Shown piece after piece: positions 1 to 64,000 of a stretch of 64,000 nucleotides of DNA; the first letter of the stretch is position 1, and each line of letters begins with the position of its first letter. The stretch covers positions 8,743 to 72,742 of the forward strand of contig JAWKNZ010000011.1 of the NCBI GenBank assembly GCA_041391425.1, written 5' to 3'. Position numbers and translations under genes: made by a program. The stretch is from Bdellovibrionota bacterium. GTDB taxonomy: Bacteria > Bdellovibrionota_B > Oligoflexia > Oligoflexales > JAWKNZ01. The notes under the pieces are model-generated. The model was given only the letters and a program-made list of their open reading frames with translations, was not told where the DNA came from and ran no database searches.

Positions 1-1110
1 TTTCTTGCTGCAACGTGTATTGCAATACTATCGCCAACTTATTGGGTTTCTGTTTATTTCAATTATATCTCGTATCATGGAACGTTATTGCCCCCAGTTA
101 GTTGGCATAGCCATGAGATGATTTTTGGCTTTGTACCAGCTATGTTTTCTGGGTTTTTGTTGACGGCATCATCGCATTGGACCGGTCAGTTACCTATTAA
201 AGGAAAAGTACTGGCAACATTATTTGCTCTATGGTGTTTAGAGCGTATCATTTTTTTGTTGCCGATACCGCCGCTGAGCCAAATGATTTTGAGCATGTCC
301 TTTTTGCTGACATTGACTGTTGTTTTAGGAGTATATTTACGTCAATCTGTTAAGCAGCAGTTGATTTTTACTACCTTCCTTTCAGGTTTTATGATCGCAA
401 AATTTATCATGTTACTGGGCGCTTATCAGAAGAGTGTCTTATTGTATATTGGCCAAGATATGGGCTTAGCTTTAATTCGGCTTTTAATCCTATTGATAGC
501 TTCCCGGGTCCTACCTTTTTTTATTAATAGTCGTTTTAAGCCTGAAATAAAGATTGAATGTCCTAAGGCGGCAAATTTGGCTGTGATAGGATCGGCATTA
601 TTTTTACTTGTTCTCATACCGTTTAACTGGCTGTCTATGCCATCTGTTGGTATCCCTTTATATGCACTTGCAGCAATAGCCGTGTTTTTGCAATTTTTAT
701 ATTACAAGCCTTGGTATAGTGGTAAAGAGCCGATGATTGCGATTTTATTGATAGGGCATTTATGGATTTTCTTTCACTATATATTAGAAATAGTTGTCCT
801 GTTTGACTCCTCTAAAGCGTTTGCCCATCCACATTTACATGCTCTAAGCGCAGGGGCTATCGGATGTATGGGGATCGGAATTATGAGCAGGGTGACACTT
901 GGTCATACAGGTAGAAAAATAACTGCCGATAAATGGACCAAATTTGCTTTTCTATGCGTGATTATCGGAGCTGTGGTTAGGGTTTTAGTGCCGATTTTAT
1001 CGCCAAAAAACTTTCTTTCGAGCGTTCATCATGCAAGTGGTTGGTGGACGCTTGGGTATTTAATATTCTTAATCCGTTATATGAAGTATTGGCTACAGCC
1101 TCGTCTTTGA
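1..1110 (+). CDS. nnrS: NnrS family membrane protein (5' end lies before the window)
   Basis: Frame 1 is open from base 1; motifs WHSHEMIFGF, GFLLTASSHWTG and SRVTLGHTGR; many TM segments. Confidence 0.85.
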   Translation, partial: FLAATCIAILSPTYWVSVYFNYISYHGTLLPPVSWHSHEMIFGFVPAMFSGFLLTASSHWTGQLPIKGKVLATLFALWCLERIIFLLPIPPLSQMILSMSFLLTLTVVLGVYLRQSVKQQLIFTTFLSGFMIAKFIMLLGAYQKSVLLYIGQDMGLALIRLLILLIASRVLPFFINSRFKPEIKIECPKAANLAVIGSALFLLVLIPFNWLSMPSVGIPLYALAAIAVFLQFLYYKPWYSGKEPMIAILLIGHLWIFFHYILEIVVLFDSSKAFAHPHLHALSAGAIGCMGIGIMSRVTLGHTGRKITADKWTKFAFLCVIIGAVVRVLVPILSPKNFLSSVHHASGWWTLGYLIFLIRYMKYWLQPRL

Positions 1111-1131
1111 AATTGTTGCATAGTATTTATT

Positions 1132-2172
1132 TTACTCTATATGCTCTTTGTCTTTATTTTTTATAAATTGCTCGATGTCGCGATTCGTGTTGGTTGTGTT
1201 AAATATTTGCGCGCGTGCTTCTTTTTTTCCTTCTATTTGATTATGATAATACCTTTGTGTGGGATAGGCGAAATCGATGTCTTGACGGCTACCAAACTGA
1301 TCTAATATCGCTCTCCAGAGTTTTGAACTTATCTCGCGTTTTTCCCTGGGATTACAGAGGAATCTTAACGTTATTAATACACCCGATTCCACTACTGAAA
1401 TCCATACCTTTGATTGTAGATGGCTAAAATACATTCTAAGGGATCTGGATGCACGTTTTATTTGGTATTCAGCGGTTTGATTTTGCTTTCCAACGGTTTG
1501 TTCTAAAATTTTGTCAAGGATTTCTTCAGCTTTTTTCCAATTGGATTCAAAGGTAATTAAAATCGGTATTTCGTGCCAAATAAAGTCAAAACCGGCGTGA
1601 AAGTTGGCTACGGGCATGCGAAAAATTTCGCGGTTGGGAATATGGATAATTCGGCCTGTGGGTTGCTGGGCATCTTGACTATCCGCTAGTTCTTGCAATG
1701 AGAAATGGAAAGTTCGAATATCGGCAACATCGCCACTGTGGTTGCCTATTTTTATCCTTTCTCCTATTGAAAATGGCTTGACTGAAATTAAGTAAACCCA
1801 TCCTGCTAAGCTAGCGACAACATCCTGTAATGCTATAGCTAATCCGGCTGATAGCAAACCAAAATAGGTAGAAAAATTGCTGTCTCCGGCAATCCATATT
1901 TTGATTAGCATCGCAATAGAAAGTACTCCAATGGTGATATTGCTATATTTAGTAAGCGAGTACTGCTTTTGACTGTCTAGAATATCGAAGAACGATATAG
2001 TTGATGTTGATATTTTTTTTGCTGCAAAATAAAAGATAAAAACAAGGGTGGTCATGAGTATGCGTTCTGAGGCTTTCTCAGGAATATTAAATAGTGTTGC
2101 TAAACTTGATGCGCCTGTTAGCCATATATTTAAAAGAATTGCAATTGCGAATAAATTTAATAATGTTGGCAA
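1132..2172 (-). CDS. MscS family mechanosensitive channel
   Basis: GLAIALQDVVASLAGW...KPFSIGERIKIG...GDVADI; C-terminal IDFAYPTQ. Confidence 0.85.
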   Translation of the reverse strand: MPTLLNLFAIAILLNIWLTGASSLATLFNIPEKASERILMTTLVFIFYFAAKKISTSTISFFDILDSQKQYSLTKYSNITIGVLSIAMLIKIWIAGDSNFSTYFGLLSAGLAIALQDVVASLAGWVYLISVKPFSIGERIKIGNHSGDVADIRTFHFSLQELADSQDAQQPTGRIIHIPNREIFRMPVANFHAGFDFIWHEIPILITFESNWKKAEEILDKILEQTVGKQNQTAEYQIKRASRSLRMYFSHLQSKVWISVVESGVLITLRFLCNPREKREISSKLWRAILDQFGSRQDIDFAYPTQRYYHNQIEGKKEARAQIFNTTNTNRDIEQFIKNKDKEHIE

Positions 2173-2360
2173 TGATTCGTCGATAATGTTTCGAATTTTT
2201 TGAGAATCGATTTTTTTAAATAAAATCTTTGATAACAGCTTTTTTAAAGATAAAGAGTAGGGAAAGTGTGATAGCGGTTAGAATAAAATTGTAAATAACA
2301 GGAATGGGAATGGAAATATGCTTTTCCAAGTGATCACGTAGATACTGTAAAATAAGTCCA

Positions 2361-5300
2361 TTATCGTTCAAATGTAAGCTCTTTCTGCGAATCGATTAAT
2401 CTAAGTAAACAAGGAACTACAAATAAGGTCATCGCTGTTGATGTGAATAGCCCAAAAAATACCGCAATTCCAAGCGGTTGTAGTATCTTTCCACCTTCTC
2501 CATAGGCTAAGGCTATAGGCAATGCACCGAACAAAGTTGTCAATGTTGTCATTAAAATTGGACGGATCCGCATTTGGCATGCCTTCTTTATAGTGGCAAG
2601 GTGGTCTGTCGGGCCCTTCGATTCATGGCGTTGTTTTTGATAGAAGTCAATAAGCAATATACCATTATTGACGACAAGACCTGAAAGTAAAATGACGCCT
2701 AACATAGAATTTAAAGAAATTGTGCTGTCTCCTAGCCACAGGCCGGTGATAACTCCTATTAATGAAAAAGGCACAGTTATTAGAATAATTAATGGATATT
2801 TAAGAGAGTTAAATGTTATAGCTATGGTCACGAAAACAAGCATAATACTCATAGCTAAGGCCCATTTGAAACTATTTAAAGCAATACTGACCTCTTCATT
2901 TGGATCTGGAAACGTTAAGTGTGCTTCTTGTTTACTGGAAGCTTCCATCAATTTACTTTTGATTTCTGTTAATTTTTTTCCTTGTTCTTGATTTTTTTTG
3001 AAATCAAAAAATATTTGTTGCTTTTGAACACCGTCTATAAATTGCAAAGGTGGGTAGGAGTCGGCTTGATAGCTTATTTCTGCTAAAGCCTTTATTGGAA
3101 CAATCTTATCTTGGATAAGAATTGGTATCGAAGAAAGCTCCTCTATAGTTTGTGCCTGTTGATTTTTATGAAAGGCAATCTGTATATCAGTTTTTTCTCC
3201 CTGTTCCACCAAACTTGTGAACCAATAGCCATTTGAGCCGGCGGCTTGTATATAACGGTAAAATTTTTCTTGTCCATCTACCCATGGTTTAAACTTGTCT
3301 CTAATGCCTTCACTCGGGGTTGCGCGAGGACGTTTCCGCGTTATACCTCCCGAGTTTTTTAGGATTGTTTCGACTTGTTTCGTACTACGATTTAAGGCAG
3401 CCTCCTCGGCTCCACTAACTTCGACTATAAGATCATGGCTTTCAGGTAACGGCATAGCTCCAGGGTCGAAGTATTCGACGCGGTAATTTGCCTCTGGAGT
3501 GATGTCAAATCTTTCTAAGAAATCATTTTTGAAGCTATCAAATAATTGTCGATCTTTTAAAGCTGCCGTTATAGTTCCTCCTTCAGCATTCCAAAATTGT
3601 GTTGAATGGCTTGAAATTTCTTTCCTTTCTGATAGCCAAGCTTCGATATTATTTGTGTAGCTTTTTGCAAGGCTTATATCATTATTTTCAGGCAACTCTA
3701 TATAGATCGAAGCTAATTTTGAATTTGGTTTTGCAATAATTTCTTGCTTAAGGAAGGGTAAGAGGAAGAAACTAGCTAAAAATAACATGAGTGCTACTGC
3801 AATAATAGCAACAGAACGGGATTTGTTTTTTAATACCCAGTTTAAATATATATCATACGTGTTGTTAAGCCAGGATAATAAACTATCCTCCATCGATTTT
3901 TTATCGCTATTATTTTTACTTTGAATAAATTTGTAACTTAATCCTGGGACAATAATCAGAGCTGAAAGGATTGAAGTCGTCAACACGAAAATTACGGCTT
4001 TGGTTAGATCTCCTAAAACGGCTTTTGAATAAGATTTTGTATAAAGTATAGGAAAAAAAACTACTATTGAAGTTAATATCGAAGCTGCAATGGGAATAGC
4101 AACTTCTTTAGTTGCAATGATAATTTCTTGAGCACGCTCAATAGGAGAAAGTTTATTTTTTATATCTGCAAGGCGTCGAAAAATATTTTCCAAAGCAACA
4201 ATAGAGCTGTCTACGATCATGCCTATACCGATTGCTAGCCCCCCTAGAGAAACAATATTGAGGGTGACACCGAATAGACTCATCAGTAGGAACGAGCTAA
4301 TAATGCAAAACGGGATGGAAATTGCGATAATAATTGTATTTTTTATGGCGCCAAGAAAAAAATAAATCACCGCTATGGCTACGAGTCCTCCAATGACTGC
4401 ATTGCTAATAAGGTTTTCAATAGCGCGTTGTATAAATTCGGAAGGATTCACTATTATGGAATAACTAATTTCTGGATGGTTTATTTGAAAGCTGGCGAGT
4501 TCTTGCTCGACATGATCACATGCGCGTTTGACATCTCCATTTGGCTCAAGGCTAACATACATAAAGCTACCATCTTCTCCGTTGAGCCGGCTGATCCGTT
4601 CATCAGGAGTGTAACGAGATGTTACTCTAGCCACGTCACCAATGTTTAGAGTTCTTCCTAATTTTAAGTCATAATGAATTGGCTTTTGGACTATATCTTC
4701 TATGGCTTCAGCTGAAGCTGGCAATGTGATTTGAATTTGCTGGTTTGTCGTCGATTCTATAGCGCCGATATTCTTAGAATTTATCGCCAATTTTATTGCT
4801 GACTCCAAGGTGTTTAGATCGACTTGATAATTTAATAGTTTATTAATATCAACTTCGATAACTTTGATAGGTTCGACGCGACCTCCTACCCATACCGAGT
4901 CAACGCCTTTGAGTCCTTCAAGGACAGGTCGTAATCTATTGTTTAATAATTCTCCTAGTTCAGACTTAGTTAACTTTTTACTGCCATAAGATATACGCAT
5001 ATATCCAGTACTTCTAGCGCTGCGAGAGTGAGAAAAATAACTGAGCCTATTATTAGAACTAGCTTCTGCGGGTTGGAAAATTTCTTTTATATCTTGTTCA
5101 GCCTTGTCTTCATCTATATCCCATTCAAATTCTACAGTATAGCGTCCTCGTCCTTTACTATAAACTGCAGTCACACTTTCGACTCCATCTAAGCTTCGTA
5201 ATTGTTGCTCGAAGTTTTGCCCATAGGAGTTATATAGGTCGGCAGGAGAGATAATGTCTCCATGAGAAAAGCCAACCACAATAGTAGGTTTGACCATATT

Positions 5301-5411
5301 GGGATACATTTTGATTGGAAGGTGACTCAAGGAGATGAGTCCACCAATCATTAGAGCAGCGATGGTTAACAGTATTGCTGTCGGATTACGAAGGTATTGA
5401 GTCGAGTTCAT
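2361..5411 (-). CDS. RND efflux transporter permease (AcrB/MdtC-like)
   Basis: ~1016 aa; two TM blocks; GMIVDSSIVALENIFRR, GLVVNNGILLIDF, RIRPILMTT; start placed at ATG 5411. Confidence 0.9.
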   Translation of the reverse strand: MNSTQYLRNPTAILLTIAALMIGGLISLSHLPIKMYPNMVKPTIVVGFSHGDIISPADLYNSYGQNFEQQLRSLDGVESVTAVYSKGRGRYTVEFEWDIDEDKAEQDIKEIFQPAEASSNNRLSYFSHSRSARSTGYMRISYGSKKLTKSELGELLNNRLRPVLEGLKGVDSVWVGGRVEPIKVIEVDINKLLNYQVDLNTLESAIKLAINSKNIGAIESTTNQQIQITLPASAEAIEDIVQKPIHYDLKLGRTLNIGDVARVTSRYTPDERISRLNGEDGSFMYVSLEPNGDVKRACDHVEQELASFQINHPEISYSIIVNPSEFIQRAIENLISNAVIGGLVAIAVIYFFLGAIKNTIIIAISIPFCIISSFLLMSLFGVTLNIVSLGGLAIGIGMIVDSSIVALENIFRRLADIKNKLSPIERAQEIIIATKEVAIPIAASILTSIVVFFPILYTKSYSKAVLGDLTKAVIFVLTTSILSALIIVPGLSYKFIQSKNNSDKKSMEDSLLSWLNNTYDIYLNWVLKNKSRSVAIIAVALMLFLASFFLLPFLKQEIIAKPNSKLASIYIELPENNDISLAKSYTNNIEAWLSERKEISSHSTQFWNAEGGTITAALKDRQLFDSFKNDFLERFDITPEANYRVEYFDPGAMPLPESHDLIVEVSGAEEAALNRSTKQVETILKNSGGITRKRPRATPSEGIRDKFKPWVDGQEKFYRYIQAAGSNGYWFTSLVEQGEKTDIQIAFHKNQQAQTIEELSSIPILIQDKIVPIKALAEISYQADSYPPLQFIDGVQKQQIFFDFKKNQEQGKKLTEIKSKLMEASSKQEAHLTFPDPNEEVSIALNSFKWALAMSIMLVFVTIAITFNSLKYPLIILITVPFSLIGVITGLWLGDSTISLNSMLGVILLSGLVVNNGILLIDFYQKQRHESKGPTDHLATIKKACQMRIRPILMTTLTTLFGALPIALAYGEGGKILQPLGIAVFFGLFTSTAMTLFVVPCLLRLIDSQKELTFER

Positions 5412-5437
5412 GTCCGGACACCTTAGCAATGTTTGGT

Positions 5438-6406
5438 TTATTTTCGTTTAATGACCGCAACTTCTTCGCCAACCTGTAAAGGCTCTTTGGCCGCTTTACT
5501 GATTATAGTCATTCCTTCTTTTAAATCTGGGGATTGTATTTCCCATTGATCTTCGTTTTTAGTCGCAACATTTACGGATATTTTTTTGACTTTATTGTCG
5601 TCGTCAATACTATATAAAAAATAGTTGCCACTAGATCCTTTTACTCGAGTTGATGCAATAATAAACCCTTCTTTGTCACCAAGGGTGAAACGAAAGTGAA
5701 TTAACTGTCCAGGCTTTAAATTCGGCTGCGCAGCTATAGATACCGTGACTTCTTGTGTTCCTAAATTAGGATCAATTAGAGGGGATATAGCAGTTATTTT
5801 TGCTTCAATTGGAGTAGAAGTGTCTTCTTCAAAGAAAGCGGGTACCTGTTGGTTTATGGTAGTAAAGGATAAGTCATCTTGAGTCATATGTAGTTTGCAT
5901 TTATAACCATTAGCTTGATAAATTCGCATGATACTTGAATTCTTTGTTATAAAATCTCCCACGCTATAAGGCGATTCTTGGATGATTCCATTAATTTTCG
6001 CTGTTAAACGCATTGCATTTCTATATTGGTCTACTCCAGTGGGCTGTAAAATCGCGATGGTTTCTCCTTTTTTAACGGTATCACCAACTCTTTTCAGCAG
6101 TTTTTCAACGACAGCATCCAGGGGTGTATAGACACCCATAGACAAAAGCGGTTCGATTCTCCCGTAATATATAGACAAACGGGAAATTTTTGTCTTCTTT
6201 AAAGGTTCTGTGAATACTTGATTTTTTTTTAATACTGTTTTCTGCGAAGGCCCTTGCTTATGATTTTCTTCGGCTATAGCAGGTTTTTGTGTGAATAGGA
6301 AAGACGTACAAAAAATAAGATTTATAATAAGTATCGCAGTTTTGCTTTTCGCAAGGCGATATTTTGTACAACAGATAATACGAAGCGAGCTTGATATATC
6401 AGACAT
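5438..6406 (-). CDS. RND efflux periplasmic adaptor (membrane fusion protein)
   Basis: Lipoyl-like VGDTVKKGETIA and VGDFI halves; ISPLIDPNLGT, LKPGQ; lies between the TolC and RND genes; probable start MSDISS at 6406. Confidence 0.8.
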   Translation of the reverse strand: MSDISSSLRIICCTKYRLAKSKTAILIINLIFCTSFLFTQKPAIAEENHKQGPSQKTVLKKNQVFTEPLKKTKISRLSIYYGRIEPLLSMGVYTPLDAVVEKLLKRVGDTVKKGETIAILQPTGVDQYRNAMRLTAKINGIIQESPYSVGDFITKNSSIMRIYQANGYKCKLHMTQDDLSFTTINQQVPAFFEEDTSTPIEAKITAISPLIDPNLGTQEVTVSIAAQPNLKPGQLIHFRFTLGDKEGFIIASTRVKGSSGNYFLYSIDDDNKVKKISVNVATKNEDQWEIQSPDLKEGMTIISKAAKEPLQVGEEVAVIKRK

Positions 6407-6419
6407 TTTTTTACTCCCA

Positions 6420-7826
6420 TTAACGGCTGGTGCTACCGACAATATAATCGAGTTCATTAAGTGCCACCTCAATATCATTGATTTTGCGAGCAAGAGCGAT
6501 TCGATCATTTTGTAATTTTACCTTATCTTCAAGGAGATCTCTAATATTTGTAGCACCATTCTTATAGCGCTTTTCTGTATCTTTTAATAAGCCCTCTCTA
6601 ATTTCTAACCTCTGCTTTAACATTTCATAGTTTGAAAAAAATGTTTGTAATTTATCAATTAATGCCCTTAGAGTTGCCTTAACTTCTTCTATCATAATTT
6701 CATTATCCAAGTTATTTTCTTGTAATTTATTTTTGAATATCGATTTTTGATACCTTTCATCAAAGGAGGAAAAAATTGGGTAATTAAAGTTAATAGTGAA
6801 AAATATTGGGTCTTGTGGATCTGGGATTCTCTCCTTTTGTACGTGATAGTTCCAACTTGCGGCTAAATTTAGTTTGGGTCTAAAATTTGCTAGTGCCTGG
6901 GTCCGCTCGGACTCCAAGATTGAAGCGTCGATTGCAAGTATCTTATATTGTGGGTGTGCTATCTTATAAGATTTAAGCAATCCTTCGATAGCAACAGCTT
7001 GTGTTTTATTTGCGAGCTCTGAAAAAAAGCTTTCTGCTTTAGGAGTTAGATGAAGTTTATTATCTTCTTTGCTGATGTCTATTTTGATGCCTTCTAATCC
7101 GGTAAGGTGATATAAATTTGTTTTGCTCTTTAGGCTTTGTTGTTCAACTTCTGATAACTGCATTTTGTTCTGCAGGTGATTTAAACGTTGTAAGTCACGT
7201 TCTTCTTTACTGGCATAGCCGCGTTTGTATTGCACTTCAGCTTCATCAAGTAGCTTTCTATCTTCCTTTAAGGCCTCAAGGAGGAGATTTGCTTGTGTTG
7301 ATAAGGCATAAAAATTGAGCCATTCCTCTTTTATATCGTGAATCAAAGTATTTTCTGCATTTTTTAGCTCTAGGCTCGCCTTTTCGATCAAGAGCTGTGC
7401 TTTTGAGTAGGTTGAAATATCCTTAAGCCCATTAAAAATATTTTGGCTTAGGGTTAAGGCACTGCCATAACTCAGTGGTTTTCCCAGTTGGCTACCTTCA
7501 TGTGTGATCGGTCCATCTAGTGCCTTGCTTTGTGATAAAGATGCGGAAAAATCGAGCCGTGGATAATAAAGATTTTTTTTACTTTCTTTATAGTCAAGTT
7601 CAAGGCTTTGAATTTTGTTTTTTATTTTTTTTAATTTTAAATTACTGGTTAATCCGTGTTCAATGAGTTGTGATAATGTTGCCTTTTGTACTGTAGCAGC
7701 TCTTATGGTGTTTTCATTACTAGAGAAAATCATCGATAGAATAATTAAAAGAAAAGGTTTATGCCTTCCTATCGCAGGGCCTATTTTTCGATTTTTATTT
7801 ATTTCGAAATTAATCATGTTCACCAT
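6420..7826 (-). CDS. TolC family outer membrane efflux protein
   Basis: YPRLDFSAS and FRPKLNL repeats, coiled coils, RYKNGATN; first gene of the efflux operon. Confidence 0.85.
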   Translation of the reverse strand: MVNMINFEINKNRKIGPAIGRHKPFLLIILSMIFSSNENTIRAATVQKATLSQLIEHGLTSNLKLKKIKNKIQSLELDYKESKKNLYYPRLDFSASLSQSKALDGPITHEGSQLGKPLSYGSALTLSQNIFNGLKDISTYSKAQLLIEKASLELKNAENTLIHDIKEEWLNFYALSTQANLLLEALKEDRKLLDEAEVQYKRGYASKEERDLQRLNHLQNKMQLSEVEQQSLKSKTNLYHLTGLEGIKIDISKEDNKLHLTPKAESFFSELANKTQAVAIEGLLKSYKIAHPQYKILAIDASILESERTQALANFRPKLNLAASWNYHVQKERIPDPQDPIFFTINFNYPIFSSFDERYQKSIFKNKLQENNLDNEIMIEEVKATLRALIDKLQTFFSNYEMLKQRLEIREGLLKDTEKRYKNGATNIRDLLEDKVKLQNDRIALARKINDIEVALNELDYIVGSTSR

Positions 7827-8084
7827 GATGAAAATTAGCTAAAAAAATACAGCAAGTTAGTTTAATTTTTATTTTCTAGGATAGCAAAATTAAAATATCT
7901 AGGCGAGAGAATAGAATTTGGTTAATTAATTTTTAATTAAGAGTAGATTTTCATTTAGTATCTATTTGAAATTACGGATATATTGATAAATGCGTAGTAT
8001 TTGGTTATGGTATTAGCTAGATTAAGATCTCAGTGTGTTGTCAAAGGTAATTAAATAACTGATCGAAATAATTGAGGATCAGCC

Positions 8085-9131
8085 ATGCGAAAAATATATA
8101 AAACTGTGATTGATGGAATTGGATGTGCTTTGCCGGAAAAGATTGTTACTAATGATGATCTTGCGAAAGTAATGGATACTAGTGATGAATGGATTCGAGA
8201 ACGAACTGGTATCAGAGAGAGGCGCGTAGCTGAAGCTGATGTTGGAACCTCTGACTTAGGAGTAACAGCGGCGAAAGAAGCGATAAAGAATGCAAAGTGT
8301 GACCTTAATGATATTGATTTGGTGATTGCTGCTACTCTTTCTCCTGATTATAACTTTCCCGGTATAGGCGTACTAATTCAAGATAAACTTGGTCTGAAGG
8401 ATGTGGCGGGTTTTGACGTTAGGGCACAGTGTAGCGGGTTTGCCTGGGGGTTAAGCGCTGCAGATGCGTTTATTGGTAGTGGGCAGTATAAAAAGATTTT
8501 ATTAGTGGGTGCTGAAATTCACAGCAAGGTGCTGGAGTTTAGTACTTGGGGGCGGTATATTAGTGTCTTGTTTGGAGATGCTGCTGGGGCCGCTGTTCTT
8601 TCAGCTCATGAGTGTGTGTCTTCGGATTTATATCCTCATGCAAAAAACAATCAGGAGCGGGGTATTATAGATAGCCTTATGGGGAGTGATGGCAGTGGTG
8701 CTACATCGTTAGCCATGTTGCGCCCAGGAATGGCTGCAGGCTATGAGGACTTTGTGACTCTTGAGGATGTGGAAAAGAAGAGTTTTCATCCAGTTATGGA
8801 AGGACAACTTATTTATAAAAATGCGGTACGGCGAATGTCAGAGGCTAGTGCTACCTTGCTTGAACGCAACAGTCTTAATGCTTCTGATTTAGATTTATTG
8901 ATACCACACCAGGCTAATCTTAGAATTTCGGAAGCTCTAAGGAAGAAATTAGGGCTTCCAGAAGAAAAAGTAATTAATAATATCCAAAAATATGGAAATA
9001 CTACCGCCGCCACTTTACCTTTATGTATGGACGAAGCTATTAAAGATGGACGATTAAAACCGGGCTCATTAGTTATGACTGTTGCTTTTGGGGCAGGCTT
9101 TACTTGGGGTGCTAATTTAATACGATGGTAA
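8085..9131 (+). CDS. fabH: Beta-ketoacyl-ACP synthase III
   Basis: DTSDEWIRERTGIRERR, AQCSGF, PHQANLRI, GNTTAA, FGAGFTWG. Confidence 0.95.
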   Translation: MRKIYKTVIDGIGCALPEKIVTNDDLAKVMDTSDEWIRERTGIRERRVAEADVGTSDLGVTAAKEAIKNAKCDLNDIDLVIAATLSPDYNFPGIGVLIQDKLGLKDVAGFDVRAQCSGFAWGLSAADAFIGSGQYKKILLVGAEIHSKVLEFSTWGRYISVLFGDAAGAAVLSAHECVSSDLYPHAKNNQERGIIDSLMGSDGSGATSLAMLRPGMAAGYEDFVTLEDVEKKSFHPVMEGQLIYKNAVRRMSEASATLLERNSLNASDLDLLIPHQANLRISEALRKKLGLPEEKVINNIQKYGNTTAATLPLCMDEAIKDGRLKPGSLVMTVAFGAGFTWGANLIRW

Positions 9132-9149
9132 CAACTATAGCCGCCCGGC

Positions 9150-9348
9150 TGAGCGAAGCGAAGTATCTTGAAGTTCTTATGAGATATCGTCATGTTGAGC
9201 GAAGCGAAATATCTTGAAGTTCTTATGAGATATCGTCATGTTGAGCGAAGCGAAATATCTTGAAGTTCTTATGAGATATCGTCATGTTGAGCGAAGCGAA
9301 ATATCTTGAAGTTCTTATGAACATGAAGATTCTTCGCCTTTGCGCTAG
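9150..9348. repeat. 46-bp tandem repeat (3.7 near-identical units) forming the amplified left arm of a REP-like palindrome
   Basis: Unit TGAGCGAAGCGAAATATCTTGAAGTTCTTATGAGATATCGTCATGT starts at 9150, 9196, 9242 and 9288; followed by AAGATTCTTCGC, which is partly complementary to GCGAAATATCTT. Confidence 0.9.
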
Positions 9349-9410
9349 ATCTTGTTCTTGATGCCATGAGATATTCTCTTCAATATCTTTCGTGACTTAT
9401 GGATAATAAG

Positions 9411-9851
9411 CTATAAGACTATGCAAACAGTGTCTGATGGTGGCGATTGTGCTATCGAATTGGCCGCAACCAATATAAAGCAAACCTCTTTGCTTTTTGC
9501 TTGTGCTAATGCGGCTTCGTCCGTTATTACGACTTGTACGGCTGGAGAAGTTAAGCTTAACGTCTTTCCGACGTCGAAACGCTTTTGCCAGCTCAAAGGA
9601 GTTTTTTCACTTGCTTTAATGATATAGTGGGTGATGTCCGTTTGCTTTGGAGCGTCCCATCTAAAAGTCAGTAAAGTGCCGTCATTTGTAACCTCGATAT
9701 TACCACTGTCAGGTTCTTTTTGGCTATTTATGTTGGCTTTTGAGCGTGTAGAAATAATTTGTTTTTGGCTATCTCCACATGCTGAAACTAGAAATACTAA
9801 TAAGAAAGAAAGTAGCCCATTTAAAAAATATTTTTTTGATTTTTTTTGCAT
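9411..9851 (-). CDS. Lipoprotein with a fibronectin type III-like domain
   Basis: Lipobox LVSA-C; LTFRWDAP...HYII...FDVG...FILVAAN...SPPSD pattern; 29 bp downstream of the 1167-aa gene. Confidence 0.7.
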   Translation of the reverse strand: MQKKSKKYFLNGLLSFLLVFLVSACGDSQKQIISTRSKANINSQKEPDSGNIEVTNDGTLLTFRWDAPKQTDITHYIIKASEKTPLSWQKRFDVGKTLSLTSPAVQVVITDEAALAQAKSKEVCFILVAANSIAQSPPSDTVCIVL

Positions 9852-9880
9852 TGTTGTACCTTAAATCTAATTTATAAAGA

Positions 9881-12800
9881 CTATTTATTATCCTTTTTTA
9901 CTGAAAATCCAGTCGGTGCTTCCAATTTACTTGCTTTTGATCCATTATTGGTTTCGTTTGTTTCGTTTGTTTCGTTTGTTTCGTTTGTTTCGTTTGTTTC
10001 GTTTGTTTCGTTTGTTTCGTTTGTTTCGTTTGTTTCGTTTGTTTCGTTTGTTTCCGTGTTCCCTATGGTAGCTTTATATATTTCTGAGGAACCTTGCTTA
10101 CCCGATTTATCTATTGCAACAGCTTTGACATTATACATGCCATCACTCAGTTGTGTTGTGTCCCACAATATTGTGAAAGGAGCCTCGCTCGACGTGCTTA
10201 CTAATGCATTGTTGACATAGAATTCGACTTTAGCGACTCCGACATCATCGCGGTAGTTGAAGTTAAGGCTCACCATACCGGCAAGTTTGCTGTCGAAGAG
10301 GGTGGTAATAACAATGCTAGGGGCTGTAGTGTCTTGGGTCGAAGCTGAACTGTCTCCTAAAAACCAACCTATGGTTCGATTTACTTTTGTAATGTTACCA
10401 GCAATATCCTGTACTTCAGCATATAGCTCTACTTTTGGATCTGTTAAAGCTTGTGGGAGATTTATAACATTAACTCCATGCTTTTCGGCGCTTGTAGCGA
10501 GGTTTTCACATGTATCATTAGCGCCTAAAATACAGACCACGAGGCTAGTTGTATCAATTCCTGAACCAAGGTCTATCGTTCCAACACGAAGCTGGCTGAC
10601 TTTATTTTCGTTTACGACCGCATCTAAATGTAGCGTCGGCTTTTGAGTGTCTTTTAGCTCCATATCTCCTCCGGGAATGCCTATATCGATCCAACGTGAG
10701 AGGATACCGAGTTCTTCTGCGGTAATGCTTGTGGGATGAGAACTTCCAAAATCAATGTCATCGCTTGCCGATTGATCGGAATTATTATCCGTCCTTTTAC
10801 CAGCTGCCTTCCAATATAATAAACTGCCAAGTGCGTTTAAAGCCCGGATGTATTTACTTACTTGCGGTCGTTTGAAGGCGAGGCTATTTGCACCGAAACC
10901 CGTATTGAATTGATTTTTTGCTGGGATGCATTTTTGATTTGCATCGTTTAGAAGGCACCAGAGCGTAGATGCCGTTTCGATGTCGGAAGGCCCATTGGTA
11001 CCTGGACGATCTAGGGCTAATCCCCCCGCCGGACTGCTAGTGCTGTGACAAGAAGTACAACGGTTTTTAAAAATAGGCATAATATCGCGGGTAAAATCTA
11101 TCCTCATTCCGTAGCCTGAGACCGTTCTCGTTTGCACATTATTGCCTGACTTACCGGCTAGTAGAGGTACAACCCCTTCACCTAAACGTGGGATTGTGTA
11201 AGAGCTTGTAGAGGCAAAGGTATCTTTAAAGTCGGTACGAGCAGCTTTTGAATGTACGTGGCAACCATTACAAGTTTTTTGCTCCCCTGGGCGTAGATGT
11301 TGCCAAGTTTGATCGGTATTGAGGGTGCGACCATCACAATCAATCCCTTGCATTAAATAAGGTGTATTTGCAGGCATTCTAACGAGAAAGCTTGTATCCA
11401 AAAAGCCATTTTTGTCTTTCATACGCGTTCCATCTGGATTTTTGTGCAGCACCGGAAACTCACCCATGATGGCGATACGCTCTCCTGTCAGATTTGCAAT
11501 TTCACGGTATGTATTGCGACTCCTATTAGGCAAAACTCCCAAAATTCTGACTCCACAAAGATCTTCATCTTGATAATTAATGGTATCTGTTCCTTGCAAG
11601 TTGAACTGATGCTCCCCAGCAAAGTGGATGCCGTCACGTGGATGGGTTTCTCTATCAGTAATTGATGCTGCCCCTAATAACCCAAATGGGGTACCGATAT
11701 CTAAACTAGGATGAAGTGCTCTGAGATTTGCTCGTTTAATTATATCAGGGGTTGCAGCACTATGTATCTTTGAGTAGGGGACTACAGCGCGTGGCATAAT
11801 TTCATGCCATTCTTTTGAGTCAACAATTAATTCCAAATCCATTGGATCTATAGAAGGAATTGTTGTTGCCTTATATATACCTATATCACAGTAAGGAATA
11901 TCCATTCCTAGAGATGTCAACAAATTCAGGGTGGTACCAGCACCAGATCCACTCACAAGTGGAGGTTTTGGTTTTCCCAACACATCAAAAATACGAGCAT
12001 CAGCGACACTACTGCAAGGCCCTTTACCCCATGATAAAATTAGCCCATTATTTGGAATAGCTGCTGCATGTCCTACTTTACCGTGGTACGGGATGGCATC
12101 TGTATAATTTGGATGGATTAGTTTGCCATCGGTTCTAGTTTTTGATGCGTTATCAGCGCTTGAACTCCAATCGGCAAAGTTAATTGCATCTCTAGGTGCG
12201 TAAATATCTGATGTTTTTGTTGCCTCGTTAGGACCAATGCCTTCCTGTCCTTTAGGTTCTTGCATGACACCAATAATATGGCCTAAGCCGTTATTATTTC
12301 CTCGGTAATAATCGGTAAACCATACCCTTTCATCGCTCGTCTGGGTGATAAAGTGGGAAGCCTTGTGGTCGACACCAAAGTAGCTTAGAGAATGATCGCC
12401 ACTATGTTGTCCGAAAATTGGAAAGTTTTCAGCTCCATCTGGATCCTGGGAATAAATCATAAAGAGGTTGTCAATTGTAGTAAATCCGCCAATAGTGCCA
12501 TTGCCATAGCGGAAGGGGATTGTTCCAAAAGTTTGCCAACTGCTATATGCTAACCTTCCGTTGCGTAATAGAAATGGGTGCTGCTCTTGAGAAAGTGAGT
12601 GATGGCTTGCTAAGTCAAGATTTTTTCCATCGATGTCAATCGTCCAAATTCTTGTCCCTACCCTTGAGGAGTTGGTTCTAAAGACCATGGTGGTTGTATG
12701 CTCATCTCTTGTGGAAGTAAATGCAATGCGCTTATTAGTTATGAAGGCAGGGCCAGAATCATAAACTCCTTCTTGAAATGGAAAAAATTTGCTTTCGCCA

Positions 12801-13384
12801 GTCGCAAGATTAAAAAAAGCAAGGCTAGAGCCATTTGTTAATAATTTTTTATTAGGCAATTTTTTATAACCTAAATATTCCGGGTCCGCAGCAGGATCGA
12901 TAACCTGTGAATGGAAGTTCTCACTCGGAGAAGTCAATGTTCCTTTGAAAATGGTAAATGCAATGATATTGCCATCAAACGAAACTGCCGGATCTAATGC
13001 TGCACATGCAGCTGCATCCGTCGATGTAGATGAGCAGTTATATAAAACGGATTCTGCTCCACTGCTGCTACGATAGATTAAATCGCAAGGGGCAGTAAAG
13101 TTTGAAAGAAAATTGGTTACATCAGGCAACACATCATATGCGTCTAGTCCGATAAGTTTTCTGGATTTTGTTGCCGTTACACCATTGACAGTAATCTCAT
13201 CTGTCAGGGTATATTCTCCCATTGTACGCTTGCAACGAGAGTAGACAATTGGTGTTTGAGCTATTGCCATTGAATCTAGTAATAGGTATTGAAATGCCAG
13301 CAGTAGGACTACTAGAGCGGGGTGCTGACAAAAAAATTTACTTGTTTTTGTGCTGAGGGTGTTCATTGGCGTCATGTACCTCAA
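9881..13384 (-). CDS. Large secreted diheme protein: beta-propeller/hydrazine synthase alpha-like region, two CxxCH motifs, Ig-like (Big) domain, NET-repeat tail
   Basis: Signal peptide ending AIA-Q; TolB-like DPAVSFDG and IAFTSTRD; SFLVRMPANTPYLMQGIDCDG...LRPGEQKTCNGCH; DFTRDIMPIFKNRCTSCH; DDVGVAKVEFYVN...WDTTQLSDG. Confidence 0.75.
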   Translation of the reverse strand: MRYMTPMNTLSTKTSKFFCQHPALVVLLLAFQYLLLDSMAIAQTPIVYSRCKRTMGEYTLTDEITVNGVTATKSRKLIGLDAYDVLPDVTNFLSNFTAPCDLIYRSSSGAESVLYNCSSTSTDAAACAALDPAVSFDGNIIAFTIFKGTLTSPSENFHSQVIDPAADPEYLGYKKLPNKKLLTNGSSLAFFNLATGESKFFPFQEGVYDSGPAFITNKRIAFTSTRDEHTTTMVFRTNSSRVGTRIWTIDIDGKNLDLASHHSLSQEQHPFLLRNGRLAYSSWQTFGTIPFRYGNGTIGGFTTIDNLFMIYSQDPDGAENFPIFGQHSGDHSLSYFGVDHKASHFITQTSDERVWFTDYYRGNNNGLGHIIGVMQEPKGQEGIGPNEATKTSDIYAPRDAINFADWSSSADNASKTRTDGKLIHPNYTDAIPYHGKVGHAAAIPNNGLILSWGKGPCSSVADARIFDVLGKPKPPLVSGSGAGTTLNLLTSLGMDIPYCDIGIYKATTIPSIDPMDLELIVDSKEWHEIMPRAVVPYSKIHSAATPDIIKRANLRALHPSLDIGTPFGLLGAASITDRETHPRDGIHFAGEHQFNLQGTDTINYQDEDLCGVRILGVLPNRSRNTYREIANLTGERIAIMGEFPVLHKNPDGTRMKDKNGFLDTSFLVRMPANTPYLMQGIDCDGRTLNTDQTWQHLRPGEQKTCNGCHVHSKAARTDFKDTFASTSSYTIPRLGEGVVPLLAGKSGNNVQTRTVSGYGMRIDFTRDIMPIFKNRCTSCHSTSSPAGGLALDRPGTNGPSDIETASTLWCLLNDANQKCIPAKNQFNTGFGANSLAFKRPQVSKYIRALNALGSLLYWKAAGKRTDNNSDQSASDDIDFGSSHPTSITAEELGILSRWIDIGIPGGDMELKDTQKPTLHLDAVVNENKVSQLRVGTIDLGSGIDTTSLVVCILGANDTCENLATSAEKHGVNVINLPQALTDPKVELYAEVQDIAGNITKVNRTIGWFLGDSSASTQDTTAPSIVITTLFDSKLAGMVSLNFNYRDDVGVAKVEFYVNNALVSTSSEAPFTILWDTTQLSDGMYNVKAVAIDKSGKQGSSEIYKATIGNTETNETNETNETNETNETNETNETNETNETNETNETNNGSKASKLEAPTGFSVKKDNK
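9951..10055 (-). repeat. 9-bp coding microsatellite (~11.7 units) encoding (NET)n
   Basis: GTTTCGTTT repeated perfectly on the + strand. Confidence 0.95.
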
Positions 13385-13675
13385 TTATTGTTAATCTCGA
13401 ATGCATTTTTAGAAATTGATGTAAAAGGACTATAGCCCTCCTTGGTAATTTTATAGATCGGCTTATTCGTGGATAAAATTAATTAAAATTAAATATCAAG
13501 TTAAGATAGATAGTTAGCATGCCATCTGCTGCCTCGTTTAGAATCTATTTGTAGCTAGCTATTGTTATTGGTAATCTGTTGTTTGTTTTTTCTACAAAGC
13601 GTAGATATTGTATAGCATACAAGCTTAGTGTTGATTATTTTCTTTTTAAATATAGATAGTTAAGGTGTACCCTCT

Positions 13676-14803
13676 ATGGCAGCAGTTGAAAATAACATAG
13701 CTAAACCAAGCGTTGAGCCATTAGCTTCCATTTTTGCCGCCACACCGGCAGATTTGAGTCAGCTTTTAACAAGTTGGGATGAGCCAAAGTTCAGGGTTAA
13801 GCAGCTGCAAGATTGGATCTTTAAAGAACGCGTGTATAATCTTGAGCAGATGACAAATTTGTCAAAGTCACTTAGAGAACGTTTAGCGAGATATTATGAT
13901 TGGTCATTTCCTATCATTGAAGATCGGATTGATTCTGAAGACGGTACTACTAAACTCTTATTGTTAGGTGAAAAAAATCAAGTTATCGAAACTGTTATTA
14001 TGCGTTATGAAAATAGGACAAGTCTTTGTGTGTCAAGTCAGGTTGGCTGCAAACTTGCATGCCGATTTTGTCAAACAGGGAAGCTTGGTTTTTTTAGAAA
14101 TTTGTCGGCTGCCGAAATCATGACGCAGTTTTGCTTGGCAAATAGTATTTTACGTCCAGAGGATCGAAAAATTACCCATGTTGTTTTTATGGGTATGGGG
14201 GAGCCTCTAGATAATTTTGAAAACGTTGTTGCAGCTGTGAATTTACTTACTGGTAAAGACACATATATGCTTTCAGCTAGGAAAGTTACGGTTTCGACGT
14301 CAGGGATAGCGACAAAGATCACGCAGTTAGCTGAGCGTTGTAATGCTAGTCTTGCTATCTCATTGCATGCGGCGCGAGATGTACTGCGTTCCGAATTGAT
14401 GCCTATTAATCGCAAATATAATCTTGAGTCTTTAAAGACTTCTCTACTGGAATACCAGCGCTTAACAGGCGATAAAATTACGTTTGAATATATCCTAATT
14501 AAGGATAAAACTTGTGGTCGGAAGGAAGCAAAAGAATTAGTGCATTTTTTACATGGATTAAAAGCAAAAATAAATTTAATACCTTTTAATCCTCATCCGG
14601 GATTAGATTATATGCGTCCTAGTGAAGACGAGATTCGTGAATTTCAATCTTACTTAACAGCTCGCTCGTTTGCAGCTCCAGTTAGGTATAGCCGCGGGGG
14701 AGAGGTTTCGGCTGCATGTGGGCAATTGGCAGCAAAGCGTGAGGATGCTATAATGGCGGAGCCTAAGAGAAAAAATGCAATAAGTCAGGTGGATTTTCGT
14801 TAA
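13676..14803 (+). CDS. rlmN: 23S rRNA/tRNA m2A methyltransferase (radical SAM)
   Basis: CVSSQVGCKLACRFC, FMGMGEP, ISLHA, AACGQL. Confidence 0.95.
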   Translation: MAAVENNIAKPSVEPLASIFAATPADLSQLLTSWDEPKFRVKQLQDWIFKERVYNLEQMTNLSKSLRERLARYYDWSFPIIEDRIDSEDGTTKLLLLGEKNQVIETVIMRYENRTSLCVSSQVGCKLACRFCQTGKLGFFRNLSAAEIMTQFCLANSILRPEDRKITHVVFMGMGEPLDNFENVVAAVNLLTGKDTYMLSARKVTVSTSGIATKITQLAERCNASLAISLHAARDVLRSELMPINRKYNLESLKTSLLEYQRLTGDKITFEYILIKDKTCGRKEAKELVHFLHGLKAKINLIPFNPHPGLDYMRPSEDEIREFQSYLTARSFAAPVRYSRGGEVSAACGQLAAKREDAIMAEPKRKNAISQVDFR

Positions 14804-14896
14804 AATATTTTTCTTTTGTTTATTGTTATTTCAGGGGTGATCTCATTGGCATTATACGCTAGCGATATAATTAGGATAATTGTGACAAATATGCAG

Positions 14897-15058
14897 CCCG
14901 GATTCGAATTTCTAGCCGGTTGCGTCGTTGCTTCATCGTCAGGAAATCCTCATGTACCACATGTACACTGCGGTTTCCCTCCTCCTCGCGCCTAGCACCC
15001 GGCTGAACTTCGAATCTGGTGAAAATACTACAGTTTTTCAAAAAACTTCAGGTCCCGG
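14897..15058. mobile_element. Family A MITE, copy A1
   Basis: CCCGGATTCG...AGGTCCCGG flanked by direct repeat ATGCAG; between convergent rlmN and mtaB. Confidence 0.85.
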
Positions 15059-15132
15059 ATGCAGGCATGTTGAATGAGAATTAACTTGTGACTAAGTTAG
15101 GGTTTTTATGGATACTCTTTATTTTGCTCCCC

Positions 15133-16510
15133 TTAATAAGTCAAGGATGGTATTGCTAACAAGTCAAATTGGTTGGTAAAGCCTTTCAAGGTTACTTCTG
15201 ATATCATTCCAGGCTGGATCTGTTCACTGGGTTTAGATACTATATTTAAATAGTTTTTACTTTTTCCTTTTAGCCTACCAGCTTCGTCGTATTGGTGTTC
15301 CCATAGAACAGTCAAATTTTTATTAAGAAATGATCGAGCGTAAGCTCCTTGGAGTTCAGCAGCTAGCTTGCGTAACTCAGCTGCTCGAGATTTTACTATG
15401 GAGGCTTCGATATGGCCTGGCATTCTAGCTGCCGCGGTGTTCGGACGTTTCGAGTAAGGAAACACATGCAGACCATTAAGCCCAGATTGGCGGATGAACT
15501 CTACTGTCGCTGCAAATTCTAAATCCGACTCTCCTGGAAAGCCAGGGATAACGTCGGCAGTTAAATTTGCATGTGGAAAGTATCTGCGGATTAGTGTGAG
15601 GGTGCTCTCATATTCTGAGCAGTTATAGCTGCGACGCATTAACGAAAGGATACGATCATGTCCAGATTGGAGAGGTAAATGGAAATGATCACAAAAACGA
15701 TCTTTTCTTCCGCCAATACATCTAAAAGACTATTACTAACTTCCATAGGTTCTAAAGATGAGATGCGCAGCCTTTTTAAACCTTTGTTTTTAAATATCTC
15801 GCGGAGCAAATCTATAAGTCCGAATCGGTGGCTATTATCATCACCTGCTAATAAATCATCTCCGTAGTCACCAATATGGATGCCTGTAAGTACAATTTCT
15901 TTGACCCCTTCACCTATCAGCCGATTTACCTCGTCGATAATTTTGAACGGATCGACACTTGAGCTAGCCCTCGAGCATAAGGTATGAGGCAATAGCTACA
16001 AAATCCATTGCATCCATCTTGGATTTTTAAAAAGGAGCGGGTGCGTGAATCTGATTTTGCTTTGTCAAAAAAAACAGCAGAACTTTTGAAATGTCCCTGA
16101 CGATTATCTTTGACTTGATTAATTCCTTCCGGAAGTTTACCTGAAAGTTGCCTTTCTTCATGGCTCTGATTTAGCGCCTTAGATACGAAAGCTATTAGCT
16201 CACTTTTAACTTCATTAGGAACGACGCAATCGACTTCTTCAAGGGTCGCAAGTCGAGCGGATTGGGTCTGAGCATAGCAGCCGGTAATCACCCTTAGGGC
16301 ACCCGGATTTTCTCGATGATAGCGTCTGAGTAAATATCTTGCTTCTTTTTCAGCGGCATTTGTGACTGAACATGAGTTGATCACATTGACATCGGACAGA
16401 TGCGGTTGGTCTACAATAGCGTAACCTTTTGAAATAAACTGGTTTTCAATGGCTCTGGTATCATAGGTGTTAACCTTGCAACCTAGTGTTTTTATATAAA
16501 CTTTAGGCAT
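15133..16510 (-). CDS. mtaB: tRNA t6A37 methylthiotransferase, split into 3 ORFs by two frameshifts (probable sequencing errors)
   Basis: TLGCKVN, INSCSVT, ITGCYAQ, LKIQDGCNGFCSYC, GFPGES, HVFPYSKRPNT across ORFs 15926-16510, 15639-15992 and 15133-15639. Confidence 0.9.
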
Positions 16511-16707
16511 TATAGTCCTTTTTTCCCCCTAATCGAGTTGCGCTTTATTCAGCAGCAACTTATTATGCTACAATTAGCTTAGTTGCAAGCCCTCAAATTT
16601 CCTAATAAGATCCTATATATATGGGGGCAGGAAACGTTTCTCACAGGGTGGTAGAGCACCCCTTACGCAGAGATAGTAAAAGGCGGCGGCCTGGTTATGG
16701 AGATCAT

Positions 16708-18693
16708 ATGTTTGCAGATTATGGCTTTTACTTGATGTTCTTGTGTCTCATAACTAGTAGTTATGGGGTGATCGCTGCGTTAGTTTCGGCAAAGATGCGC
16801 CATCGGCGTCTATATCGATCGGCAAGAGTGGCTGCAACTCTAACCTTTGTGATGTGTTTCGTGGCTGCCTTACTGATGTGGTATATGCTTTTTACGCGTG
16901 ATTATTCTGTTAGGTATATTGCCTATAATTCCTCTAATGACCTTCCCTCATTTTATACTTTAACTGCGTTTTGGGCTGCACTCGAAGGATCACATTTTTT
17001 TTGGACGCTTTTAATTTGCTTGTTTTCATTAATAGCCCACTGGACATACTCTAAAGATAATGAGCATATCATGCCGTATGTCAGTGCCTCTACTCAGTTT
17101 ATTTTGGTATGGATGTTTTATTTGGCTGTTACTTACTCTGACCCTTTTGTGAGGATTTTTCCTGTGCCAGAGGATGGACAGGGAATGAATGCATTGCTGC
17201 AAAATCCCTATATGCCTTTTCATCCCCCATCTTTATTTACTGGCTATAGTTCACTCATTATTCCTTTCTCTTATTCAATTGCGGCTTTATGTTACGGTGA
17301 CATTACTGAAGGCTGGTTGAAGACTGTACGCAGGTGGACTCTTTTTGCCTGGATTTTTCTCACTATTGGACTATTTTTAGGAGGCCGTTGGGCCTATGTG
17401 GAGTTAGGTTGGGCTGGTTATTGGGCTTGGGATCCGGTTGAGAACTCTAGTTTTATACCGTGGCTTTTCTCTACCGCTATGTTGCATTCGTTGCAAGTGC
17501 AAGATAGGCTGGGGCATCTAAAGCGTCTGACAATTGTTCTTGCTACTTTGGCATTCTTTTTTAGCTTTTTTGGGACATTTATAACCCGCTCAGGTTTGAT
17601 AAGCTCAGTTCACTCTTTTGCGCAGTCTCCTATTGGCCCTAACTATCTCGCATTTCTGGCGCTGTTTTTATGCCTTACTATAGCTTTATATGCGGTGCGA
17701 GCACCATCAATCTTGCCCTTTGATACCGAAAAAGTCTGGGGGTTTTCTCGCGAATCAGCCTTGGTTATCACCCAGTTTTTGGTGCTTGCCTTTGCGGGGG
17801 TGATTTTTGTTGGAACTATGTATCCTATTATCTCAGAAGCCATTACCGGTGCTAGGTTTAATGTACAGGCTCCTTATTTTAACGCTTTTGCTCCGTATAT
17901 AGGATTTGGATTTATTTTGGCTATTGGTATAGGTAACCTTGTACAGTTCAAGTCTGGTAAATTAACCGGCGGAGCTAAATTGCAAATTGTAGCTGGACTT
18001 CTAGCAATCCCTTTGTCAGCTATATTTATTGTTGGTGGGGACGTTTTTCGTACTAAATCGCCGTTTGCATTAGGTGCGCAAATTGTCGGGTTTTGGATTT
18101 TGAGTTGGTGTACTATATGTCTTATTTATGATTTTTACGACCATCTCAAAAGATTGAAGTTTAATACCAAGTTACTATTAAAGCGTAATTTATCTTATTG
18201 TGGAGCCTTTGTTGCTCATATTGGTGTGCTGGTAGCGATAGCAGGATTTTTGGGTAATTATCGAGGTCTTGAAAGAGAAGTAACATTGAAGGCTGGTGAG
18301 TCGACTGAGTTGTATGGATATCAGTTTAACTTTGATGGCATTAAAATGGAACAGAATGCAAATGCAACTCATTACGCTGCTCCCTTAAAAGTGACTAAGC
18401 TAGGTAAGGTGATAGGAGAGGTTAAGGCTGCTCGCAGTAAGTATCCGACTAAGGCAGAACTTATGCACGAGGTTGGGTTAATTGGTAGCTTTTGGCATGA
18501 TATATATGCTGTGTTAGCTGATTTTGATAAAACGGATGGAGCGACAGCAACCTTTCAACTTCATATTAATCCAACAGTTCGTATTGTTTGGATTAGTGCT
18601 TTTATTATGATCTTTGGAGGTTTTCTTAGTCTATTTGATCGCCATCGCGGAGTTCGCAGCCGAGACCATGTTGCAGGTTCTTGGGAGGTTTAG
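16708..18693 (+). CDS. ccmF: Cytochrome c biogenesis heme lyase CcmF
   Basis: WAYVELGWAGYWAWDPVENSS (WWD domain), HPP, SVHSFA; GGAG before ATG 16708. Confidence 0.95.
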   Translation: MFADYGFYLMFLCLITSSYGVIAALVSAKMRHRRLYRSARVAATLTFVMCFVAALLMWYMLFTRDYSVRYIAYNSSNDLPSFYTLTAFWAALEGSHFFWTLLICLFSLIAHWTYSKDNEHIMPYVSASTQFILVWMFYLAVTYSDPFVRIFPVPEDGQGMNALLQNPYMPFHPPSLFTGYSSLIIPFSYSIAALCYGDITEGWLKTVRRWTLFAWIFLTIGLFLGGRWAYVELGWAGYWAWDPVENSSFIPWLFSTAMLHSLQVQDRLGHLKRLTIVLATLAFFFSFFGTFITRSGLISSVHSFAQSPIGPNYLAFLALFLCLTIALYAVRAPSILPFDTEKVWGFSRESALVITQFLVLAFAGVIFVGTMYPIISEAITGARFNVQAPYFNAFAPYIGFGFILAIGIGNLVQFKSGKLTGGAKLQIVAGLLAIPLSAIFIVGGDVFRTKSPFALGAQIVGFWILSWCTICLIYDFYDHLKRLKFNTKLLLKRNLSYCGAFVAHIGVLVAIAGFLGNYRGLEREVTLKAGESTELYGYQFNFDGIKMEQNANATHYAAPLKVTKLGKVIGEVKAARSKYPTKAELMHEVGLIGSFWHDIYAVLADFDKTDGATATFQLHINPTVRIVWISAFIMIFGGFLSLFDRHRGVRSRDHVAGSWEV

Positions 18694-18718
18694 AGTGCAC
18701 CTAAAGGTGGGGGAGAAA

Positions 18719-19222
18719 ATGAAAAAAACAATACGAGTTCTAATATCGAAAACCTTTGCATTGATCTTGCTAGGACATATTGGTTGGTTCGGTCATGAAG
18801 GGCTATTTGCCAGTAGCTTGGGATTTGAGGGTATGAGCGAAGAACAAATTGAGCTTTTTCAGCGTGTGGGTAACAATTTAAGATGCCCAACTTGCACTGG
18901 CCTTAGTGTTATGCAATCAGAGGCTGACTTCGCTGTGAAAATCAGAGAAGCAGCTAGAGACCAAGTTTTACAAGGAAAGTCTGAAGCGGAAATCATGACT
19001 TTTTTTATTGAAAGGTATGGGCTATGGATTTTGCGTAAGCCACCAGCCGAAGGCTTTCACGTAATGGCTTGGGGTGTGCCTATTGCCTTTGCTTTGCTGG
19101 GGGCCTTATTTCTTTGGTTTTTTGTTTGGCGTAAGCCTAAACAGGTGGACCTTGGAGGTATTCGTACGACGCAAGATATTATGCTAGAAATGGAAAATCA
19201 ATTAGCTCAGATGAGAAAATAA
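18719..19222 (+). CDS. ccmH: Cytochrome c biogenesis protein CcmH
   Basis: LRCPTC motif, ERYGLWILRKPP, C-terminal TM; directly after ccmF. Confidence 0.9.
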   Translation: MKKTIRVLISKTFALILLGHIGWFGHEGLFASSLGFEGMSEEQIELFQRVGNNLRCPTCTGLSVMQSEADFAVKIREAARDQVLQGKSEAEIMTFFIERYGLWILRKPPAEGFHVMAWGVPIAFALLGALFLWFFVWRKPKQVDLGGIRTTQDIMLEMENQLAQMRK

Positions 19223-19275
19223 AAAATGCCTTTTGTAACTTTGTTTCTTGTACATTTTGTTAAGGAGAAAAACTG

Positions 19276-19560
19276 TTGTTATTTGCTATATCGATAGGAA
19301 TGGCTACCCTCCTTTTGCTATTAGCTCCTTTTTTTTACGGAAAAGGTGGTGTGTTAATGGCAGGAGCAGCAGAGCATAATCAGGAAGTTATTGAGAGGCA
19401 GAAAAAAGCCATCTTAAAAAGATATATATTGGACGAAAAGGCAGTAAAAGAGGGCACTATATCTAAAGTAGAATGGGAAAGCAAAAAACAGTTTTTAACA
19501 AATCGTTATTTGGATGCTTCTCGTCGTCTTGATTATTTACAGCATCATAAAAGTGATTAG
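19276..19560 (+). CDS. Small membrane protein, CcmI N-terminal-like
   Basis: N-terminal TM then EGTISKVEWESKK helix; position in the ccm cluster. Confidence 0.5.
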   Translation: MLFAISIGMATLLLLLAPFFYGKGGVLMAGAAEHNQEVIERQKKAILKRYILDEKAVKEGTISKVEWESKKQFLTNRYLDASRRLDYLQHHKSD

Positions 19561-19670
19561 AGATTTTGATAGATTTATAGTGGAGCTAGGTTACAGAACC
19601 TTCTGATATCCAAGTTCTCATGATGTTGAGAAAAAAAATTCGAATTATGCATTTGTAATTCCCTTTCTTT

Positions 19671-20375
19671 TTGAAGCGATTCGAGGATTATATGCACCAG
19701 TTTATTTTAAAGAGTTTTATTTGTACTACCTTATCAGTATTATATTTTTCATTACCAGTATTGGCATCTGAAAGTGAAAACATACAAATTGCTGAGCGAC
19801 ATGTTTTCGTCTTGCACTCAGGTCCAGACGTATTATGGGGAACATATATGTTTGGCGTAAATAATATGGGATCTGAAGCTACACTGTTTTCGGACAGAAT
19901 CAATCTACCCAGTGGAATTACTGATTTTGCGCCTCAAGAAGGTTTGAGCAATGAAGAGTTGAAAGCATCTCCTGAGGGAGGCCTAGTGTTTGAGAAAGAA
20001 TTTCCACCAGGTGTGACCTTGATAGCGATTGGATTCAAGCTTCCTGCGCAATTGGGAAAAGCAAGCCTACAGTTAAAATTTCACTATGATATTTCTGAAA
20101 TGAGCATATTAACTAAGGATGATAGTTTAAATCTTGAATTTGTTGGTGTGCCAATGCAGCTAGGTGATAATACAATAATGTCAAATGAGACATATAGAAC
20201 ATTTAAGTCTTCGCAAAAAATTGCTAAAGGGCAGCAACTCGAAGTCGCAGTGTCTAATATAGCAGGTAGGGCAAATTTCTGGCTTGTTGGTTCTATCTTC
20301 GCTGCTTTACTCCTTTTGCTGGCTTCTATATTTACCCTTAAAACAAAAGAGTCAATAGAGGTTGCAGAATTGTAG
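19671..20375 (+). CDS. Exported protein with C-terminal membrane anchor (hypothetical, ccm-cluster associated)
   Basis: Signal peptide VLA-S, beta-rich body, C-terminal TM; true start probably MHQF at 19692. Confidence 0.6.
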   Translation: MKRFEDYMHQFILKSFICTTLSVLYFSLPVLASESENIQIAERHVFVLHSGPDVLWGTYMFGVNNMGSEATLFSDRINLPSGITDFAPQEGLSNEELKASPEGGLVFEKEFPPGVTLIAIGFKLPAQLGKASLQLKFHYDISEMSILTKDDSLNLEFVGVPMQLGDNTIMSNETYRTFKSSQKIAKGQQLEVAVSNIAGRANFWLVGSIFAALLLLLASIFTLKTKESIEVAEL

Positions 20376-20423
20376 ATTTGTTTTAAGGGATTTTTTATTT
20401 TCTAATTATTAAAGTTTATATCT

Positions 20424-20633
20424 ATGTTAGGTTTTGTACTCAGAATTTTTATCTATTCGCTTTTGTTTTACTTAATTGTGAAAAAATTAAGTGTTGTATT
20501 GACCTCTTTAGTAAGTGATAAGTCTGCAAAGATGAATGGGAAAATTCCCTCATCATATGACGGTGATGGTGTTATTGAGATTTGCCCAAAATGTGGTCAT
20601 GAGCTTTCAAAAGGGCATAGATGCTCTTTGTAA
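20424..20633 (+). CDS. Small membrane protein with C-terminal Zn-ribbon-like motif
   Basis: N-terminal TM, CPKCGH...HRC. Confidence 0.5.
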   Translation: MLGFVLRIFIYSLLFYLIVKKLSVVLTSLVSDKSAKMNGKIPSSYDGDGVIEICPKCGHELSKGHRCSL

Positions 20634-20783
20634 TCAAATAGAATGTGCTGGTATATCCCCTTAAGTGAGTCATTATAGCCGTGCTTTAATAAAGTAACGG
20701 TTAATCTTTCTGAATTAATCTTTTAAAATAGTATAAGGCTGGGTTTTAATATTTGATCTATCTTCAAATTTAAGGAGGATCAT

Positions 20784-21611
20784 ATGAATAGGCAGTTTGT
20801 TAATTTTATTATGATAGCTTTCTTCTTTTCAACGGGGATTACATCGCGCAGCTTTTCACAAGACCTTTTTTCATGGCCAAGGCCATTGGTTGTCGGAAGT
20901 ATAGGAGACTCTATTTCCAGGGCTACAAATTCGACTGTTTTTGGGGAAGTGCCATTTTCAAGTTGGGCGACAGGTGGAGACACTCGCGTTTTTTCGCAGG
21001 CTGCAAGGCTTCAGGAGGAAACAGGATCTCTTGTTTTTACCTATAATTATGCTCGATCAGGCGCGCAGATGCGGCATTTAAGAAAGCAAGCCCAGAAGTT
21101 GCTTAAAAGAAAGCCTGATTATGTAACGATATTGATTGGTGCTAACGATTTATGTTCTTGGAAGCAAAATAATACGACTCAGTTGCAGGCATTTGAATCT
21201 GAGTTGCGAGGTACCTTAGATGATTTAACGACCTCTTCTCCTAAAGTAAAAATTATTTTAAGTGCTATACCTGACATGCTAAGGATGTATGAGCTGGGTA
21301 AACAAAAAGGTTGTAGCATGATGTGGAAGGTTTTTCGCTTTTGCTCACCTTTACTTGGAAAAGATCGTACTGAGATGCAAAGGCTCCAGTTTTATGACCG
21401 TTGGATAGACGCTAATAATTCTCTCGCATCGATTGCCGATGAGTATCCGAATAATGTTTTTTTTGCTGAATCGATAAAAGATTACGAGTTTTCTAAAGAT
21501 GATATCGCTGTTAGAGACTGCTTTCATCCCTCTATTAAAGGGCAAAGAGCATTATCGGAGCAGATATGGAATGCTGGATGGTTCAAGGCATTTCAAGAAA
21601 ATTTACCTTAA
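20784..21611 (+). CDS. Secreted SGNH/GDSL hydrolase
   Basis: GDSI, GAND and DCFHPS blocks; AGGAGG SD. Confidence 0.9.
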   Translation: MNRQFVNFIMIAFFFSTGITSRSFSQDLFSWPRPLVVGSIGDSISRATNSTVFGEVPFSSWATGGDTRVFSQAARLQEETGSLVFTYNYARSGAQMRHLRKQAQKLLKRKPDYVTILIGANDLCSWKQNNTTQLQAFESELRGTLDDLTTSSPKVKIILSAIPDMLRMYELGKQKGCSMMWKVFRFCSPLLGKDRTEMQRLQFYDRWIDANNSLASIADEYPNNVFFAESIKDYEFSKDDIAVRDCFHPSIKGQRALSEQIWNAGWFKAFQENLP

Positions 21612-21630
21612 TATAAAAAGTAAGGTAAAC

Positions 21631-21662
21631 GCTCTAGTTGCATTATCTGTGACTAGAGCTTT
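21631..21662. terminator. Probable intrinsic terminator between the convergent GDSL gene and era
   Basis: GCTCTAGTTGCA-ttatc-TGTGACTAGAGC followed by TTT. Confidence 0.45.
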
Positions 21663-21714
21663 AGCTTAAGCATCATTAGGGAAAATGAGTATTTATTAGG
21701 TTATTTTTAACCCT

Positions 21715-22716
21715 TCAGTAAATTCCCTGTAGCTGGCTAATTAAAGCTGGATCTTCTATCCAGTTTTCCTGGACTTTGACAAAGAGGTCTAAGAAAACCT
21801 TATTATCAAGGTGCTTTTCTATGGTTATACGTGAGCTTGCTCCAATAGCACGTATACGGCTACCACCTTTACCTAAGACGATAGGTTTATGGCTCTGTTG
21901 GGTGACGATTATGCTTGCCATTATCTTTGTTAGTGATCCTAGTTGTTCATACTTATCTATGGTAACACTTGTTCCATAGGGTAATTCATTTCCTAGCTGT
22001 CTAAAAATCTGTTCTCGGATCATCTCACTAATAATAAAGCTTTGCGGCCTATCAGTGATATCATCCTGATTGTATAAAAATGGGCCTTCTGGAAGCATAT
22101 CAGCAATAATGCTTTTAAAATGACGAATTTCTTCTGGACGCTTTGAAGAGATTAAGTATGGATATGGTTGGATTATACGTGCTGAAATTTTGTTTGCCGC
22201 TTCTAGTTCTGTGATAAGAGTGTCAATTTTTTCATTTATTAATTCACATTGTTTTTCAATAATATTCTTTTTTTCTAAATCTGTTTTTGTAGCCAGGATC
22301 ATTATCGGAACGTTGCATTGTTGCAGGAGAGATCTTAAGGTATCCTCGTCCCAGGGGTGCCAGCCAAATTTGCAGTCGATTAAATAGCAAATGATGTCAG
22401 CTTCTTCTAAAACACCCCAAGCTTCTTTGTTCATTAGGTGGTTTATTTTAGCTTTTCCCGTCGAGCGGTGCATTCCCGGGGTATCTAAAAAAATAGTTTG
22501 AGTATTTTCTAAGATATCGATACCTAAAATTCTATTACGAGTGGTTTGTGGCTTCTTGCTGACTCCAGCTAATTTGGTTCCTATGCAGGCGTTTAACAAG
22601 GTGCTTTTCCCCGCATTTGGCCTGCCGATAAGGCCGACAAATCCACATTTTCTTATTTGTTCTTTCATTTTTGGGCTCTTTTGAGTTAATCCAGGTTCAG
22701 TTATTTTATCCATCAA
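21715..22716 (-). CDS. era: GTPase Era
   Basis: GRPNAGKST, PQTTR, DTPG, ELPY, KH domain LGKGGSRI. Confidence 0.95.
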   Translation of the reverse strand: MMDKITEPGLTQKSPKMKEQIRKCGFVGLIGRPNAGKSTLLNACIGTKLAGVSKKPQTTRNRILGIDILENTQTIFLDTPGMHRSTGKAKINHLMNKEAWGVLEEADIICYLIDCKFGWHPWDEDTLRSLLQQCNVPIMILATKTDLEKKNIIEKQCELINEKIDTLITELEAANKISARIIQPYPYLISSKRPEEIRHFKSIIADMLPEGPFLYNQDDITDRPQSFIISEMIREQIFRQLGNELPYGTSVTIDKYEQLGSLTKIMASIIVTQQSHKPIVLGKGGSRIRAIGASSRITIEKHLDNKVFLDLFVKVQENWIEDPALISQLQGIY

Positions 22717-22937
22717 ATCATAAGAGGAATTTTATATAGACTAATTTGTCTTGAGTCTATGATCTGACTATTTTTATATCACATCGATGGAAGAATCAAT
22801 CAAATTTTTAGTCCATTATATGATAGATAGGAGTAGTTTGATGGTAACCCCTTTGACTTTAAGGTGGTTTTTCTTGCCAAAGCTGACAGCTGCGAGTAGG
22901 CTATTTCATTATTATTTATAATAAAGGAGGTAGTATT

Positions 22938-23361
22938 ATGATTACCAGAATTAAATCAATGATTACAGTTGGCTTTGCCTGCTTCGGCCTAAGCTTTATT
23001 GTAAATACAAATGCTTTTGCTGGAAAAGCTTCGGTCTATTTTATTTCTCCGAAGGACGGTCAGACTGTTAGTGGCAAGTTCAAAGTTCAATTTGGTCTAG
23101 ATGGAATGGGAGTAGCACCAGCAGGTGTTCAGCAAGAAAATACTGGGCACCATCATTTGCTTATTGATACAGCGTTACCTGATTTGGGGAAGCCTATTGC
23201 TAATGATAAAAATCATATGCATTTTGGTAAAGGGCAGACAGAAGCTACAATTGAGTTGCCAAAGGGTAAACATACGCTTCAGCTATTGTTAGGGAAATTA
23301 TACGCATATTCCACACAAGCCTGCTGTTTATTCTAAAAAAATTACTGTTTATGTAAAGTGA
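22938..23361 (+). CDS. DUF4399 family secreted protein (frameshift near the 3' end)
   Basis: VYFISPKDG, GVAPAG, TGHHHLLID, HFGKGQTE, GKHTLQL; conserved end SKKITVYVK continues in another frame. Confidence 0.85.
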
Positions 23362-23366
23362 GTTTA

Positions 23367-23468
23367 GGGCGTGTTGACGTTTCATTTCCTACTACGAGCC
23401 CAAACCCTTCCTAGCTGCGACTTTCAAGTATTTGGCTCTCGCTACGAAAATGAAACGTCAACACGCCC
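23367..23468. mobile_element. Family B MITE, copy B1 (internally deleted, 102 bp)
   Basis: 21-bp TIR GGGCGTGTTGACGTTTCATTT at both ends, TA on both flanks; centre lost between AAACCCTT microhomologies. Confidence 0.9.
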
Positions 23469-23473
23469 TAGTT

Positions 23474-23537
23474 TTAAGGGAAGTAAAACCTAACAGACAA
23501 GGCTTAACGCAGTATGATGGATTTTTACTTCCCTTAA
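23474..23537. mobile_element. Family C palindromic element, copy C1 (internally deleted)
   Basis: TTAAGGGAAGTAAAA...TTTTACTTCCCTTAA ends; shares AAAACCTA.CAGACAAGG and GCTTAACGCAGTAT with 29802-29918. Confidence 0.7.
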
Positions 23538-23595
23538 TAATGGAGATGCAAGGATTTGAGTCACTGTCCCTTTTATCCTTGCGTTACCAGATATC

Positions 23596-25416
23596 TCAAT
23601 CTAGCACTTTGGCCTCTTTTAGGCCGTTTCGAATCAGCGATTGTGTTACGGCGTCATATTTTGCAAGGTCTAACATATCGTGTTCTAGGGTGTGAACCCA
23701 TTCGACGTCATCATCTGGTAGTGGTAGGATATGCTGCACAAGTTCAAGGACTTCTACTGCTAGTAACCATTCGTATCCGTATGTCTTTATTGTTTCCAGA
23801 GCTACTTCTTTGAGTTCAGGTAAGTTAGCGGCTGCTATACCCTGTTCTCTTAAATCTCTAATTTTTTGATAAAGGTCAAACAGTCTAAGTTCTTTTTTGC
23901 TATACGGACTAGTTCTTCCAGGCTGGGATTTGAGTTCTCCTAAGTTTTGTTCACCATATCTCTGAAAGTCAGCTGGCCCTCCATAAACGGAAGGGATCTC
24001 AGTCCCTACCGCCATATCAAACTCTCCCCACTCCGGTTTAAAGTAAGTTTGACCAGCATAGCTTACAGTACAAGAAGTCCAAGTAATTAGAAGCAGCTTG
24101 TCCTTTTGTCTGAGAAAACCTTTGATTTTACCTTCAACTTTGAAGCCAGAATTAAATTCTAATGAGCATTGCTCTCCAATGGATAGTCCAAATTGTTTAA
24201 GCTCAGTATCTGAAAGATTTTGTGGTGGGGTTGGGATTCCTTTCCAAAAGCCAATTGGGGTACTAAATCCTTCAGGATGTCGATTGCGCCCATGGCCTTC
24301 TAGTTCTTTTTCATTAAAAGAAAGCTGAGTTGGTCCGGACCAGCGGATAAATATGATTTGTTCTTTATTAGAGCTATCCCTTTTCCCTTGGGTTTGCGAA
24401 GCAGTCTCTGTCTGGCGAGTTTTGTTGGCAAGGCTGATATATTCCTCTAAAATTCCGGAAATGCCGATTTTCGAGTCCAGTGCGGTGGTTGTTAGCGCTT
24501 TTGCTTTTTTTGCAGTTTCTAATGCTTTCAGCCCACCAACTTTAAAAGCCATCGAACTTTCAAGTTCATCTAATAATGAACTAAGCTGACAGAAATCTTT
24601 TGCGACGAATAATTGCGGTTGCGGTTCAGTGATATCGAACTCTTGGTTAATACAGTCAAGTGTAATTGGTATTTTCTTTACACTATTTAGCAATGACTTT
24701 TGCCCTTCGTCCACCGAGGATAATAGCCCAGCTCCATAGATACATAACTGTCCTGCATTTTCTACCAAGCCATATTCTGCTGTCCACCAGTACATCCTTG
24801 TTACTTTTGCTGATTCGGAGACAAAAGAAATAGACTGAACAGCGTTTTGCAAATTCTTTTCACAGCGGTCGATCTGTTCTTGGCTGGCATCTGGGTTTTC
24901 TTTTATATCAGAAAGTTCTCGTATCGCTTCAAACAGTTTTATATCTTCACTAGAGTAGATTGCTTTACGTGCCAGTTGTGCGTATTTTGATAAATAGTTT
25001 GCATATGCTGGATCGGCTATAATTGGTGCATGTCCTGCGGCTTCATGTACAATATCGGGAGCTGGTGTATATGCAATATGTTCTAAAGTTCTCATATCGG
25101 TTGCAATGGGCAGTAGATTGCGTGCTTGAAATTCTAGAAAAGCAGCTGGGGGAATAAACCCTCTAACGCAGACTGCTCCCCAGCCAAATTCTTTTAGCTT
25201 CTCATCCATGTCAGAAATTTTAGGGATCGACGAGATAGAAATTCCGGTTTTCTTAAGCCCTTCAAGATAAACGGGGTGGCCGTATTTACTAAAGAAGCTT
25301 CTATTTTGTCTCATGATATAGCGCCACGAAGCCTGATCGCGGGAGGTGTATTTACTATAATCCTGTTGCGCTATATAAACCTTTAAGTTTTCTGGAAGAT
25401 TCTTTTGTGAGTCCAT
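23596..25416 (-). CDS. phhA: Aromatic amino acid (phenylalanine 4-) hydroxylase with long C-terminal extension
   Basis: YTPAPDIVHEAAGHAP, WWTAEYGL, YGAGLLSS; 606 aa. Confidence 0.85.
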   Translation of the reverse strand: MDSQKNLPENLKVYIAQQDYSKYTSRDQASWRYIMRQNRSFFSKYGHPVYLEGLKKTGISISSIPKISDMDEKLKEFGWGAVCVRGFIPPAAFLEFQARNLLPIATDMRTLEHIAYTPAPDIVHEAAGHAPIIADPAYANYLSKYAQLARKAIYSSEDIKLFEAIRELSDIKENPDASQEQIDRCEKNLQNAVQSISFVSESAKVTRMYWWTAEYGLVENAGQLCIYGAGLLSSVDEGQKSLLNSVKKIPITLDCINQEFDITEPQPQLFVAKDFCQLSSLLDELESSMAFKVGGLKALETAKKAKALTTTALDSKIGISGILEEYISLANKTRQTETASQTQGKRDSSNKEQIIFIRWSGPTQLSFNEKELEGHGRNRHPEGFSTPIGFWKGIPTPPQNLSDTELKQFGLSIGEQCSLEFNSGFKVEGKIKGFLRQKDKLLLITWTSCTVSYAGQTYFKPEWGEFDMAVGTEIPSVYGGPADFQRYGEQNLGELKSQPGRTSPYSKKELRLFDLYQKIRDLREQGIAAANLPELKEVALETIKTYGYEWLLAVEVLELVQHILPLPDDDVEWVHTLEHDMLDLAKYDAVTQSLIRNGLKEAKVLD

Positions 25417-25887
25417 AACGTTATAGATCCTTTTTTAGAACGCCTCTCATCTTAAAAATTATCTGACGGTCCTATTTCTGTGCTGTTTTGGGAGAATTTC
25501 TTCTTGTGGCATAAAAACCTGGCTTTTTTGTTTTTCCGCTTTGTATATCCATGTGCTTCATTTTTATGCCTTCTTTGCATTTTAATCTACCTAGGTTCCG
25601 GCACTATCTTATTCTCATTCATATTGTTCTTCGGGGTAGATTTATTATTAAATAAAATGTAGCATAAATATTCATAATATTCAATAGTTGCTGTGAAAAT
25701 ATAAATGATCATCCCTAGGCATAAGTGATATTCAAATAGCATCTATCCTGTGTCGTTATATTTTTTAAGTTATATAATAGAGGAATCGTTTTGATTTTAA
25801 GCGGTTGTAATGCTAATTAGAGAGCCACTAAAATAGAGTATAGCTGTGGTGTTTAATCTTTATAGCGTAATGTAGGTTTTTTGTGCG

Positions 25888-28488
<2,601 letters not shown>

Positions 28489-28671
28489 ACAGTTGGGTTG
28501 ATTTAATGGACGTTTTCTGATGTTTTTATTTTGGACACATAGAGTTTTAGATTATATTAATGTAGTCTTAATGGAGCGTTCTTACGAAGTTGATCAATCG
28601 CGAGGTTGGCAAGAAATTGATCAGCTTCCTCATCTACTTAGAGATTTAGTGTCTAGTGCCTGAAAATAAGT

Positions 28672-28707
28672 AAGCGGATTGCATTAAAACAATGCAATCC
28701 GCTTTTT
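28672..28707. terminator. Intrinsic terminator hairpin, possibly bidirectional, between alaS and htpX
   Basis: AAGCGGATTGCATT-aaaac-AATGCAATCCGCTT perfect 14-bp stem with T run. Confidence 0.8.
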
Positions 28708-28732
28708 AAAAATTCAAAACTATGAAGTTTAA

Positions 28733-29640
28733 TCAATTTACCGCATTTTTTAGGCGTTCGATCCTTGTGGACAAATCTGGATGGGTACTGAATAGCGAAG
28801 ACATCTTTTTACCAGATATTTTAAGGCTCGCAACTTGGTCTGTGCGTGGGTCGTTAATCATACTGGGGCTCGCTGATACTAGCTGTAGCCGTTGTAAAGC
28901 AGCTATCATTTTTCTCTTCCAGCTAGGCTTGCGCTTCCACTATCAGCTCTAAATTCCCTTTGTCTAGAAAACCAATTTACAATTATACTTGCTAGTATTC
29001 CAAAAACTATTTGAAGTACTATTTCTACAGCAAATGCTACGAAGTATGAAGGTTGTTCGTCTTCGTCTCCACGCATAAATTGAGCAACTGCCCATGAGAA
29101 CACTTTTGCCAGAAAAATTACAAATGCATTCATGATCCCTTGGATAAGGGTCATAGTTACCATATCACCATTGGCGATATGAGATACTTCGTGTGCGGCC
29201 ACGCCTTCTAACTCTTCTTGGCTCATTTGTGCAATAATACCCGTAGAAAACGCTACTAATGAATTATTTTTGCTAGGGCCGGTTGCAAAGGCATTGATTT
29301 CTGGACTGTCGTATATCCCGACTTCTGGCATTTTGCTTAACCCTGCTTTGCTTGCAAGCCTTTCCACCATATTTACTAGCATACGTGCTTGTGGGTCGAG
29401 ATGGTTTCTGTCGATAATCTTGATTTTTAATGTCCATTTGGTAATTTTTTTCGATAGTAAAAGGCTTATAAAGGCACCAGCCATACCCCAGACAAAACTT
29501 ATTACAAGGAGTGCTTGATAATTTATACCTTGAGCTGTCAGGTATCCGCGAACCCCAAGTAAATTAAGCACAATCGAGGCTGCAACAATAATTGCGATAT
29601 TTGTGGCAAAGAAGAGCGAAAAGCGTTTAAAGGTATTCAT
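28733..29640 (-). CDS. htpX: Protease HtpX (frameshift near 28910)
   Basis: NAFATG, AHEVSHIANGDMVT, FSRQREFRAD; C-terminal LFSTHP...RIERL continues in another frame to a stop at 28733. Confidence 0.92.
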
Positions 29641-29801
29641 TTATAATCCTTATTAAAAGTTTTTGTATTCGACATATTACTATAATAGTTCTAGGTTACA
29701 TACTGAAAAGTGCGATCGACAAAGCACAGATGCAAGTTAAATCCAATTTTTAAAATGTCAATATTGCAAAATTTGATACAATCATTTTGCAAAAGTAATT
29801 A

Positions 29802-29918
29802 TTAAAAGGAGTAAAACCTATCAGACAAGGTTTAGCAAGAAAACATAAGGGAATAGTACGTTTGGTACAGTGGCAAATGTTTTAGGCTTAACGCAGTATT
29901 AGGTTTTTTTCCTTTTAA
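29802..29918. mobile_element. Family C palindromic element, copy C2 (full length)
   Basis: TTAAAAGGAGTAAAACCTA...TAGGTTTTTTTCCTTTTAA imperfect TIRs; central GTAC-GTTTG-GTAC hairpin. Confidence 0.75.
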
Positions 29919-30135
29919 CATGCTGTCGAGCTACGATTATTATATTTTGATGATTAAAAAATGATGAGAAAATACCGCATAGCACTACTTTTAGGTAATT
30001 ATTGATTAAATTTTTGATTGGTTATCGTGACGTTTTTAAGGATATAGCGAGGTGACATGGATCGACAGTGTACCAGCGCTTTTCAACCATAATTACTTCA
30101 CAATTGTTTAGTTTGACAATCTTTTGCTGTTACTA

Positions 30136-30191
30136 GGGCGTGTTGACGTTTCATTTTCGTAGCGAGAGACAAATACTTGAAAGTCGCAGCT
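30136..30191. mobile_element. Family B MITE, copy B2 (one-ended fragment)
   Basis: CTA|GGGCGTGTTGACGTTTCATTTTCGTAGCGAGAGACAAATACTTGAAAGTCGCAGCT, identical to the ends of B4 and B5. Confidence 0.85.
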
Positions 30192-30467
30192 CTATTTTTT
30201 ATCTCAATATCATATTCGTTTTTATCCTTAGTGACTGCTCTGACTTGATGGTCCGTATATTGGTTTTTTCCATTGGATGTTAGTTCCCCATTAAAAGTAG
30301 AAAAGATAGGGCCATTTTGCATATATCTATCTAAAGAATCATTGAATTCTTTCGATTTATTAGATGTATTATCTTTTTTATTAGAAAGTTGTTTTGTAGC
30401 AAGGCTTTGAATCGATCAGATAAAAAATACGCTGAATAGTTACGAGAAATATTTAATCGGAAATGCT

Positions 30468-30536
30468 AGGCCTAAAAAACATGGGGAGGTAATATGTTTG
30501 GTATAGTGGCAAATGTTTTTTAGGCATAACGTAATA
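30468..30536. repeat. Family C element, degenerate core (C3)
   Basis: AAAAAACAT...GTTTGGTATAGTGGCAAATGTTTTTTAGGCATAACG matches the C2 core. Confidence 0.6.
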
Positions 30537-30560
30537 GGATATGCAGTACTTTAGATTATA

Positions 30561-31064
30561 TTAGGGTTTAGCTCTAATCGTATTTAACTCAGTAACAGGG
30601 AACTCAATAGATGTTTTGTTTCCAATTACATCATGGATATACCATATGCCTTTTCTTTTAACCACAGCGACAGTATTTTCGGTTGTGACAATTGGAGCGT
30701 CTTCATTTTTTTCAGAGGGATCTTTGCTGCCTTCTGAGTAGGCTAGTTGATATTTTATTTCAACCTCTCTTGGCGTTCTGTCTCGCCTCTCCATCAAAAC
30801 ATATTTTTTCAAATTATATTTTTTTTCAATATATGCTTGGCGTATTGCCTCGTCATTGGCACTGGCTATAACAGTGGCTAGATCTCCGGTAGTATATTCT
30901 AGTAGTAGCTCCTTTTCGTTTACTGAGCTCATATTGAGGGCAATATCTAAATATGCTTCGACCACTTCTTCAGCAGACATTTCTTCCCTAGACTTATCGC
31001 ACATTTGCGCGCAGCCAGTGGTTAGTAGAAAGGCAAATAGAACATTGCAACGAAACTTGAACAT
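30561..31064 (-). CDS. Hypothetical lipoprotein
   Basis: Lipobox LTTG-C; SAEEVVEAYL...KRKGIWYI pattern suggests an NTF2-like fold. Confidence 0.7.
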   Translation of the reverse strand: MFKFRCNVLFAFLLTTGCAQMCDKSREEMSAEEVVEAYLDIALNMSSVNEKELLLEYTTGDLATVIASANDEAIRQAYIEKKYNLKKYVLMERRDRTPREVEIKYQLAYSEGSKDPSEKNEDAPIVTTENTVAVVKRKGIWYIHDVIGNKTSIEFPVTELNTIRAKP

Positions 31065-31086
31065 ATGGTTCTCCTCTTTTTATTTC

Positions 31087-31902
31087 TTAATTATTGAGTG
31101 TATCATCATTTTCGATAGTTGTTTCTTTTTCTTGTTTGTCGAATTGTTTTTCTAGCTTTAATTGCCAGAGTGTTTTCGCGGGTAATTTAACAGGCACTGT
31201 CTCGGGCCGTTTAGGTGATGGACCGCTATAGTAATATGTTTGATTGGTATCCTCTCGTTTTTTTATTGTTTGGGTCGGTTTGTTTTTTTCCGCTTTTGCG
31301 CGATGGAATCGAATCTGCTGGCTCTTTTTTCGTTTGGCTAATCGCACCGGCTTTGTAGGAGAAGGTTTTGTTAGGTTTGTGGCATTTGCAAAAGCGCCCA
31401 TGTATGCACTTGAACGGCTGCTATTACCATAGGTTATAGTAAAGCCCTTTTTTTTGACCATAAAATCTAGTTCACTATTAATTGAAATAAATTTTTCATC
31501 TACGAGAAGAGCGGACTGTCCATATTGAGGAAAGTTTGCAGGCATCAAAAAAACGGGAATAGATTGGGTTTTTAAAAACCTTAGCCTCGACATGTAATTT
31601 GCTGCTTTTTTTCTTCCTAGTAAAACATGGACATCGAGTTTGCGGTATTTAGCAATATAAAGTGCCGATACCAAGTCTCCATCTGAAAGAAAATTACTAC
31701 TAAGCCATACCCTGGTAGTTGCTTCTGAGATCATATTAATAAGTTCAGTCCGCAACTCATCAAAGTGTCGTACTACCTTACTGGCTATTGGTTCAGCTTG
31801 AGCTGTTGGTATAAAATTGGTTTGAATTACGTATAAAGTTACAAGTAGATGGAAAATACGAAGTTTCACTTCTCCTCTACACGCATGCAGAGCATAATCC
31901 AT
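31087..31902 (-). CDS. Secreted PLD-like domain protein with degenerate catalytic motif and basic tail
   Basis: LINMISEATTRVWLSSNFLSD...ALYIAKYRKLDVHVLL resembles the PLD/Nuc fold; HxK absent. Confidence 0.6.
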   Translation of the reverse strand: MDYALHACRGEVKLRIFHLLVTLYVIQTNFIPTAQAEPIASKVVRHFDELRTELINMISEATTRVWLSSNFLSDGDLVSALYIAKYRKLDVHVLLGRKKAANYMSRLRFLKTQSIPVFLMPANFPQYGQSALLVDEKFISINSELDFMVKKKGFTITYGNSSRSSAYMGAFANATNLTKPSPTKPVRLAKRKKSQQIRFHRAKAEKNKPTQTIKKREDTNQTYYYSGPSPKRPETVPVKLPAKTLWQLKLEKQFDKQEKETTIENDDTLNN

Positions 31903-31981
31903 TAGAAGCCATATAGCGATTTTTTTTAAAAAAATGAATTCTTCATAATTAAGTGTTTCAACCTAAATCCCCATGAAGAGG

Positions 31982-33334
31982 TTACACTTTCCTAACAATA
32001 AATGCCCCAAAACCATCAGCTTCATTTTGATTGCCAGAAAATAATAATAATATGTTTTCTCTAGTGACATAACGTTTGTAAAAGTCGGGTAGAAGGGCGA
32101 CAGGAGATACGATTTCAACAGAATCACCAAACTTCTTTTGTATCCATTTTTGTTGCTCTATGGTTTCTTCCAGCTCAAATGAACAAACTGAATATATTAG
32201 CATGCCTTTTTGGGGGAGTATGTCCAGAGCCTTTTCAATGAATTTTTTCTGCTGAATTGCCATGTCTTTTATTATGGCTTCTGTTTTTAGCCATTTGCCC
32301 TCAGGGTGCCGGCGTAAGACGCCTAACCCAGAACAGGGGGCATCTAGTAAAATTTTATTAGGGGGTATTGCTGGCTTATATTTTAAAAAGTCGTCAGCTA
32401 CAAATTCCACTGCCTCATGGCCTAAACGTGCCATAGTGTGTTTGGCTTTATCCATTTGATCTTTGTTTTTTTCAACACCAATTAAAGTTATTTTCTCTTG
32501 CCCAAGTTCGTATATATGGCTTAATTTCCCGCCTGGTCCACAACACGCGTCTATTATTGTCTCACCTTCTTGTGGATTCACTAAATGTGCAATTAATTGC
32601 GAAGCTTCATCTTGAATTGTGAAATAGCCTTGCCCGAAAAGTGAATTTTCCATAGTTGATGGTGTGAGTTTTTAATAAAACACCCTTCCTTTAATGGGAG
32701 CCTTGATCAGATCAATTTTCTCTTTAGAATTCTGGCTTGAAAAAATATGAGCCTGATTATTTGGGGTTTTTGAGAATTGAGTCTAATGCTACGAGGAAGT
32801 GGTTATTTGCTATAAGCATCTTTTCTGTTGAAGCGAATTTAAACCTTTCATGCCATATCTAGAAACAATCCATTCAGGTGTGAACTGTAATGCTAAGTAA
32901 CGACGGGCTTCTTCTCTTTATCCACGGTATAATACTCAGTTCTTCTCGCTACTTGCCTTAATATTCCATTGGTAAAAGATGCGGCTCTTGGAGTGATCAA
33001 TGTTTTGATAAATTGACACTTTCGTTCACCGCGCCCTGTCGTGAACTTTGCTCATGTAAAATATTTATTAAGTGTTCCAACAACTAGAGCGGTTTAAATT
33101 TGGAGGATTCTAATAAATCTCGTTTCGAGGTGTGCTGTAAAATCCAAAATTTTTTTATACCTTTTTCAGCGCAAACTTCCAAATAATGCTTCTTTTGCAA
33201 ATGCCTTATCAATTTTTTTAATATGAGGGTATTCACGTATAAAGCATCCAGAACTTTTTCTGGGCGCTTTTTTCAAAGATAATTTTAACAAAAGCTTTGC
33301 GGCAAGCTCGTCCTGGTGAGACTCTACCGCTCAA
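31982..33334 (-). CDS. rsmB: 16S rRNA m5C967 methyltransferase (5' half heavily frameshifted)
   Basis: IQDEASQL, DACCGPGGK, LLDAPCSGLG, YSVCS; upstream fragments such as AVNESV and FTNGIL fit the NusB-like domain; probable TTG start at 33334 after AGGAG. Confidence 0.8.
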
Positions 33335-33774
33335 AGCAAGCTCCTGTCTTTATGGCTTAGTTTGCTATTTTTCTTTTGGCAAGAAATATATCATTTCCTA
33401 GCATTTTTTAACTTCCATCTACCGTTTGGATAGGTTTTGGCCGATAGGCAATTCATTGATTAGCCGTTCCCTCTAGTGGCCGCCTGACTTATATGACCAA
33501 CTGTATCGATGGGAAACTATCCTCTCATAGCCATAGAGAATGATCTGACGCTTTGACGCACCTTGGTATCGCAAATCAGACAGCTTTCTCATAATGTAAT
33601 TTTCGCGCATATTATTGGCCATGAATATATCCCAGCCATGAAATTTTCCAAGAAGCTGCCAAACGCATATGCATAATGGTTTGCATCAGAAATCACCTTC
33701 AAAACTACAATAAGACATAAATTTCGTTATTTTTCCCTTTGCGTCTTAGCGCCTTCTGCCAGATGATGATTTAA

Positions 33775-34065
33775 CCCGTATCCGAGCTTTCTAGCCGGTT
33801 GCGTCGTTGTTTCGTCGTCAGGAAATCCCTCATGTACCAATATGCACTGCGGTTTCCTCCTCCTCGCGCCTAGCACCCGGCCGAATAAATCCGGTGAAGA
33901 CACATCCCGTATCCGATTTTCTTTACGGAATGTGGCGTTGCTCGTCGCTTGCAAAATCCTCTGCGTACCAATATGTACACTGCGGTTTCCCTCCTCGCGC
34001 CTAGCACCTGGCCGAATTTCGAATCCGGTGAAAATGCTACAGTTTTTCAAAAATTTAGATCCCGG
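33775..34065. mobile_element. Family A composite (truncated copy plus variant copy starting at 33906), A2
   Basis: Two head-to-tail cores inside a single ATTTAA direct-repeat pair. Confidence 0.8.
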
Positions 34066-34108
34066 ATTTAAAAATTGAAAGTATAGGTTCAAATTTCTGG
34101 GTGTGTTG

Positions 34109-34446
34109 TCATAATCTTTGGAATGGTTGTTTGGTCAGTGGAGAAAGTTATTAGAAGAGGATCTATCGCTTGATAATTGATTTTCGGATCCCTTGTTTAA
34201 GCTTCTTAACTGTAAGCTTTTTCTCAAAACTCAAAAACCGAAAAGTATCGCAAAACTTGCTCCAAGGAGAAAAAATGCGAAGTATATCTTATAAGCTTGT
34301 TGATTAATTTCGTTTGCCAATATTGGGCTAAGGTTAACCGAAATAGGGTGTTGATTATGTAACCCAAAGTAGGCACAAACCACCACAAATAGCATTAGAA
34401 CCCAAAATTTGCCAAGCTTAAAGATATACGGCATTTTAATACTCAT
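34109..34446 (-). CDS. LapA-like membrane protein (frameshifted; 3' end approximate)
   Basis: Two TMs with FGLHNQHPISVNL and FLLGA; directly downstream of rpsA, as in rpsA-lapA arrangements. Confidence 0.5.
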
Positions 34447-34465
34447 TTACTCCTAAGCAATCTGT

Positions 34466-36265
34466 TTATTCTGCTGGTGTCGTGTTAGCCGCAGCTGCAG
34501 CGTCAGCATCTTTTTTATTATCTTCTGCCTTGGAAAAAGCTTCAGCAAAAAGGGTCTTTGGCTCGCTAACAGTAGCAATATATTCTTTTAGATTCTCTCC
34601 TTCTAATCCTTGAATAAACGCCTTCCTAGATAATGAAAATCTACGCTCGTCCATATCGTTTGCTAAAACTATGAATTCAATTTCATCGCCTTCTTTTACG
34701 ACATCGGATGGTTTTTCTACTGGGTTAACATCGAGCTCACTAACATGAATCATGCCTTCGATTCCATCTGCCATAGTTACAAAGGCCCCAAAATCGGCAA
34801 CTTTAGAAACGGTTCCTTTGCCTTTAGATCCAATTGGGAAATCTTTAGAAACTTGGAGGTATGGGTCCTCAGTCAACTGTTTGATGCCGAGAGAAAATTT
34901 TTCTCCTTCAGTATCAATTTGAAGAATCTTTGCTTCGACTTCATCCCCTTTGGCAAATTTTTCGTTAGGATGATTGATTCTTTCCGTCCAACTAATGTCC
35001 GAGATATGTATCAGGCCATCAATGCCTTCCTCTATTCCGACAAATACACCGAAGTCAGTGATGTTACGAATTTTGCCTCTGATAACATCGCCGATATGAT
35101 ATTTTTCTTGAACTACTTCCCAAGGGTTTGGCTCTAATTGTTTCATACCTAAGCTGATGCGTCTTGTTTCTTGATCAATCGCCAAAACGATGACATCGAC
35201 CTCATCACCAATAGAAACAATTTTAGATGGGTGGCGCACACGCTTGGACCAAGACATTTCACTGATATGGATCAGGCCTTCAATTCCATCTTCTAGCTCA
35301 ACAAAGGCACCATAATCGGTAAGGCTAACAACGATTCCTTTCGTCTTAGTGTTGACCTGGTATTTTTCAGAAGCTTTAATCCAAGGATCATCTTGTAGTT
35401 GTTTATAGCCTAATGATACACGTTGTTTTTGCTCATCGTAGCTAAGGACTTTGACTTCAACTTCTTGGCCGACTTCAAATAATTGGCTTGGATGGTTGAT
35501 GCGTCCCCAAGACATATCGGTAATATGTAAAAGACCGTCAATTCCTCCAAGGTCGACGAATGCACCGTAGTCGGTGATGTTTTTAATGATACCTTTAAGA
35601 ACAGCATTTTCTTCAAGATTATCCAAAGTTTCAGTTCTGAGTTTTTCGCGGTCTTGCTCAAGAAGAACACGGCGGCTTAATACGATATTGCCTCTTTTCT
35701 TATTAAATTTGATGATTTTAAACTGAAACTTATTATTGATTAATTTGTCTAAATTTCTCACTGGACGTAGGTCAACCTGTGATCCGGGGAGGAATGATTT
35801 GACTCCGATATCGACAGCAAGGCCACCTTTGACGCGAGCCATGATGGTGCCTTCAACGATTTCGTTATTTTCATAAGCTGCAGATATTCTATCCCATGCT
35901 TTTAGCATTTCTGCGCGTTCAAAGCTAAGGATCATGTCCCCATCGTTATCTTCAAAACAATCCAGATAAACTTCTATTTCATCTCCAAGTTGAAATTGAA
36001 TAACGCTATTTGTTTGTGTAAATTCTTGAACAGGTATCTCACCCTCGGTTTTGTGCCCAATATCAACTGCTACGATGTCATCAGTGATCCGAACGACTTT
36101 TCCTTTTACAATTGTGCCTTCTTTTATGCCTGCCCCTTCTGGATTTTCAGATAAGAGATGGGCGAAATCTGATTTTTCTTTGTCTAACTCATGCTCAAAG
36201 GCTGTGTCTTCTTCTTCCCAGTTTACTGGGCCAATACCATAGACGTTGGATTCTGATAAGTTCAT
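34466..36265 (-). CDS. rpsA: 30S ribosomal protein S1
   Basis: Six S1 repeats: FLPGSQVD, YGAFVDLGGIDGLLHITDMSW, EGLIHISEMSW. Confidence 0.97.
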   Translation of the reverse strand: MNLSESNVYGIGPVNWEEEDTAFEHELDKEKSDFAHLLSENPEGAGIKEGTIVKGKVVRITDDIVAVDIGHKTEGEIPVQEFTQTNSVIQFQLGDEIEVYLDCFEDNDGDMILSFERAEMLKAWDRISAAYENNEIVEGTIMARVKGGLAVDIGVKSFLPGSQVDLRPVRNLDKLINNKFQFKIIKFNKKRGNIVLSRRVLLEQDREKLRTETLDNLEENAVLKGIIKNITDYGAFVDLGGIDGLLHITDMSWGRINHPSQLFEVGQEVEVKVLSYDEQKQRVSLGYKQLQDDPWIKASEKYQVNTKTKGIVVSLTDYGAFVELEDGIEGLIHISEMSWSKRVRHPSKIVSIGDEVDVIVLAIDQETRRISLGMKQLEPNPWEVVQEKYHIGDVIRGKIRNITDFGVFVGIEEGIDGLIHISDISWTERINHPNEKFAKGDEVEAKILQIDTEGEKFSLGIKQLTEDPYLQVSKDFPIGSKGKGTVSKVADFGAFVTMADGIEGMIHVSELDVNPVEKPSDVVKEGDEIEFIVLANDMDERRFSLSRKAFIQGLEGENLKEYIATVSEPKTLFAEAFSKAEDNKKDADAAAAANTTPAE

Positions 36266-36795
36266 AGTTTGGAAGTTCTCCGAATGTGGGCTGCGAAAAA
36301 AGTTAATAATTCAATAAAAACCGAGGTTTCTCGTTAACATAATAAATATCAAAAGTCAATGTAGCTTTTGAAAAACAGGCAGTTTACCAGCTTGAGGGCA
36401 AAATATAAGCGGAAGTTATGTGAAATTAGCATATCTCGTAAAAGTTAAATACCATCTTCCTTAGGCTTATGCCTACCTTTTGGTTGTTATAGGAAAAAAT
36501 GCAGTATCAGGCAAGCCTAGTTCATAACTCTTATCCACACTATAATAAAGCTAATAGATTCGGGCAGGTGAAAGAAAATAGACTGATTGGTTTGTGGCGT
36601 TTTTGCTACGTTAGTTAGATAGTATTCTAATTATAAAGATACCGTTTGATTGGTTGTCTTAGCTTTTTCATAGCCCATTCTTTTCGATGTCTTTCGTGTT
36701 TGCTGTCATGTTGTTCAGAAAATACTCAGATGAGATTGCGGAAAAGTAATGCTTTATTATTACAGATAAAACTTTTAAAAAGCATGATTGTGAGG

Positions 36796-37704
36796 ATGAT
36801 GGTTTTTTCTAACAATTATACAAATAAAATTTTAAAGGTTTTGCTGCCGCTATTATTCGGCCAGTCCATTAGTATAAGTATCGCAGCGGAATCTTTGGTT
36901 CAGTGCCCAGTCGAATCTTCTGAATTAAGTGACGAAAAGGGTAGTAGGAGGGGGGGCGCCGAGACTCCTGTGCTTCGTGGCCATGTGTACAAGGACACAC
37001 CCTTTAAGGCAGGCGAGAAGTCCAAGTATGATGTTTATTATTTAGGTATGTTGGTTGGGAAAGCTCTTCTGGGAGTAAATCCGCCAGCTTTTTATAAAGG
37101 CGCTTACCACAGTGCTTTTACTGCTGATGCACGCACTGGCGATTGGTACCGTTATATATTTGCCGCCCATGATGTGTTGCGAGCATTTGCAAATCCAAGA
37201 GATCTCAGTGCAGTTAGTTTTTACTTGTCGCAGCAGGAAGGTGCGATGTTTGGTAAGCAAATCAAACAAGAAAAATGGTTTGAATTTGATCATCAGCAGT
37301 GCTTGGTAAAAGAAAAGATTCACGATAAGAATTCTGGAAAAGTAGAGAAAAAAGAATTCTCACTACAGCCAGGTGCAAGTGATTCGCTTGCTGCTTTATA
37401 TAAATTGAGGACATATAGCTTTGATAAAGTTGGCCAACGTGCGAGGTATTTAGTTTATTCGTCTGAAAAAACATGGTGGCTTGAGGCAAGGGTTGAAAAC
37501 TTTGAAAAGGTAACAGTTCCTGCCGGTGAGTTCGAGGCTGTTAAGCTTAAATTGCAGACTTTTATTGGTCAAGAGCTGCAGCAAAAGGGAGATGTTTTTC
37601 TTTGGTTTAGCAAAGATAGCTCACGTATTTTATTAAAAGTCAGTGGTCAAATAAAAATTGGTAGCGTGAAAATGCTTTTAACATCTTATGCCCCAGGAAA
37701 ATAG
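36796..37704 (+). CDS. DUF3108-like exported protein
   Basis: PFKAGEKSKY, DSLAALYKLR, EKVTVPAGEFEA, IKIGS; start uncertain. Confidence 0.7.
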   Translation: MMVFSNNYTNKILKVLLPLLFGQSISISIAAESLVQCPVESSELSDEKGSRRGGAETPVLRGHVYKDTPFKAGEKSKYDVYYLGMLVGKALLGVNPPAFYKGAYHSAFTADARTGDWYRYIFAAHDVLRAFANPRDLSAVSFYLSQQEGAMFGKQIKQEKWFEFDHQQCLVKEKIHDKNSGKVEKKEFSLQPGASDSLAALYKLRTYSFDKVGQRARYLVYSSEKTWWLEARVENFEKVTVPAGEFEAVKLKLQTFIGQELQQKGDVFLWFSKDSSRILLKVSGQIKIGSVKMLLTSYAPGK

Positions 37705-37762
37705 CATTTCAAATTTTAGAGTTTCAAGGTGAATGAAAAAAATAGGGATTATAATTTGCTTT

Positions 37763-38646
37763 TTACAATCCTGCTTCTTGCAGTTCCGTCACTGCTTTTT
37801 TCTGTTCTTTTGAAAGCGATTTAGGCATATCTAATTCAACCACAGCAAAGAAGTCACCACGACTTTGACCTTGGCCGGGAGCCTTGTATCCGAGCCCTTT
37901 TAAGCGGACTTTAGTCCCCGCTGACTCCTGCAGGTATTTTGATCTTTTTTACTCCCTGTGGTGTCTCAATTGAGGCTGAACATCTAGTAGTGCATCAGAT
38001 AGTTTGAGTGGCAAGGCAGCTTCAATATTATTTTCCACTCGGCGGTAACGTTCATGTGAGACGATGTTTACGATTACATAGAGGTCGCCATTAGAGCCAC
38101 CATTGGGGGAGGGAGCTCCTTTACCAGCGACTCTAAGCCTACCGCCATTTTTGATGCCGGCTGGAATTCTGATTTTTAAATCTCGCCGAGTTCCATCGTT
38201 AAGCTGAAAGGATATTTGCCTTTCTCCACCATCATAAGATTCTTGAAAGCCGATATCGACGCGGTACTCGACATCTTGCCCTTTGTGAACTCTGGTGCCA
38301 CCGCTAAAACCTCCACCGCCAAAACCCCGCCGAATAAATTGGCGAAAATACTATTGCCGCCAAGATCGACTCGCGAAAAATAGAATTGAAATCTGCCCTC
38401 GAAAGATATCGTCAGTTGAATATCGTTGGCCGAAACCGAGGCTCCATAGGTGTCATATTCTTGTTTTTTTTGCTTGTCCGATAAAACAGCATAGGCTTCG
38501 CTAATATTTTTGAACTTTTCTTCGGCTTCTTTATCTCCCTTGTTGCGGTCGGGGTGGTATTTTAACGCCAGGCTTCTGTAGGACTTTTTGATTTCATCAT
38601 CAGACGCATTGCGGTCGACACCCAGAATTTTATAATAGTCAGCCAA
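37763..38646 (-). CDS. DnaJ-class (CbpA-like) chaperone, several frameshifts
   Basis: [32 protein letters not shown]-terminal fragments LRVAGKG, GDLYV, LKGLG. Confidence 0.85.
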
Positions 38647-38726
38647 AGTTAATATCCTCTTAAGTTATCGATTCTATGGAAGAATATACCGTTATTCGTG
38701 TGTAATGGGCTATATTCGACATTTTA

Positions 38727-38754
38727 AATTTAAGCCTTGTTTGCAAGTTGTCAA
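38727..38754 (-). promoter_or_regulatory. Putative sigma70 promoter of the dnaJ-like gene
   Basis: TTGACA-N16-TAAATT on the minus strand, ~80 bp upstream of the start. Confidence 0.4.
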
Positions 38755-38774
38755 GAGTAGCTAAGACATCTTAC

Positions 38775-38937
38775 CCGGGATCTGGAATTTTTTGAAAAAC
38801 TGTAGTATTTTCATCGGATTCGAAGTTCGATCGGGTGCTAGGCGCGAGGAGGCGGGAAACCGCAGTGTACATGTTGGTACATGAGGATTTCCTGGCGACG
38901 AAGCAACGCCGCAACCGGCTAGAAATTCGGATCCGGG
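38775..38937. mobile_element. Family A MITE, copy A3 (opposite orientation to A1)
   Basis: CCGGGATCTGG...GGATCCGGG flanked by direct repeat ATCTTAC. Confidence 0.88.
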
Positions 38938-38950
38938 ATCTTACTGTCAA

Positions 38951-39574
38951 TCATGTGATGCTTAATATTTGCTCAAGTTTGTCAAATTGGCGGAGCATAC
39001 TGCGCTCGTTATTTGCTTTTCTAGCTTCTGATAGGTCAAACCACCTGAGGTCTATGGATTCATCTGAAATTTCGAGTTTATGGTCGTCAGCTATCATTAC
39101 GTAGCGGACGTCGTAATGGAGATGCTCAGGCTTGCCTTTTGTGGCAGGTATGTGGTGAATATCAAAATCAAAAGGCAAGGGATGGCTATTTTTTTCATGC
39201 TTAATTTCTGACGGTATTGCTAAAATGTTACAGTTTTAAGTCCTGATTCTTCTAAAACTTCTCGTAAGGCAACCTGTGAGGTGTTTTGATCGGAGTCTGA
39301 GTGCCCTCCAAATTGCAACCATTTTGCCAGTTTCTTATGTAATGTTAAAGGCTACGTGATCCGCCTTTTGTTGATTACTAAGGCGCTGCCAGTGATATGT
39401 CCTGGCAAGTGTTCTCGGTCAAAGCACTCAGGAGACATATTTACAAAGGTTGTTTCAAATTTTTCTAGAATTCTACATTCTTCTTCTAAGTCAAAGCTTA
39501 TATGTTTTTTTAGGACAGGCAGTAAACCTTCTTTATATTTTTTGAATGCTGGTTAAAAGCAGTTTTCTATGCAT
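38951..39574 (-). CDS. NUDIX hydrolase (frameshifted)
   Basis: Fragments PGHITGSAL, HKKLAKWLQFGGHSD, ALREVLEESG, FDIHHIP, HLHYDVRY. Confidence 0.8.
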
Positions 39575-39747
39575 TTTTTACACTTTCTTAGATGGCTTTT
39601 ATCGTTATCGCAGGCGAGTATAGTAAATCAGAATTTGCTTGCCTATAGGATATGTGAATGAAACGACCTCATTTGCAATATTATTATTCTACAATTTGTC
39701 TGCTTAATAGAGCATCGTTGCTAGTTTTTATAGAATAGGATGACTTC

Positions 39748-39776
39748 TTGACTTGACAGAGGTTAGAAACTAGACT
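39748..39776 (+). promoter_or_regulatory. Putative sigma70 promoter of recJ
   Basis: TTGACT-N17-TAGACT just upstream of the start. Confidence 0.4.
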
Positions 39777-39790
39777 TTCGGACTATTCTA

Positions 39791-41446
39791 ATGGGAAATA
39801 TAGAGATTATGGGTAGCAAATTCAGTAGTTGGCAATCCTTATCCAATGCACACCCTGTTAATTATCAACAGTTGGTGGATTGTATAATAAAAAATCGTGA
39901 GTTTAGTTCAGTGGATACTCTAAATTATGGAGATCATGGACTGGAGCATGTATATTCGGCAATAGCTAATGCAATTAAAGCGAATAAACGTATTGCGCTT
40001 TATGCTGATTATGATGTTGATGGAACGATGAGCTGTGTGAGTTGGATATGGTTTTTACGCTCTATAGGATTTAAAAACTATACTTATTATATCCCCGATC
40101 GCTTTACTGAAGGCTATGGAGTCAATATTAATGCGGTGAAACATCTAGTTGAGGTAGAAAAAGCTGAGCTTATAATTACTATGGATACAGGCATTACTGC
40201 AAATGAAGAGGCTAGCTGGTGCTTAAGTAATGGAGTACAATTTGTTTGTACTGACCATCACAAAATTCAGGCAGATAAAATGCCTGATTGTATGATTTTA
40301 AATCCTAAGACGCATCCAGATCCGGAATACCAAGAACTTTGTGGGTGTGGTATTACCTTCGTTCTTTTGCGTAAGCTAGCGAAAGAGTTTAACCCTCCTC
40401 ATGATGTTTGGGTAGATATCTTAGCGTTGACTGGCATGGCGACAATCTGCGATGTTGTGCCTTTAAATGGGGTCAATCATCGTTTAGCAAAATTGGGAGT
40501 GGAAGCTTTATTGAAAAGCCATCGTCCGGTATTAAAAAAGCTATTATCGGCCTCTTCTATTGAAACACAAATGGACGAAAAAGATGTTGGCTTTCGGTTA
40601 GGGCCGAGAATCAATGCGGTAGGACGTCTTGAACATGCTAATAAGGTTATTAGGGCGTTTATAGATGAGGAACCAGGCGAGTTAATTCATGAAATGAGCC
40701 GATGTAACGAGATTAGAAAGCAAATTCAAGCTCAGATTGTTCATGAAGCGCGCCTATATGCTGGTAGTTATGCAAACGATTCAATCTTGTTTTTAGGGGG
40801 GGACTGGCATCCAGGGGTAGTTGGTATTGCTGCGAGTAAGATTGCAGAAGAATTTTGGCGCCCTGTTTGGCTATATGAGAAAAAAGATGGCATTTGCAAG
40901 GGGTCGGCAAGGTCGATTCCTGGTTATGATGTAACTGATGCTATGGCTGCGGTTGGTGGCTTGTTTACAAAATTTGGTGGGCATGCTGCAGCAGGAGGTT
41001 TTTCATTTCCTGCTGAACATGAAATGGAGATCCGCCTTCGTCTGGCAGAATATAGTGATGCCTTACGTGAAAAATCACCGGAGGTTTGGCATAGCAAAAT
41101 TTATTTTGATTGTAGTTTGCCTTTGGAGCTAGCTAGCTTAAAACTAGTTGATCATTTAGATGCTTTAAAACCATTCGGACACGGTTTTGAAGAGCCTAGG
41201 TTTTATGTTGAAGCGGATGTTGAAGAGGTTGTCTTTTATAAAGATAAGAAGACGGGTGAGCCTAGGCATACTGCTATTCAAATTGAAGGTGTTCAGTTTG
41301 ATAGACAAAAAATTATGTTTTTTAATCATGTATGTTCAGAGGTTAAAGCCGGAGATAAAGCTAGGTTTGTTGTAACTGCAGTCAAAAATCACTTTCGCGG
41401 TACTACCTCTCTATCTTTGATAGGATTAGATTTGGAGGTTTATTAA
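39791..41446 (+). CDS. recJ: Single-stranded DNA exonuclease RecJ
   Basis: DYDVDG, TDHH, GPRINAVGRL, GSARS, FGGHAAAGG, LKPFGHGFEEP. Confidence 0.95.
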   Translation: MGNIEIMGSKFSSWQSLSNAHPVNYQQLVDCIIKNREFSSVDTLNYGDHGLEHVYSAIANAIKANKRIALYADYDVDGTMSCVSWIWFLRSIGFKNYTYYIPDRFTEGYGVNINAVKHLVEVEKAELIITMDTGITANEEASWCLSNGVQFVCTDHHKIQADKMPDCMILNPKTHPDPEYQELCGCGITFVLLRKLAKEFNPPHDVWVDILALTGMATICDVVPLNGVNHRLAKLGVEALLKSHRPVLKKLLSASSIETQMDEKDVGFRLGPRINAVGRLEHANKVIRAFIDEEPGELIHEMSRCNEIRKQIQAQIVHEARLYAGSYANDSILFLGGDWHPGVVGIAASKIAEEFWRPVWLYEKKDGICKGSARSIPGYDVTDAMAAVGGLFTKFGGHAAAGGFSFPAEHEMEIRLRLAEYSDALREKSPEVWHSKIYFDCSLPLELASLKLVDHLDALKPFGHGFEEPRFYVEADVEEVVFYKDKKTGEPRHTAIQIEGVQFDRQKIMFFNHVCSEVKAGDKARFVVTAVKNHFRGTTSLSLIGLDLEVY

Positions 41447-41467
41447 TTAGTGGTATGCATTGAGTAG

Positions 41468-41748
41468 TCATACTGCGTTACGCCTAAAAAACATTTGTCG
41501 CTGTACTAGGGCGTGTTGACGTTTCATTTCCTACTACGAGCCAAATCCTTGAGTCACAACGTTGTCAGGGTTTCAAAATTATCCTCAATGTACATTTAGT
41601 ACACCTCCGGTAATTTTTGAAACCCTTCCTAGCTGCGACTTTCAAGTATTTGTCTCTCGCTACGAAAATGAAACGTCAACACGCCCTAAAGGTACTATCT
41701 CCTCATTTTTCTAGGCAAGCCTTGTCTGATAGGTTTTGCTCTCCTTAA
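41468..41748. mobile_element. Family C element, copy C4, interrupted by B3
   Basis: Reverse-complement match to C2 on both sides of B3 (ATACTGCGTTACGCCTAAAAAACATTTG...CCTTGTCTGATAGGTTTT). Confidence 0.75.
41509..41686. mobile_element. Family B MITE, copy B3 (full length, nested in C4)
   Basis: 21-bp TIRs; CTA|element|TAA. Confidence 0.92.
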
Positions 41749-41752
41749 TAGC

Positions 41753-43746
41753 TTAGTGCTGTAAGGCAAGGTCGTATATTTTTGCATCCAAAAATAAGTC
41801 AAAAAGCCCAGAATCGACCTTGCCGCCCTTTACTTCCATACTGAGAATGTCTAAAGCTTTTTCGACAGGAATAGCTTTTTTATAGGGGCGGTCTGATGCC
41901 GTTAAAGCATCAAAGATATCTGCAATAGTCATCATGCGAGATTGGATAGGTATTTCATGCGCACCAGCGCTTGTTGGATAGCCTGAGCCGTCTAATTTTT
42001 CATGGTGTTTAACAGCGATTTGTGGGATGTTCGCTAGTTTATCTCCCCAAGGTATCTGTCTAAGAAATTCGTAGGTATGAGTCACATGGCTTTGAATTTC
42101 AGCAAATTCTTCAGCAGTTAGAGATCCTCTGGAAACAGAAAGTGATTTTAATTCATCGGCTAGTAAAAATGGTCTATTGCTAGTGATGTGGTCATTAAAC
42201 TTACAACTTGCTATGTCTTTTAGCAATTCAAAACCACCCTGCTCTAAAACAGTAGGTTCGTTGGCCTTATTTATGAAATCTAAATATGCATCTAGTTCTT
42301 TGCATTTTTTATCTCGTTCATCCTTAAATACTTCAATGGAAACGCCCATTGGAAAAGCATTTGGATTTTGCATCAGGTTGATGATGTTATTCAGATATTC
42401 TATCTCATAGCGTGAACGCACTAATTTGAAACGTTCAACGATTAAATCATGCTGCCAAGGGTAGAGTTTTTTTCGCTTTCACCAATACGTTTTCTAACTC
42501 CGAGTTTGCCGAAGTCATGGAGAAGTGATGCATATTTTATTTCGCGCCTTTGATCTTCGTCAAATCTTTATCTTTAAATTCCACCAGTAGAGGTTCTGCT
42601 AACAATGTCAGCAAGGCCTATTGTTAGAGCAGCGACGCGATGCGAATGACCACTAGTTGTTGGATCCCGTTGTTCGATTGCTGTAACCGATGCATTGACA
42701 AAGCCGTCGAATAGTTTTTGAATTTCCTCATGCATATTGGCATTTTCAAGGGCGATTCCCGCTTGTTGAGCGACAATCTCTGCATATTCGATATCGGTTT
42801 GACTAAACTCGGCAATATTATCAGTGAAGTCAGCAGGTTCTTTTAATTTTTTATGTGGGTCTATCTTCCTATTTATGAGTTGGATCACACCTACTACCGA
42901 ATGGCTAATGTCAAACATTGGAATTGTTAGCATTGAATGTGATTCATAGCCAAGGCGACGATCCCAGGAGCGATCGTGTCTAGCACCGAATGGGTTCATG
43001 GTAGAGTCTTCATTCAGCTTATATAGATCAGGAATATTGATAGTAGTATTGTGGATCACGGCGCTACCCACAATCGACTGGTCGCTAATTTGCAATTCAA
43101 ATTCATTTAAGTTTTGTTTTATCGAATCATTCTGAGTAAAGCGAAAATGCAATTTACCTTCTTTGACGTTTTTACCTGGTATTTCTGTAGTGTAAATTGA
43201 ACCAGCATCAGCATTGGTAATTTCTCTGGCCTTAAATAAAATTAGATTTAGGAGTTTTTTAATATTTCTTTCGCCATTTAATTCTCGAGAAATGGATAAT
43301 ACGTATTTTACCTCTTGAGAGGCTTTTTCAATCAAGCGTTTTTCAGTTTCTGCATGATCTACTAATTTTTGAAAATTATGAATACAGCGGATACTGGTCG
43401 ATAGAGAATCTTCACTTACAGGAAGGCAAATCTGCTGGATATTTTCGGATTGCATTTCACTGGGAAGTGTCTGTAGCTCTTTAACTGTGCCGACGCAGAT
43501 GATAGATATTCCTGGTGTTTTTGTATGATTTATATAGGTCTTGACTTTTGTGGTATTTTGCCAAACCTCATCACAGATAAAAAACTTAGTCAGTCCATCT
43601 CTATATAAAGTAATCACTCCATTGGCCGGCCTCTTGAATTCATATTCGTTATATGGATAATTTTCGAAAATTTTTTCAAGGTCAATGAATGAGTTTATAT
43701 TAATAGTTTCACGTTGATTGAGCTTCTCTACTGTGGCTTCGCTCAT
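41753..43746 (-). CDS. GAF + HD-GYP cyclic-dinucleotide phosphodiesterase (frameshifted near 42430-42580)
   Basis: GAF region ([22 protein letters not shown]); [46 protein letters not shown]. Confidence 0.88.
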
Positions 43747-43852
43747 GTGGTTTCCAGCTCCCTCGCTAGGATTTTTAGAGAGTATGTCTATATTTTATGG
43801 TAAAGATTTCATGTGAACCATGAGCAAAATTTGCATTGTAGGAGATGGGGTT

Positions 43853-44572
43853 ATGGATTTTGGTTTGGTCGTAGATTTGGAAACAACGGGGTTGGACCCG
43901 GTTAAAGATAAAATTATCGAAATTGGTTTGGTTGAGTTTGCTGTTGAAAGCTCAAAAAATCCGGTGATTAGCAATATATATGGTGCCTTAGAGGATCCTA
44001 AAGTCAGTCTTAGTCCAGAAATTGTAAAGATAACAGGGTTGGAAGATAAATACCTTGAAGGGCAATGTATTGATTGGGGGATAGTGCAGAAATATTTTGA
44101 TCGCTCTTCTGTCGTTATTGCGCACAATATGAGCTTTGACCGTTCGTTTTTACAACAACGTCAAGAGTTGAATTTATCAACAGCTCATTGGGCATGTTCA
44201 AAAAAACATATAGATTGGTTTGCTCATGGTTTTAAAACGAGGGCACTAAATTATTTGGCTGCAGATCACGGATTTGTGAATTCATTTGCTCACCGTGCGG
44301 TTTTTGATTGTGCTACAACCCTTCGGCTGATCACTCCCTATTTGTCAGAGTTGATTGAAACGAGTTATGAGCACGAAATATGTTTTTCTGCAGTAGGTGC
44401 GGCGTTTGAAAAAAAAGACATTCTAAGAGAACATGGTTATCGGTGGAATCCAGAGGTGAGGGTTTGGCAAAAAAGCGTGTTCGAAAAAAAAGCAGATGAG
44501 GAAAGGGCTTTCTTGGCTAATAGTGTCTATGAAAGAAGCAAATCTTCTCATATGGAAGAAATAGTGAGCTGA
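43853..44572 (+). CDS. DEDDh 3'-5' exonuclease (DnaQ-like)
   Basis: VDLETTGLD, IAHNMSFD, AHRAVFDC; GGAG before ATG 43853. Confidence 0.88.
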   Translation: MDFGLVVDLETTGLDPVKDKIIEIGLVEFAVESSKNPVISNIYGALEDPKVSLSPEIVKITGLEDKYLEGQCIDWGIVQKYFDRSSVVIAHNMSFDRSFLQQRQELNLSTAHWACSKKHIDWFAHGFKTRALNYLAADHGFVNSFAHRAVFDCATTLRLITPYLSELIETSYEHEICFSAVGAAFEKKDILREHGYRWNPEVRVWQKSVFEKKADEERAFLANSVYERSKSSHMEEIVS

Positions 44573-44663
44573 TACTTTTCAAAGTTATAGTGTACGTACA
44601 TAACCTTGTTGTAGAGAGAAAAAGTGATTTGAATCATGAAGTCTGTAGAAGGTGTTTTTTTTA

Positions 44664-44842
44664 GGGCGTGTTGACGTTTCATTTTCGTAGCGAGAGACAA
44701 ATACTTGAAAGTCGCAGCTAGGAAGGTTTTCAAAAATTACCGGAGGTGTACTAGATGTACATTGAGGATAATTTTTGAAACCCTGATAACGTTGTGATTC
44801 AAGGGTTTGGCTCGTAGTAGGAAATGAAACGTCAACATGCCC
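44664..44842. mobile_element. Family B MITE, copy B4
   Basis: TIRs with one mismatch; TTA|element|TAG. Confidence 0.92.
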
Positions 44843-45122
44843 TAGTCGGATGATACAGGGCTGACATATATCAGGCAACTTTATGGGATCAAGCTATAAT
44901 TTATATGCATTAATTGTTATAGTCCTAGTAGGGGGGTGTCTTGTTTTTAGTCACATCCTTGGCATTAGGCTCTAGTTTGCTCGCTGAGGCTTTTTTAAAA
45001 AAAGTATTGTAGTGCTTATAATGATTTGCTAATAAATAGGTACAAACATCCAATGATTTTTGATAATTATTATTTTGGTTGTCAAATCAAAGCTTACTGC
45101 TCGCAGGTATTTGGGGGTATCT

Positions 45123-46024
45123 ATGGACGGGTTCCGATGTAAAACTAAGATTGCTGCGATACTAATTTTTGCTACTTTTGTTTTTTCAAGTAGGTCCTAT
45201 GCCGGTCCTTCAGGCGGCGAGTTGAAATATCCCATTATTTGCATCACGGAATGCTTGGCTTTGATCAAATAGGATCGTTCGGTTATTTCTATCGCGTCCG
45301 CCGTGCTCTTGAAAATGATGGCTATCGTGTTTATGCAAGTAAAGTCGATCCATTTAATACAGTTGCTATCAGGGCTGGGCAACTTGATCAATTTATTGAA
45401 AGTGTTCTTGCTAAAACGGGCGCAGATAAAGTGCATATTATAGCGCATTCGATGGGTGGTTTAGATGCCCGTTATGTTATTAGCCAACTAAAGAAGGAAT
45501 CAAGTATTGCTTCGTTGAGTATGATTGGTACTCCTAATTATGGAACTTTGATTGCTGATAAGGTTTTAGAAGAGTTAGATAGTCGTAAATATCATTGTCT
45601 GTTGATTTTACAAAAGCTTGTGGGAATTGGAGAGTCTCGCTTTATGCAGAAAGTTCGCGAAGTTGCCCGAGATCTTTCTGTAGGTTGGATTAAAAATCGT
45701 TTCAATCCTGCTGTTCGTGATAGCGACCAAGTTTTTTATCAATCTTGGGCAGGGATTAGCTCTCCTTTTATTGGTGGCTCTGAAGATTGGATGCTCCCTG
45801 TTCTGCAGCCACTTTCGTTATTATTGCAGTCCTGGACAGGCGATAATGATGGGTTGGTGAGTGTGGCGTCACAAAAGTGGGGTAAATTTAACGGAACTAT
45901 ACCAGCAGATCATCTCGATGAAGTTGGACAGCCTTTTGGAGGCTCTAGCTATACTTTCCACCATATAAAATTTTATCGTCATATCGCTTCGACATTACGT
46001 AAAGTTGAAGCAATGTCCAGATAA
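45123..46024 (+). CDS. Secreted triacylglycerol lipase (family I-like; frameshift near 45238)
   Basis: Signal peptide and KYPII in the upstream frame, then HGMLG, AHSMGG, GTPNYG, NDGLV, DHLDEV. Confidence 0.88.
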
Positions 46025-46064
46025 ATTTTGTCACCTCAGTTTATTTAAGCTACAGTCCATAGAT

Positions 46065-46228
46065 CCCGGATCCGAATTTCTAGCCGGCTGCGGCGTTTGC
46101 TTCGTCGTCAGGAAATCCTCATGTACCAACATGTACACTGCAGTTTCACTCCTCCTCGCGCCTAGCACCCGAGCGAACTGAATCCGGTGAAAATACTCTA
46201 CAGTTTTTTCAAAAATTTCAGATCCCGG
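46065..46228. mobile_element. Family A MITE, copy A4
   Basis: CCCGGATCCG...AGATCCCGG flanked by direct repeat ATAGAT. Confidence 0.9.
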
Positions 46229-46702
46229 ATAGATTTGTGATAAGGGTTTTTCTGTAGCTATCAGCTTAGAGAGTAGTGTCATGTAAGTTTGAGCTTTTCT
46301 TTGTGGTAATGCTTTTTTAAGTCCCCTAGGGAGAATTATTGCTCATAATCGTCTTTTTAAAATCCACGCCAGAAGCTCTCAGAGAGCTCAAGCTCTGGAA
46401 CTTCGTTGTCGTGATCTTCTTCAAAGTCATATAGAAAATCTGAAGTCTTCATCAGATCTTTTGAATTTCCGGTATCGAGTGAAGTCGATAACCTTTGCTA
46501 GTTGAGCTGGCTGTTGCATATCTCTGGTTCTCCTATGTTATGGCTGGACCCTAGGATTGAAGAAATCAGATTATAAACTACGTCAATCTTTAACAACCTC
46601 AGCTACTACATTATTGACGTGGACTCTGGCAAAAATTAGAAGCGAATACAAATATTTTAAGCAAATACTGGTAGCTGAGAGTATGGCAAGAGCATAATAA
46701 AA

Positions 46703-46861
46703 CCGGGATCTGAAATTTTTTGAAAACTGTAGTATTTTCACCGGATTCGAAGTTTGCTCGGGTGCTAGGCGCGAGGAGGTGGGAAACCGCAGTGTATGTT
46801 GCTTGGCAAAGGGATTTTCTGACGATGAAGCAACGCCGCAACCATTTCATCCGGATCCGGG
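46703..46861. mobile_element. Family A MITE, copy A5 (variant core)
   Basis: CCGGGATCTG...GGATCCGGG flanked by direct repeat ATAATAAAA. Confidence 0.85.
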
Positions 46862-46910
46862 ATAATAAAAACGTTTTGCTAAATGATGGCATTGATGGAT
46901 TTTCCTGTTA

Positions 46911-46940
46911 TTGCCATGGTTTAATGATTTAGGGTATAAT
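46911..46940 (+). promoter_or_regulatory. Putative sigma70 promoter between A5 and A6
   Basis: TTGCCA-N18-TATAAT. Confidence 0.4.
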
Positions 46941-46965
46941 ACTGTAAAATAGATTTGACATGTAA

Positions 46966-47127
46966 CCGGGATCTGAAATTTTTTGAAAAACTGTAGTATT
47001 TTCAGCGGATTCGCAGTTCGCTTAGGTGCTAGGCGCGCGGAGGTGGAAACCGCAGTGTACATGTTGGTACATGAGGACTTCCTGACGACGAAGCAACGCC
47101 GTAACCGGCTAGAAATTCAGATCCGGG
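46966..47127. mobile_element. Family A MITE, copy A6
   Basis: CCGGGATCTG...AGATCCGGG flanked by direct repeat ATGTAA. Confidence 0.9.
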
Positions 47128-47261
47128 ATGTAAATTGACTGTAGAGTTAAGGAGTTTCTCTGAGATTGTAGGTACGTGAAGGCATATGGGCGTATAAATA
47201 TAAGTTTGTGGATTAAACTAGTTTTAGATCAATGCAAATAATTTAAGTGTAAGGGTTCAAG

Positions 47262-47567
47262 ATGATAAAAAGTATTATATTAGTGGCTGTGTATCTATGT
47301 TTATATTCTTGCCAGGCGATGAAAGCTACGAACAATTCTGATATTGGTGGCGGTGAAGAGTGTCCGATATTTGAACCTCCTTTTTGTCCCGTAGGAAATT
47401 TGATCATTAGCAAGAATGGAGATGGATGTAATATTGCGAAATGCCAGATGGATAATGGTGAAACGGCGTGTCCCGAATATGCCCAACCTCACTGCGAATC
47501 AGGGGAAAAAGTTGTGTTAGTCGATGATGTAGATAATTCGGCTTGCAAAATACCTGTTTGTAAATAG
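47262..47567 (+). CDS. Small Cys-rich lipoprotein with two 4-Cys repeats
   Basis: Lipobox LYS-C; CPIFEPPFCPVG...GCNIAKC and CPEYAQPHCESG...ACKIPVC. Confidence 0.75.
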   Translation: MIKSIILVAVYLCLYSCQAMKATNNSDIGGGEECPIFEPPFCPVGNLIISKNGDGCNIAKCQMDNGETACPEYAQPHCESGEKVVLVDDVDNSACKIPVCK

Positions 47568-47640
47568 TATTCTTCATAAAAATTATTAAATTCATGAGGT
47601 ACTATGCTTTCTTATTATAAAGCCTATTCTTTTTAATGTT

Positions 47641-48768
47641 GTGTTGAGAAAGTGCCGGATGAATTTGAAGAACCAAATGAGATCTATTTTTATAGTTCAT
47701 GAAACCTCAGGGCGGCCATATTACAAAGGGATTGAAGAGTTAGGCAAAGAAAAAAATTTCGAAGTTGTTTATATAGAATCAAGCGTCCTTCGTCTTACAA
47801 TAGCAAATATTGTAAAGCGGGATTGGAAGAGAGGGTATTCGAAGCAAATTTTATCTAATCTTCTTTTCCGAATCAAAGTGCCTTTTTTTAAAAATAGGCT
47901 TATTTTGTTACCGATGGCCCCTTTTGATTTTCGCATGATTTGGTATCGGCTACTGTGCCGAAAAAACAATGTTATATATCATACATCCTGGCCTTATTGG
48001 GATGGCAGTAATGTACCTAGATGGTCAATCTTTCCGTTAAGGTCATTTGTAATGAAAGCTTGGCGAAAGTTTTTTGCTGAGGGGGCGAAATGTATTGTAA
48101 GTGTATTGCCTCTTACTTGTAAATCTATTTTACAGAATTTTTATTGCTGTGTACCTTGCCATTCTATACCACATGCACACGAGTTTAGTGTTCGAGATAA
48201 AATGAAGCTGTCTTTGCAAGATAGAGATAAGCCTCTCAAAATTTTATTTGTTGGCAAACTAATTAGTGAAAAAGGCTTAGAAAATCTTGTGAAGATATCC
48301 AACCTTTTACCTTTATCGGAGAAAATACAGTTGACAATTGTCGGCGATGGTAAGGATAAAAATCTAATCCAGCCAGCATTAGACGTGGGTGCGGTTTGGT
48401 TAGGAGCGGTATCAGATAGAGCAGAATTAAAAAAAGTTTTTGAGTGTCATGATGTTTTGTTAGTTCCTTCGCAAAGAAAAAAAGGCTGGGAGGAGCTTTT
48501 TGGTATGGTTATAATAGAAGCAATGTCTCAAGGTTTAACTGTTATAGCTAGTAATCATATTGGACCAGAAAGCATTGTAAACGAGTCTACAGGTTATATC
48601 TTAGAAGAAAGCCAGCCTGAAGCTTGGGTTGAAGCCATTTTATCATTACATACTAATCGCGGTAATTTATTAAAGCTGCAAGAAGCTGCCATTGCGGAAA
48701 GCCATAAGTATACCACTGCAGTTATAAAAGATGCATGGTGGGAGGTACTTAAAGATTATTTGATCTGA
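47641..48768 (+). CDS. GT4 family glycosyltransferase
   Basis: LFVGKLISEKG, VGDG, EELFGMVIIEAMSQG; start may be 47659 or 47677. Confidence 0.88.
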   Translation: MLRKCRMNLKNQMRSIFIVHETSGRPYYKGIEELGKEKNFEVVYIESSVLRLTIANIVKRDWKRGYSKQILSNLLFRIKVPFFKNRLILLPMAPFDFRMIWYRLLCRKNNVIYHTSWPYWDGSNVPRWSIFPLRSFVMKAWRKFFAEGAKCIVSVLPLTCKSILQNFYCCVPCHSIPHAHEFSVRDKMKLSLQDRDKPLKILFVGKLISEKGLENLVKISNLLPLSEKIQLTIVGDGKDKNLIQPALDVGAVWLGAVSDRAELKKVFECHDVLLVPSQRKKGWEELFGMVIIEAMSQGLTVIASNHIGPESIVNESTGYILEESQPEAWVEAILSLHTNRGNLLKLQEAAIAESHKYTTAVIKDAWWEVLKDYLI

Positions 48769-48813
48769 TAGAAAAATATCAATTTAGCTAAGTATTTTTG
48801 CTATTAGGGTTAG

Positions 48814-49551
48814 TTATGAGTTGGCAAAACTCATAATCAAACCTATAACTCCACCAAACACCCCCCCCCATACTACAAGCCAACCTAAATGCTTATGAAT
48901 CATTTCTTGGATAATCTCTTTTACCATTTTAGGGGTGAGTTCTTCGAGCCGTGTGTCGACAATTCCCTCTATTTTAGTAAGAATAACATCATTGCCGTTT
49001 TGGCCGAAAGATTGGCTGAGTTTTTCTTGAAATTCGTCTGAGTTTCCTATTTCAAACAGTATTTCTTTCATTTTTTCTTCAAAAGGAGATCTTAGTGGCG
49101 CTAAAGCTTCATGGCCGCCCATCATTGCTAGCATACCTCCCATTGGAGAGGTCAGGACGACATCAGTGAGCCCTCGGTAGACTTTTTCATAATCTATCGA
49201 TGCTATAATACCTCTAAATCCGTCTAAATTTTCTGAGTTTTCATAGGCGTTATTGTCAGAAAATTTCATCTCTTTAAAAATTCTTTCGAGATTTTCAGTG
49301 TTGAAAAACTGATTCATCATCAAATGCTTTATGCCACTTTTAAATTCTTCGAAACGGTTAGGAATGACTCCTGAGCCATATAATCCAGGAATTTTCTCGA
49401 AAAGCATATGGACAGCAAGCCAATTGGTAATAGCTCCAGAAAAGGCGAAATAGCCGATTGAAGACAAGTGCTCTCCGGTACGACCAGGTATAGCGTAGCT
49501 GGCTATTATACAAATAAGTGCAACTAAATTAGTAAGAAGAGATTTATTCAT
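48814..49551 (-). CDS. DUF445 family membrane protein
   Basis: SGAITNWLAVHMLFEKIPGLYGSGVIP; HLGWLVVWGGVFGG. Confidence 0.85.
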   Translation of the reverse strand: MNKSLLTNLVALICIIASYAIPGRTGEHLSSIGYFAFSGAITNWLAVHMLFEKIPGLYGSGVIPNRFEEFKSGIKHLMMNQFFNTENLERIFKEMKFSDNNAYENSENLDGFRGIIASIDYEKVYRGLTDVVLTSPMGGMLAMMGGHEALAPLRSPFEEKMKEILFEIGNSDEFQEKLSQSFGQNGNDVILTKIEGIVDTRLEELTPKMVKEIIQEMIHKHLGWLVVWGGVFGGVIGLIMSFANS

Positions 49552-49587
49552 TTTAAAGTTTTGTGTTTGACTTTCGGGATTAAAGAT

Positions 49588-49995
49588 TTACTTGCTGCCT
49601 ACCTTGCAGCCTGTATTAACGGATCGCATGATGTCTTCTCTTGGAATCAAATCTGTAGGCAAGGAAGCACGGCGTATATTGGCTCTATGAAGCACAGCTC
49701 CGCGCAACTTGGAATAATCAAGGTCGGCACCTTCTAAATTTGCACCAGAAAAATCTGCTCCCTCCAAATTCGCATTCCAAAGGGAGGCATCTCTGAGGTC
49801 AGCGTTGCGAAAGATGGCGTCCTTCAAATTTGCATAGGAGAAGTTGCTGTTCTTGCAGTTACAGTCAGAAAAGTCGACTTTGATAAGGTTGGCCTTTCTC
49901 ATATCCATTTCAGCTAAGGGCATTTTTTCAGCTAATAACTCCAAGACTTCTTTTCTTGTGAGTGTTTGTGTCTTTGGCTGTTTGTCCTTATTCAT
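49588..49995 (-). CDS. Pentapeptide repeat protein
   Basis: A(N/D)LxxA repeats: ANLKDAIFRNADLRDASLWNANLEGADFSGANLEGADL. Confidence 0.88.
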   Translation of the reverse strand: MNKDKQPKTQTLTRKEVLELLAEKMPLAEMDMRKANLIKVDFSDCNCKNSNFSYANLKDAIFRNADLRDASLWNANLEGADFSGANLEGADLDYSKLRGAVLHRANIRRASLPTDLIPREDIMRSVNTGCKVGSK

Positions 49996-50181
49996 TGCAT
50001 CTCCTCGCTAATGGTGCGTATTCCAACCTGGCAGAATTACCACAGTTATTTTGAAAATCAAAGAATTGTTTTTTGAATTTTGATAGGGGCTATTAGAGTT
50101 ATAGCTAAGGTTTAAACACTTTGAGGGCTGATGTTAGGCTGTGCATGAATGAATAAGGGGTCGAGTAGAGAGCTTTAGCTC

Positions 50182-51042
50182 CTAATAAGTCGCTTGCTTT
50201 ATAGCTTGAATGACAGCCTTTACTGCCTGTGTTTTAGTCAAGTCTGCTCGATGGATAAGGCAAACTTGATCGCTAAATGTTGGTGCACTCTTAGATAGCA
50301 ATGATAGATTATTGCTTTGCCCAGCTTTGGCTACGCGTTCAGGGAGAATGGCAACACCAATGCCACTAGAGGCAAGATTTTTTATGACTTCCAAATTAGA
50401 TGAATGGATATGCCGCATAAATGTATTGGAGAATTTTGGGTTTTTCTTTAATTTTTTCAATAAATTAGAGCTTTGTTGGAGGTTTGGGTCGTAAATTAAA
50501 ATATTCTTTTCGAAACTATTTGATGTAAGCTTCCAAAACCCAACTTGGTCTTGACATAGCTTATGAATCACTAATTCTGGATGATTGACCGGATTGACGA
50601 CTATTCCTAGGTCAAGCCTGAGGCTGATAACCTCTTCTGCTATTTTTCTAGATAGGTCATGCTGTAGATTGATGGTTAACTCACTATTTTCAATGAGGAG
50701 TTTGGGTAGGAAACGGTTCAATGTATAAAGTGCTACGGAAGGGTGGCAGCCAAGTGAAACTTCTCCTGATATTTCATAGTGTGATTTGAGAGTATCAGCC
50801 CGAAGCTGTTTCCAATTTTCTAATACAAGGCGACTGCCATTGAGAAATTTTCTACCAGCTTGGGTTAGTTTTACTCCATTTTTGAATCGCGTTAGGAGTG
50901 GAACGCCAATATTTTCTTCCAATCTTTTTACGGAGAGGCTAATGCTAGGTTGAGTAAGGCCAAGGCGCTCGGCGGCTCTAGAAAGATTTTCTGTCTTTGA
51001 AACTTCAATGAAATTAACAATATCTGTCGAGGAAGGTAGCAT
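50182..51042 (-). CDS. LysR family transcriptional regulator
   Basis: NLSRAAERLGLTQPSISLSVKRLEE...LTQAG; divergent from the dioxygenase gene. Confidence 0.93.
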   Translation of the reverse strand: MLPSSTDIVNFIEVSKTENLSRAAERLGLTQPSISLSVKRLEENIGVPLLTRFKNGVKLTQAGRKFLNGSRLVLENWKQLRADTLKSHYEISGEVSLGCHPSVALYTLNRFLPKLLIENSELTINLQHDLSRKIAEEVISLRLDLGIVVNPVNHPELVIHKLCQDQVGFWKLTSNSFEKNILIYDPNLQQSSNLLKKLKKNPKFSNTFMRHIHSSNLEVIKNLASSGIGVAILPERVAKAGQSNNLSLLSKSAPTFSDQVCLIHRADLTKTQAVKAVIQAIKQATY

Positions 51043-51197
51043 AAATTTTTCCTATCCCATTCATGTATATTATTAATTTATCATCTGGCTCAGAAATGAT
51101 CTATGATGCCTCGATCGTTTAGGGATCTTACAGAGGCTGTCTGCCATCAATTTGAGCTTACGTAAGTTACTTCTATTTTACTTCAAAGGAGAAGAGC

Positions 51198-51863
51198 ATG
51201 GCAAATCATGACATTATGAACCGGAGAAAGTTGTTACAAGGGATTTCGGCATTATCACTTGGCTCGGTTGGAGCAAGTGCGTTATCGCAAGCGCTGTGTA
51301 AAATTCCCACAGCGCAGCAGACTGAGGGGCCTTTTTATCCAGTGGAGGAGCAGGAGGATGAGGACTTCGATCTGACTCGTGTTGCTGGGCATAGAGAAGG
51401 TGCTAAAGGAGAAAAAATTAAGGTGAGAGGTTTAGTGCAAGATCAAAATTGTCTACCGGTTGCTGGAGCCTTAGTTGAAGTTTGGCAAGCTTGCCATTCT
51501 GGGCGTTATAACCATCCTTCTGACCCTAATACTGGTGTCGAATTAGACCCAAATTTCCAATATTGGGGAAGGGCTATTAGTGCTGAAGACGGATCTTATC
51601 AATTTTTAACCATCCGCCCGGGGCAGTATCCAGCTTCTGATACTTGGATCCGTCCATCGCACATACATTTTAAGATACAAAAACGCGGATATAGAGAGTT
51701 AACAACCCAAATGTATTTTGCTGGTGACAGATACAATGCTAGTGACTTAATTTTGAATGAGTTGACTGACGCAGAAAAAGATGCCGTTATTGTAGATTTT
51801 CAAGAAGATGCTAACGAAACTTATCCAGTTGGAACATTCGATATTGTAATAGAAAAGTTGTAG
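51198..51863 (+). CDS. Intradiol ring-cleavage dioxygenase (protocatechuate 3,4-dioxygenase beta-like) with Tat signal
   Basis: NRRKLL twin-arginine leader; EGPFY, EVWQA, GRYNH, PGQY, RPSHIH, TTQMYF. Confidence 0.88.
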   Translation: MANHDIMNRRKLLQGISALSLGSVGASALSQALCKIPTAQQTEGPFYPVEEQEDEDFDLTRVAGHREGAKGEKIKVRGLVQDQNCLPVAGALVEVWQACHSGRYNHPSDPNTGVELDPNFQYWGRAISAEDGSYQFLTIRPGQYPASDTWIRPSHIHFKIQKRGYRELTTQMYFAGDRYNASDLILNELTDAEKDAVIVDFQEDANETYPVGTFDIVIEKL

Positions 51864-52026
51864 GCGGGATCTGAAATTTTTTGAAAAACTGTAGTATTTT
51901 TATCGGATTCGAAGTTCGGCTGGGTGCTAGGCGCGAGGAGGAGGGAGACCGCAGTGTACATGTTGGTACATGAGGATTTCCTGACGACAAAGCAACGACG
52001 CAACCGGCTAGGAATTCGGATCCGGG
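51864..52026. mobile_element. Family A MITE, copy A7
   Basis: Flanked by direct repeat TTGTAG, which includes the dioxygenase stop codon. Confidence 0.9.
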
Positions 52027-52119
52027 TTGTAGACTTTCTTTATGCTGGTTTTTTCATAGGATGATGAACAAAAAATCAGATATTGAAAGGAGTAAGTTTT
52101 GGATATATGAAAGATACTA

Positions 52120-52298
52120 GGGCGTGTTGACGTTTCATTTTCGTAGCGAGAGACAAATACTTGAAAGTCGCAGCTAGGAAGGGTTTCAAAAATTACCGGA
52201 GGTGTACTAGATGTACATTGAGGATAATTTTTAAAACCCTGACAACGTTGTGACTCAAGGGTTTGGCTCGTAGTAGGAAATGAAACGTCAACACGCCC
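52120..52298. mobile_element. Family B MITE, copy B5
   Basis: Perfect 21-bp TIRs; CTA|element|TAG. Confidence 0.93.
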
Positions 52299-52327
52299 TA
52301 GATGGAATTGATGGCGCGGAGGGTAAT

Positions 52328-53173
52328 ATGCCAGTCTTACATAGGATTCAACTTGATCCGATTGTTTCTCGAGCATTGGAAGAAGATTGGGGGCATGGAG
52401 ATTGGACGACTGATCTTTGTGTTGCAGAAGACTCATATGCGACTGCTAAAATTATTACAAAACAGCCTAATATTGTTGCTTCTGGAGTAGAAGTTGCTAT
52501 CAGAGTGTTTGAAAAGGTAGATCCGGATTTAAAAATTGTTCAGCATGCTGAAAACGGGCAAGAGTTGAAGGCTGGTGATTTGATTATAGAGATTGCTGGT
52601 AAAAGCCGTTCGATTTTGAAGGCTGAGCGTGTTGCCCTAAATTTTTTAGGACGGCTTTCTGGGATTGCAACTGAAACAAAAAAATATGTTCGACTTTTAG
52701 AAGGAACAGAGACACAGTTGCTTGACACTCGTAAAACGACACCTGGCCTTAGGTTGCTTGAAAAATCTGCGACAGTTGTCGGTGGCGCCCGTAATCACAG
52801 GCTTTGTCTGACAGATGGTGTCATGGTCAAAGAAAATCATATTCGTGCAGCCGGTGGTATAACTGAAGCATTGAATCGCTTAGTGGAAAGCCTACCTCCT
52901 ACATTGAAAATAGAAGTTGAAACCACAAACTTGGATGAGGTTCAAGAGGCTATTGAAGCAGGTGCTGATTTGATAATGTTGGATAATATGTCTATTTCTG
53001 AGATGGCTTTGGCCGTTAGAACGGTAAGAGGAAGGGCATTATTAGAAGCATCTGGCAATATTACTCTAGATAATTTACGTCAGGTTGCAGAAACTGGGGT
53101 AAATTTTGTTTCTACGAGTGCCATTTTGCATTCTTCAAAGTGGGCTGATTTGAGTTTGTTGTTTAATGTCTGA
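52328..53173 (+). CDS. nadC: Nicotinate-nucleotide pyrophosphorylase (carboxylating)
   Basis: AERVALN, DTRKTTPGLR, NHR, KENH, EVE, MLDN, EASG; GGAGGG SD before ATG 52328. Confidence 0.95.
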   Translation: MPVLHRIQLDPIVSRALEEDWGHGDWTTDLCVAEDSYATAKIITKQPNIVASGVEVAIRVFEKVDPDLKIVQHAENGQELKAGDLIIEIAGKSRSILKAERVALNFLGRLSGIATETKKYVRLLEGTETQLLDTRKTTPGLRLLEKSATVVGGARNHRLCLTDGVMVKENHIRAAGGITEALNRLVESLPPTLKIEVETTNLDEVQEAIEAGADLIMLDNMSISEMALAVRTVRGRALLEASGNITLDNLRQVAETGVNFVSTSAILHSSKWADLSLLFNV

Positions 53174-54773
53174 ATATTCCCATATTAAAACGCATAAATT
53201 TGCAGAGCTGGACTCTACTTCAGATGAAGTGCAGTCGTTGCTTTCGCAAGGCATTAATCCTCCTTTCGTCGTCTGGGCTTCCAAGCAGTTAAAAGGAAGG
53301 GGTCGTAGAGGTAGGAGTTGGCAGAGTGGTGAAGGAAACTTATTTTTAACATTTGCACTTCCTCCCCATTCTTCAAAGACGATTGAAATTGGTTTGTTGC
53401 CAATAGCTGCTGCTGCAATCGTGGCCCAGTGGATTAAGTCTTTTTATTCAATTTCTGTCAGAATTAAATGGCCCAATGATTTAGTCTTTCAAGGTAGAAA
53501 GCTTGGAGGGATTCTCTGTGAATCCTCAATTCAGGGTAAAGAGTGGGGAGATATTTCAATCGGTATAGGATTGAATTTAAATACTGCTCCCGACAATACG
53601 GGGTTAGCTTATCGGTGCACTTCTATTCGAGGCATTTTAGCTGATGACTCAGTTTTTTTAGACGTTGAAGAGGCTAGAGATTCTTTTATCGAATACTTTT
53701 ATTCATCTTGGCTTTCGTTAGATCAACAAAAAATTATAGCTGCCTACTCTGACTTTGCTTTACCGGCAGGCCAACCTGTTTACTTTTGTCAGAAAAAAGA
53801 ATTGTTTTTAACGTCTGGGCTTGAAATTGATGGTTCTTTGCGGCTGGAGTCAGCTGTAAATCCTGGGGAAATTATACCTTTATCTAGTGTAAACCATGAA
53901 TGTGAATGGCTTTACATTGATTACATCAAATCCAATGACCTGCATGAAGAGGCTTTTGGTGTTCCCAACTTGCCTTTTCTTTGTCTTGATATTGGTAATA
54001 GCTTAATTAAAATTTTTTCTTTTGAATCGTGGAAAAATGAGTTTCCTTCCTTTGTTTTTGCTGTTTCTCCACAAGAATTGCCTCGTAAAAAACTTGTTGA
54101 ATTGTTTCCTACAAAAGTTTTATCTTTTTTGGAAAAGATGCCTGGATGGCCTGTTTATTGTTCGAGCGTAAGCCCAGAGGCTTATCAATGTGCTAAATTA
54201 TTTTTTAGTGATGCCGGCGTACGCTTAATTGATGTTGAGAAAAATCCTGTATTTTACCAAGATGGAGCTTACGAGCTTAGTGATTTGGGCATTGATCGCT
54301 TAGCGCTTTTGGAGGGGTGGTTGCGTTGTTTATCTCCGCAGGAGCGTCGAAGAAACGATGTTCTTGCTTTTGTGATTTCTGCAGGGACTGCGACCACAGT
54401 AGATGTGATTTCTAACGAAGGTTACCACTTTGGCGGTTATATTTTACCTGGTATGCAGCTAATATTGGATGCGTTGGCGGATAGTACGGGACTTTTACCT
54501 GAGATTGAATTGCGTACCATGACGGATGTTTTATGTTTTAAGAGGAGAATTGCTTCCAATACACTTATGGCCATGCTTGACGGTGCACTGTTGATGACTG
54601 TTGGTGGAATCGAGAAAATTATCAAAGAGGTTTGTTCGGAGCTAGGAAAACAGTACAGAGAAACTAAAGTTGTCGTCACTGGAGGCAATGCTGCTTTTTT
54701 GGAAAAAGAGCTGAAGGGTAGTCTCTGCAACGATCTTATGCCTAGTGGGATACGCACTTTATGCGGCTTATAA
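53166..54773 (+). CDS. Bifunctional biotin-protein ligase / type III pantothenate kinase fusion (BirA-CoaX)
   Basis: N-half QLKGRGRRGRSW, KWPND, KLGGILCE; C-half LDIGNS, LGIDR, AGTATTVD, GGYILPG, TGG. Confidence 0.88.
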   Translation: MSEYSHIKTHKFAELDSTSDEVQSLLSQGINPPFVVWASKQLKGRGRRGRSWQSGEGNLFLTFALPPHSSKTIEIGLLPIAAAAIVAQWIKSFYSISVRIKWPNDLVFQGRKLGGILCESSIQGKEWGDISIGIGLNLNTAPDNTGLAYRCTSIRGILADDSVFLDVEEARDSFIEYFYSSWLSLDQQKIIAAYSDFALPAGQPVYFCQKKELFLTSGLEIDGSLRLESAVNPGEIIPLSSVNHECEWLYIDYIKSNDLHEEAFGVPNLPFLCLDIGNSLIKIFSFESWKNEFPSFVFAVSPQELPRKKLVELFPTKVLSFLEKMPGWPVYCSSVSPEAYQCAKLFFSDAGVRLIDVEKNPVFYQDGAYELSDLGIDRLALLEGWLRCLSPQERRRNDVLAFVISAGTATTVDVISNEGYHFGGYILPGMQLILDALADSTGLLPEIELRTMTDVLCFKRRIASNTLMAMLDGALLMTVGGIEKIIKEVCSELGKQYRETKVVVTGGNAAFLEKELKGSLCNDLMPSGIRTLCGL

Positions 54774-54878
54774 ATAAGTATGGATAGATGTTTTCTGAGG
54801 AATCGATACTGTAATTGATTGTCTCATCTCATTGAGCTTTCGTATTTATTAGAAGTAAATATTGCCCTTTGTATGTAT

Positions 54879-55041
54879 CCCGTATCCGAATTTCTAGCCG
54901 GTTGCGTCGTTGCTTCGTCGTCAGGAAATCCTCATGTACCAACATGCACACTACGGTTTCCCTTCTCCTCACGCCTAGCACCCGGCCGAACTTCGAATTC
55001 GTTGAAAATACTACAGTTTTTCAAAAAATTTCAGATTCTGG
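54879..55041. mobile_element. Family A MITE, copy A8
   Basis: CCCGTATCCG...AGATTCTGG flanked by direct repeat ATGTAT. Confidence 0.88.
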
Positions 55042-55300
55042 ATGTATATTGATGATTTCTACTTTATACCCATAGAAACATAGCAAGCGGTCTTGTGATT
55101 GAAGGCGTTAATATTATTATTAAAATTGTACTTGTGTTGGTTTTTTATACCCGTCTATTTTTGTATCGCAATTTTAAAAAAGTTAAGTTAGCCTTAGCGG
55201 AGAGATTAAAAAATATGTTGTTGTAAACGAAGTCTTTTAAATGGCATAGCCGCTATGCTAATACTGTGGTTGTGACAGAAATGGAAAGGGGGGGCTTTTT

Positions 55301-56053
55301 ATGAAGATCTCAAAGCTAATCTGTATGGGGATTTTTGGGTGCTTGGTTAATCTTATTACTGCATGTGGTAGTGGTTCACATGATGGGAAAACGCAAAGCT
55401 ATGCGCAAAGGCCTATACCTATTATTTTTGGCTTTGCGGGGAATAATAGCTGTAACTCTGATGCTGGCGAATTGGGTTTTGATGGTATTTACGGGCAGAT
55501 ACTGGATTTACAGCGTAGATTGGTAGAAGAAGGGCATGCGGAAGTCGAATACTTCGTAACTTGTTATACAAATGGTGCTAATAAAATATCCTATCTAAAC
55601 TCTTGGGAACAAAGGCCTAAGCTTCTCCAGGAAGAAAGTGTGGTCCGAGAGAAAGTTTTTGAAAAATTACGATCATTGCACCATGCAAAGTCTTTAATGG
55701 TTGGACATTCTTATGGTGGCTGGCTAGCTATGTCTTTAGCTAAATCTTTGAGTGCTGAGGAAGAGCTAGGTTATTTTTATACTTTAGATCCTATTAGCAA
55801 GAAAAATTGTAATTTTTCTGACCTTGATGGTTGTAATGAAGCACCTCGTGATATCTTGCCAGAAATGAGAGAGCATATTGCTGTATCTACAGATGAGTGG
55901 AATAATTATTATCAAGATAATACTTGGTTCTTACATTCATCCGCTATAAGCCATGCAAGCTCTAATGTTAAACTTGCAGATGCCGATCATTTTGATATTG
56001 ATGAACATGGAGCAATATGGCAGGACATTTATGAGAAGACGCAATCGTTTTAG
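55301..56053 (+). CDS. Lipoprotein alpha/beta hydrolase
   Basis: Lipobox ITA-C; GHSYGG nucleophile elbow, TLDPIS, DHFDID. Confidence 0.8.
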   Translation: MKISKLICMGIFGCLVNLITACGSGSHDGKTQSYAQRPIPIIFGFAGNNSCNSDAGELGFDGIYGQILDLQRRLVEEGHAEVEYFVTCYTNGANKISYLNSWEQRPKLLQEESVVREKVFEKLRSLHHAKSLMVGHSYGGWLAMSLAKSLSAEEELGYFYTLDPISKKNCNFSDLDGCNEAPRDILPEMREHIAVSTDEWNNYYQDNTWFLHSSAISHASSNVKLADADHFDIDEHGAIWQDIYEKTQSF

Positions 56054-56913
56054 CGGCGTCTTCTTCTAAGCCAGTTTTTCATTCCTCCTGAACTGATGTA
56101 ACCCCAAGCCGTACCTGACAGCATTCCCATGATGTGTTGGGTATTGGCTACATTTCCGATAATTCCCACCCAGCAAATGACAAGCCAGATAAGCATAAAA
56201 AAGACGACCTGTTCATTAAGGATAAACCTGCTGGTAGGGCTGTGTTTGATATCCATCCAGATGAAACCTAGGAAACCGTATATAACTCCGGACATTCCTA
56301 GAAAGTTTGGTCCAGAAATGACGTATTGAGAAATGTTACAGATAATGCCAATGCTAACCATCATCACGATATAGTAACGGCTTCCTTTTATAGCTTCAAT
56401 CTGTCCTCCCAATTGATACAACCAGAGCATATTAAATAGCAAATGCCAAAAATCACCATGGAGAAAAATTGGAGTTATTAAACGCCAAATTTGTCCGGAA
56501 AAAATTGCTGGGAGAGAAAAGAACAGGCTTCCAACAATGTTCAAAAACATCTGATTACGAAGAAAAAGTGTTACAACACAAGAAAAAAAAATGATAGCTA
56601 GTGTAATATTTCCTGCACCTGTTTTGGTTGAACGATTGAAAACTTGTGTTCGCACGTCAATTTCTTTTACCTTAGTGATAGGTTTTTCTTTTGGTGCTTC
56701 AGCGTCGAAACGTTTCGCGGATGGATCCTTCAAAAAATCATTTAGAATATCCTTAGCAGCCTGCAATTTGTCATCATCCATAACCCAAAGACAGATGCTT
56801 GTGCTTTCATTGTTAGTAGTTTTTCTTAGCGTGCAATCAATATTATTTGCATGCAGATAGTTATTAAGTCGTGTTGCTGTTTTAGTATCTACTAACTCAG
56901 TTAGTTTGCGCAT
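56050..56913 (-). CDS. glpG: Rhomboid intramembrane serine protease (GlpG-like)
   Basis: WRLITPIFLH, HLLFNMLW, GMSGVIYG, ANTQHIMG; N-terminal cytoplasmic domain. Confidence 0.88.
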   Translation of the reverse strand: MRKLTELVDTKTATRLNNYLHANNIDCTLRKTTNNESTSICLWVMDDDKLQAAKDILNDFLKDPSAKRFDAEAPKEKPITKVKEIDVRTQVFNRSTKTGAGNITLAIIFFSCVVTLFLRNQMFLNIVGSLFFSLPAIFSGQIWRLITPIFLHGDFWHLLFNMLWLYQLGGQIEAIKGSRYYIVMMVSIGIICNISQYVISGPNFLGMSGVIYGFLGFIWMDIKHSPTSRFILNEQVVFFMLIWLVICWVGIIGNVANTQHIMGMLSGTAWGYISSGGMKNWLRRRRR

Positions 56914-57240
56914 TATTTCTCCTGGCACTGTTTTTTATGCAAGTCCAATTAAAATTATGTGTATGACTGTATCTTGTTTTTTGTGCGAGCCTAGATCATC
57001 TTACTTGTGACCTTATGTTGGATCTACTGCAAATTAAAAAATCCCTTAAATATAGTCTACTATGTCTGAGGCAAGGTAATCTACCTCGTAAATACTTTCT
57101 AGGAAAGGGTGCTTATTTATTACTTTGTATATATTTCCAACTGAAACAAAATTTTGGCTTGAGAGTTGTTCAAAAATAGGGTATCGCAGTGGCCTGCTTT
57201 TTTTGATAACCAGAGATGTGAGGTTGTTTTGGCTGGTAAA

Positions 57241-57864
57241 ATGCCTAAATGTAGCGATTGCCACATGTTGCAGCCTCTGTGTTTGTGTCAAGAGTTTGTA
57301 AAAATAGCTAATAAGGCAAAGCTTGTTTTGCTAATCCATCGTAGCGAGCTTCATAAAACTTCGAATTCAGGGCGGCTTGCCTGCTCATCGTTGAAAAATC
57401 AAGAAATGCATATTGTCGGGGATGAGGTGAAACCTGTCAATTGGCAGGATTTATATCTTTCCGATTACGAAAATTTATTGTTGTTTCCTAGTGAAGAAGC
57501 CAGAGTTCTTTCAGATGAGTATGTTGAAACATTACAAAAGCCTGTACGTCTTATTGTTCTAGATGGAAATTGGGGACAGGCGACACGCATGCATCGGCGG
57601 ATTAAGAAAGCTAATATTGCATTTAAACATGTAACCCTTCCTCGAGGGAATCCATCGGAATACCGTTTACGCACTGCTCCTGAACGCCCGCAAGGATTAT
57701 CTACCCTTGAGGCAATTGCTCGAGCGTTAAGTATTTTAGATGGCGATAAGAATATTATGAGCCATTTAATGCAAATCTTTAGGATTATGGTTACACGAAA
57801 TCTTTTTGCTCGTGGTAAGCTTTCGCGTGACAAAGTCATTGGCCCTGCATTTGAATGGCCTTGA
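57241..57864 (+). CDS. DTW domain tRNA-uridine aminocarboxypropyltransferase
   Basis: CSDC...LCLC, KTSNSG, LLFPS, VLDGNWGQA, LSTLEAI. Confidence 0.85.
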   Translation: MPKCSDCHMLQPLCLCQEFVKIANKAKLVLLIHRSELHKTSNSGRLACSSLKNQEMHIVGDEVKPVNWQDLYLSDYENLLLFPSEEARVLSDEYVETLQKPVRLIVLDGNWGQATRMHRRIKKANIAFKHVTLPRGNPSEYRLRTAPERPQGLSTLEAIARALSILDGDKNIMSHLMQIFRIMVTRNLFARGKLSRDKVIGPAFEWP

Positions 57865-59820
57865 GTTGCTTTTAAGTTTTTCCTTCTCTGCAGCAGCCGA
57901 AGGAAAATAACTGTCTTTGATTCCTAAGCTATGGCCACCTGCAATTATAGTTCCTAATTCATCCACCGAGTATATACTATCTGGAAGGTTTAGCGATTTT
58001 TGTAATTTTTTCATTGTTTGAGGAACAAAAGGATAGAGCATGATGACTAGGTTTTTTAAAATGTAAAAGCAAGAAAATAATGCATCTCGTCTTTGCTCTT
58101 CAGGAAATCGGTCATCATGTGGTTTAAACTGGGCGAAAAGGCTATTAATGGTCCTTGCATAGTTTTCGATGGCATAAAGTAGTTTCGAAAATTCGGCTCT
58201 TTCCATTCCTTTTATATACCTTTGGACGATTTTATACGTTTCCGTTTCAGTTTTTTCCATAAGTTTTCCGTTTGGGACCTTGCCTCCAAACTGAGAGTAG
58301 GCTGCCGATATAGGTTTTTCGAAAGCAGCATTCATAGGGCCGGCTAAAAATTGATTTCTTTCATCTAGATGCGATAGTTCAAAATTTGATGATTTTTCTG
58401 AAAGGCTTAGAAGGGCAAAATAATAACGAATTTGTTCAGGGTGATAACCTTTTTGATGGATTAGCTCGTCAGCAAGAATAAAGTTACCTTTGCTTTTGCT
58501 CATCTTCTCTCCATTTAAATGTAAATGGTACGCGCCAATAATTTCAGTCAATTGTAGTTCGTTAGGCTTAGGAAGATGCATGGGATCATCTTGATGCCCT
58601 AACCATAGTGCCCCTTGCATGAGGACATAAAAAAAGACATTGTCTTGTCCCAGGAATTGATAGATGCGGGCATTCTCATTGCACCAATAGTCTTTGTAAG
58701 CAGAGGCATTCTGCTCTTTTTTCTGCAGAGCTATTTTAGTAAATGAAATTGGAGCTATGAGGGAGTCTGGCCACACATATAATGTTTTACCGTCCATTTC
58801 TGAGTCAATGCCAGTAGGAACCGGAATACCCCAGGGGACATCACGGGTGATAGAACGGTATGCCCAGCTGTCTATTAATGTGGTTTTTATCCCGTTTTCT
58901 TCAACAAAAGTACGTGCTTGTTCTAGATCCGGTATGGAGAAAAATTGTGCTACAATTTGCTTACCTGGAGCATAGCGGCGTTTGTGTTTAGGAAGTTGTG
59001 CTTGAATTTTTTTAAATTCTTCTTCGTCGCTACTGGAAAAAGCGAAGCATGGAAGTACCGTATTGATTACCTCGTTGTAAACGCCTTTACGCCATACACT
59101 TTTTTTGGTTTCAATCCATTGGCGTAAAAGATCGGATACCTTCCACATGTCTAGCCACCAGTGTTTGGTGTCTTTCAAGAGGGGGGTCTGATCACTTAGA
59201 TTGCTACGTGGGTTTAATAGCTCTTCAGGTTCAAATGAATGTCCGCACAAGCTGCACTCATCACCAAAAGCATCGGGGTTGTCGCATTCTGGGTTAGGGC
59301 AGGTCCCTTGAACATAACGGTCTGGTAAAAATCGCTTTATTCCAGGATCGAACCATTGTTTGCTTGTGCGCTTTTGTAGCATGTTATTTCTGTAAAGCTT
59401 CTGCAAGAACTCTTGACAAAGTTCTTTATGAGTTTGGTATGTTTCTGGGGCTGAAGTTCCTGTATAGTTATCTATACAAATGCCATATTCTTGCAGAGTT
59501 TTACTCTGTTGTTGTCTAATACCACTGATATAATCCTGGACTTCAATTCCTTGTTTGATCGCGGCAACTTCGCTATTTGATCCGTGGTCATCGGTACCAC
59601 AAACAAAAAGGACATTGTCTTCTCCAATTAACATTTTTAACCAGCGGCTATAAATATCAGCTGGTACGTGAACCCCGGCTAAGTGTCCGACATGGAGTGG
59701 AGCATTTGCATATGGCATGCCTGCCGTAACAAGTGCTTTTTCAGGGCGTTTTATACGACTCAGCAGCGTTTTAATTGTCTGATCATTATGATTATTTTTT
59801 TTTGTCGTTTTGTCGTTCAT
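57766..59820 (-). CDS. metG: Methionine--tRNA ligase
   Basis: PYANAPLHVGH, GTDDHG, Zn knuckle CPNPEC...CSLC, ITRDVPWGIPVP, KMSKS. Confidence 0.93.
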   Translation of the reverse strand: MNDKTTKKNNHNDQTIKTLLSRIKRPEKALVTAGMPYANAPLHVGHLAGVHVPADIYSRWLKMLIGEDNVLFVCGTDDHGSNSEVAAIKQGIEVQDYISGIRQQQSKTLQEYGICIDNYTGTSAPETYQTHKELCQEFLQKLYRNNMLQKRTSKQWFDPGIKRFLPDRYVQGTCPNPECDNPDAFGDECSLCGHSFEPEELLNPRSNLSDQTPLLKDTKHWWLDMWKVSDLLRQWIETKKSVWRKGVYNEVINTVLPCFAFSSSDEEEFKKIQAQLPKHKRRYAPGKQIVAQFFSIPDLEQARTFVEENGIKTTLIDSWAYRSITRDVPWGIPVPTGIDSEMDGKTLYVWPDSLIAPISFTKIALQKKEQNASAYKDYWCNENARIYQFLGQDNVFFYVLMQGALWLGHQDDPMHLPKPNELQLTEIIGAYHLHLNGEKMSKSKGNFILADELIHQKGYHPEQIRYYFALLSLSEKSSNFELSHLDERNQFLAGPMNAAFEKPISAAYSQFGGKVPNGKLMEKTETETYKIVQRYIKGMERAEFSKLLYAIENYARTINSLFAQFKPHDDRFPEEQRRDALFSCFYILKNLVIMLYPFVPQTMKKLQKSLNLPDSIYSVDELGTIIAGGHSLGIKDSYFPSAAAEKEKLKSNSRPFKCRANDFVTRKLTTSKKISCNHNPKDLH

Positions 59821-60354
59821 TAAGATAACTTTCTATCAACCTTTCGTTATTATCGCTTATTGTTTTTTAAGAGTCTTTTTAAATAAGTTTACTTTAAGAG
59901 CAGTCTAACATACAGGATACATAGAGCGTTAAGAAAAAAGCAGTGGGTTAATCCTAATATAAAGGTACTTTTTTCTGAAATAGCGTCGAAATTATGCATA
60001 TTAGCAGCTTCTCAGTGACAAAGGCCATCATCTTTATAGCTCAAACCTCTATGATAAGGTATTGGCTTTTGCAAAAAAGCTATTATCTTATTTTCTTTAT
60101 TAATTACAAATGGTTATTGGAGTGTTGGTTGAGGTTAGGCTAACTTACGATCCCTTTATTCCGAAGAGAATTTATAATTTGACTTTATTAAAGGGAGAAA
60201 TCTATCGTGGCAATTTGCCTTCTTTGGTTGATTGCTAAAAAGCTAGCATGTGCACATATGCTATTCATTTTTGGTGCATTGCTATCTCGTGAGTGTTGCT
60301 CTCTCTAATACATTGATAATCCAGCCATTAACCATTTAAAGGAGCAATGTACGT

Positions 60355-62010
60355 ATGATCATTTTTAAAAAGCCCTCGTTAATCATAGCTCTCATATCTT
60401 TATTGAGCTTAGGGCAAGCTTGTAAAAAAGATAGTAGCGATGATTCAGATGATCCCTCTAAAGATACGGAGATCCCGGTAGATACGGGTAAGTTGGCATT
60501 ATCTGGAAACCAACTTGCGGCTGCATATCCAGAGGGGTTAATGGTAACAGCGTTACCACAATCAGTAGATGCTACACCAGGAGAAGCTGGTGCTGGAACT
60601 ATTTCAGTAGCGGCTGGGTTGACAGGCAGGTATTCTCTTAGCGGCAACAACAGATTGAATTTACAAGGTGGTGAGGCTGACTTTAAAACGCATCCAAAAG
60701 AAGCACTTCTCGAGCAGCAAGAGCGTTTAAAAGGAGAAGGTGAATGCTTCTCTACAGGGTCTTTAATGAATCTTAGCTTTGAGAATAAGATTAAAGATAT
60801 TTGCTTTGGCTTTGATTACGGTATTATCGCAGGCACTGAAAAAGGAACTTTGGATATAGGGCGTGTGAATCCCGCTATCGAATCATCAGATAAAACCTTG
60901 TCAGGAGTGCTTAGCGCTTTGATGAGTGCTGATGGGTTTTCAGCATCGCAAACGAGTGAAGCCTGTATGGTAGTGAAAGGACGGGAAAATGTTTCTGATG
61001 CTTCTGCAAAACTTAATGCGGCATTAGAGCTTTTTCAGGGGATGTTATGCCAAGCAAAGAAAGATGGGTTGGCAGAAGAATTACCTGAGATCGGAAAATC
61101 TATCGACCTATTATCGGTATTTACAGCTGTGAATGATGATCCGATGGCGGATGTAACTGCTGCTTCAATGTCGCGGCTTGAAGCGAGCAGTGGAGAACTA
61201 GTTTATCAAACTGAAATTACTTTAAAGTTTGCACAAGCAAATCAATCGTCAGGTGAATATAAATTTACCCTAAAACATGCTCCGTCAGCTGAAGGAAACG
61301 ATGCCTATCATGGAGTCTTGCAAATTGAATCTGATCGCATCAATGATCAAAATCAGGAAACTTATGCTGTTTTAACATCAATGGTCTATGAAAAATCGGG
61401 TACAACGGCTGAGGACCAAAAATTGAAATTTGAGGTGCGTAATGCCTCATTTAATTCAGATCGCTTAGATCCTACAACTTTTTGGCAAGAAGATGGAAGG
61501 GTTGAATTTAATCCGGGAGCTGATGCAAATGGTGATTTTGGACCAGGCCAGGCAAATGATTATGCAGGGGGTCTTGGATATTTTGCCTTTGATGTCAATC
61601 CATCAAATTATGCGGGTGAAATTAGTTTTTGGGTGAATCCAGGAGGCTCTTATGGTGAAAGAGCCAGAGGCTTTATTTTCAAAACTAGTCAAAATGAAAC
61701 AGATGGAACTTTAAGTGGCTGTGCATGGGCTGGAGCTATGGAAAGCAGCATTCGTTCTGCTGATCGTGGTGAAAATGAATTTGTACCAACTGGTTGTTAT
61801 ACCCCACAAATTTCAGATGGTGTCTGTGGAACTCAATCTGACAATACTGGCCCAAATGTTTGGAAGCAATGTTTTGTTCAAAACGCACAAGGGCAATATG
61901 ATTTGGATGCAGACAATATTGACGATGATCAAGCAGGTTATGATGTGTTGTCTGGGCCACCTAATGACATGCCAAATGTTGACTTGTCTGATATTGCAGT
62001 TTTTCAATAG
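60355..62010 (+). CDS. Large acidic hypothetical lipoprotein
   Basis: Lipobox GQA-C, AGGAG SD, 551 aa with several Cys; no family recognised. Confidence 0.8.
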   Translation: MIIFKKPSLIIALISLLSLGQACKKDSSDDSDDPSKDTEIPVDTGKLALSGNQLAAAYPEGLMVTALPQSVDATPGEAGAGTISVAAGLTGRYSLSGNNRLNLQGGEADFKTHPKEALLEQQERLKGEGECFSTGSLMNLSFENKIKDICFGFDYGIIAGTEKGTLDIGRVNPAIESSDKTLSGVLSALMSADGFSASQTSEACMVVKGRENVSDASAKLNAALELFQGMLCQAKKDGLAEELPEIGKSIDLLSVFTAVNDDPMADVTAASMSRLEASSGELVYQTEITLKFAQANQSSGEYKFTLKHAPSAEGNDAYHGVLQIESDRINDQNQETYAVLTSMVYEKSGTTAEDQKLKFEVRNASFNSDRLDPTTFWQEDGRVEFNPGADANGDFGPGQANDYAGGLGYFAFDVNPSNYAGEISFWVNPGGSYGERARGFIFKTSQNETDGTLSGCAWAGAMESSIRSADRGENEFVPTGCYTPQISDGVCGTQSDNTGPNVWKQCFVQNAQGQYDLDADNIDDDQAGYDVLSGPPNDMPNVDLSDIAVFQ

Positions 62011-62035
62011 TGTAAGAAATTTGGATTTTTAAAAT

Positions 62036-62072
62036 AAAAGGAGCTAGCTTACTGAAAAGTTAGCTCCTTTTT
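62036..62072. terminator. Bidirectional intrinsic terminator
   Basis: AAAAGGAGCTAGCTT-actgaa-AAGTTAGCTCCTTTTT between convergent genes. Confidence 0.8.
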
Positions 62073-62080
62073 CTAATTAT

Positions 62081-62578
62081 CTAGTTTTTAATACAGACAG
62101 TGCCTCCAATAGATGTAAGCGTGGAGTAGTTGGGATTTGTCGGATTTACTTTAAATCCTGAGCCTATCGGATTGCAATATGCACCTCTATAAGATGATGC
62201 TCGACATTCCATTTTATAAGGTTGATTATATTCAGTCCCTTGCCCATCACTTAGCCCAGTGACAATTTTATTACTTTTATAATAATCAAGCTGTATTTGG
62301 TAAAAATTAGAGGCCCAAGAACGGCATGCCTCTACGCACTCTTCGATGCTTCCCGATACCCAGGCCCAGGCTGAATTTCCATTGGCGCTGACATCAATTT
62401 TATCTTTCCAGATAAAGCATTTTCCTGGGGCGGACGAATCATGGATCCTTGGCGCATGGTTATTATCTTTGACAGCATTCCACTCTCCCGCTTTGGCATC
62501 AGATCCACTTAAAGCAACACCAGCCATAATGTTTAAAATAACTATAATTAAAAACCTCATAAGAAACCTCGTAAACAT
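62081..62578 (-). CDS. Secreted Cys-rich hypothetical protein (paralogue of the adjacent gene)
   Basis: Signal peptide; 6 Cys; shares a domain with 62629-63135. Confidence 0.7.
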   Translation of the reverse strand: MFTRFLMRFLIIVILNIMAGVALSGSDAKAGEWNAVKDNNHAPRIHDSSAPGKCFIWKDKIDVSANGNSAWAWVSGSIEECVEACRSWASNFYQIQLDYYKSNKIVTGLSDGQGTEYNQPYKMECRASSYRGAYCNPIGSGFKVNPTNPNYSTLTSIGGTVCIKN

Positions 62579-62628
62579 ATTTTTCTAATTATTGGAAAAT
62601 TATTATCACTAAATCTAGTGCGGTTTAG

Positions 62629-63135
62629 TTAGAGTATTGCTCGGCAAATGTACTCAAATGGCATACCGTCTATTGAGCTTTTTTTGTCAATTAAGGTCTT
62701 GTAAAATCTAGCTACAGAATTGCAAGCTTCAGCACAATCATTTCGATTTCCTGAGGCCCACCCTAAAGTCGTTTTATGGGCTATTATAATTTTCCAAACC
62801 TTGCAGCCTTTAACCTCTAATGGATTTCCTCTATTATTTGACTTCGCACTCCAGACTTCATCTTTGTCGGCTGTCGCTTTTTCATCTTCGTTGAGAAATA
62901 ATGCTTTTGGGTCAACTTTTGTGGTGGTGTCTACCTGCGATTCTCGTTGTTTTTCTGGTATGGCGTCTTGCTGCCGCTTATCTTCTTTTTCTACTGCTGA
63001 TGATGATCTAGGGGTGACTTCATGGTTTTTGGTCTTTAATGAGCAGGCAGATATAACCATCAGAATAATAAAGCCATTTAATATATTGAAGTTATGCGTT
63101 GTCATAGGTTTCTCCCCTTCTGTTATAAATTGCAC
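62629..63135 (-). CDS. Lipoprotein with C-terminal 4-Cys domain
   Basis: Lipobox ISA-C, charged linker; likely start MTTHN after the GGGGAG SD. Confidence 0.7.
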   Translation of the reverse strand: MQFITEGEKPMTTHNFNILNGFIILMVISACSLKTKNHEVTPRSSSAVEKEDKRQQDAIPEKQRESQVDTTTKVDPKALFLNEDEKATADKDEVWSAKSNNRGNPLEVKGCKVWKIIIAHKTTLGWASGNRNDCAEACNSVARFYKTLIDKKSSIDGMPFEYICRAIL

Positions 63136-63430
63136 GTTCGCAGTCTAACGGTATGGATTTACATGTTTGAATAACTTTTTAAAAAGCGTTCATACCAAAG
63201 GTGCAGTCTGTCGATACGTGTTAGGCCATCTGCTTGTAGGTAGCTGTTTATCTCCATAATCATTTGATTATTGAGGAATTTTTTTGCCCTTAGCTTAAAT
63301 AAATTATCAATTTTCCAATTTAATTGAGTTAACTCTAATGATCTCTATCGGTAGCGACTTCGGTATATTTTAATGATAGTTGTTATGTAAGTAATACTAC
63401 TTAATTACAGGCTTTGATATTTTGCAGGAT

Positions 63431-64000
63431 TTATTTTTGAGATAGGATATCGAATGCTGTTTGGGCTAAAGATTGCACTGATGGTGTATATGTCTGGCGG
63501 CATTCTAAAAAATAATCTTTTGCAATTTCCATAGTTGTCGAGCCAATTGCAACTGCAATAAGTTGGTGCGAAAGTCCATTTTCATTAGGTGTCAGATATG
63601 AGCAAAATCCTTTCACAGCTGAAGGGCTTGCGAAGCAAACGACTCCATAGGCCTTCTTGAGTTCGTTGATTTCTTTTTCTGTCAAAGGTGAGCCATCTGC
63701 TCCTCTTAATCCATGTGACGTCTCGTATAAATCCACCGGGAAATATTGATAACCAGAGCTTTTGAATAAATTTTCTGCATCAAACGCCCTTACTTTCGGG
63801 CCAGGGGCAAAAATTTGTATACTTTTATTGTGCTCATTTAAAAGTAGCTCGTCAGCTAGTTCACGCATGTTTTGGTAAGGTGAAGAAATAACAGGAGGAG
63901 TAATAGCTAAATGCAGTGATTGTATAGTTTTAGCGGTGCTTTCTCCTATGCAATATATTTTCCTTGAGCTTGCTAATATCTGAGTAAGAAGAGGAATTTT
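63431..64000 (-). CDS. hemD: Uroporphyrinogen-III synthase (5' part outside the window; probable frameshift near 63870)
   Basis: LYET, FASPSAVKGF, VAIGSTT; upstream fragment YCIGESTA in another frame. Confidence 0.75.
   Translation of the reverse strand, partial: KIPLLTQILASSRKIYCIGESTAKTIQSLHLAITPPVISSPYQNMRELADELLLNEHNKSIQIFAPGPKVRAFDAENLFKSSGYQYFPVDLYETSHGLRGADGSPLTEKEINELKKAYGVVCFASPSAVKGFCSYLTPNENGLSHQLIAVAIGSTTMEIAKDYFLECRQTYTPSVQSLAQTAFDILSQK

Follow-up and report, generated by a model that had tools for sequence, protein, structure and literature searches.

Does one folded interior recur inside mini-transposons that carry unrelated ends, and what might it do there? The window, by which we mean the whole 64,000-nt stretch of DNA analysed, holds nine family A, five family B and four C-type MITE copies or fragments (Table 1), and the sequence-only reading had proposed that A and B carry the same bulged hairpin. 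We located both cores that it quoted, at 38855-38892 (+) for A and at 52188-52232 (+) for B; its example copy A7, if the seventh copy (46966-47127) was meant, reads CTTCC rather than TTTCC, one letter off, and otherwise agrees. With a relaxed core pattern we obtained 7 matches in the window and 179 in the genome, and none when the window was dinucleotide-shuffled 200 times (12.8 Mb).

Table 1. MITE copies, fragments and shared cores in the window (positions of the 64,000-nt stretch)
Feature	Position	Strand
Family A MITE, IS1380-type ends, 6-bp duplication, core intact	14897..15058	-
Family B copy; core lost by deletion between short direct repeats	23365..23470	-
C-type copy, 64 bp; only ends and AGG...AACG frame left	23474..23537 (C11 32215)	+
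Family C MITE; GTAC hairpin, AGG...AACG frame, without GNA/GA loop	29802..29917	+
GAGGAG/CGACGAA-type loop of family C, degenerate in this copy	29802..29917	+
Family B fragment, left end	30134..30191	+
Family C fragment	30470..30541	+
Family A partial copy, in tandem with the 33906..34065 copy	33775..33885	-
Family A divergent copy, 82.5% to reference	33906..34065	-
Family A reference copy	38775..38937	+
Shared core, family A: CC/GG, bulged A, GCA/GA loop, G·T, GTAC stem	38855..38892	+
Family C copy; B insertion interrupts apical loop	41468..41754	-
Family B MITE nested inside family C	41507..41688	-
Family B MITE, IS5-type ends, core intact	44662..44844	+
Family A MITE	46065..46228	-
Family A MITE, decayed core	46703..46864	+
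Family A MITE	46966..47127	+
Family A MITE	51865..52026	+
Family B reference copy	52118..52300	+
Shared core, family B: GGA/GA loop, two G·T pairs	52188..52232	+
Family A MITE	54879..55041	-

Families A and B are gene-less mini-transposons with the ends of two different transposase families. Terminal inverted repeats are present in A, B and C/E, and the elements are short (163, 183 and 122 bp), transposase-less and multicopy, near-full copies numbering 110 for A, 91 for B, 15 for C and 24 for E. Family A is flanked by a 6-bp target duplication in 59 of 85 two-ended copies and its right end equals that of IS1380 at 15/15 bases; family B occupies a YTAR target in 85 of 90 copies and its end matches that of IS5 at 19/21 bases. 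Autonomous partners lie in the same genome (IS1380 at C2:297842-299882 for A, IS5 at C19:51094-51953 for B), which encodes the transposase domains PF13701 and PF01609/PF13340, in agreement with the claim that different transposases move the two families. These IS1380 and IS5 elements share terminal repeats with A and B but encode a transposase, and the core is absent from both. The outer-plus-inner repeat layout of IS1380 is mirrored in the left arm of family A, where an inner TIR-like repeat near 38814 of the reference copy forms a 124-bp symmetric hairpin with the right end. DDE-type ends and duplications also led us to reject REP/RAYT membership for A and B. A search for the mover of C/E detected no IS630 DDE domain (DDE_3) in the 93%-complete genome and no convincing match to the C/E ends in 40 relatives; IS630 gains no support as their mover, nor as that of two CTATATAG-ended families elsewhere, since four IS630 loci lack the ends of those families. 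None of 153 A copies and none of 93 B copies falls inside a gene called by a simple gene caller. Short metatranscriptome contigs from three runs of one study join A and B ends to other flanks; given their length they reveal neither the strand nor the level of expression and carry no weight here. By local GC skew, copies divide between replication strands 80 vs 53 for A and 46 vs 36 for B, and on a complete chromosome strands look mixed by eye among the matches listed; with the skew bias this weak, we discarded a strong replication-strand bias.

The sequence common to A and B is the core alone, a folded, one-strand, G·A-rich hairpin. The best A-B local alignment covers only the core, and its score of 30 is not significant when compared with shuffles (maximum 42, p 0.085), so homology continuing to the ends, the case that the sequence-only reading had set against its own proposal, was not detected. 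The other features it described are present: in both families CC/GG pairs, a bulged A, a GNA/GA loop and wobble pairs (a single G·T in A, two in B); in family C a central GTAC-N5-GTAC hairpin without the GNA/GA loop; and in all three an AGG...AACG frame. The check it had proposed, covariation around a constant loop across taxa, came out in its favor. Among 59 non-redundant hits, counted at pairs left free in the search pattern after dropping 4 of 130 pattern matches with short flanks, two pairs exchange as C:G 29 / T:A 28 and C:G 40 / T:A 16, and model hits beyond the pattern replace CC/GG by GC/GC and a G-C pair of the GTAC stem by T-A while keeping the loop. The GNA/GA loop is constant across taxa (N is G in 36 and C in 21 of 59), the apical spacer is 4-7 nt long, and on one strand purines predominate at unpaired positions (G·A 252 vs C·T 20). 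The 3′ strand of the core reads UGAGG, as in the k-turn consensus; a kink-turn was rejected because on the 5′ strand nothing but GNA separates CC from the following stem, which departs from the 3-nt-bulge/tandem-G·A pattern. The expectation of excess core conservation among copies within the genome held for B (rare substitutions 0.006 vs 0.015 per site) and failed for A (0.031 vs 0.030).

A strand-specific structure, as had been claimed, is also seen in the folding energies: the motif strand is more stable in 54 of 59 elements with RNA parameters, and the median strand difference is -7.8 kcal/mol for RNA vs -3.4 kcal/mol for DNA. Tandem G·A, G·U and a bulged A are typical RNA building blocks, and the main rival reading, possible if doubtful, is an RNA module in which the co-transcribed motif strand would fold into a stable purine-rich helix and, by altering mRNA decay or processing or by binding a host RNA-binding protein, would render insertions tolerated or useful and thereby favor its carriers. 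The sense bias of family A (54 vs 34, p 0.04), mild as it is, fits this reading, as do RPE1, which is read on the motif strand, Bacillus core copies that sit among tRNA and rRNA genes, and copies conserved in place inside operons such as nuoL-nuoM. A passage in PMC2229807 further reports that ERIC affects mRNA stability in an orientation-dependent manner. Against an RNA module, family B is balanced between strands (24 sense / 21 antisense) and of six E. coli copies two are sense, three antisense to their flanking genes and one between divergent genes, so that no consistent link to the transcribed strand exists. No GNRA or UNCG tetraloop occurs among the 59 apical loops and the excess of G·T over A·C is weak (57 vs 36). 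These observations count for a role at the DNA level. Rfam 15 at the gathering score returned no family in the window and none in 11 loci, and in a set of 20 loci RF02228 (Xanthomonas sRNA sX9) exceeds gathering once (L035, 84 bits) with three weaker matches below it; this sole match covers half of a core-bearing element, the family model having a different structure and lying on the opposite strand, and we rejected Rfam membership on that ground.

We found the exact core at no fewer than 125 loci in at least 8 phyla, as judged by record title. It is present in 23 of 101 genomes of the host phylum and in 3 of 151 of another phylum, two of which hold 122 and 61 copies, and such patchy spread with bursts is the pattern of a mobile element and not of a housekeeping RNA. 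A viral collection gave 66 loci, about 20 of them distinct, and a phage element was rejected because many are chance matches or host-like DNA. In E. coli, a 150-bp repeat carries the exact core in 6 copies of one strain and is present in 5426/5426 genomes. Across seven comparisons with relatives, which left out L299 and the internally deleted L296, divergence was 0-12% in the core and 4-32% in the arms, compared to 31-44% at four-fold sites. Shared copies diverge less than synonymous sites in either orientation, and the antisense ffh-rpsP copy is kept as well as the sense nuoL-nuoM copy, a further point against an RNA module. This conservation in place would not be predicted by a purely transposition role and counts against one. 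At two E. coli sites the element is present in 5/23 and 6/28 intergenic regions and most relatives are without it.

Larger parts of the hairpin also recur under different ends, and a common chassis with exchanged ends fits this better than the cargo that the sequence-only reading had envisaged, of which the use of different transposases stands. Under different end types, arms from core to end fall into groups near 47, 58 and 77 nt (44/49 for A at its inner repeat, 47/49 for E, 77/75 for B) with a periodicity R of 0.56 at 9.5-10 nt (p 0.0002 vs two unimodal nulls), as measured in 43 of 75 elements, the other 32 having no terminal repeat call. A few ancestral lineages may account for these length classes, and among the 38-41 nt arms some inner stems have probably been taken for ends. 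Nested insertions able to swap ends are found in 6 of 91 B copies; a composite A::B amplified as a unit was rejected, because orientation and variants are not the same among the five nested copies. Only a minority of copies lack the core (14/91 B, 2/89 A), and these arose on several backgrounds, as expected of recurrent deletion without a burst of their own; coreless B is not supported as its own lineage, one variant being common to two coreless and two full copies. Neutral descent could also yield such a picture, if one ancestral MITE interior had spread horizontally with its ends swapped by nested insertion, while template switching and gene conversion kept the arms complementary and gave an appearance of conservation. 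The nested B copies, the missing E. coli elements and the lack of excess core conservation in A are compatible with it, and in family E both terminal repeats change together within one genome, as hairpin correction predicts. We regard it as improbable, since arm correction would erase loops while GNA/GA persists across phyla as neighboring stems turn over, and since a one-strand purine bias and divergence below four-fold sites need selection.

The ends, the cognate transposase genes, the core with its covariation and purine bias, and its absence from two autonomous elements are established, and the core likely has a role, still putative, in helping these tiny elements spread. The explanation we prefer, at a probability of about 0.4, is that the interior of the hairpin represents an ancient structured chassis with exchangeable ends, which aids mobilisation by acting in cis at the DNA level. 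New ends would be acquired by nested insertion and internal deletion; one strand would fold back so that the terminal repeats pair at a helically phased distance from the core, with non-canonical purine pairs stabilising the fold while the duplex stays an imperfect palindrome. The folded core would then offer a putative site for a widely conserved host protein, promoting mobilisation of very short elements by whichever transposase recognises their ends, and elements that retain it would amplify better. Counting against this explanation are the sense bias of A, the lack of a strong replication-strand bias, the larger strand energy gap with RNA parameters, the absence of excess core conservation in A, the chance that arm classes are lineages, and the amplification of family C without the GNA/GA loop. 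That a host regulator, methyltransferase or nucleoid protein instead recognises the core as double-stranded DNA, the hairpin being incidental, appears very unlikely: conservation independent of orientation would suit it, and parts of PMC2229807 offer precedents in the IHF site of Correia elements and the CcrM site of CIR elements, but base-pair covariation, a 4 to 7 nt spacer and whole-pair exchange are unlike a sequence-reading duplex site.

MITE interiors are usually taken as arbitrary, and according to one review (PMC3184786) no similarity exists between the cores of Neisseria, E. coli and Anabaena MITEs; here a single core recurs in different phyla and under ends that belong to at least two transposase families. 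We offer only tentatively the broader proposal that RPE1, the E. coli repeat and ERIC, kept separate for 35 years, form with unnamed MITEs of at least 8 phyla one superfamily, a transposase-agnostic chassis with helically spaced purine loops and a putative dock for a conserved host factor, able to take any DDE ends. Were the core to license amplification, either as a site for a host factor or as a folding device, the copy numbers in the hundreds of some MITEs would be explained, and RPE1, ERIC and the E. coli 150-bp repeat would be brought together; with about 6 copies, E. coli makes the question directly testable in a laboratory strain.

Comparison with known repeats places the core in several of them. 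The likeness to Rickettsia palindromic elements that the sequence-only reading had drawn proved correct, as two exact-core Rickettsia loci translate to RPE1 (TIGR01045, 57 and 65 bits; cut-off 30). RPE1 has the exact core, like A and B, within a long foldback of about 146-150 bp; its ends and length are unlike theirs, and its insertions are in frame within genes, while no called gene contains an A or B copy. The E. coli 150-bp repeat differs from A and B in its few copies kept in place, its partly eroded ends and its lack of a clear AGG...AACG frame; it is probably RSA/BEE95, judged from length and copy number (150/151 bp and 6 copies for RSA in a table of PMC5172473). ERIC/IRU (127 bp) shows the same pattern in its apical stem, G·T and GA included, and has an AAGGCG...ACGCA frame, and the GCGTAC/GTACGT stem itself is present in one enterobacterial copy (L294), but its loop is 2x2 GA/GA rather than 3x2 GNA/GA, it lacks CC/GG and the bulged A, and its ends differ; in E. 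coli, ERIC escaped detection by model R1. In plants, PMC3660474 and PMC9921582 describe internal sequence of the MITEs Stowaway Ost35 and mPing that enhances transposition, also under swapped TIRs, a precedent that is experimental there and only inferred here and has no sequence relation to A or B. We found no work linking RPE1, the E. coli repeat and ERIC by their core in the literature covered, to which the primary RPE and RSA papers do not belong. The module, which had been put forward as a candidate for an undescribed system, is not new in sequence, being the core of RPE1 and of the E. coli repeat with a variant in ERIC: the member repeats are known MITEs, and the core they have in common is apparently the new part.

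The bulged hairpin core (CC/GG pairs, bulged A, GNA/GA internal loop, G·T wobbles and GTAC stem) that the sequence-only reading had quoted from MITE families A and B was located in the window for both families (table); the observation holds up and is broader than it seems from the window alone. The window spans C11:8743-72742 of genome G000, which is 4.1 Mb long with 38% GC, and its genes are ordinary housekeeping genes; a relaxed core pattern has 7 matches in the window, 179 in the genome and 0 in 200 shuffles. Near-full copies genome-wide number 110 for A, 91 for B, 15 for C and 24 for E, which has the same ends as C and a core variant with GC/GC for CC/GG and ACA for GCA; a further family, D, lacks the core. 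A 6-bp duplication accompanies family A in 59 of 85 cases and a YTAR target family B in 85 of 90. The two families had been described as unrelated outside the core, and rather than continuous homology their alignment covers the core only, with a score within the shuffle range. Among copies within this genome, the core is more conserved than the remaining element sequence in family B and not in family A. Coreless copies number 14 of 91 in B and seven, each 77 bp long, in E (out of 56 C/E end pairs); deletions between short repeats produced them on several backgrounds.

Coordinates of features in the window, elsewhere in its genome (G000, contigs C2 to C19) and at compared loci of other genomes (L numbers)
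Feature	Location	Observation
Family A core	window 38855-38892	Sequence match
Family B core	window 52188-52232	Sequence match
Family D element	window 30400-30443	GTAACTATTCAG ends; 8-bp duplication in 38/53; REP-like palindrome as interior; 75 near-full copies genome-wide
REP-like array	window 9150-9330	Tandem 46-bp palindromic units, like family D interior; comparable arrays elsewhere in genome
Short tandem repeat	window 9948-10054	9-bp repeat toward 3' end of 1167-codon ORF with Ig-like and hydrazine-synthase-alpha domains
Fused gene	window 53166-54773	Biotin ligase domain fused to type III pantothenate kinase
IS1380 element	G000:C2:297842-299882	Right end identical to A right end over 15 bases
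IS5 element	G000:C19	19/21 bases match B end
Family A left-arm hot spot	e.g. G000:C11:117321	B insertions in both orientations
Family A tandem arrays	G000:C17:63883-64290 and other sites	125-bp structured unit (element positions 33-157) repeated within one end pair
ORFs adjoining family A sequence	G000:C4:301690-302555; C6:1-825; C9:29794-31883	Multi-copy, partly broken; apparently with C-terminal HNH-like motif
Core-bearing elements near RNA genes	L003:240-370; L017:240-390; L025	Bacillus, Metabacillus and one Deferribacteraceae genome; directly before 16S rRNA gene or among tRNA genes
ERIC elements	L294 (ffh-rpsP); L278 (nuoL-nuoM)	In intergenic region holding the E. coli 150-bp element

The genome has four IS1380-family matches and one IS5-family transposase, and the A left arm is similar to the tabulated IS1380 end plus its inner repeat. 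Because ends are shared, A and B were probably moved by these IS1380 and IS5 enzymes, respectively; the core is absent from both checked elements. No mover for C/E was found in the genome, which is 93% complete, or by comparison of ends in 40 relatives. Five of 91 B copies occupy one particular TA site in the A left arm (0.7-0.8 expected, p ~0.001), one B copy lies inside the apical loop of C, and a locus from another genome (L147) has TA-type ends around an almost identical domain of frame plus loop. Such nesting, if a deletion came after it, would leave an old interior between new ends.

The exact core pattern occurs at at least 125 loci in the genome collection, and the 80 matches listed by title span at least eight phyla by our assignment (Pseudomonadota, Bacteroidota with Chlorobia, Bacillota, Bdellovibrionota, Desulfobacterota, Nitrospirota, Planctomycetota and Deferribacterota). 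A terminal repeat was called in 84 of the 130 matches listed, mostly 120-150 bp with varied ends. By eye, many elements of a 145-bp class (e.g. L090, L051, L006) differ from the 122-bp class in a further basal loop whose 3' strand carries AGTA, reminiscent of a loop E / S-turn. Covariation across taxa with retention of the GNA/GA loop, proposed earlier as a check, is seen: among 59 non-redundant hits, two pairs left free by the pattern covary (C:G 29 / T:A 28; C:G 40 / T:A 16), as do pairs just outside it. In a 56-sequence alignment, 97% of cells are paired versus 10-56% in slid controls, the invariant pairs being imposed by the search pattern and thus uninformative. A covariance model matches 23 of 101 host-phylum genomes, with compensated changes at pattern-fixed pairs and the loop retained; in another phylum the exact pattern occurs in 3 of 151 genomes, two with 122 and 61 copies. 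The AGG...AACG frame stands at fixed distances (AGG-type in 38/59 elements, AAC-type in 42/59; control windows 2/52 and 10/52).

Template-switch repair of hairpins could by itself yield stem covariation, and the joint change of both ends in family E is in line with it, but loops would be lost in such repair and here they persist. Neutral descent of the core is an improbable reading, and a duplex DNA site is the least probable one. Mismatch columns beyond the fixed core are asymmetric when read on the motif strand (G·A 252 vs C·T 20, A·A 98 vs T·T 12, G·G 66 vs C·C 19), with isolated G·T in only modest excess over A·C (57 vs 36). Folding favours the motif strand in 54 of 59 elements with RNA parameters and in 51 of 59 with DNA parameters. 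Apical loops are free, with no GNRA or UNCG among them. Core-to-end arm lengths, measurable in 43 of 75 elements, cluster near 47, 58 and 77 nt under unrelated ends, about one helical turn of foldback apart, with lineages non-independent.

Copies lie both sense and antisense to co-directional flanking genes (A 54/34, B 24/21); of the six E. coli copies, 2 are sense, 3 are antisense and 1 lies between divergent genes; and replication-strand bias is weak or absent. We favour, with a probability of roughly 0.4, a cis role at the DNA level, because the core occurs in bursts and is absent from the two autonomous IS elements checked, and because the arms are phased and the core is indifferent to transcription direction. 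The core, as a cruciform or folded strand, would be the binding site of a putative host protein and would help elements of 120-180 bp get mobilised. A role of the core in RNA is somewhat less probable, and keeps its weight because E. coli copies are conserved in place and the building blocks are RNA-like. The E. coli element (149-151 bp) carries the core and is found in 5426 of 5426 genomes at a median of 5 places; among 35 enterobacterial genomes searched, it is present by eye in 5 of 23 nuoL-nuoM and 6 of 28 ffh-rpsP intergenic regions. Seven comparisons with E. coli gave differing sites of 0-12% in the core, 4-32% in the arms and 31-44% at four-fold sites of the upstream gene, and low core divergence could be mimicked by independent insertion or gene conversion. 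Core function is testable in E. coli.

This kind of element is known, and the shared core is apparently unremarked so far: we found no statement in the literature consulted that these repeats share one core, with a passing remark possible in the primary RPE, RSA, CIR or YPAL papers, and the supplements of PMC11602168 and PMC2267715 list many repeat sequences that may bear on the question. Among the loci compared with Rfam, sX9 was the sole family matched, on the opposite strand. The E. coli element fits RSA in tabulated size and number only (PMC5172473). ERIC copies match the core-bearing elements in apical stem pattern and in frame but have a 2x2 GA/GA loop, and one copy has the GCGTAC/GTACGT stem; this link is by inspection only because the core covariance model missed ERIC. 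The Rickettsia palindromic elements named in the sequence-only reading are relatives: exact-core Rickettsia loci encode RPE1.

Follow-up and report, generated by a model that had tools for sequence, protein, structure and literature searches.

A probable IS1380-mobilised MITE whose rod-shaped interior carries an RPE-1-type core

Family A, a 163-base non-coding element, occupies eight loci in the window (the whole stretch of DNA analysed, 64 kb), all with their own target duplication. It is probably a type II MITE with IS1380 ends, moved in trans by an IS1380 transposase, with a rod-shaped interior of RPE-1 type that does not derive from an insertion sequence (IS). The eight loci and eight flanking repeats of an earlier sequence-only reading were all found again where it had placed them, the end repeats are imperfect as it had described (15-17 bp), and six duplications are indeed of 6 bp, those of the remaining two loci being of 7 bp and 9 bp. 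The family A units number nine, since the locus 33775-34065 holds two. These loci, the sub-parts of the reference copy and two copies of a comparison element (family B) are as follows:

14897..15058, + strand, family A copy of 162 bp, 6-bp duplication ATGCAG
33775..34065, + strand, head-to-tail dimer of family A, a single ATTTAA duplication enclosing both units
33775-33905 and 33906-34065, + strand, truncated and full subunit of the dimer, respectively
38775..38937, - strand, family A copy of 163 bp, 7-bp duplication ATCTTAC, core at 38859-38888
46065..46228, + strand, family A copy of 164 bp, 6-bp duplication ATAGAT
46703..46861, - strand, degenerate family A copy of 159 bp, 9-bp duplication ATAATAAAA, core decayed
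46966..47127, - strand, family A copy of 162 bp, 6-bp duplication ATGTAA
51864..52026, - strand, family A copy of 163 bp, 6-bp duplication TTGTAG
54879..55041, + strand, family A copy of 163 bp, 6-bp duplication ATGTAT, reference for the sub-parts
54879..54895, + strand, left terminal inverted repeat of the reference copy
54928..54957, + strand, apical core of the reference copy, of the type ATCCTCA-YGTAC-loop-GTACRCTSCGGT, two bases deviating here
54987..55002, + strand, internal inverted repeat of the reference copy, predicted partner of the left end, closing a rod of ~120 nt
55003..55041, + strand, tail of ~40 bp in the reference copy, differing between genomes
55025-55041, + strand, outer right terminal repeat of the reference copy, which the target duplication adjoins
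41509..41686, + strand, family B copy with IS5-type ends and TA duplication, core at 41581-41611
52120..52298, - strand, family B copy, core at 52195-52225

The TTGTAG duplication of the copy at 51864..52026 takes in the stop codon of a dioxygenase ORF lying upstream (51198-51863).

In the genome carrying the window (G000), 173 HMM segments made up 140 family A loci (0.59% of the genome; 2.2 per 64 kb), the window being ~3.7 times denser than the genome average; the 'hundreds of copies' extrapolated from the window overshoots this count. Duplications were scored at 116 two-ended loci, 24 of the 140 having failed the two-end test and been left unscored. Just as every window locus bears the copy-specific duplication previously claimed for it, an exact duplication of at least 6 bp was present genome-wide at 84 of the 116 two-ended loci (2.1 with flanks randomly re-paired) and missing at 32; of the 116, 78 have a duplication of 6 bp and 2 one of 5 bp. 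The 6-bp duplications follow the rule N-T-N-N-A-N, with T at position 2 in 78/78 and A at position 5 in 76/78, while their first base is A in only 34/78. That seven window duplications begin with AT is true on the + strand, but the actual rule is this palindromic one (76/78), the AT-start impression having arisen because such a target was read on the + strand.

Arrays of two to four family A units are enclosed by one duplication, and the copy at C4:117316 (C4, C8 and C19 are contigs of G000) is inserted in another repeat whose other copies are uninterrupted, with the aligned site single (24 BLAST hits), that is, a paralogous empty site. No orthologous empty site was found for six loci in four public runs (X1-X4), which appear to represent the same population as G000; their contigs run into the same insertions and no joint bypasses a family A copy. 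By eye, no inner inverted repeat serving as an end was seen at the 14 loci without the outer right end. Copies average 94.7% identity to the consensus, so that family A need not be active today.

Family A has a palindromic, rod-like interior, and its stems co-vary across three genomes: in 18 copies, 96.3% of cells were paired, against 49% at most in slid controls, and four pairs had changed on both sides. Folding is better than in shuffles on both strands (z -2.3 and -3.1), with a weak asymmetry between the two (z -5.5 vs -5.8, p=0.05). The core was counted 225 times in G000 (124 in family A, 101 in family B or a B-like variant, and nowhere else). Family B, with 112 loci in this genome, is similar to family A in copy number and has the same core; it differs in one extra base per arm, in unrelated arms and in its TA duplication. 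Its ends, GGGCGTGTTG(A/C)C, match those of a resident 855-bp IS5 element (C19:51097-51951; NF033580 above cut-off), and it is an IS5-type MITE not previously described. It is unlikely that one A::B composite was amplified, since its A parts differ and B occurs in both orientations.

A core model built from 50 non-A sequences matched all nine units of the window and, of the five IS loci searched with it, none. The same apical core is met in repeats of many phyla, Rickettsia RPE-1 among them, and four Rickettsia-titled loci obtained with the core pattern all scored 56-74 bits against TIGR01045 (cut-off 30; 4/4). This search pattern was derived from family A and itself fixes the internal loop; two motifs outside it are conserved across phyla (37/90 and 28/90 sequences vs 7.2 and 2.0 when shuffled), while arms and ends are unrelated among the cross-phylum elements, for which automatic end-finding was noisy and used only to show the diversity of ends. 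Enterobacterial loci, without assignment to a named repeat, were also among the matches; family A may resemble the ERIC and RSA elements of enterobacteria. The sequence-only reading had not picked up that the core is shared across phyla, that a third inverted repeat lies inside the element or that multimers occur.

Pairing in the core is almost purely Watson-Crick and without strand preference (89/90 sequences have C-G or T-A as the Y..R pair; mismatches beside the core are G-T in 5 vs A-C in 5). We would give close to even chances to its being a self-standing selfish module, a small and conserved hairpin whose internal loop is sequence-specific, found across phyla, that adopts the ends of whichever transposase is available and of which RPE-1 is one branch; such a superfamily would be defined by its functional core and not by its ends. 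More tentatively, and somewhat short of even, the core may be a folded single-strand structure, acting in DNA or on either strand more probably than as a one-strand RNA, that helps short elements to spread or persist regardless of their ends. It seems unlikely that the core is instead functionless, an old inherited sequence whose paired changes reflect template-switch correction between the palindrome arms. Such correction would produce the same near-pure Watson-Crick pairing without strand preference, but it leaves unpaired bases unconserved, whereas the unpaired internal loop (itself fixed by the pattern) and the two motifs are kept across phyla and the core motifs persist while arms and ends are unrelated.

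Turning to the ends, in most copies the left one is the same over 15/15 bp as the downstream end of an IS1380 resident in G000, and the right one matches IS1380 ends at 12-13/15, differing from both at 2-3 positions. The two 16-bp family A ends, with at most two mismatches, were present at only 5 + 5 sites of G000 outside family A, of which the only ones within a larger element are the IS1380 ends. The partner transposase is an intact 444-aa ORF at G000:C4:332756-334087, on a separate contig from the window, matching NF033539 (IS1380) with 237.8 bits (cut-off 180) and PF13701 with 153.6 bits; its residues D133, D212 and E339 lie in DDE-type motifs and are invariant across 13 aligned relatives. 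The earlier statement that no transposase is present held for the window ORFs scanned (26/63); this matching one lies elsewhere in the genome. Beyond the ends, where the matches are the terminal repeat itself, MITE and IS1380 showed no similarity below E=0.4, and the interior is unrelated to IS1380. A second IS1380 resides on C8. None of the resident IS1380 copies is flanked by a matched duplication (the range in the IS1380 family is 4-5 bp), and both bases of the T/A target signature were present at 4/10 resident IS1380 ends. The depth of IS1380 was ~22 in X1 and ~17 in X2, compared with ~2-5 on unique window DNA, with several different flanks; this is only a hint of multiple copies, because contig depth is not copy number.

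The target signature was also sought in other genomes, at 40 IS1380-relative loci (40 non-redundant end-motif matches). Their flanks had A two bases out in 30/40 and T five bases out in 20/40 (backgrounds of 0.29 and 0.25), with both in 15/40 (p=5e-8, kin and false matches included), the corresponding values for family A flanks being 219/232 and 206/232. It is because these related IS1380 flanks show the same T/A spacing that IS1380 is the likely partner. Only 1/22 two-ended relatives with both flanks (L069) had an exact 6-bp duplication, and a second relative (L046) had one by a looser rule.

A single-transposase query of genome contigs found no relatives, BLAST found family A in G001 only among 41 genomes (besides two weak core matches), and the left-end pattern found it in 3/131 genomes. 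Full copies had 6-7-bp duplications in 9/13 cases in G001 and 7/10 in G046, the latter containing 27 left ends and no assembled IS1380 in its 540 contigs. By inspection, the IS1380 remnant of G001 is like the C8 element of G000 and unlike the C4 one. A diverged A-type family in G033/G038, with 6-7-bp duplications in 8/21 copies, has ends containing ATCCGAAAAATT / ATCGGAAAAATT, sequences that the ends of the IS1380 loci L354 and L353 of the same genomes contain as well. MITE ends thus track local IS1380 ends across genomes.

The transposase-mediated insertion postulated from the sequence is supported. As for the families proposed with it, IS1380 fits by ends and target signature, IS982 had no match above cut-off in G000, and the resident IS1634 element has neither a detectable terminal repeat nor a MITE-like end; the resident IS5 and IS4-like elements were rejected as partners, their ends being unrelated. 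We consider it improbable that another transposase (IS982, IS1634, ISNCY or an element lost in assembly) moves family A and that the IS1380 likeness is incidental. The 6-bp duplication does exceed the 5 bp given for IS1247 in a table of PMC3281130, the resident IS1380 copies lack matched duplications and G046 has the MITE with no assembled IS1380; against this stand the 15-bp identity to an IS1380 end, with no other G000 element having such ends, the failure of the IS982, IS1634, IS5 and IS4-like candidates, the T/A flank signature of IS1380 relatives and the variation of MITE ends along with local IS1380 ends.

Under IS1380 mobilisation, to which the directly observed copies, duplications, target rule, end identity and intact transposase ORF belong, the C4 DDE transposase would bind the two outer ends of family A and cut the target with a 6-bp stagger, repair of which would yield the duplication. 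The interior was observed to lack IS homology, to have co-varying stems and to contain a core that other elements also carry; this rod may have begun as a bare ~120-nt form (positions 3-123) and then acquired a ~40-bp tail bearing a second IS1380-like end.

Considered only as a MITE, family A is ordinary. Type II prokaryotic MITEs have ends in common with an IS and an interior that is not (PMC10969869, section 2.2), examples being QMITE2 of Coxiella and Chunjie of Geobacter; family A is like them in being non-coding, <500 bp and intergenic, with terminal inverted repeats, a target duplication, a stable stem-loop and tens to hundreds of copies, but unlike them in its IS1380-like partner (the main text of PMC10969869 mentions IS1380 0 times), third internal inverted repeat, arrays of 2-4 units per duplication and cross-phylum core. 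With the IS1380 family (IS1247, ISEcp1, ISPme1) it shares ends that start with CC and a matching DDE transposase (NF033539), whereas it has no IS coding remnant and its duplication is the 6-bp N-T-N-N-A-N instead of 5 bp as in IS1247. That 78/116 duplications are of 6 bp and 2/116 of 5 bp points to a 6-bp subgroup; should the core be a module of the kind proposed above, the IS1380 branch would mark such a 6-bp-target subgroup. Alternative downstream ends are described for ISPme1 and ISEcp1 in PMC9330008, and their use would explain family A multimers moved as one unit. Compared with Rickettsia RPE-1 (TIGR01045), the apical core and rod shape are the same, but there is no relation between the arms or between the ends, 163+6 bp is no multiple of three and, by rough gene calls, none of the 116 two-ended loci was seen to lie in frame within a long gene; three family A translations matched neither the TIGR01045 RPE1 peptide (0/3) nor any other NCBIfam family.

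The usual description of MITEs is of insertion sequences that have decayed and are defined by their ends. Here, one genome holds two families with ends from unrelated transposase families and a common core that is found in neither IS, and this core is also in the long-unexplained palindromic elements of Rickettsia. The intact candidate transposase, the clear target rule and the paired element B together make the mover of RPE-type elements and the role of the core testable. Neither family A nor the shared core, nor any MITE driven by IS1380 and having a 6-bp target, was described in the papers found by a search that left most subscription papers, the original RPE papers and ISfinder outside.

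Retention of family A as a host regulatory RNA, a stabiliser or terminator of neighbouring mRNAs like ERIC in Yersinia, is very doubtful: although convergent-gene spacers are enriched for it (33/114 vs 15.6% of spacer DNA, p=4e-4, rough gene calls), both strands out-fold shuffles and ERIC hairpins are said in PMC2267715 to regulate adjacent genes, the spacer bias is explained by avoidance of promoter regions, orientation bias is not significant, a promoter/terminator scan of one copy was at chance level with no terminator-like site, Rfam gave no match at gathering score in the window and a best E of 1.4 around one copy, and stop-codon overlap is at background. The lack of orientation bias noted previously roughly holds, with 37 copies opposite vs 22 in the same direction between co-directional genes (p=0.07), and p=0.6 relative to gene ends within 100 bp. 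Targeting of stop codons was likewise rejected, duplications overlapping stops in 3/116 cases vs a 2.5% background. The RNA runs X5 and X7 shared only 6-7% of words. By the rough gene calls, 21/116 family A loci overlap an ORF; 20 of these ORFs are short (90-160 codons) and one is a longer gene, overlapped at its start.

All eight family A loci of the window (non-coding MITEs of ~163 bp), together with the direct repeats that the sequence-only reading had reported beside them, proved real on rechecking, the locus at 33775-34065 being a dimer. An HMM trained on 110 long copies recovered 173 segments in 140 loci across the genome (Bdellovibrionota bacterium GCA_041391425.1, here G000; 4.12 Mb in 36 contigs), representing 0.59% of it. 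Exact duplications flank the two-ended loci (n = 116) at 78 (6 bp), five (7 bp) and one (9 bp), with 2.1 expected when flanks are re-paired at random. The rule N-T-N-N-A-N is obeyed by 76 of the 78 6-bp targets, and there is no preference farther out. Plain monomers (86) average 94.7% identity to the consensus, a divergence suggesting that the burst is mostly old; comparison with public contigs reveals small indel errors in the G000 assembly, so that the apparent decay of copies is inflated. At window positions 38324, 38368, 38395, 38437 and 46023, the contigs of two or three public runs share the same single-base insertions, which probably mark such errors, and some short window ORFs, e.g. 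a 156-aa DnaJ ORF, may thus be artefacts.

Family A is built as follows:
positions 1-17, left end
between left end and internal inverted repeat, palindromic body
positions about 109-124, internal inverted repeat
3' of the internal inverted repeat, tail of 40 bp
outer right end, site of the target duplication

In the predicted fold, the left end base-pairs with the internal inverted repeat, which closes a rod of ~120 nt with the tail free outside it. An identical 163-bp layout occurs in G001, a genome of the same family as G000 (about 78-80% identity), and in G046, from another family, with 6-7-bp duplications at 9/13 and 7/10 full copies respectively (taken from 19 and 20 fetched). A diverged version in G033/G038 shows such duplications at 8/21 copies, some end calls being doubtful. 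When 18 copies from three genomes were compared, 96.3% of rod-stem cells were paired (maximum 49% in slid controls) and four pairs were altered on both sides, the three lineages amounting to about four events. A 33-bp mini-element at G000:C10:106760, hardly more than both family A ends, has ATTTAT on each side.

The two ends, sought across G000 outside family A, gave ten sites in all (five for each end), where the sole larger element was a 1,842-bp IS, matched at its ends. The copies of this resident IS1380 are:
C4:332455-334296, intact 444-aa ORF that scores 237.8 bits with the IS1380 model (threshold 180)
C2:297843-299880, frameshifted in the assembly

The downstream end of the C2 copy is identical to the family A left end over 15 bp; beyond its ends, family A shows no match to the resident IS1380, whose transposase has its closest named homologues in Oligoflexus and Pseudobacteriovorax (37-38% identity), pointing to a host that is probably in Oligoflexia. 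Related IS1380 elements in other genomes and in metagenomes provided 40 end-motif matches at 40 loci, a set with kin and some false matches in it. There, an A stands two bases out in 30/40, a T five bases out in 20/40 and both in 15/40, against backgrounds of 0.29 for A and 0.25 for T. Family A shows the same spacing, from which a target of 6 bp follows. An exact 6-bp duplication flanks one of the relatives (L069), and the drifted MITE ends of G033/G038 recur at local IS1380 loci. Four observations count against this partner: matched duplications were absent at the resident copies of G000 and at 21 of 22 two-ended relatives, the G046 assembly contains no IS1380, and the IS1247 duplication is listed as 5 bp in an entry of PMC3281130. 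The missing pairs could reflect one-ended transposition and the collapse of multicopy elements during assembly. We consider family A quite probably a type II MITE that is mobilised by an IS1380 subgroup with 6-bp targets, its RPE-1-type core not being derived from the IS. Three partners had been proposed from the sequence alone: IS1380 is supported by ends and flank signature, IS982 gave no G000 match above cut-off, and IS1634 elements, as well as the IS5 and IS4-like elements of G000, have ends that do not match.

A second, divergent IS1380 (G000:C8:10695-12080, L015; 39% identity to the C4 transposase; ends of CCCAAATGTGAAATT type) is a possible second partner. Isolated or degenerate IS1380 ends at G000:C2:46251, C7:96730 and C4:332455 adjoin a recombinase-like ORF and tRNA-like sequence (both by eye), an arrangement that resembles fragments of decayed islands.

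More than one family A segment lies at 20 loci. In 15 of these, 2-4 units follow one another head to tail, and a single intact duplication encloses the array at 11 of the 15. Two junction types recur, one with 2-bp microhomology and one at an N-T-N-N-A-N site within the tail, the latter suggesting copy-into-copy insertion. By analogy with ISPme1 and ISEcp1, for which PMC9330008 reports alternative-end use, one copy would insert into another, after which the stretch from the first left end to the next right end would move. Head-to-tail arrays of rods bearing the core (the apical hairpin) occur elsewhere in the phylum (G038:C23:124583-124912, G016 (L302), G024:C47 and G078:C62), so it may be the rod, and not the IS1380 ends, that gives rise to arrays.

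The empty-site comparison that the sequence-only reading had proposed yielded no orthologous site over six loci in four public runs, which bear the same insertions and appear to come from one population, and gave one paralogous case. The copy at C4:117316 sits within a third kind of repeat, family C. Other family C copies, represented by 24 BLAST hits, cross the junction without the insertion, and there the aligned target occurs once. Family C has at least 24 copies; the one in the window (about 41468-41750) contains a family B copy.

Family B, the second MITE (112 loci in G000, about 179 bp, TA duplication), matches a resident 855-bp IS5 element (G000:C19:51097-51951) at its ends. Its window copies are:
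23367-23468, family B
30136, family B
41509-41686, family B
44664, family B
52120-52298, family B

Family B occupies one TA in the family A tail at nine loci, in both orientations (seven after dropping two C30 copies with flanks common to C4 copies).

The rod apex carries the core motif ATCCTCA-YGTAC-loop-GTACRCTSCGGT, matched exactly by at least 123 stretches in GTDB genomes (titles among the matches listed: Chlorobium, Bacillus, Rickettsia, Xanthomonas, enterobacteria, Bacteroidales, Nitrospirota, Desulfobacula and others) and by 22 viral-contig stretches; family A ends occur at only one (L159) of the 123 matches listed. Pattern-independent tests used 90 non-redundant sequences from 115 with enough flank. 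Three pairs adjacent to the pattern are complementary in 84/90, 86/90 and 65/90, all four pair types being present, and two further motifs outside it recur in 37/90 and 28/90 (shuffles, 7.2 and 2.0). The surrounding arms pair at -44.5 kcal/mol with their own partners versus -24.8 when swapped, and the Y..R pair is Watson-Crick in 89/90. A relaxed pattern found 225 cores in G000, of which 124 lie in family A, the other 101 in family B or a variant resembling it, and none elsewhere. What this locus contributes is one core that is joined, within a single genome, to the ends of two resident elements whose transposases are identified. A covariance model trained on 50 sequences from outside family A, gathered by a family A-derived pattern so that its match to A is partly circular, matches all nine family A window units (E 3e-17 to 5e-3), weakly matches three family B copies (E 0.01-0.07) and finds nothing in the five IS loci searched. 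It matches 44/131 genomes of the phylum, mostly as bare 110-130-nt rods (27 loci, by inspection).

Fold and core resemble those of RPE-1, the Rickettsia palindromic element (TIGR01045), but family A is not a member, since peptide and in-frame tests were negative: the peptide, above cut-off in four Rickettsia-titled core matches, is not encoded by family A. No description of family A was found in the literature covered (mainly open-access, outside the original RPE papers and ISfinder). The variable length of the loop, the conservation of unpaired bases and the lack of a strand preference lead us to favour the core as a folded single-strand element of use to the MITE itself; the rival readings are passive correction between the arms and a function as host RNA. 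By rough gene calls, copies are intergenic, enriched in convergent-gene spacers (33/114, p=4e-4) and depleted in divergent ones (22/114, p=0.02). Their orientation is not significantly biased, in agreement with the sequence-only reading; stop-codon targeting was rejected, none being detected. This placement fits promoter avoidance better than a strand-specific RNA role.

Elsewhere in the window, about four tandem 46-bp REP-like units (9150-9366) directly follow ORF 8085-9131, and similar tandem palindromes lie near G000:C10:109050. A 9-bp unit is repeated about 12 times (9948-10054) in the 3' end of a 1167-aa Ig-domain ORF (9881-13384, minus strand), and 53166-54773 encodes a biotin ligase domain fused to a type III pantothenate kinase.
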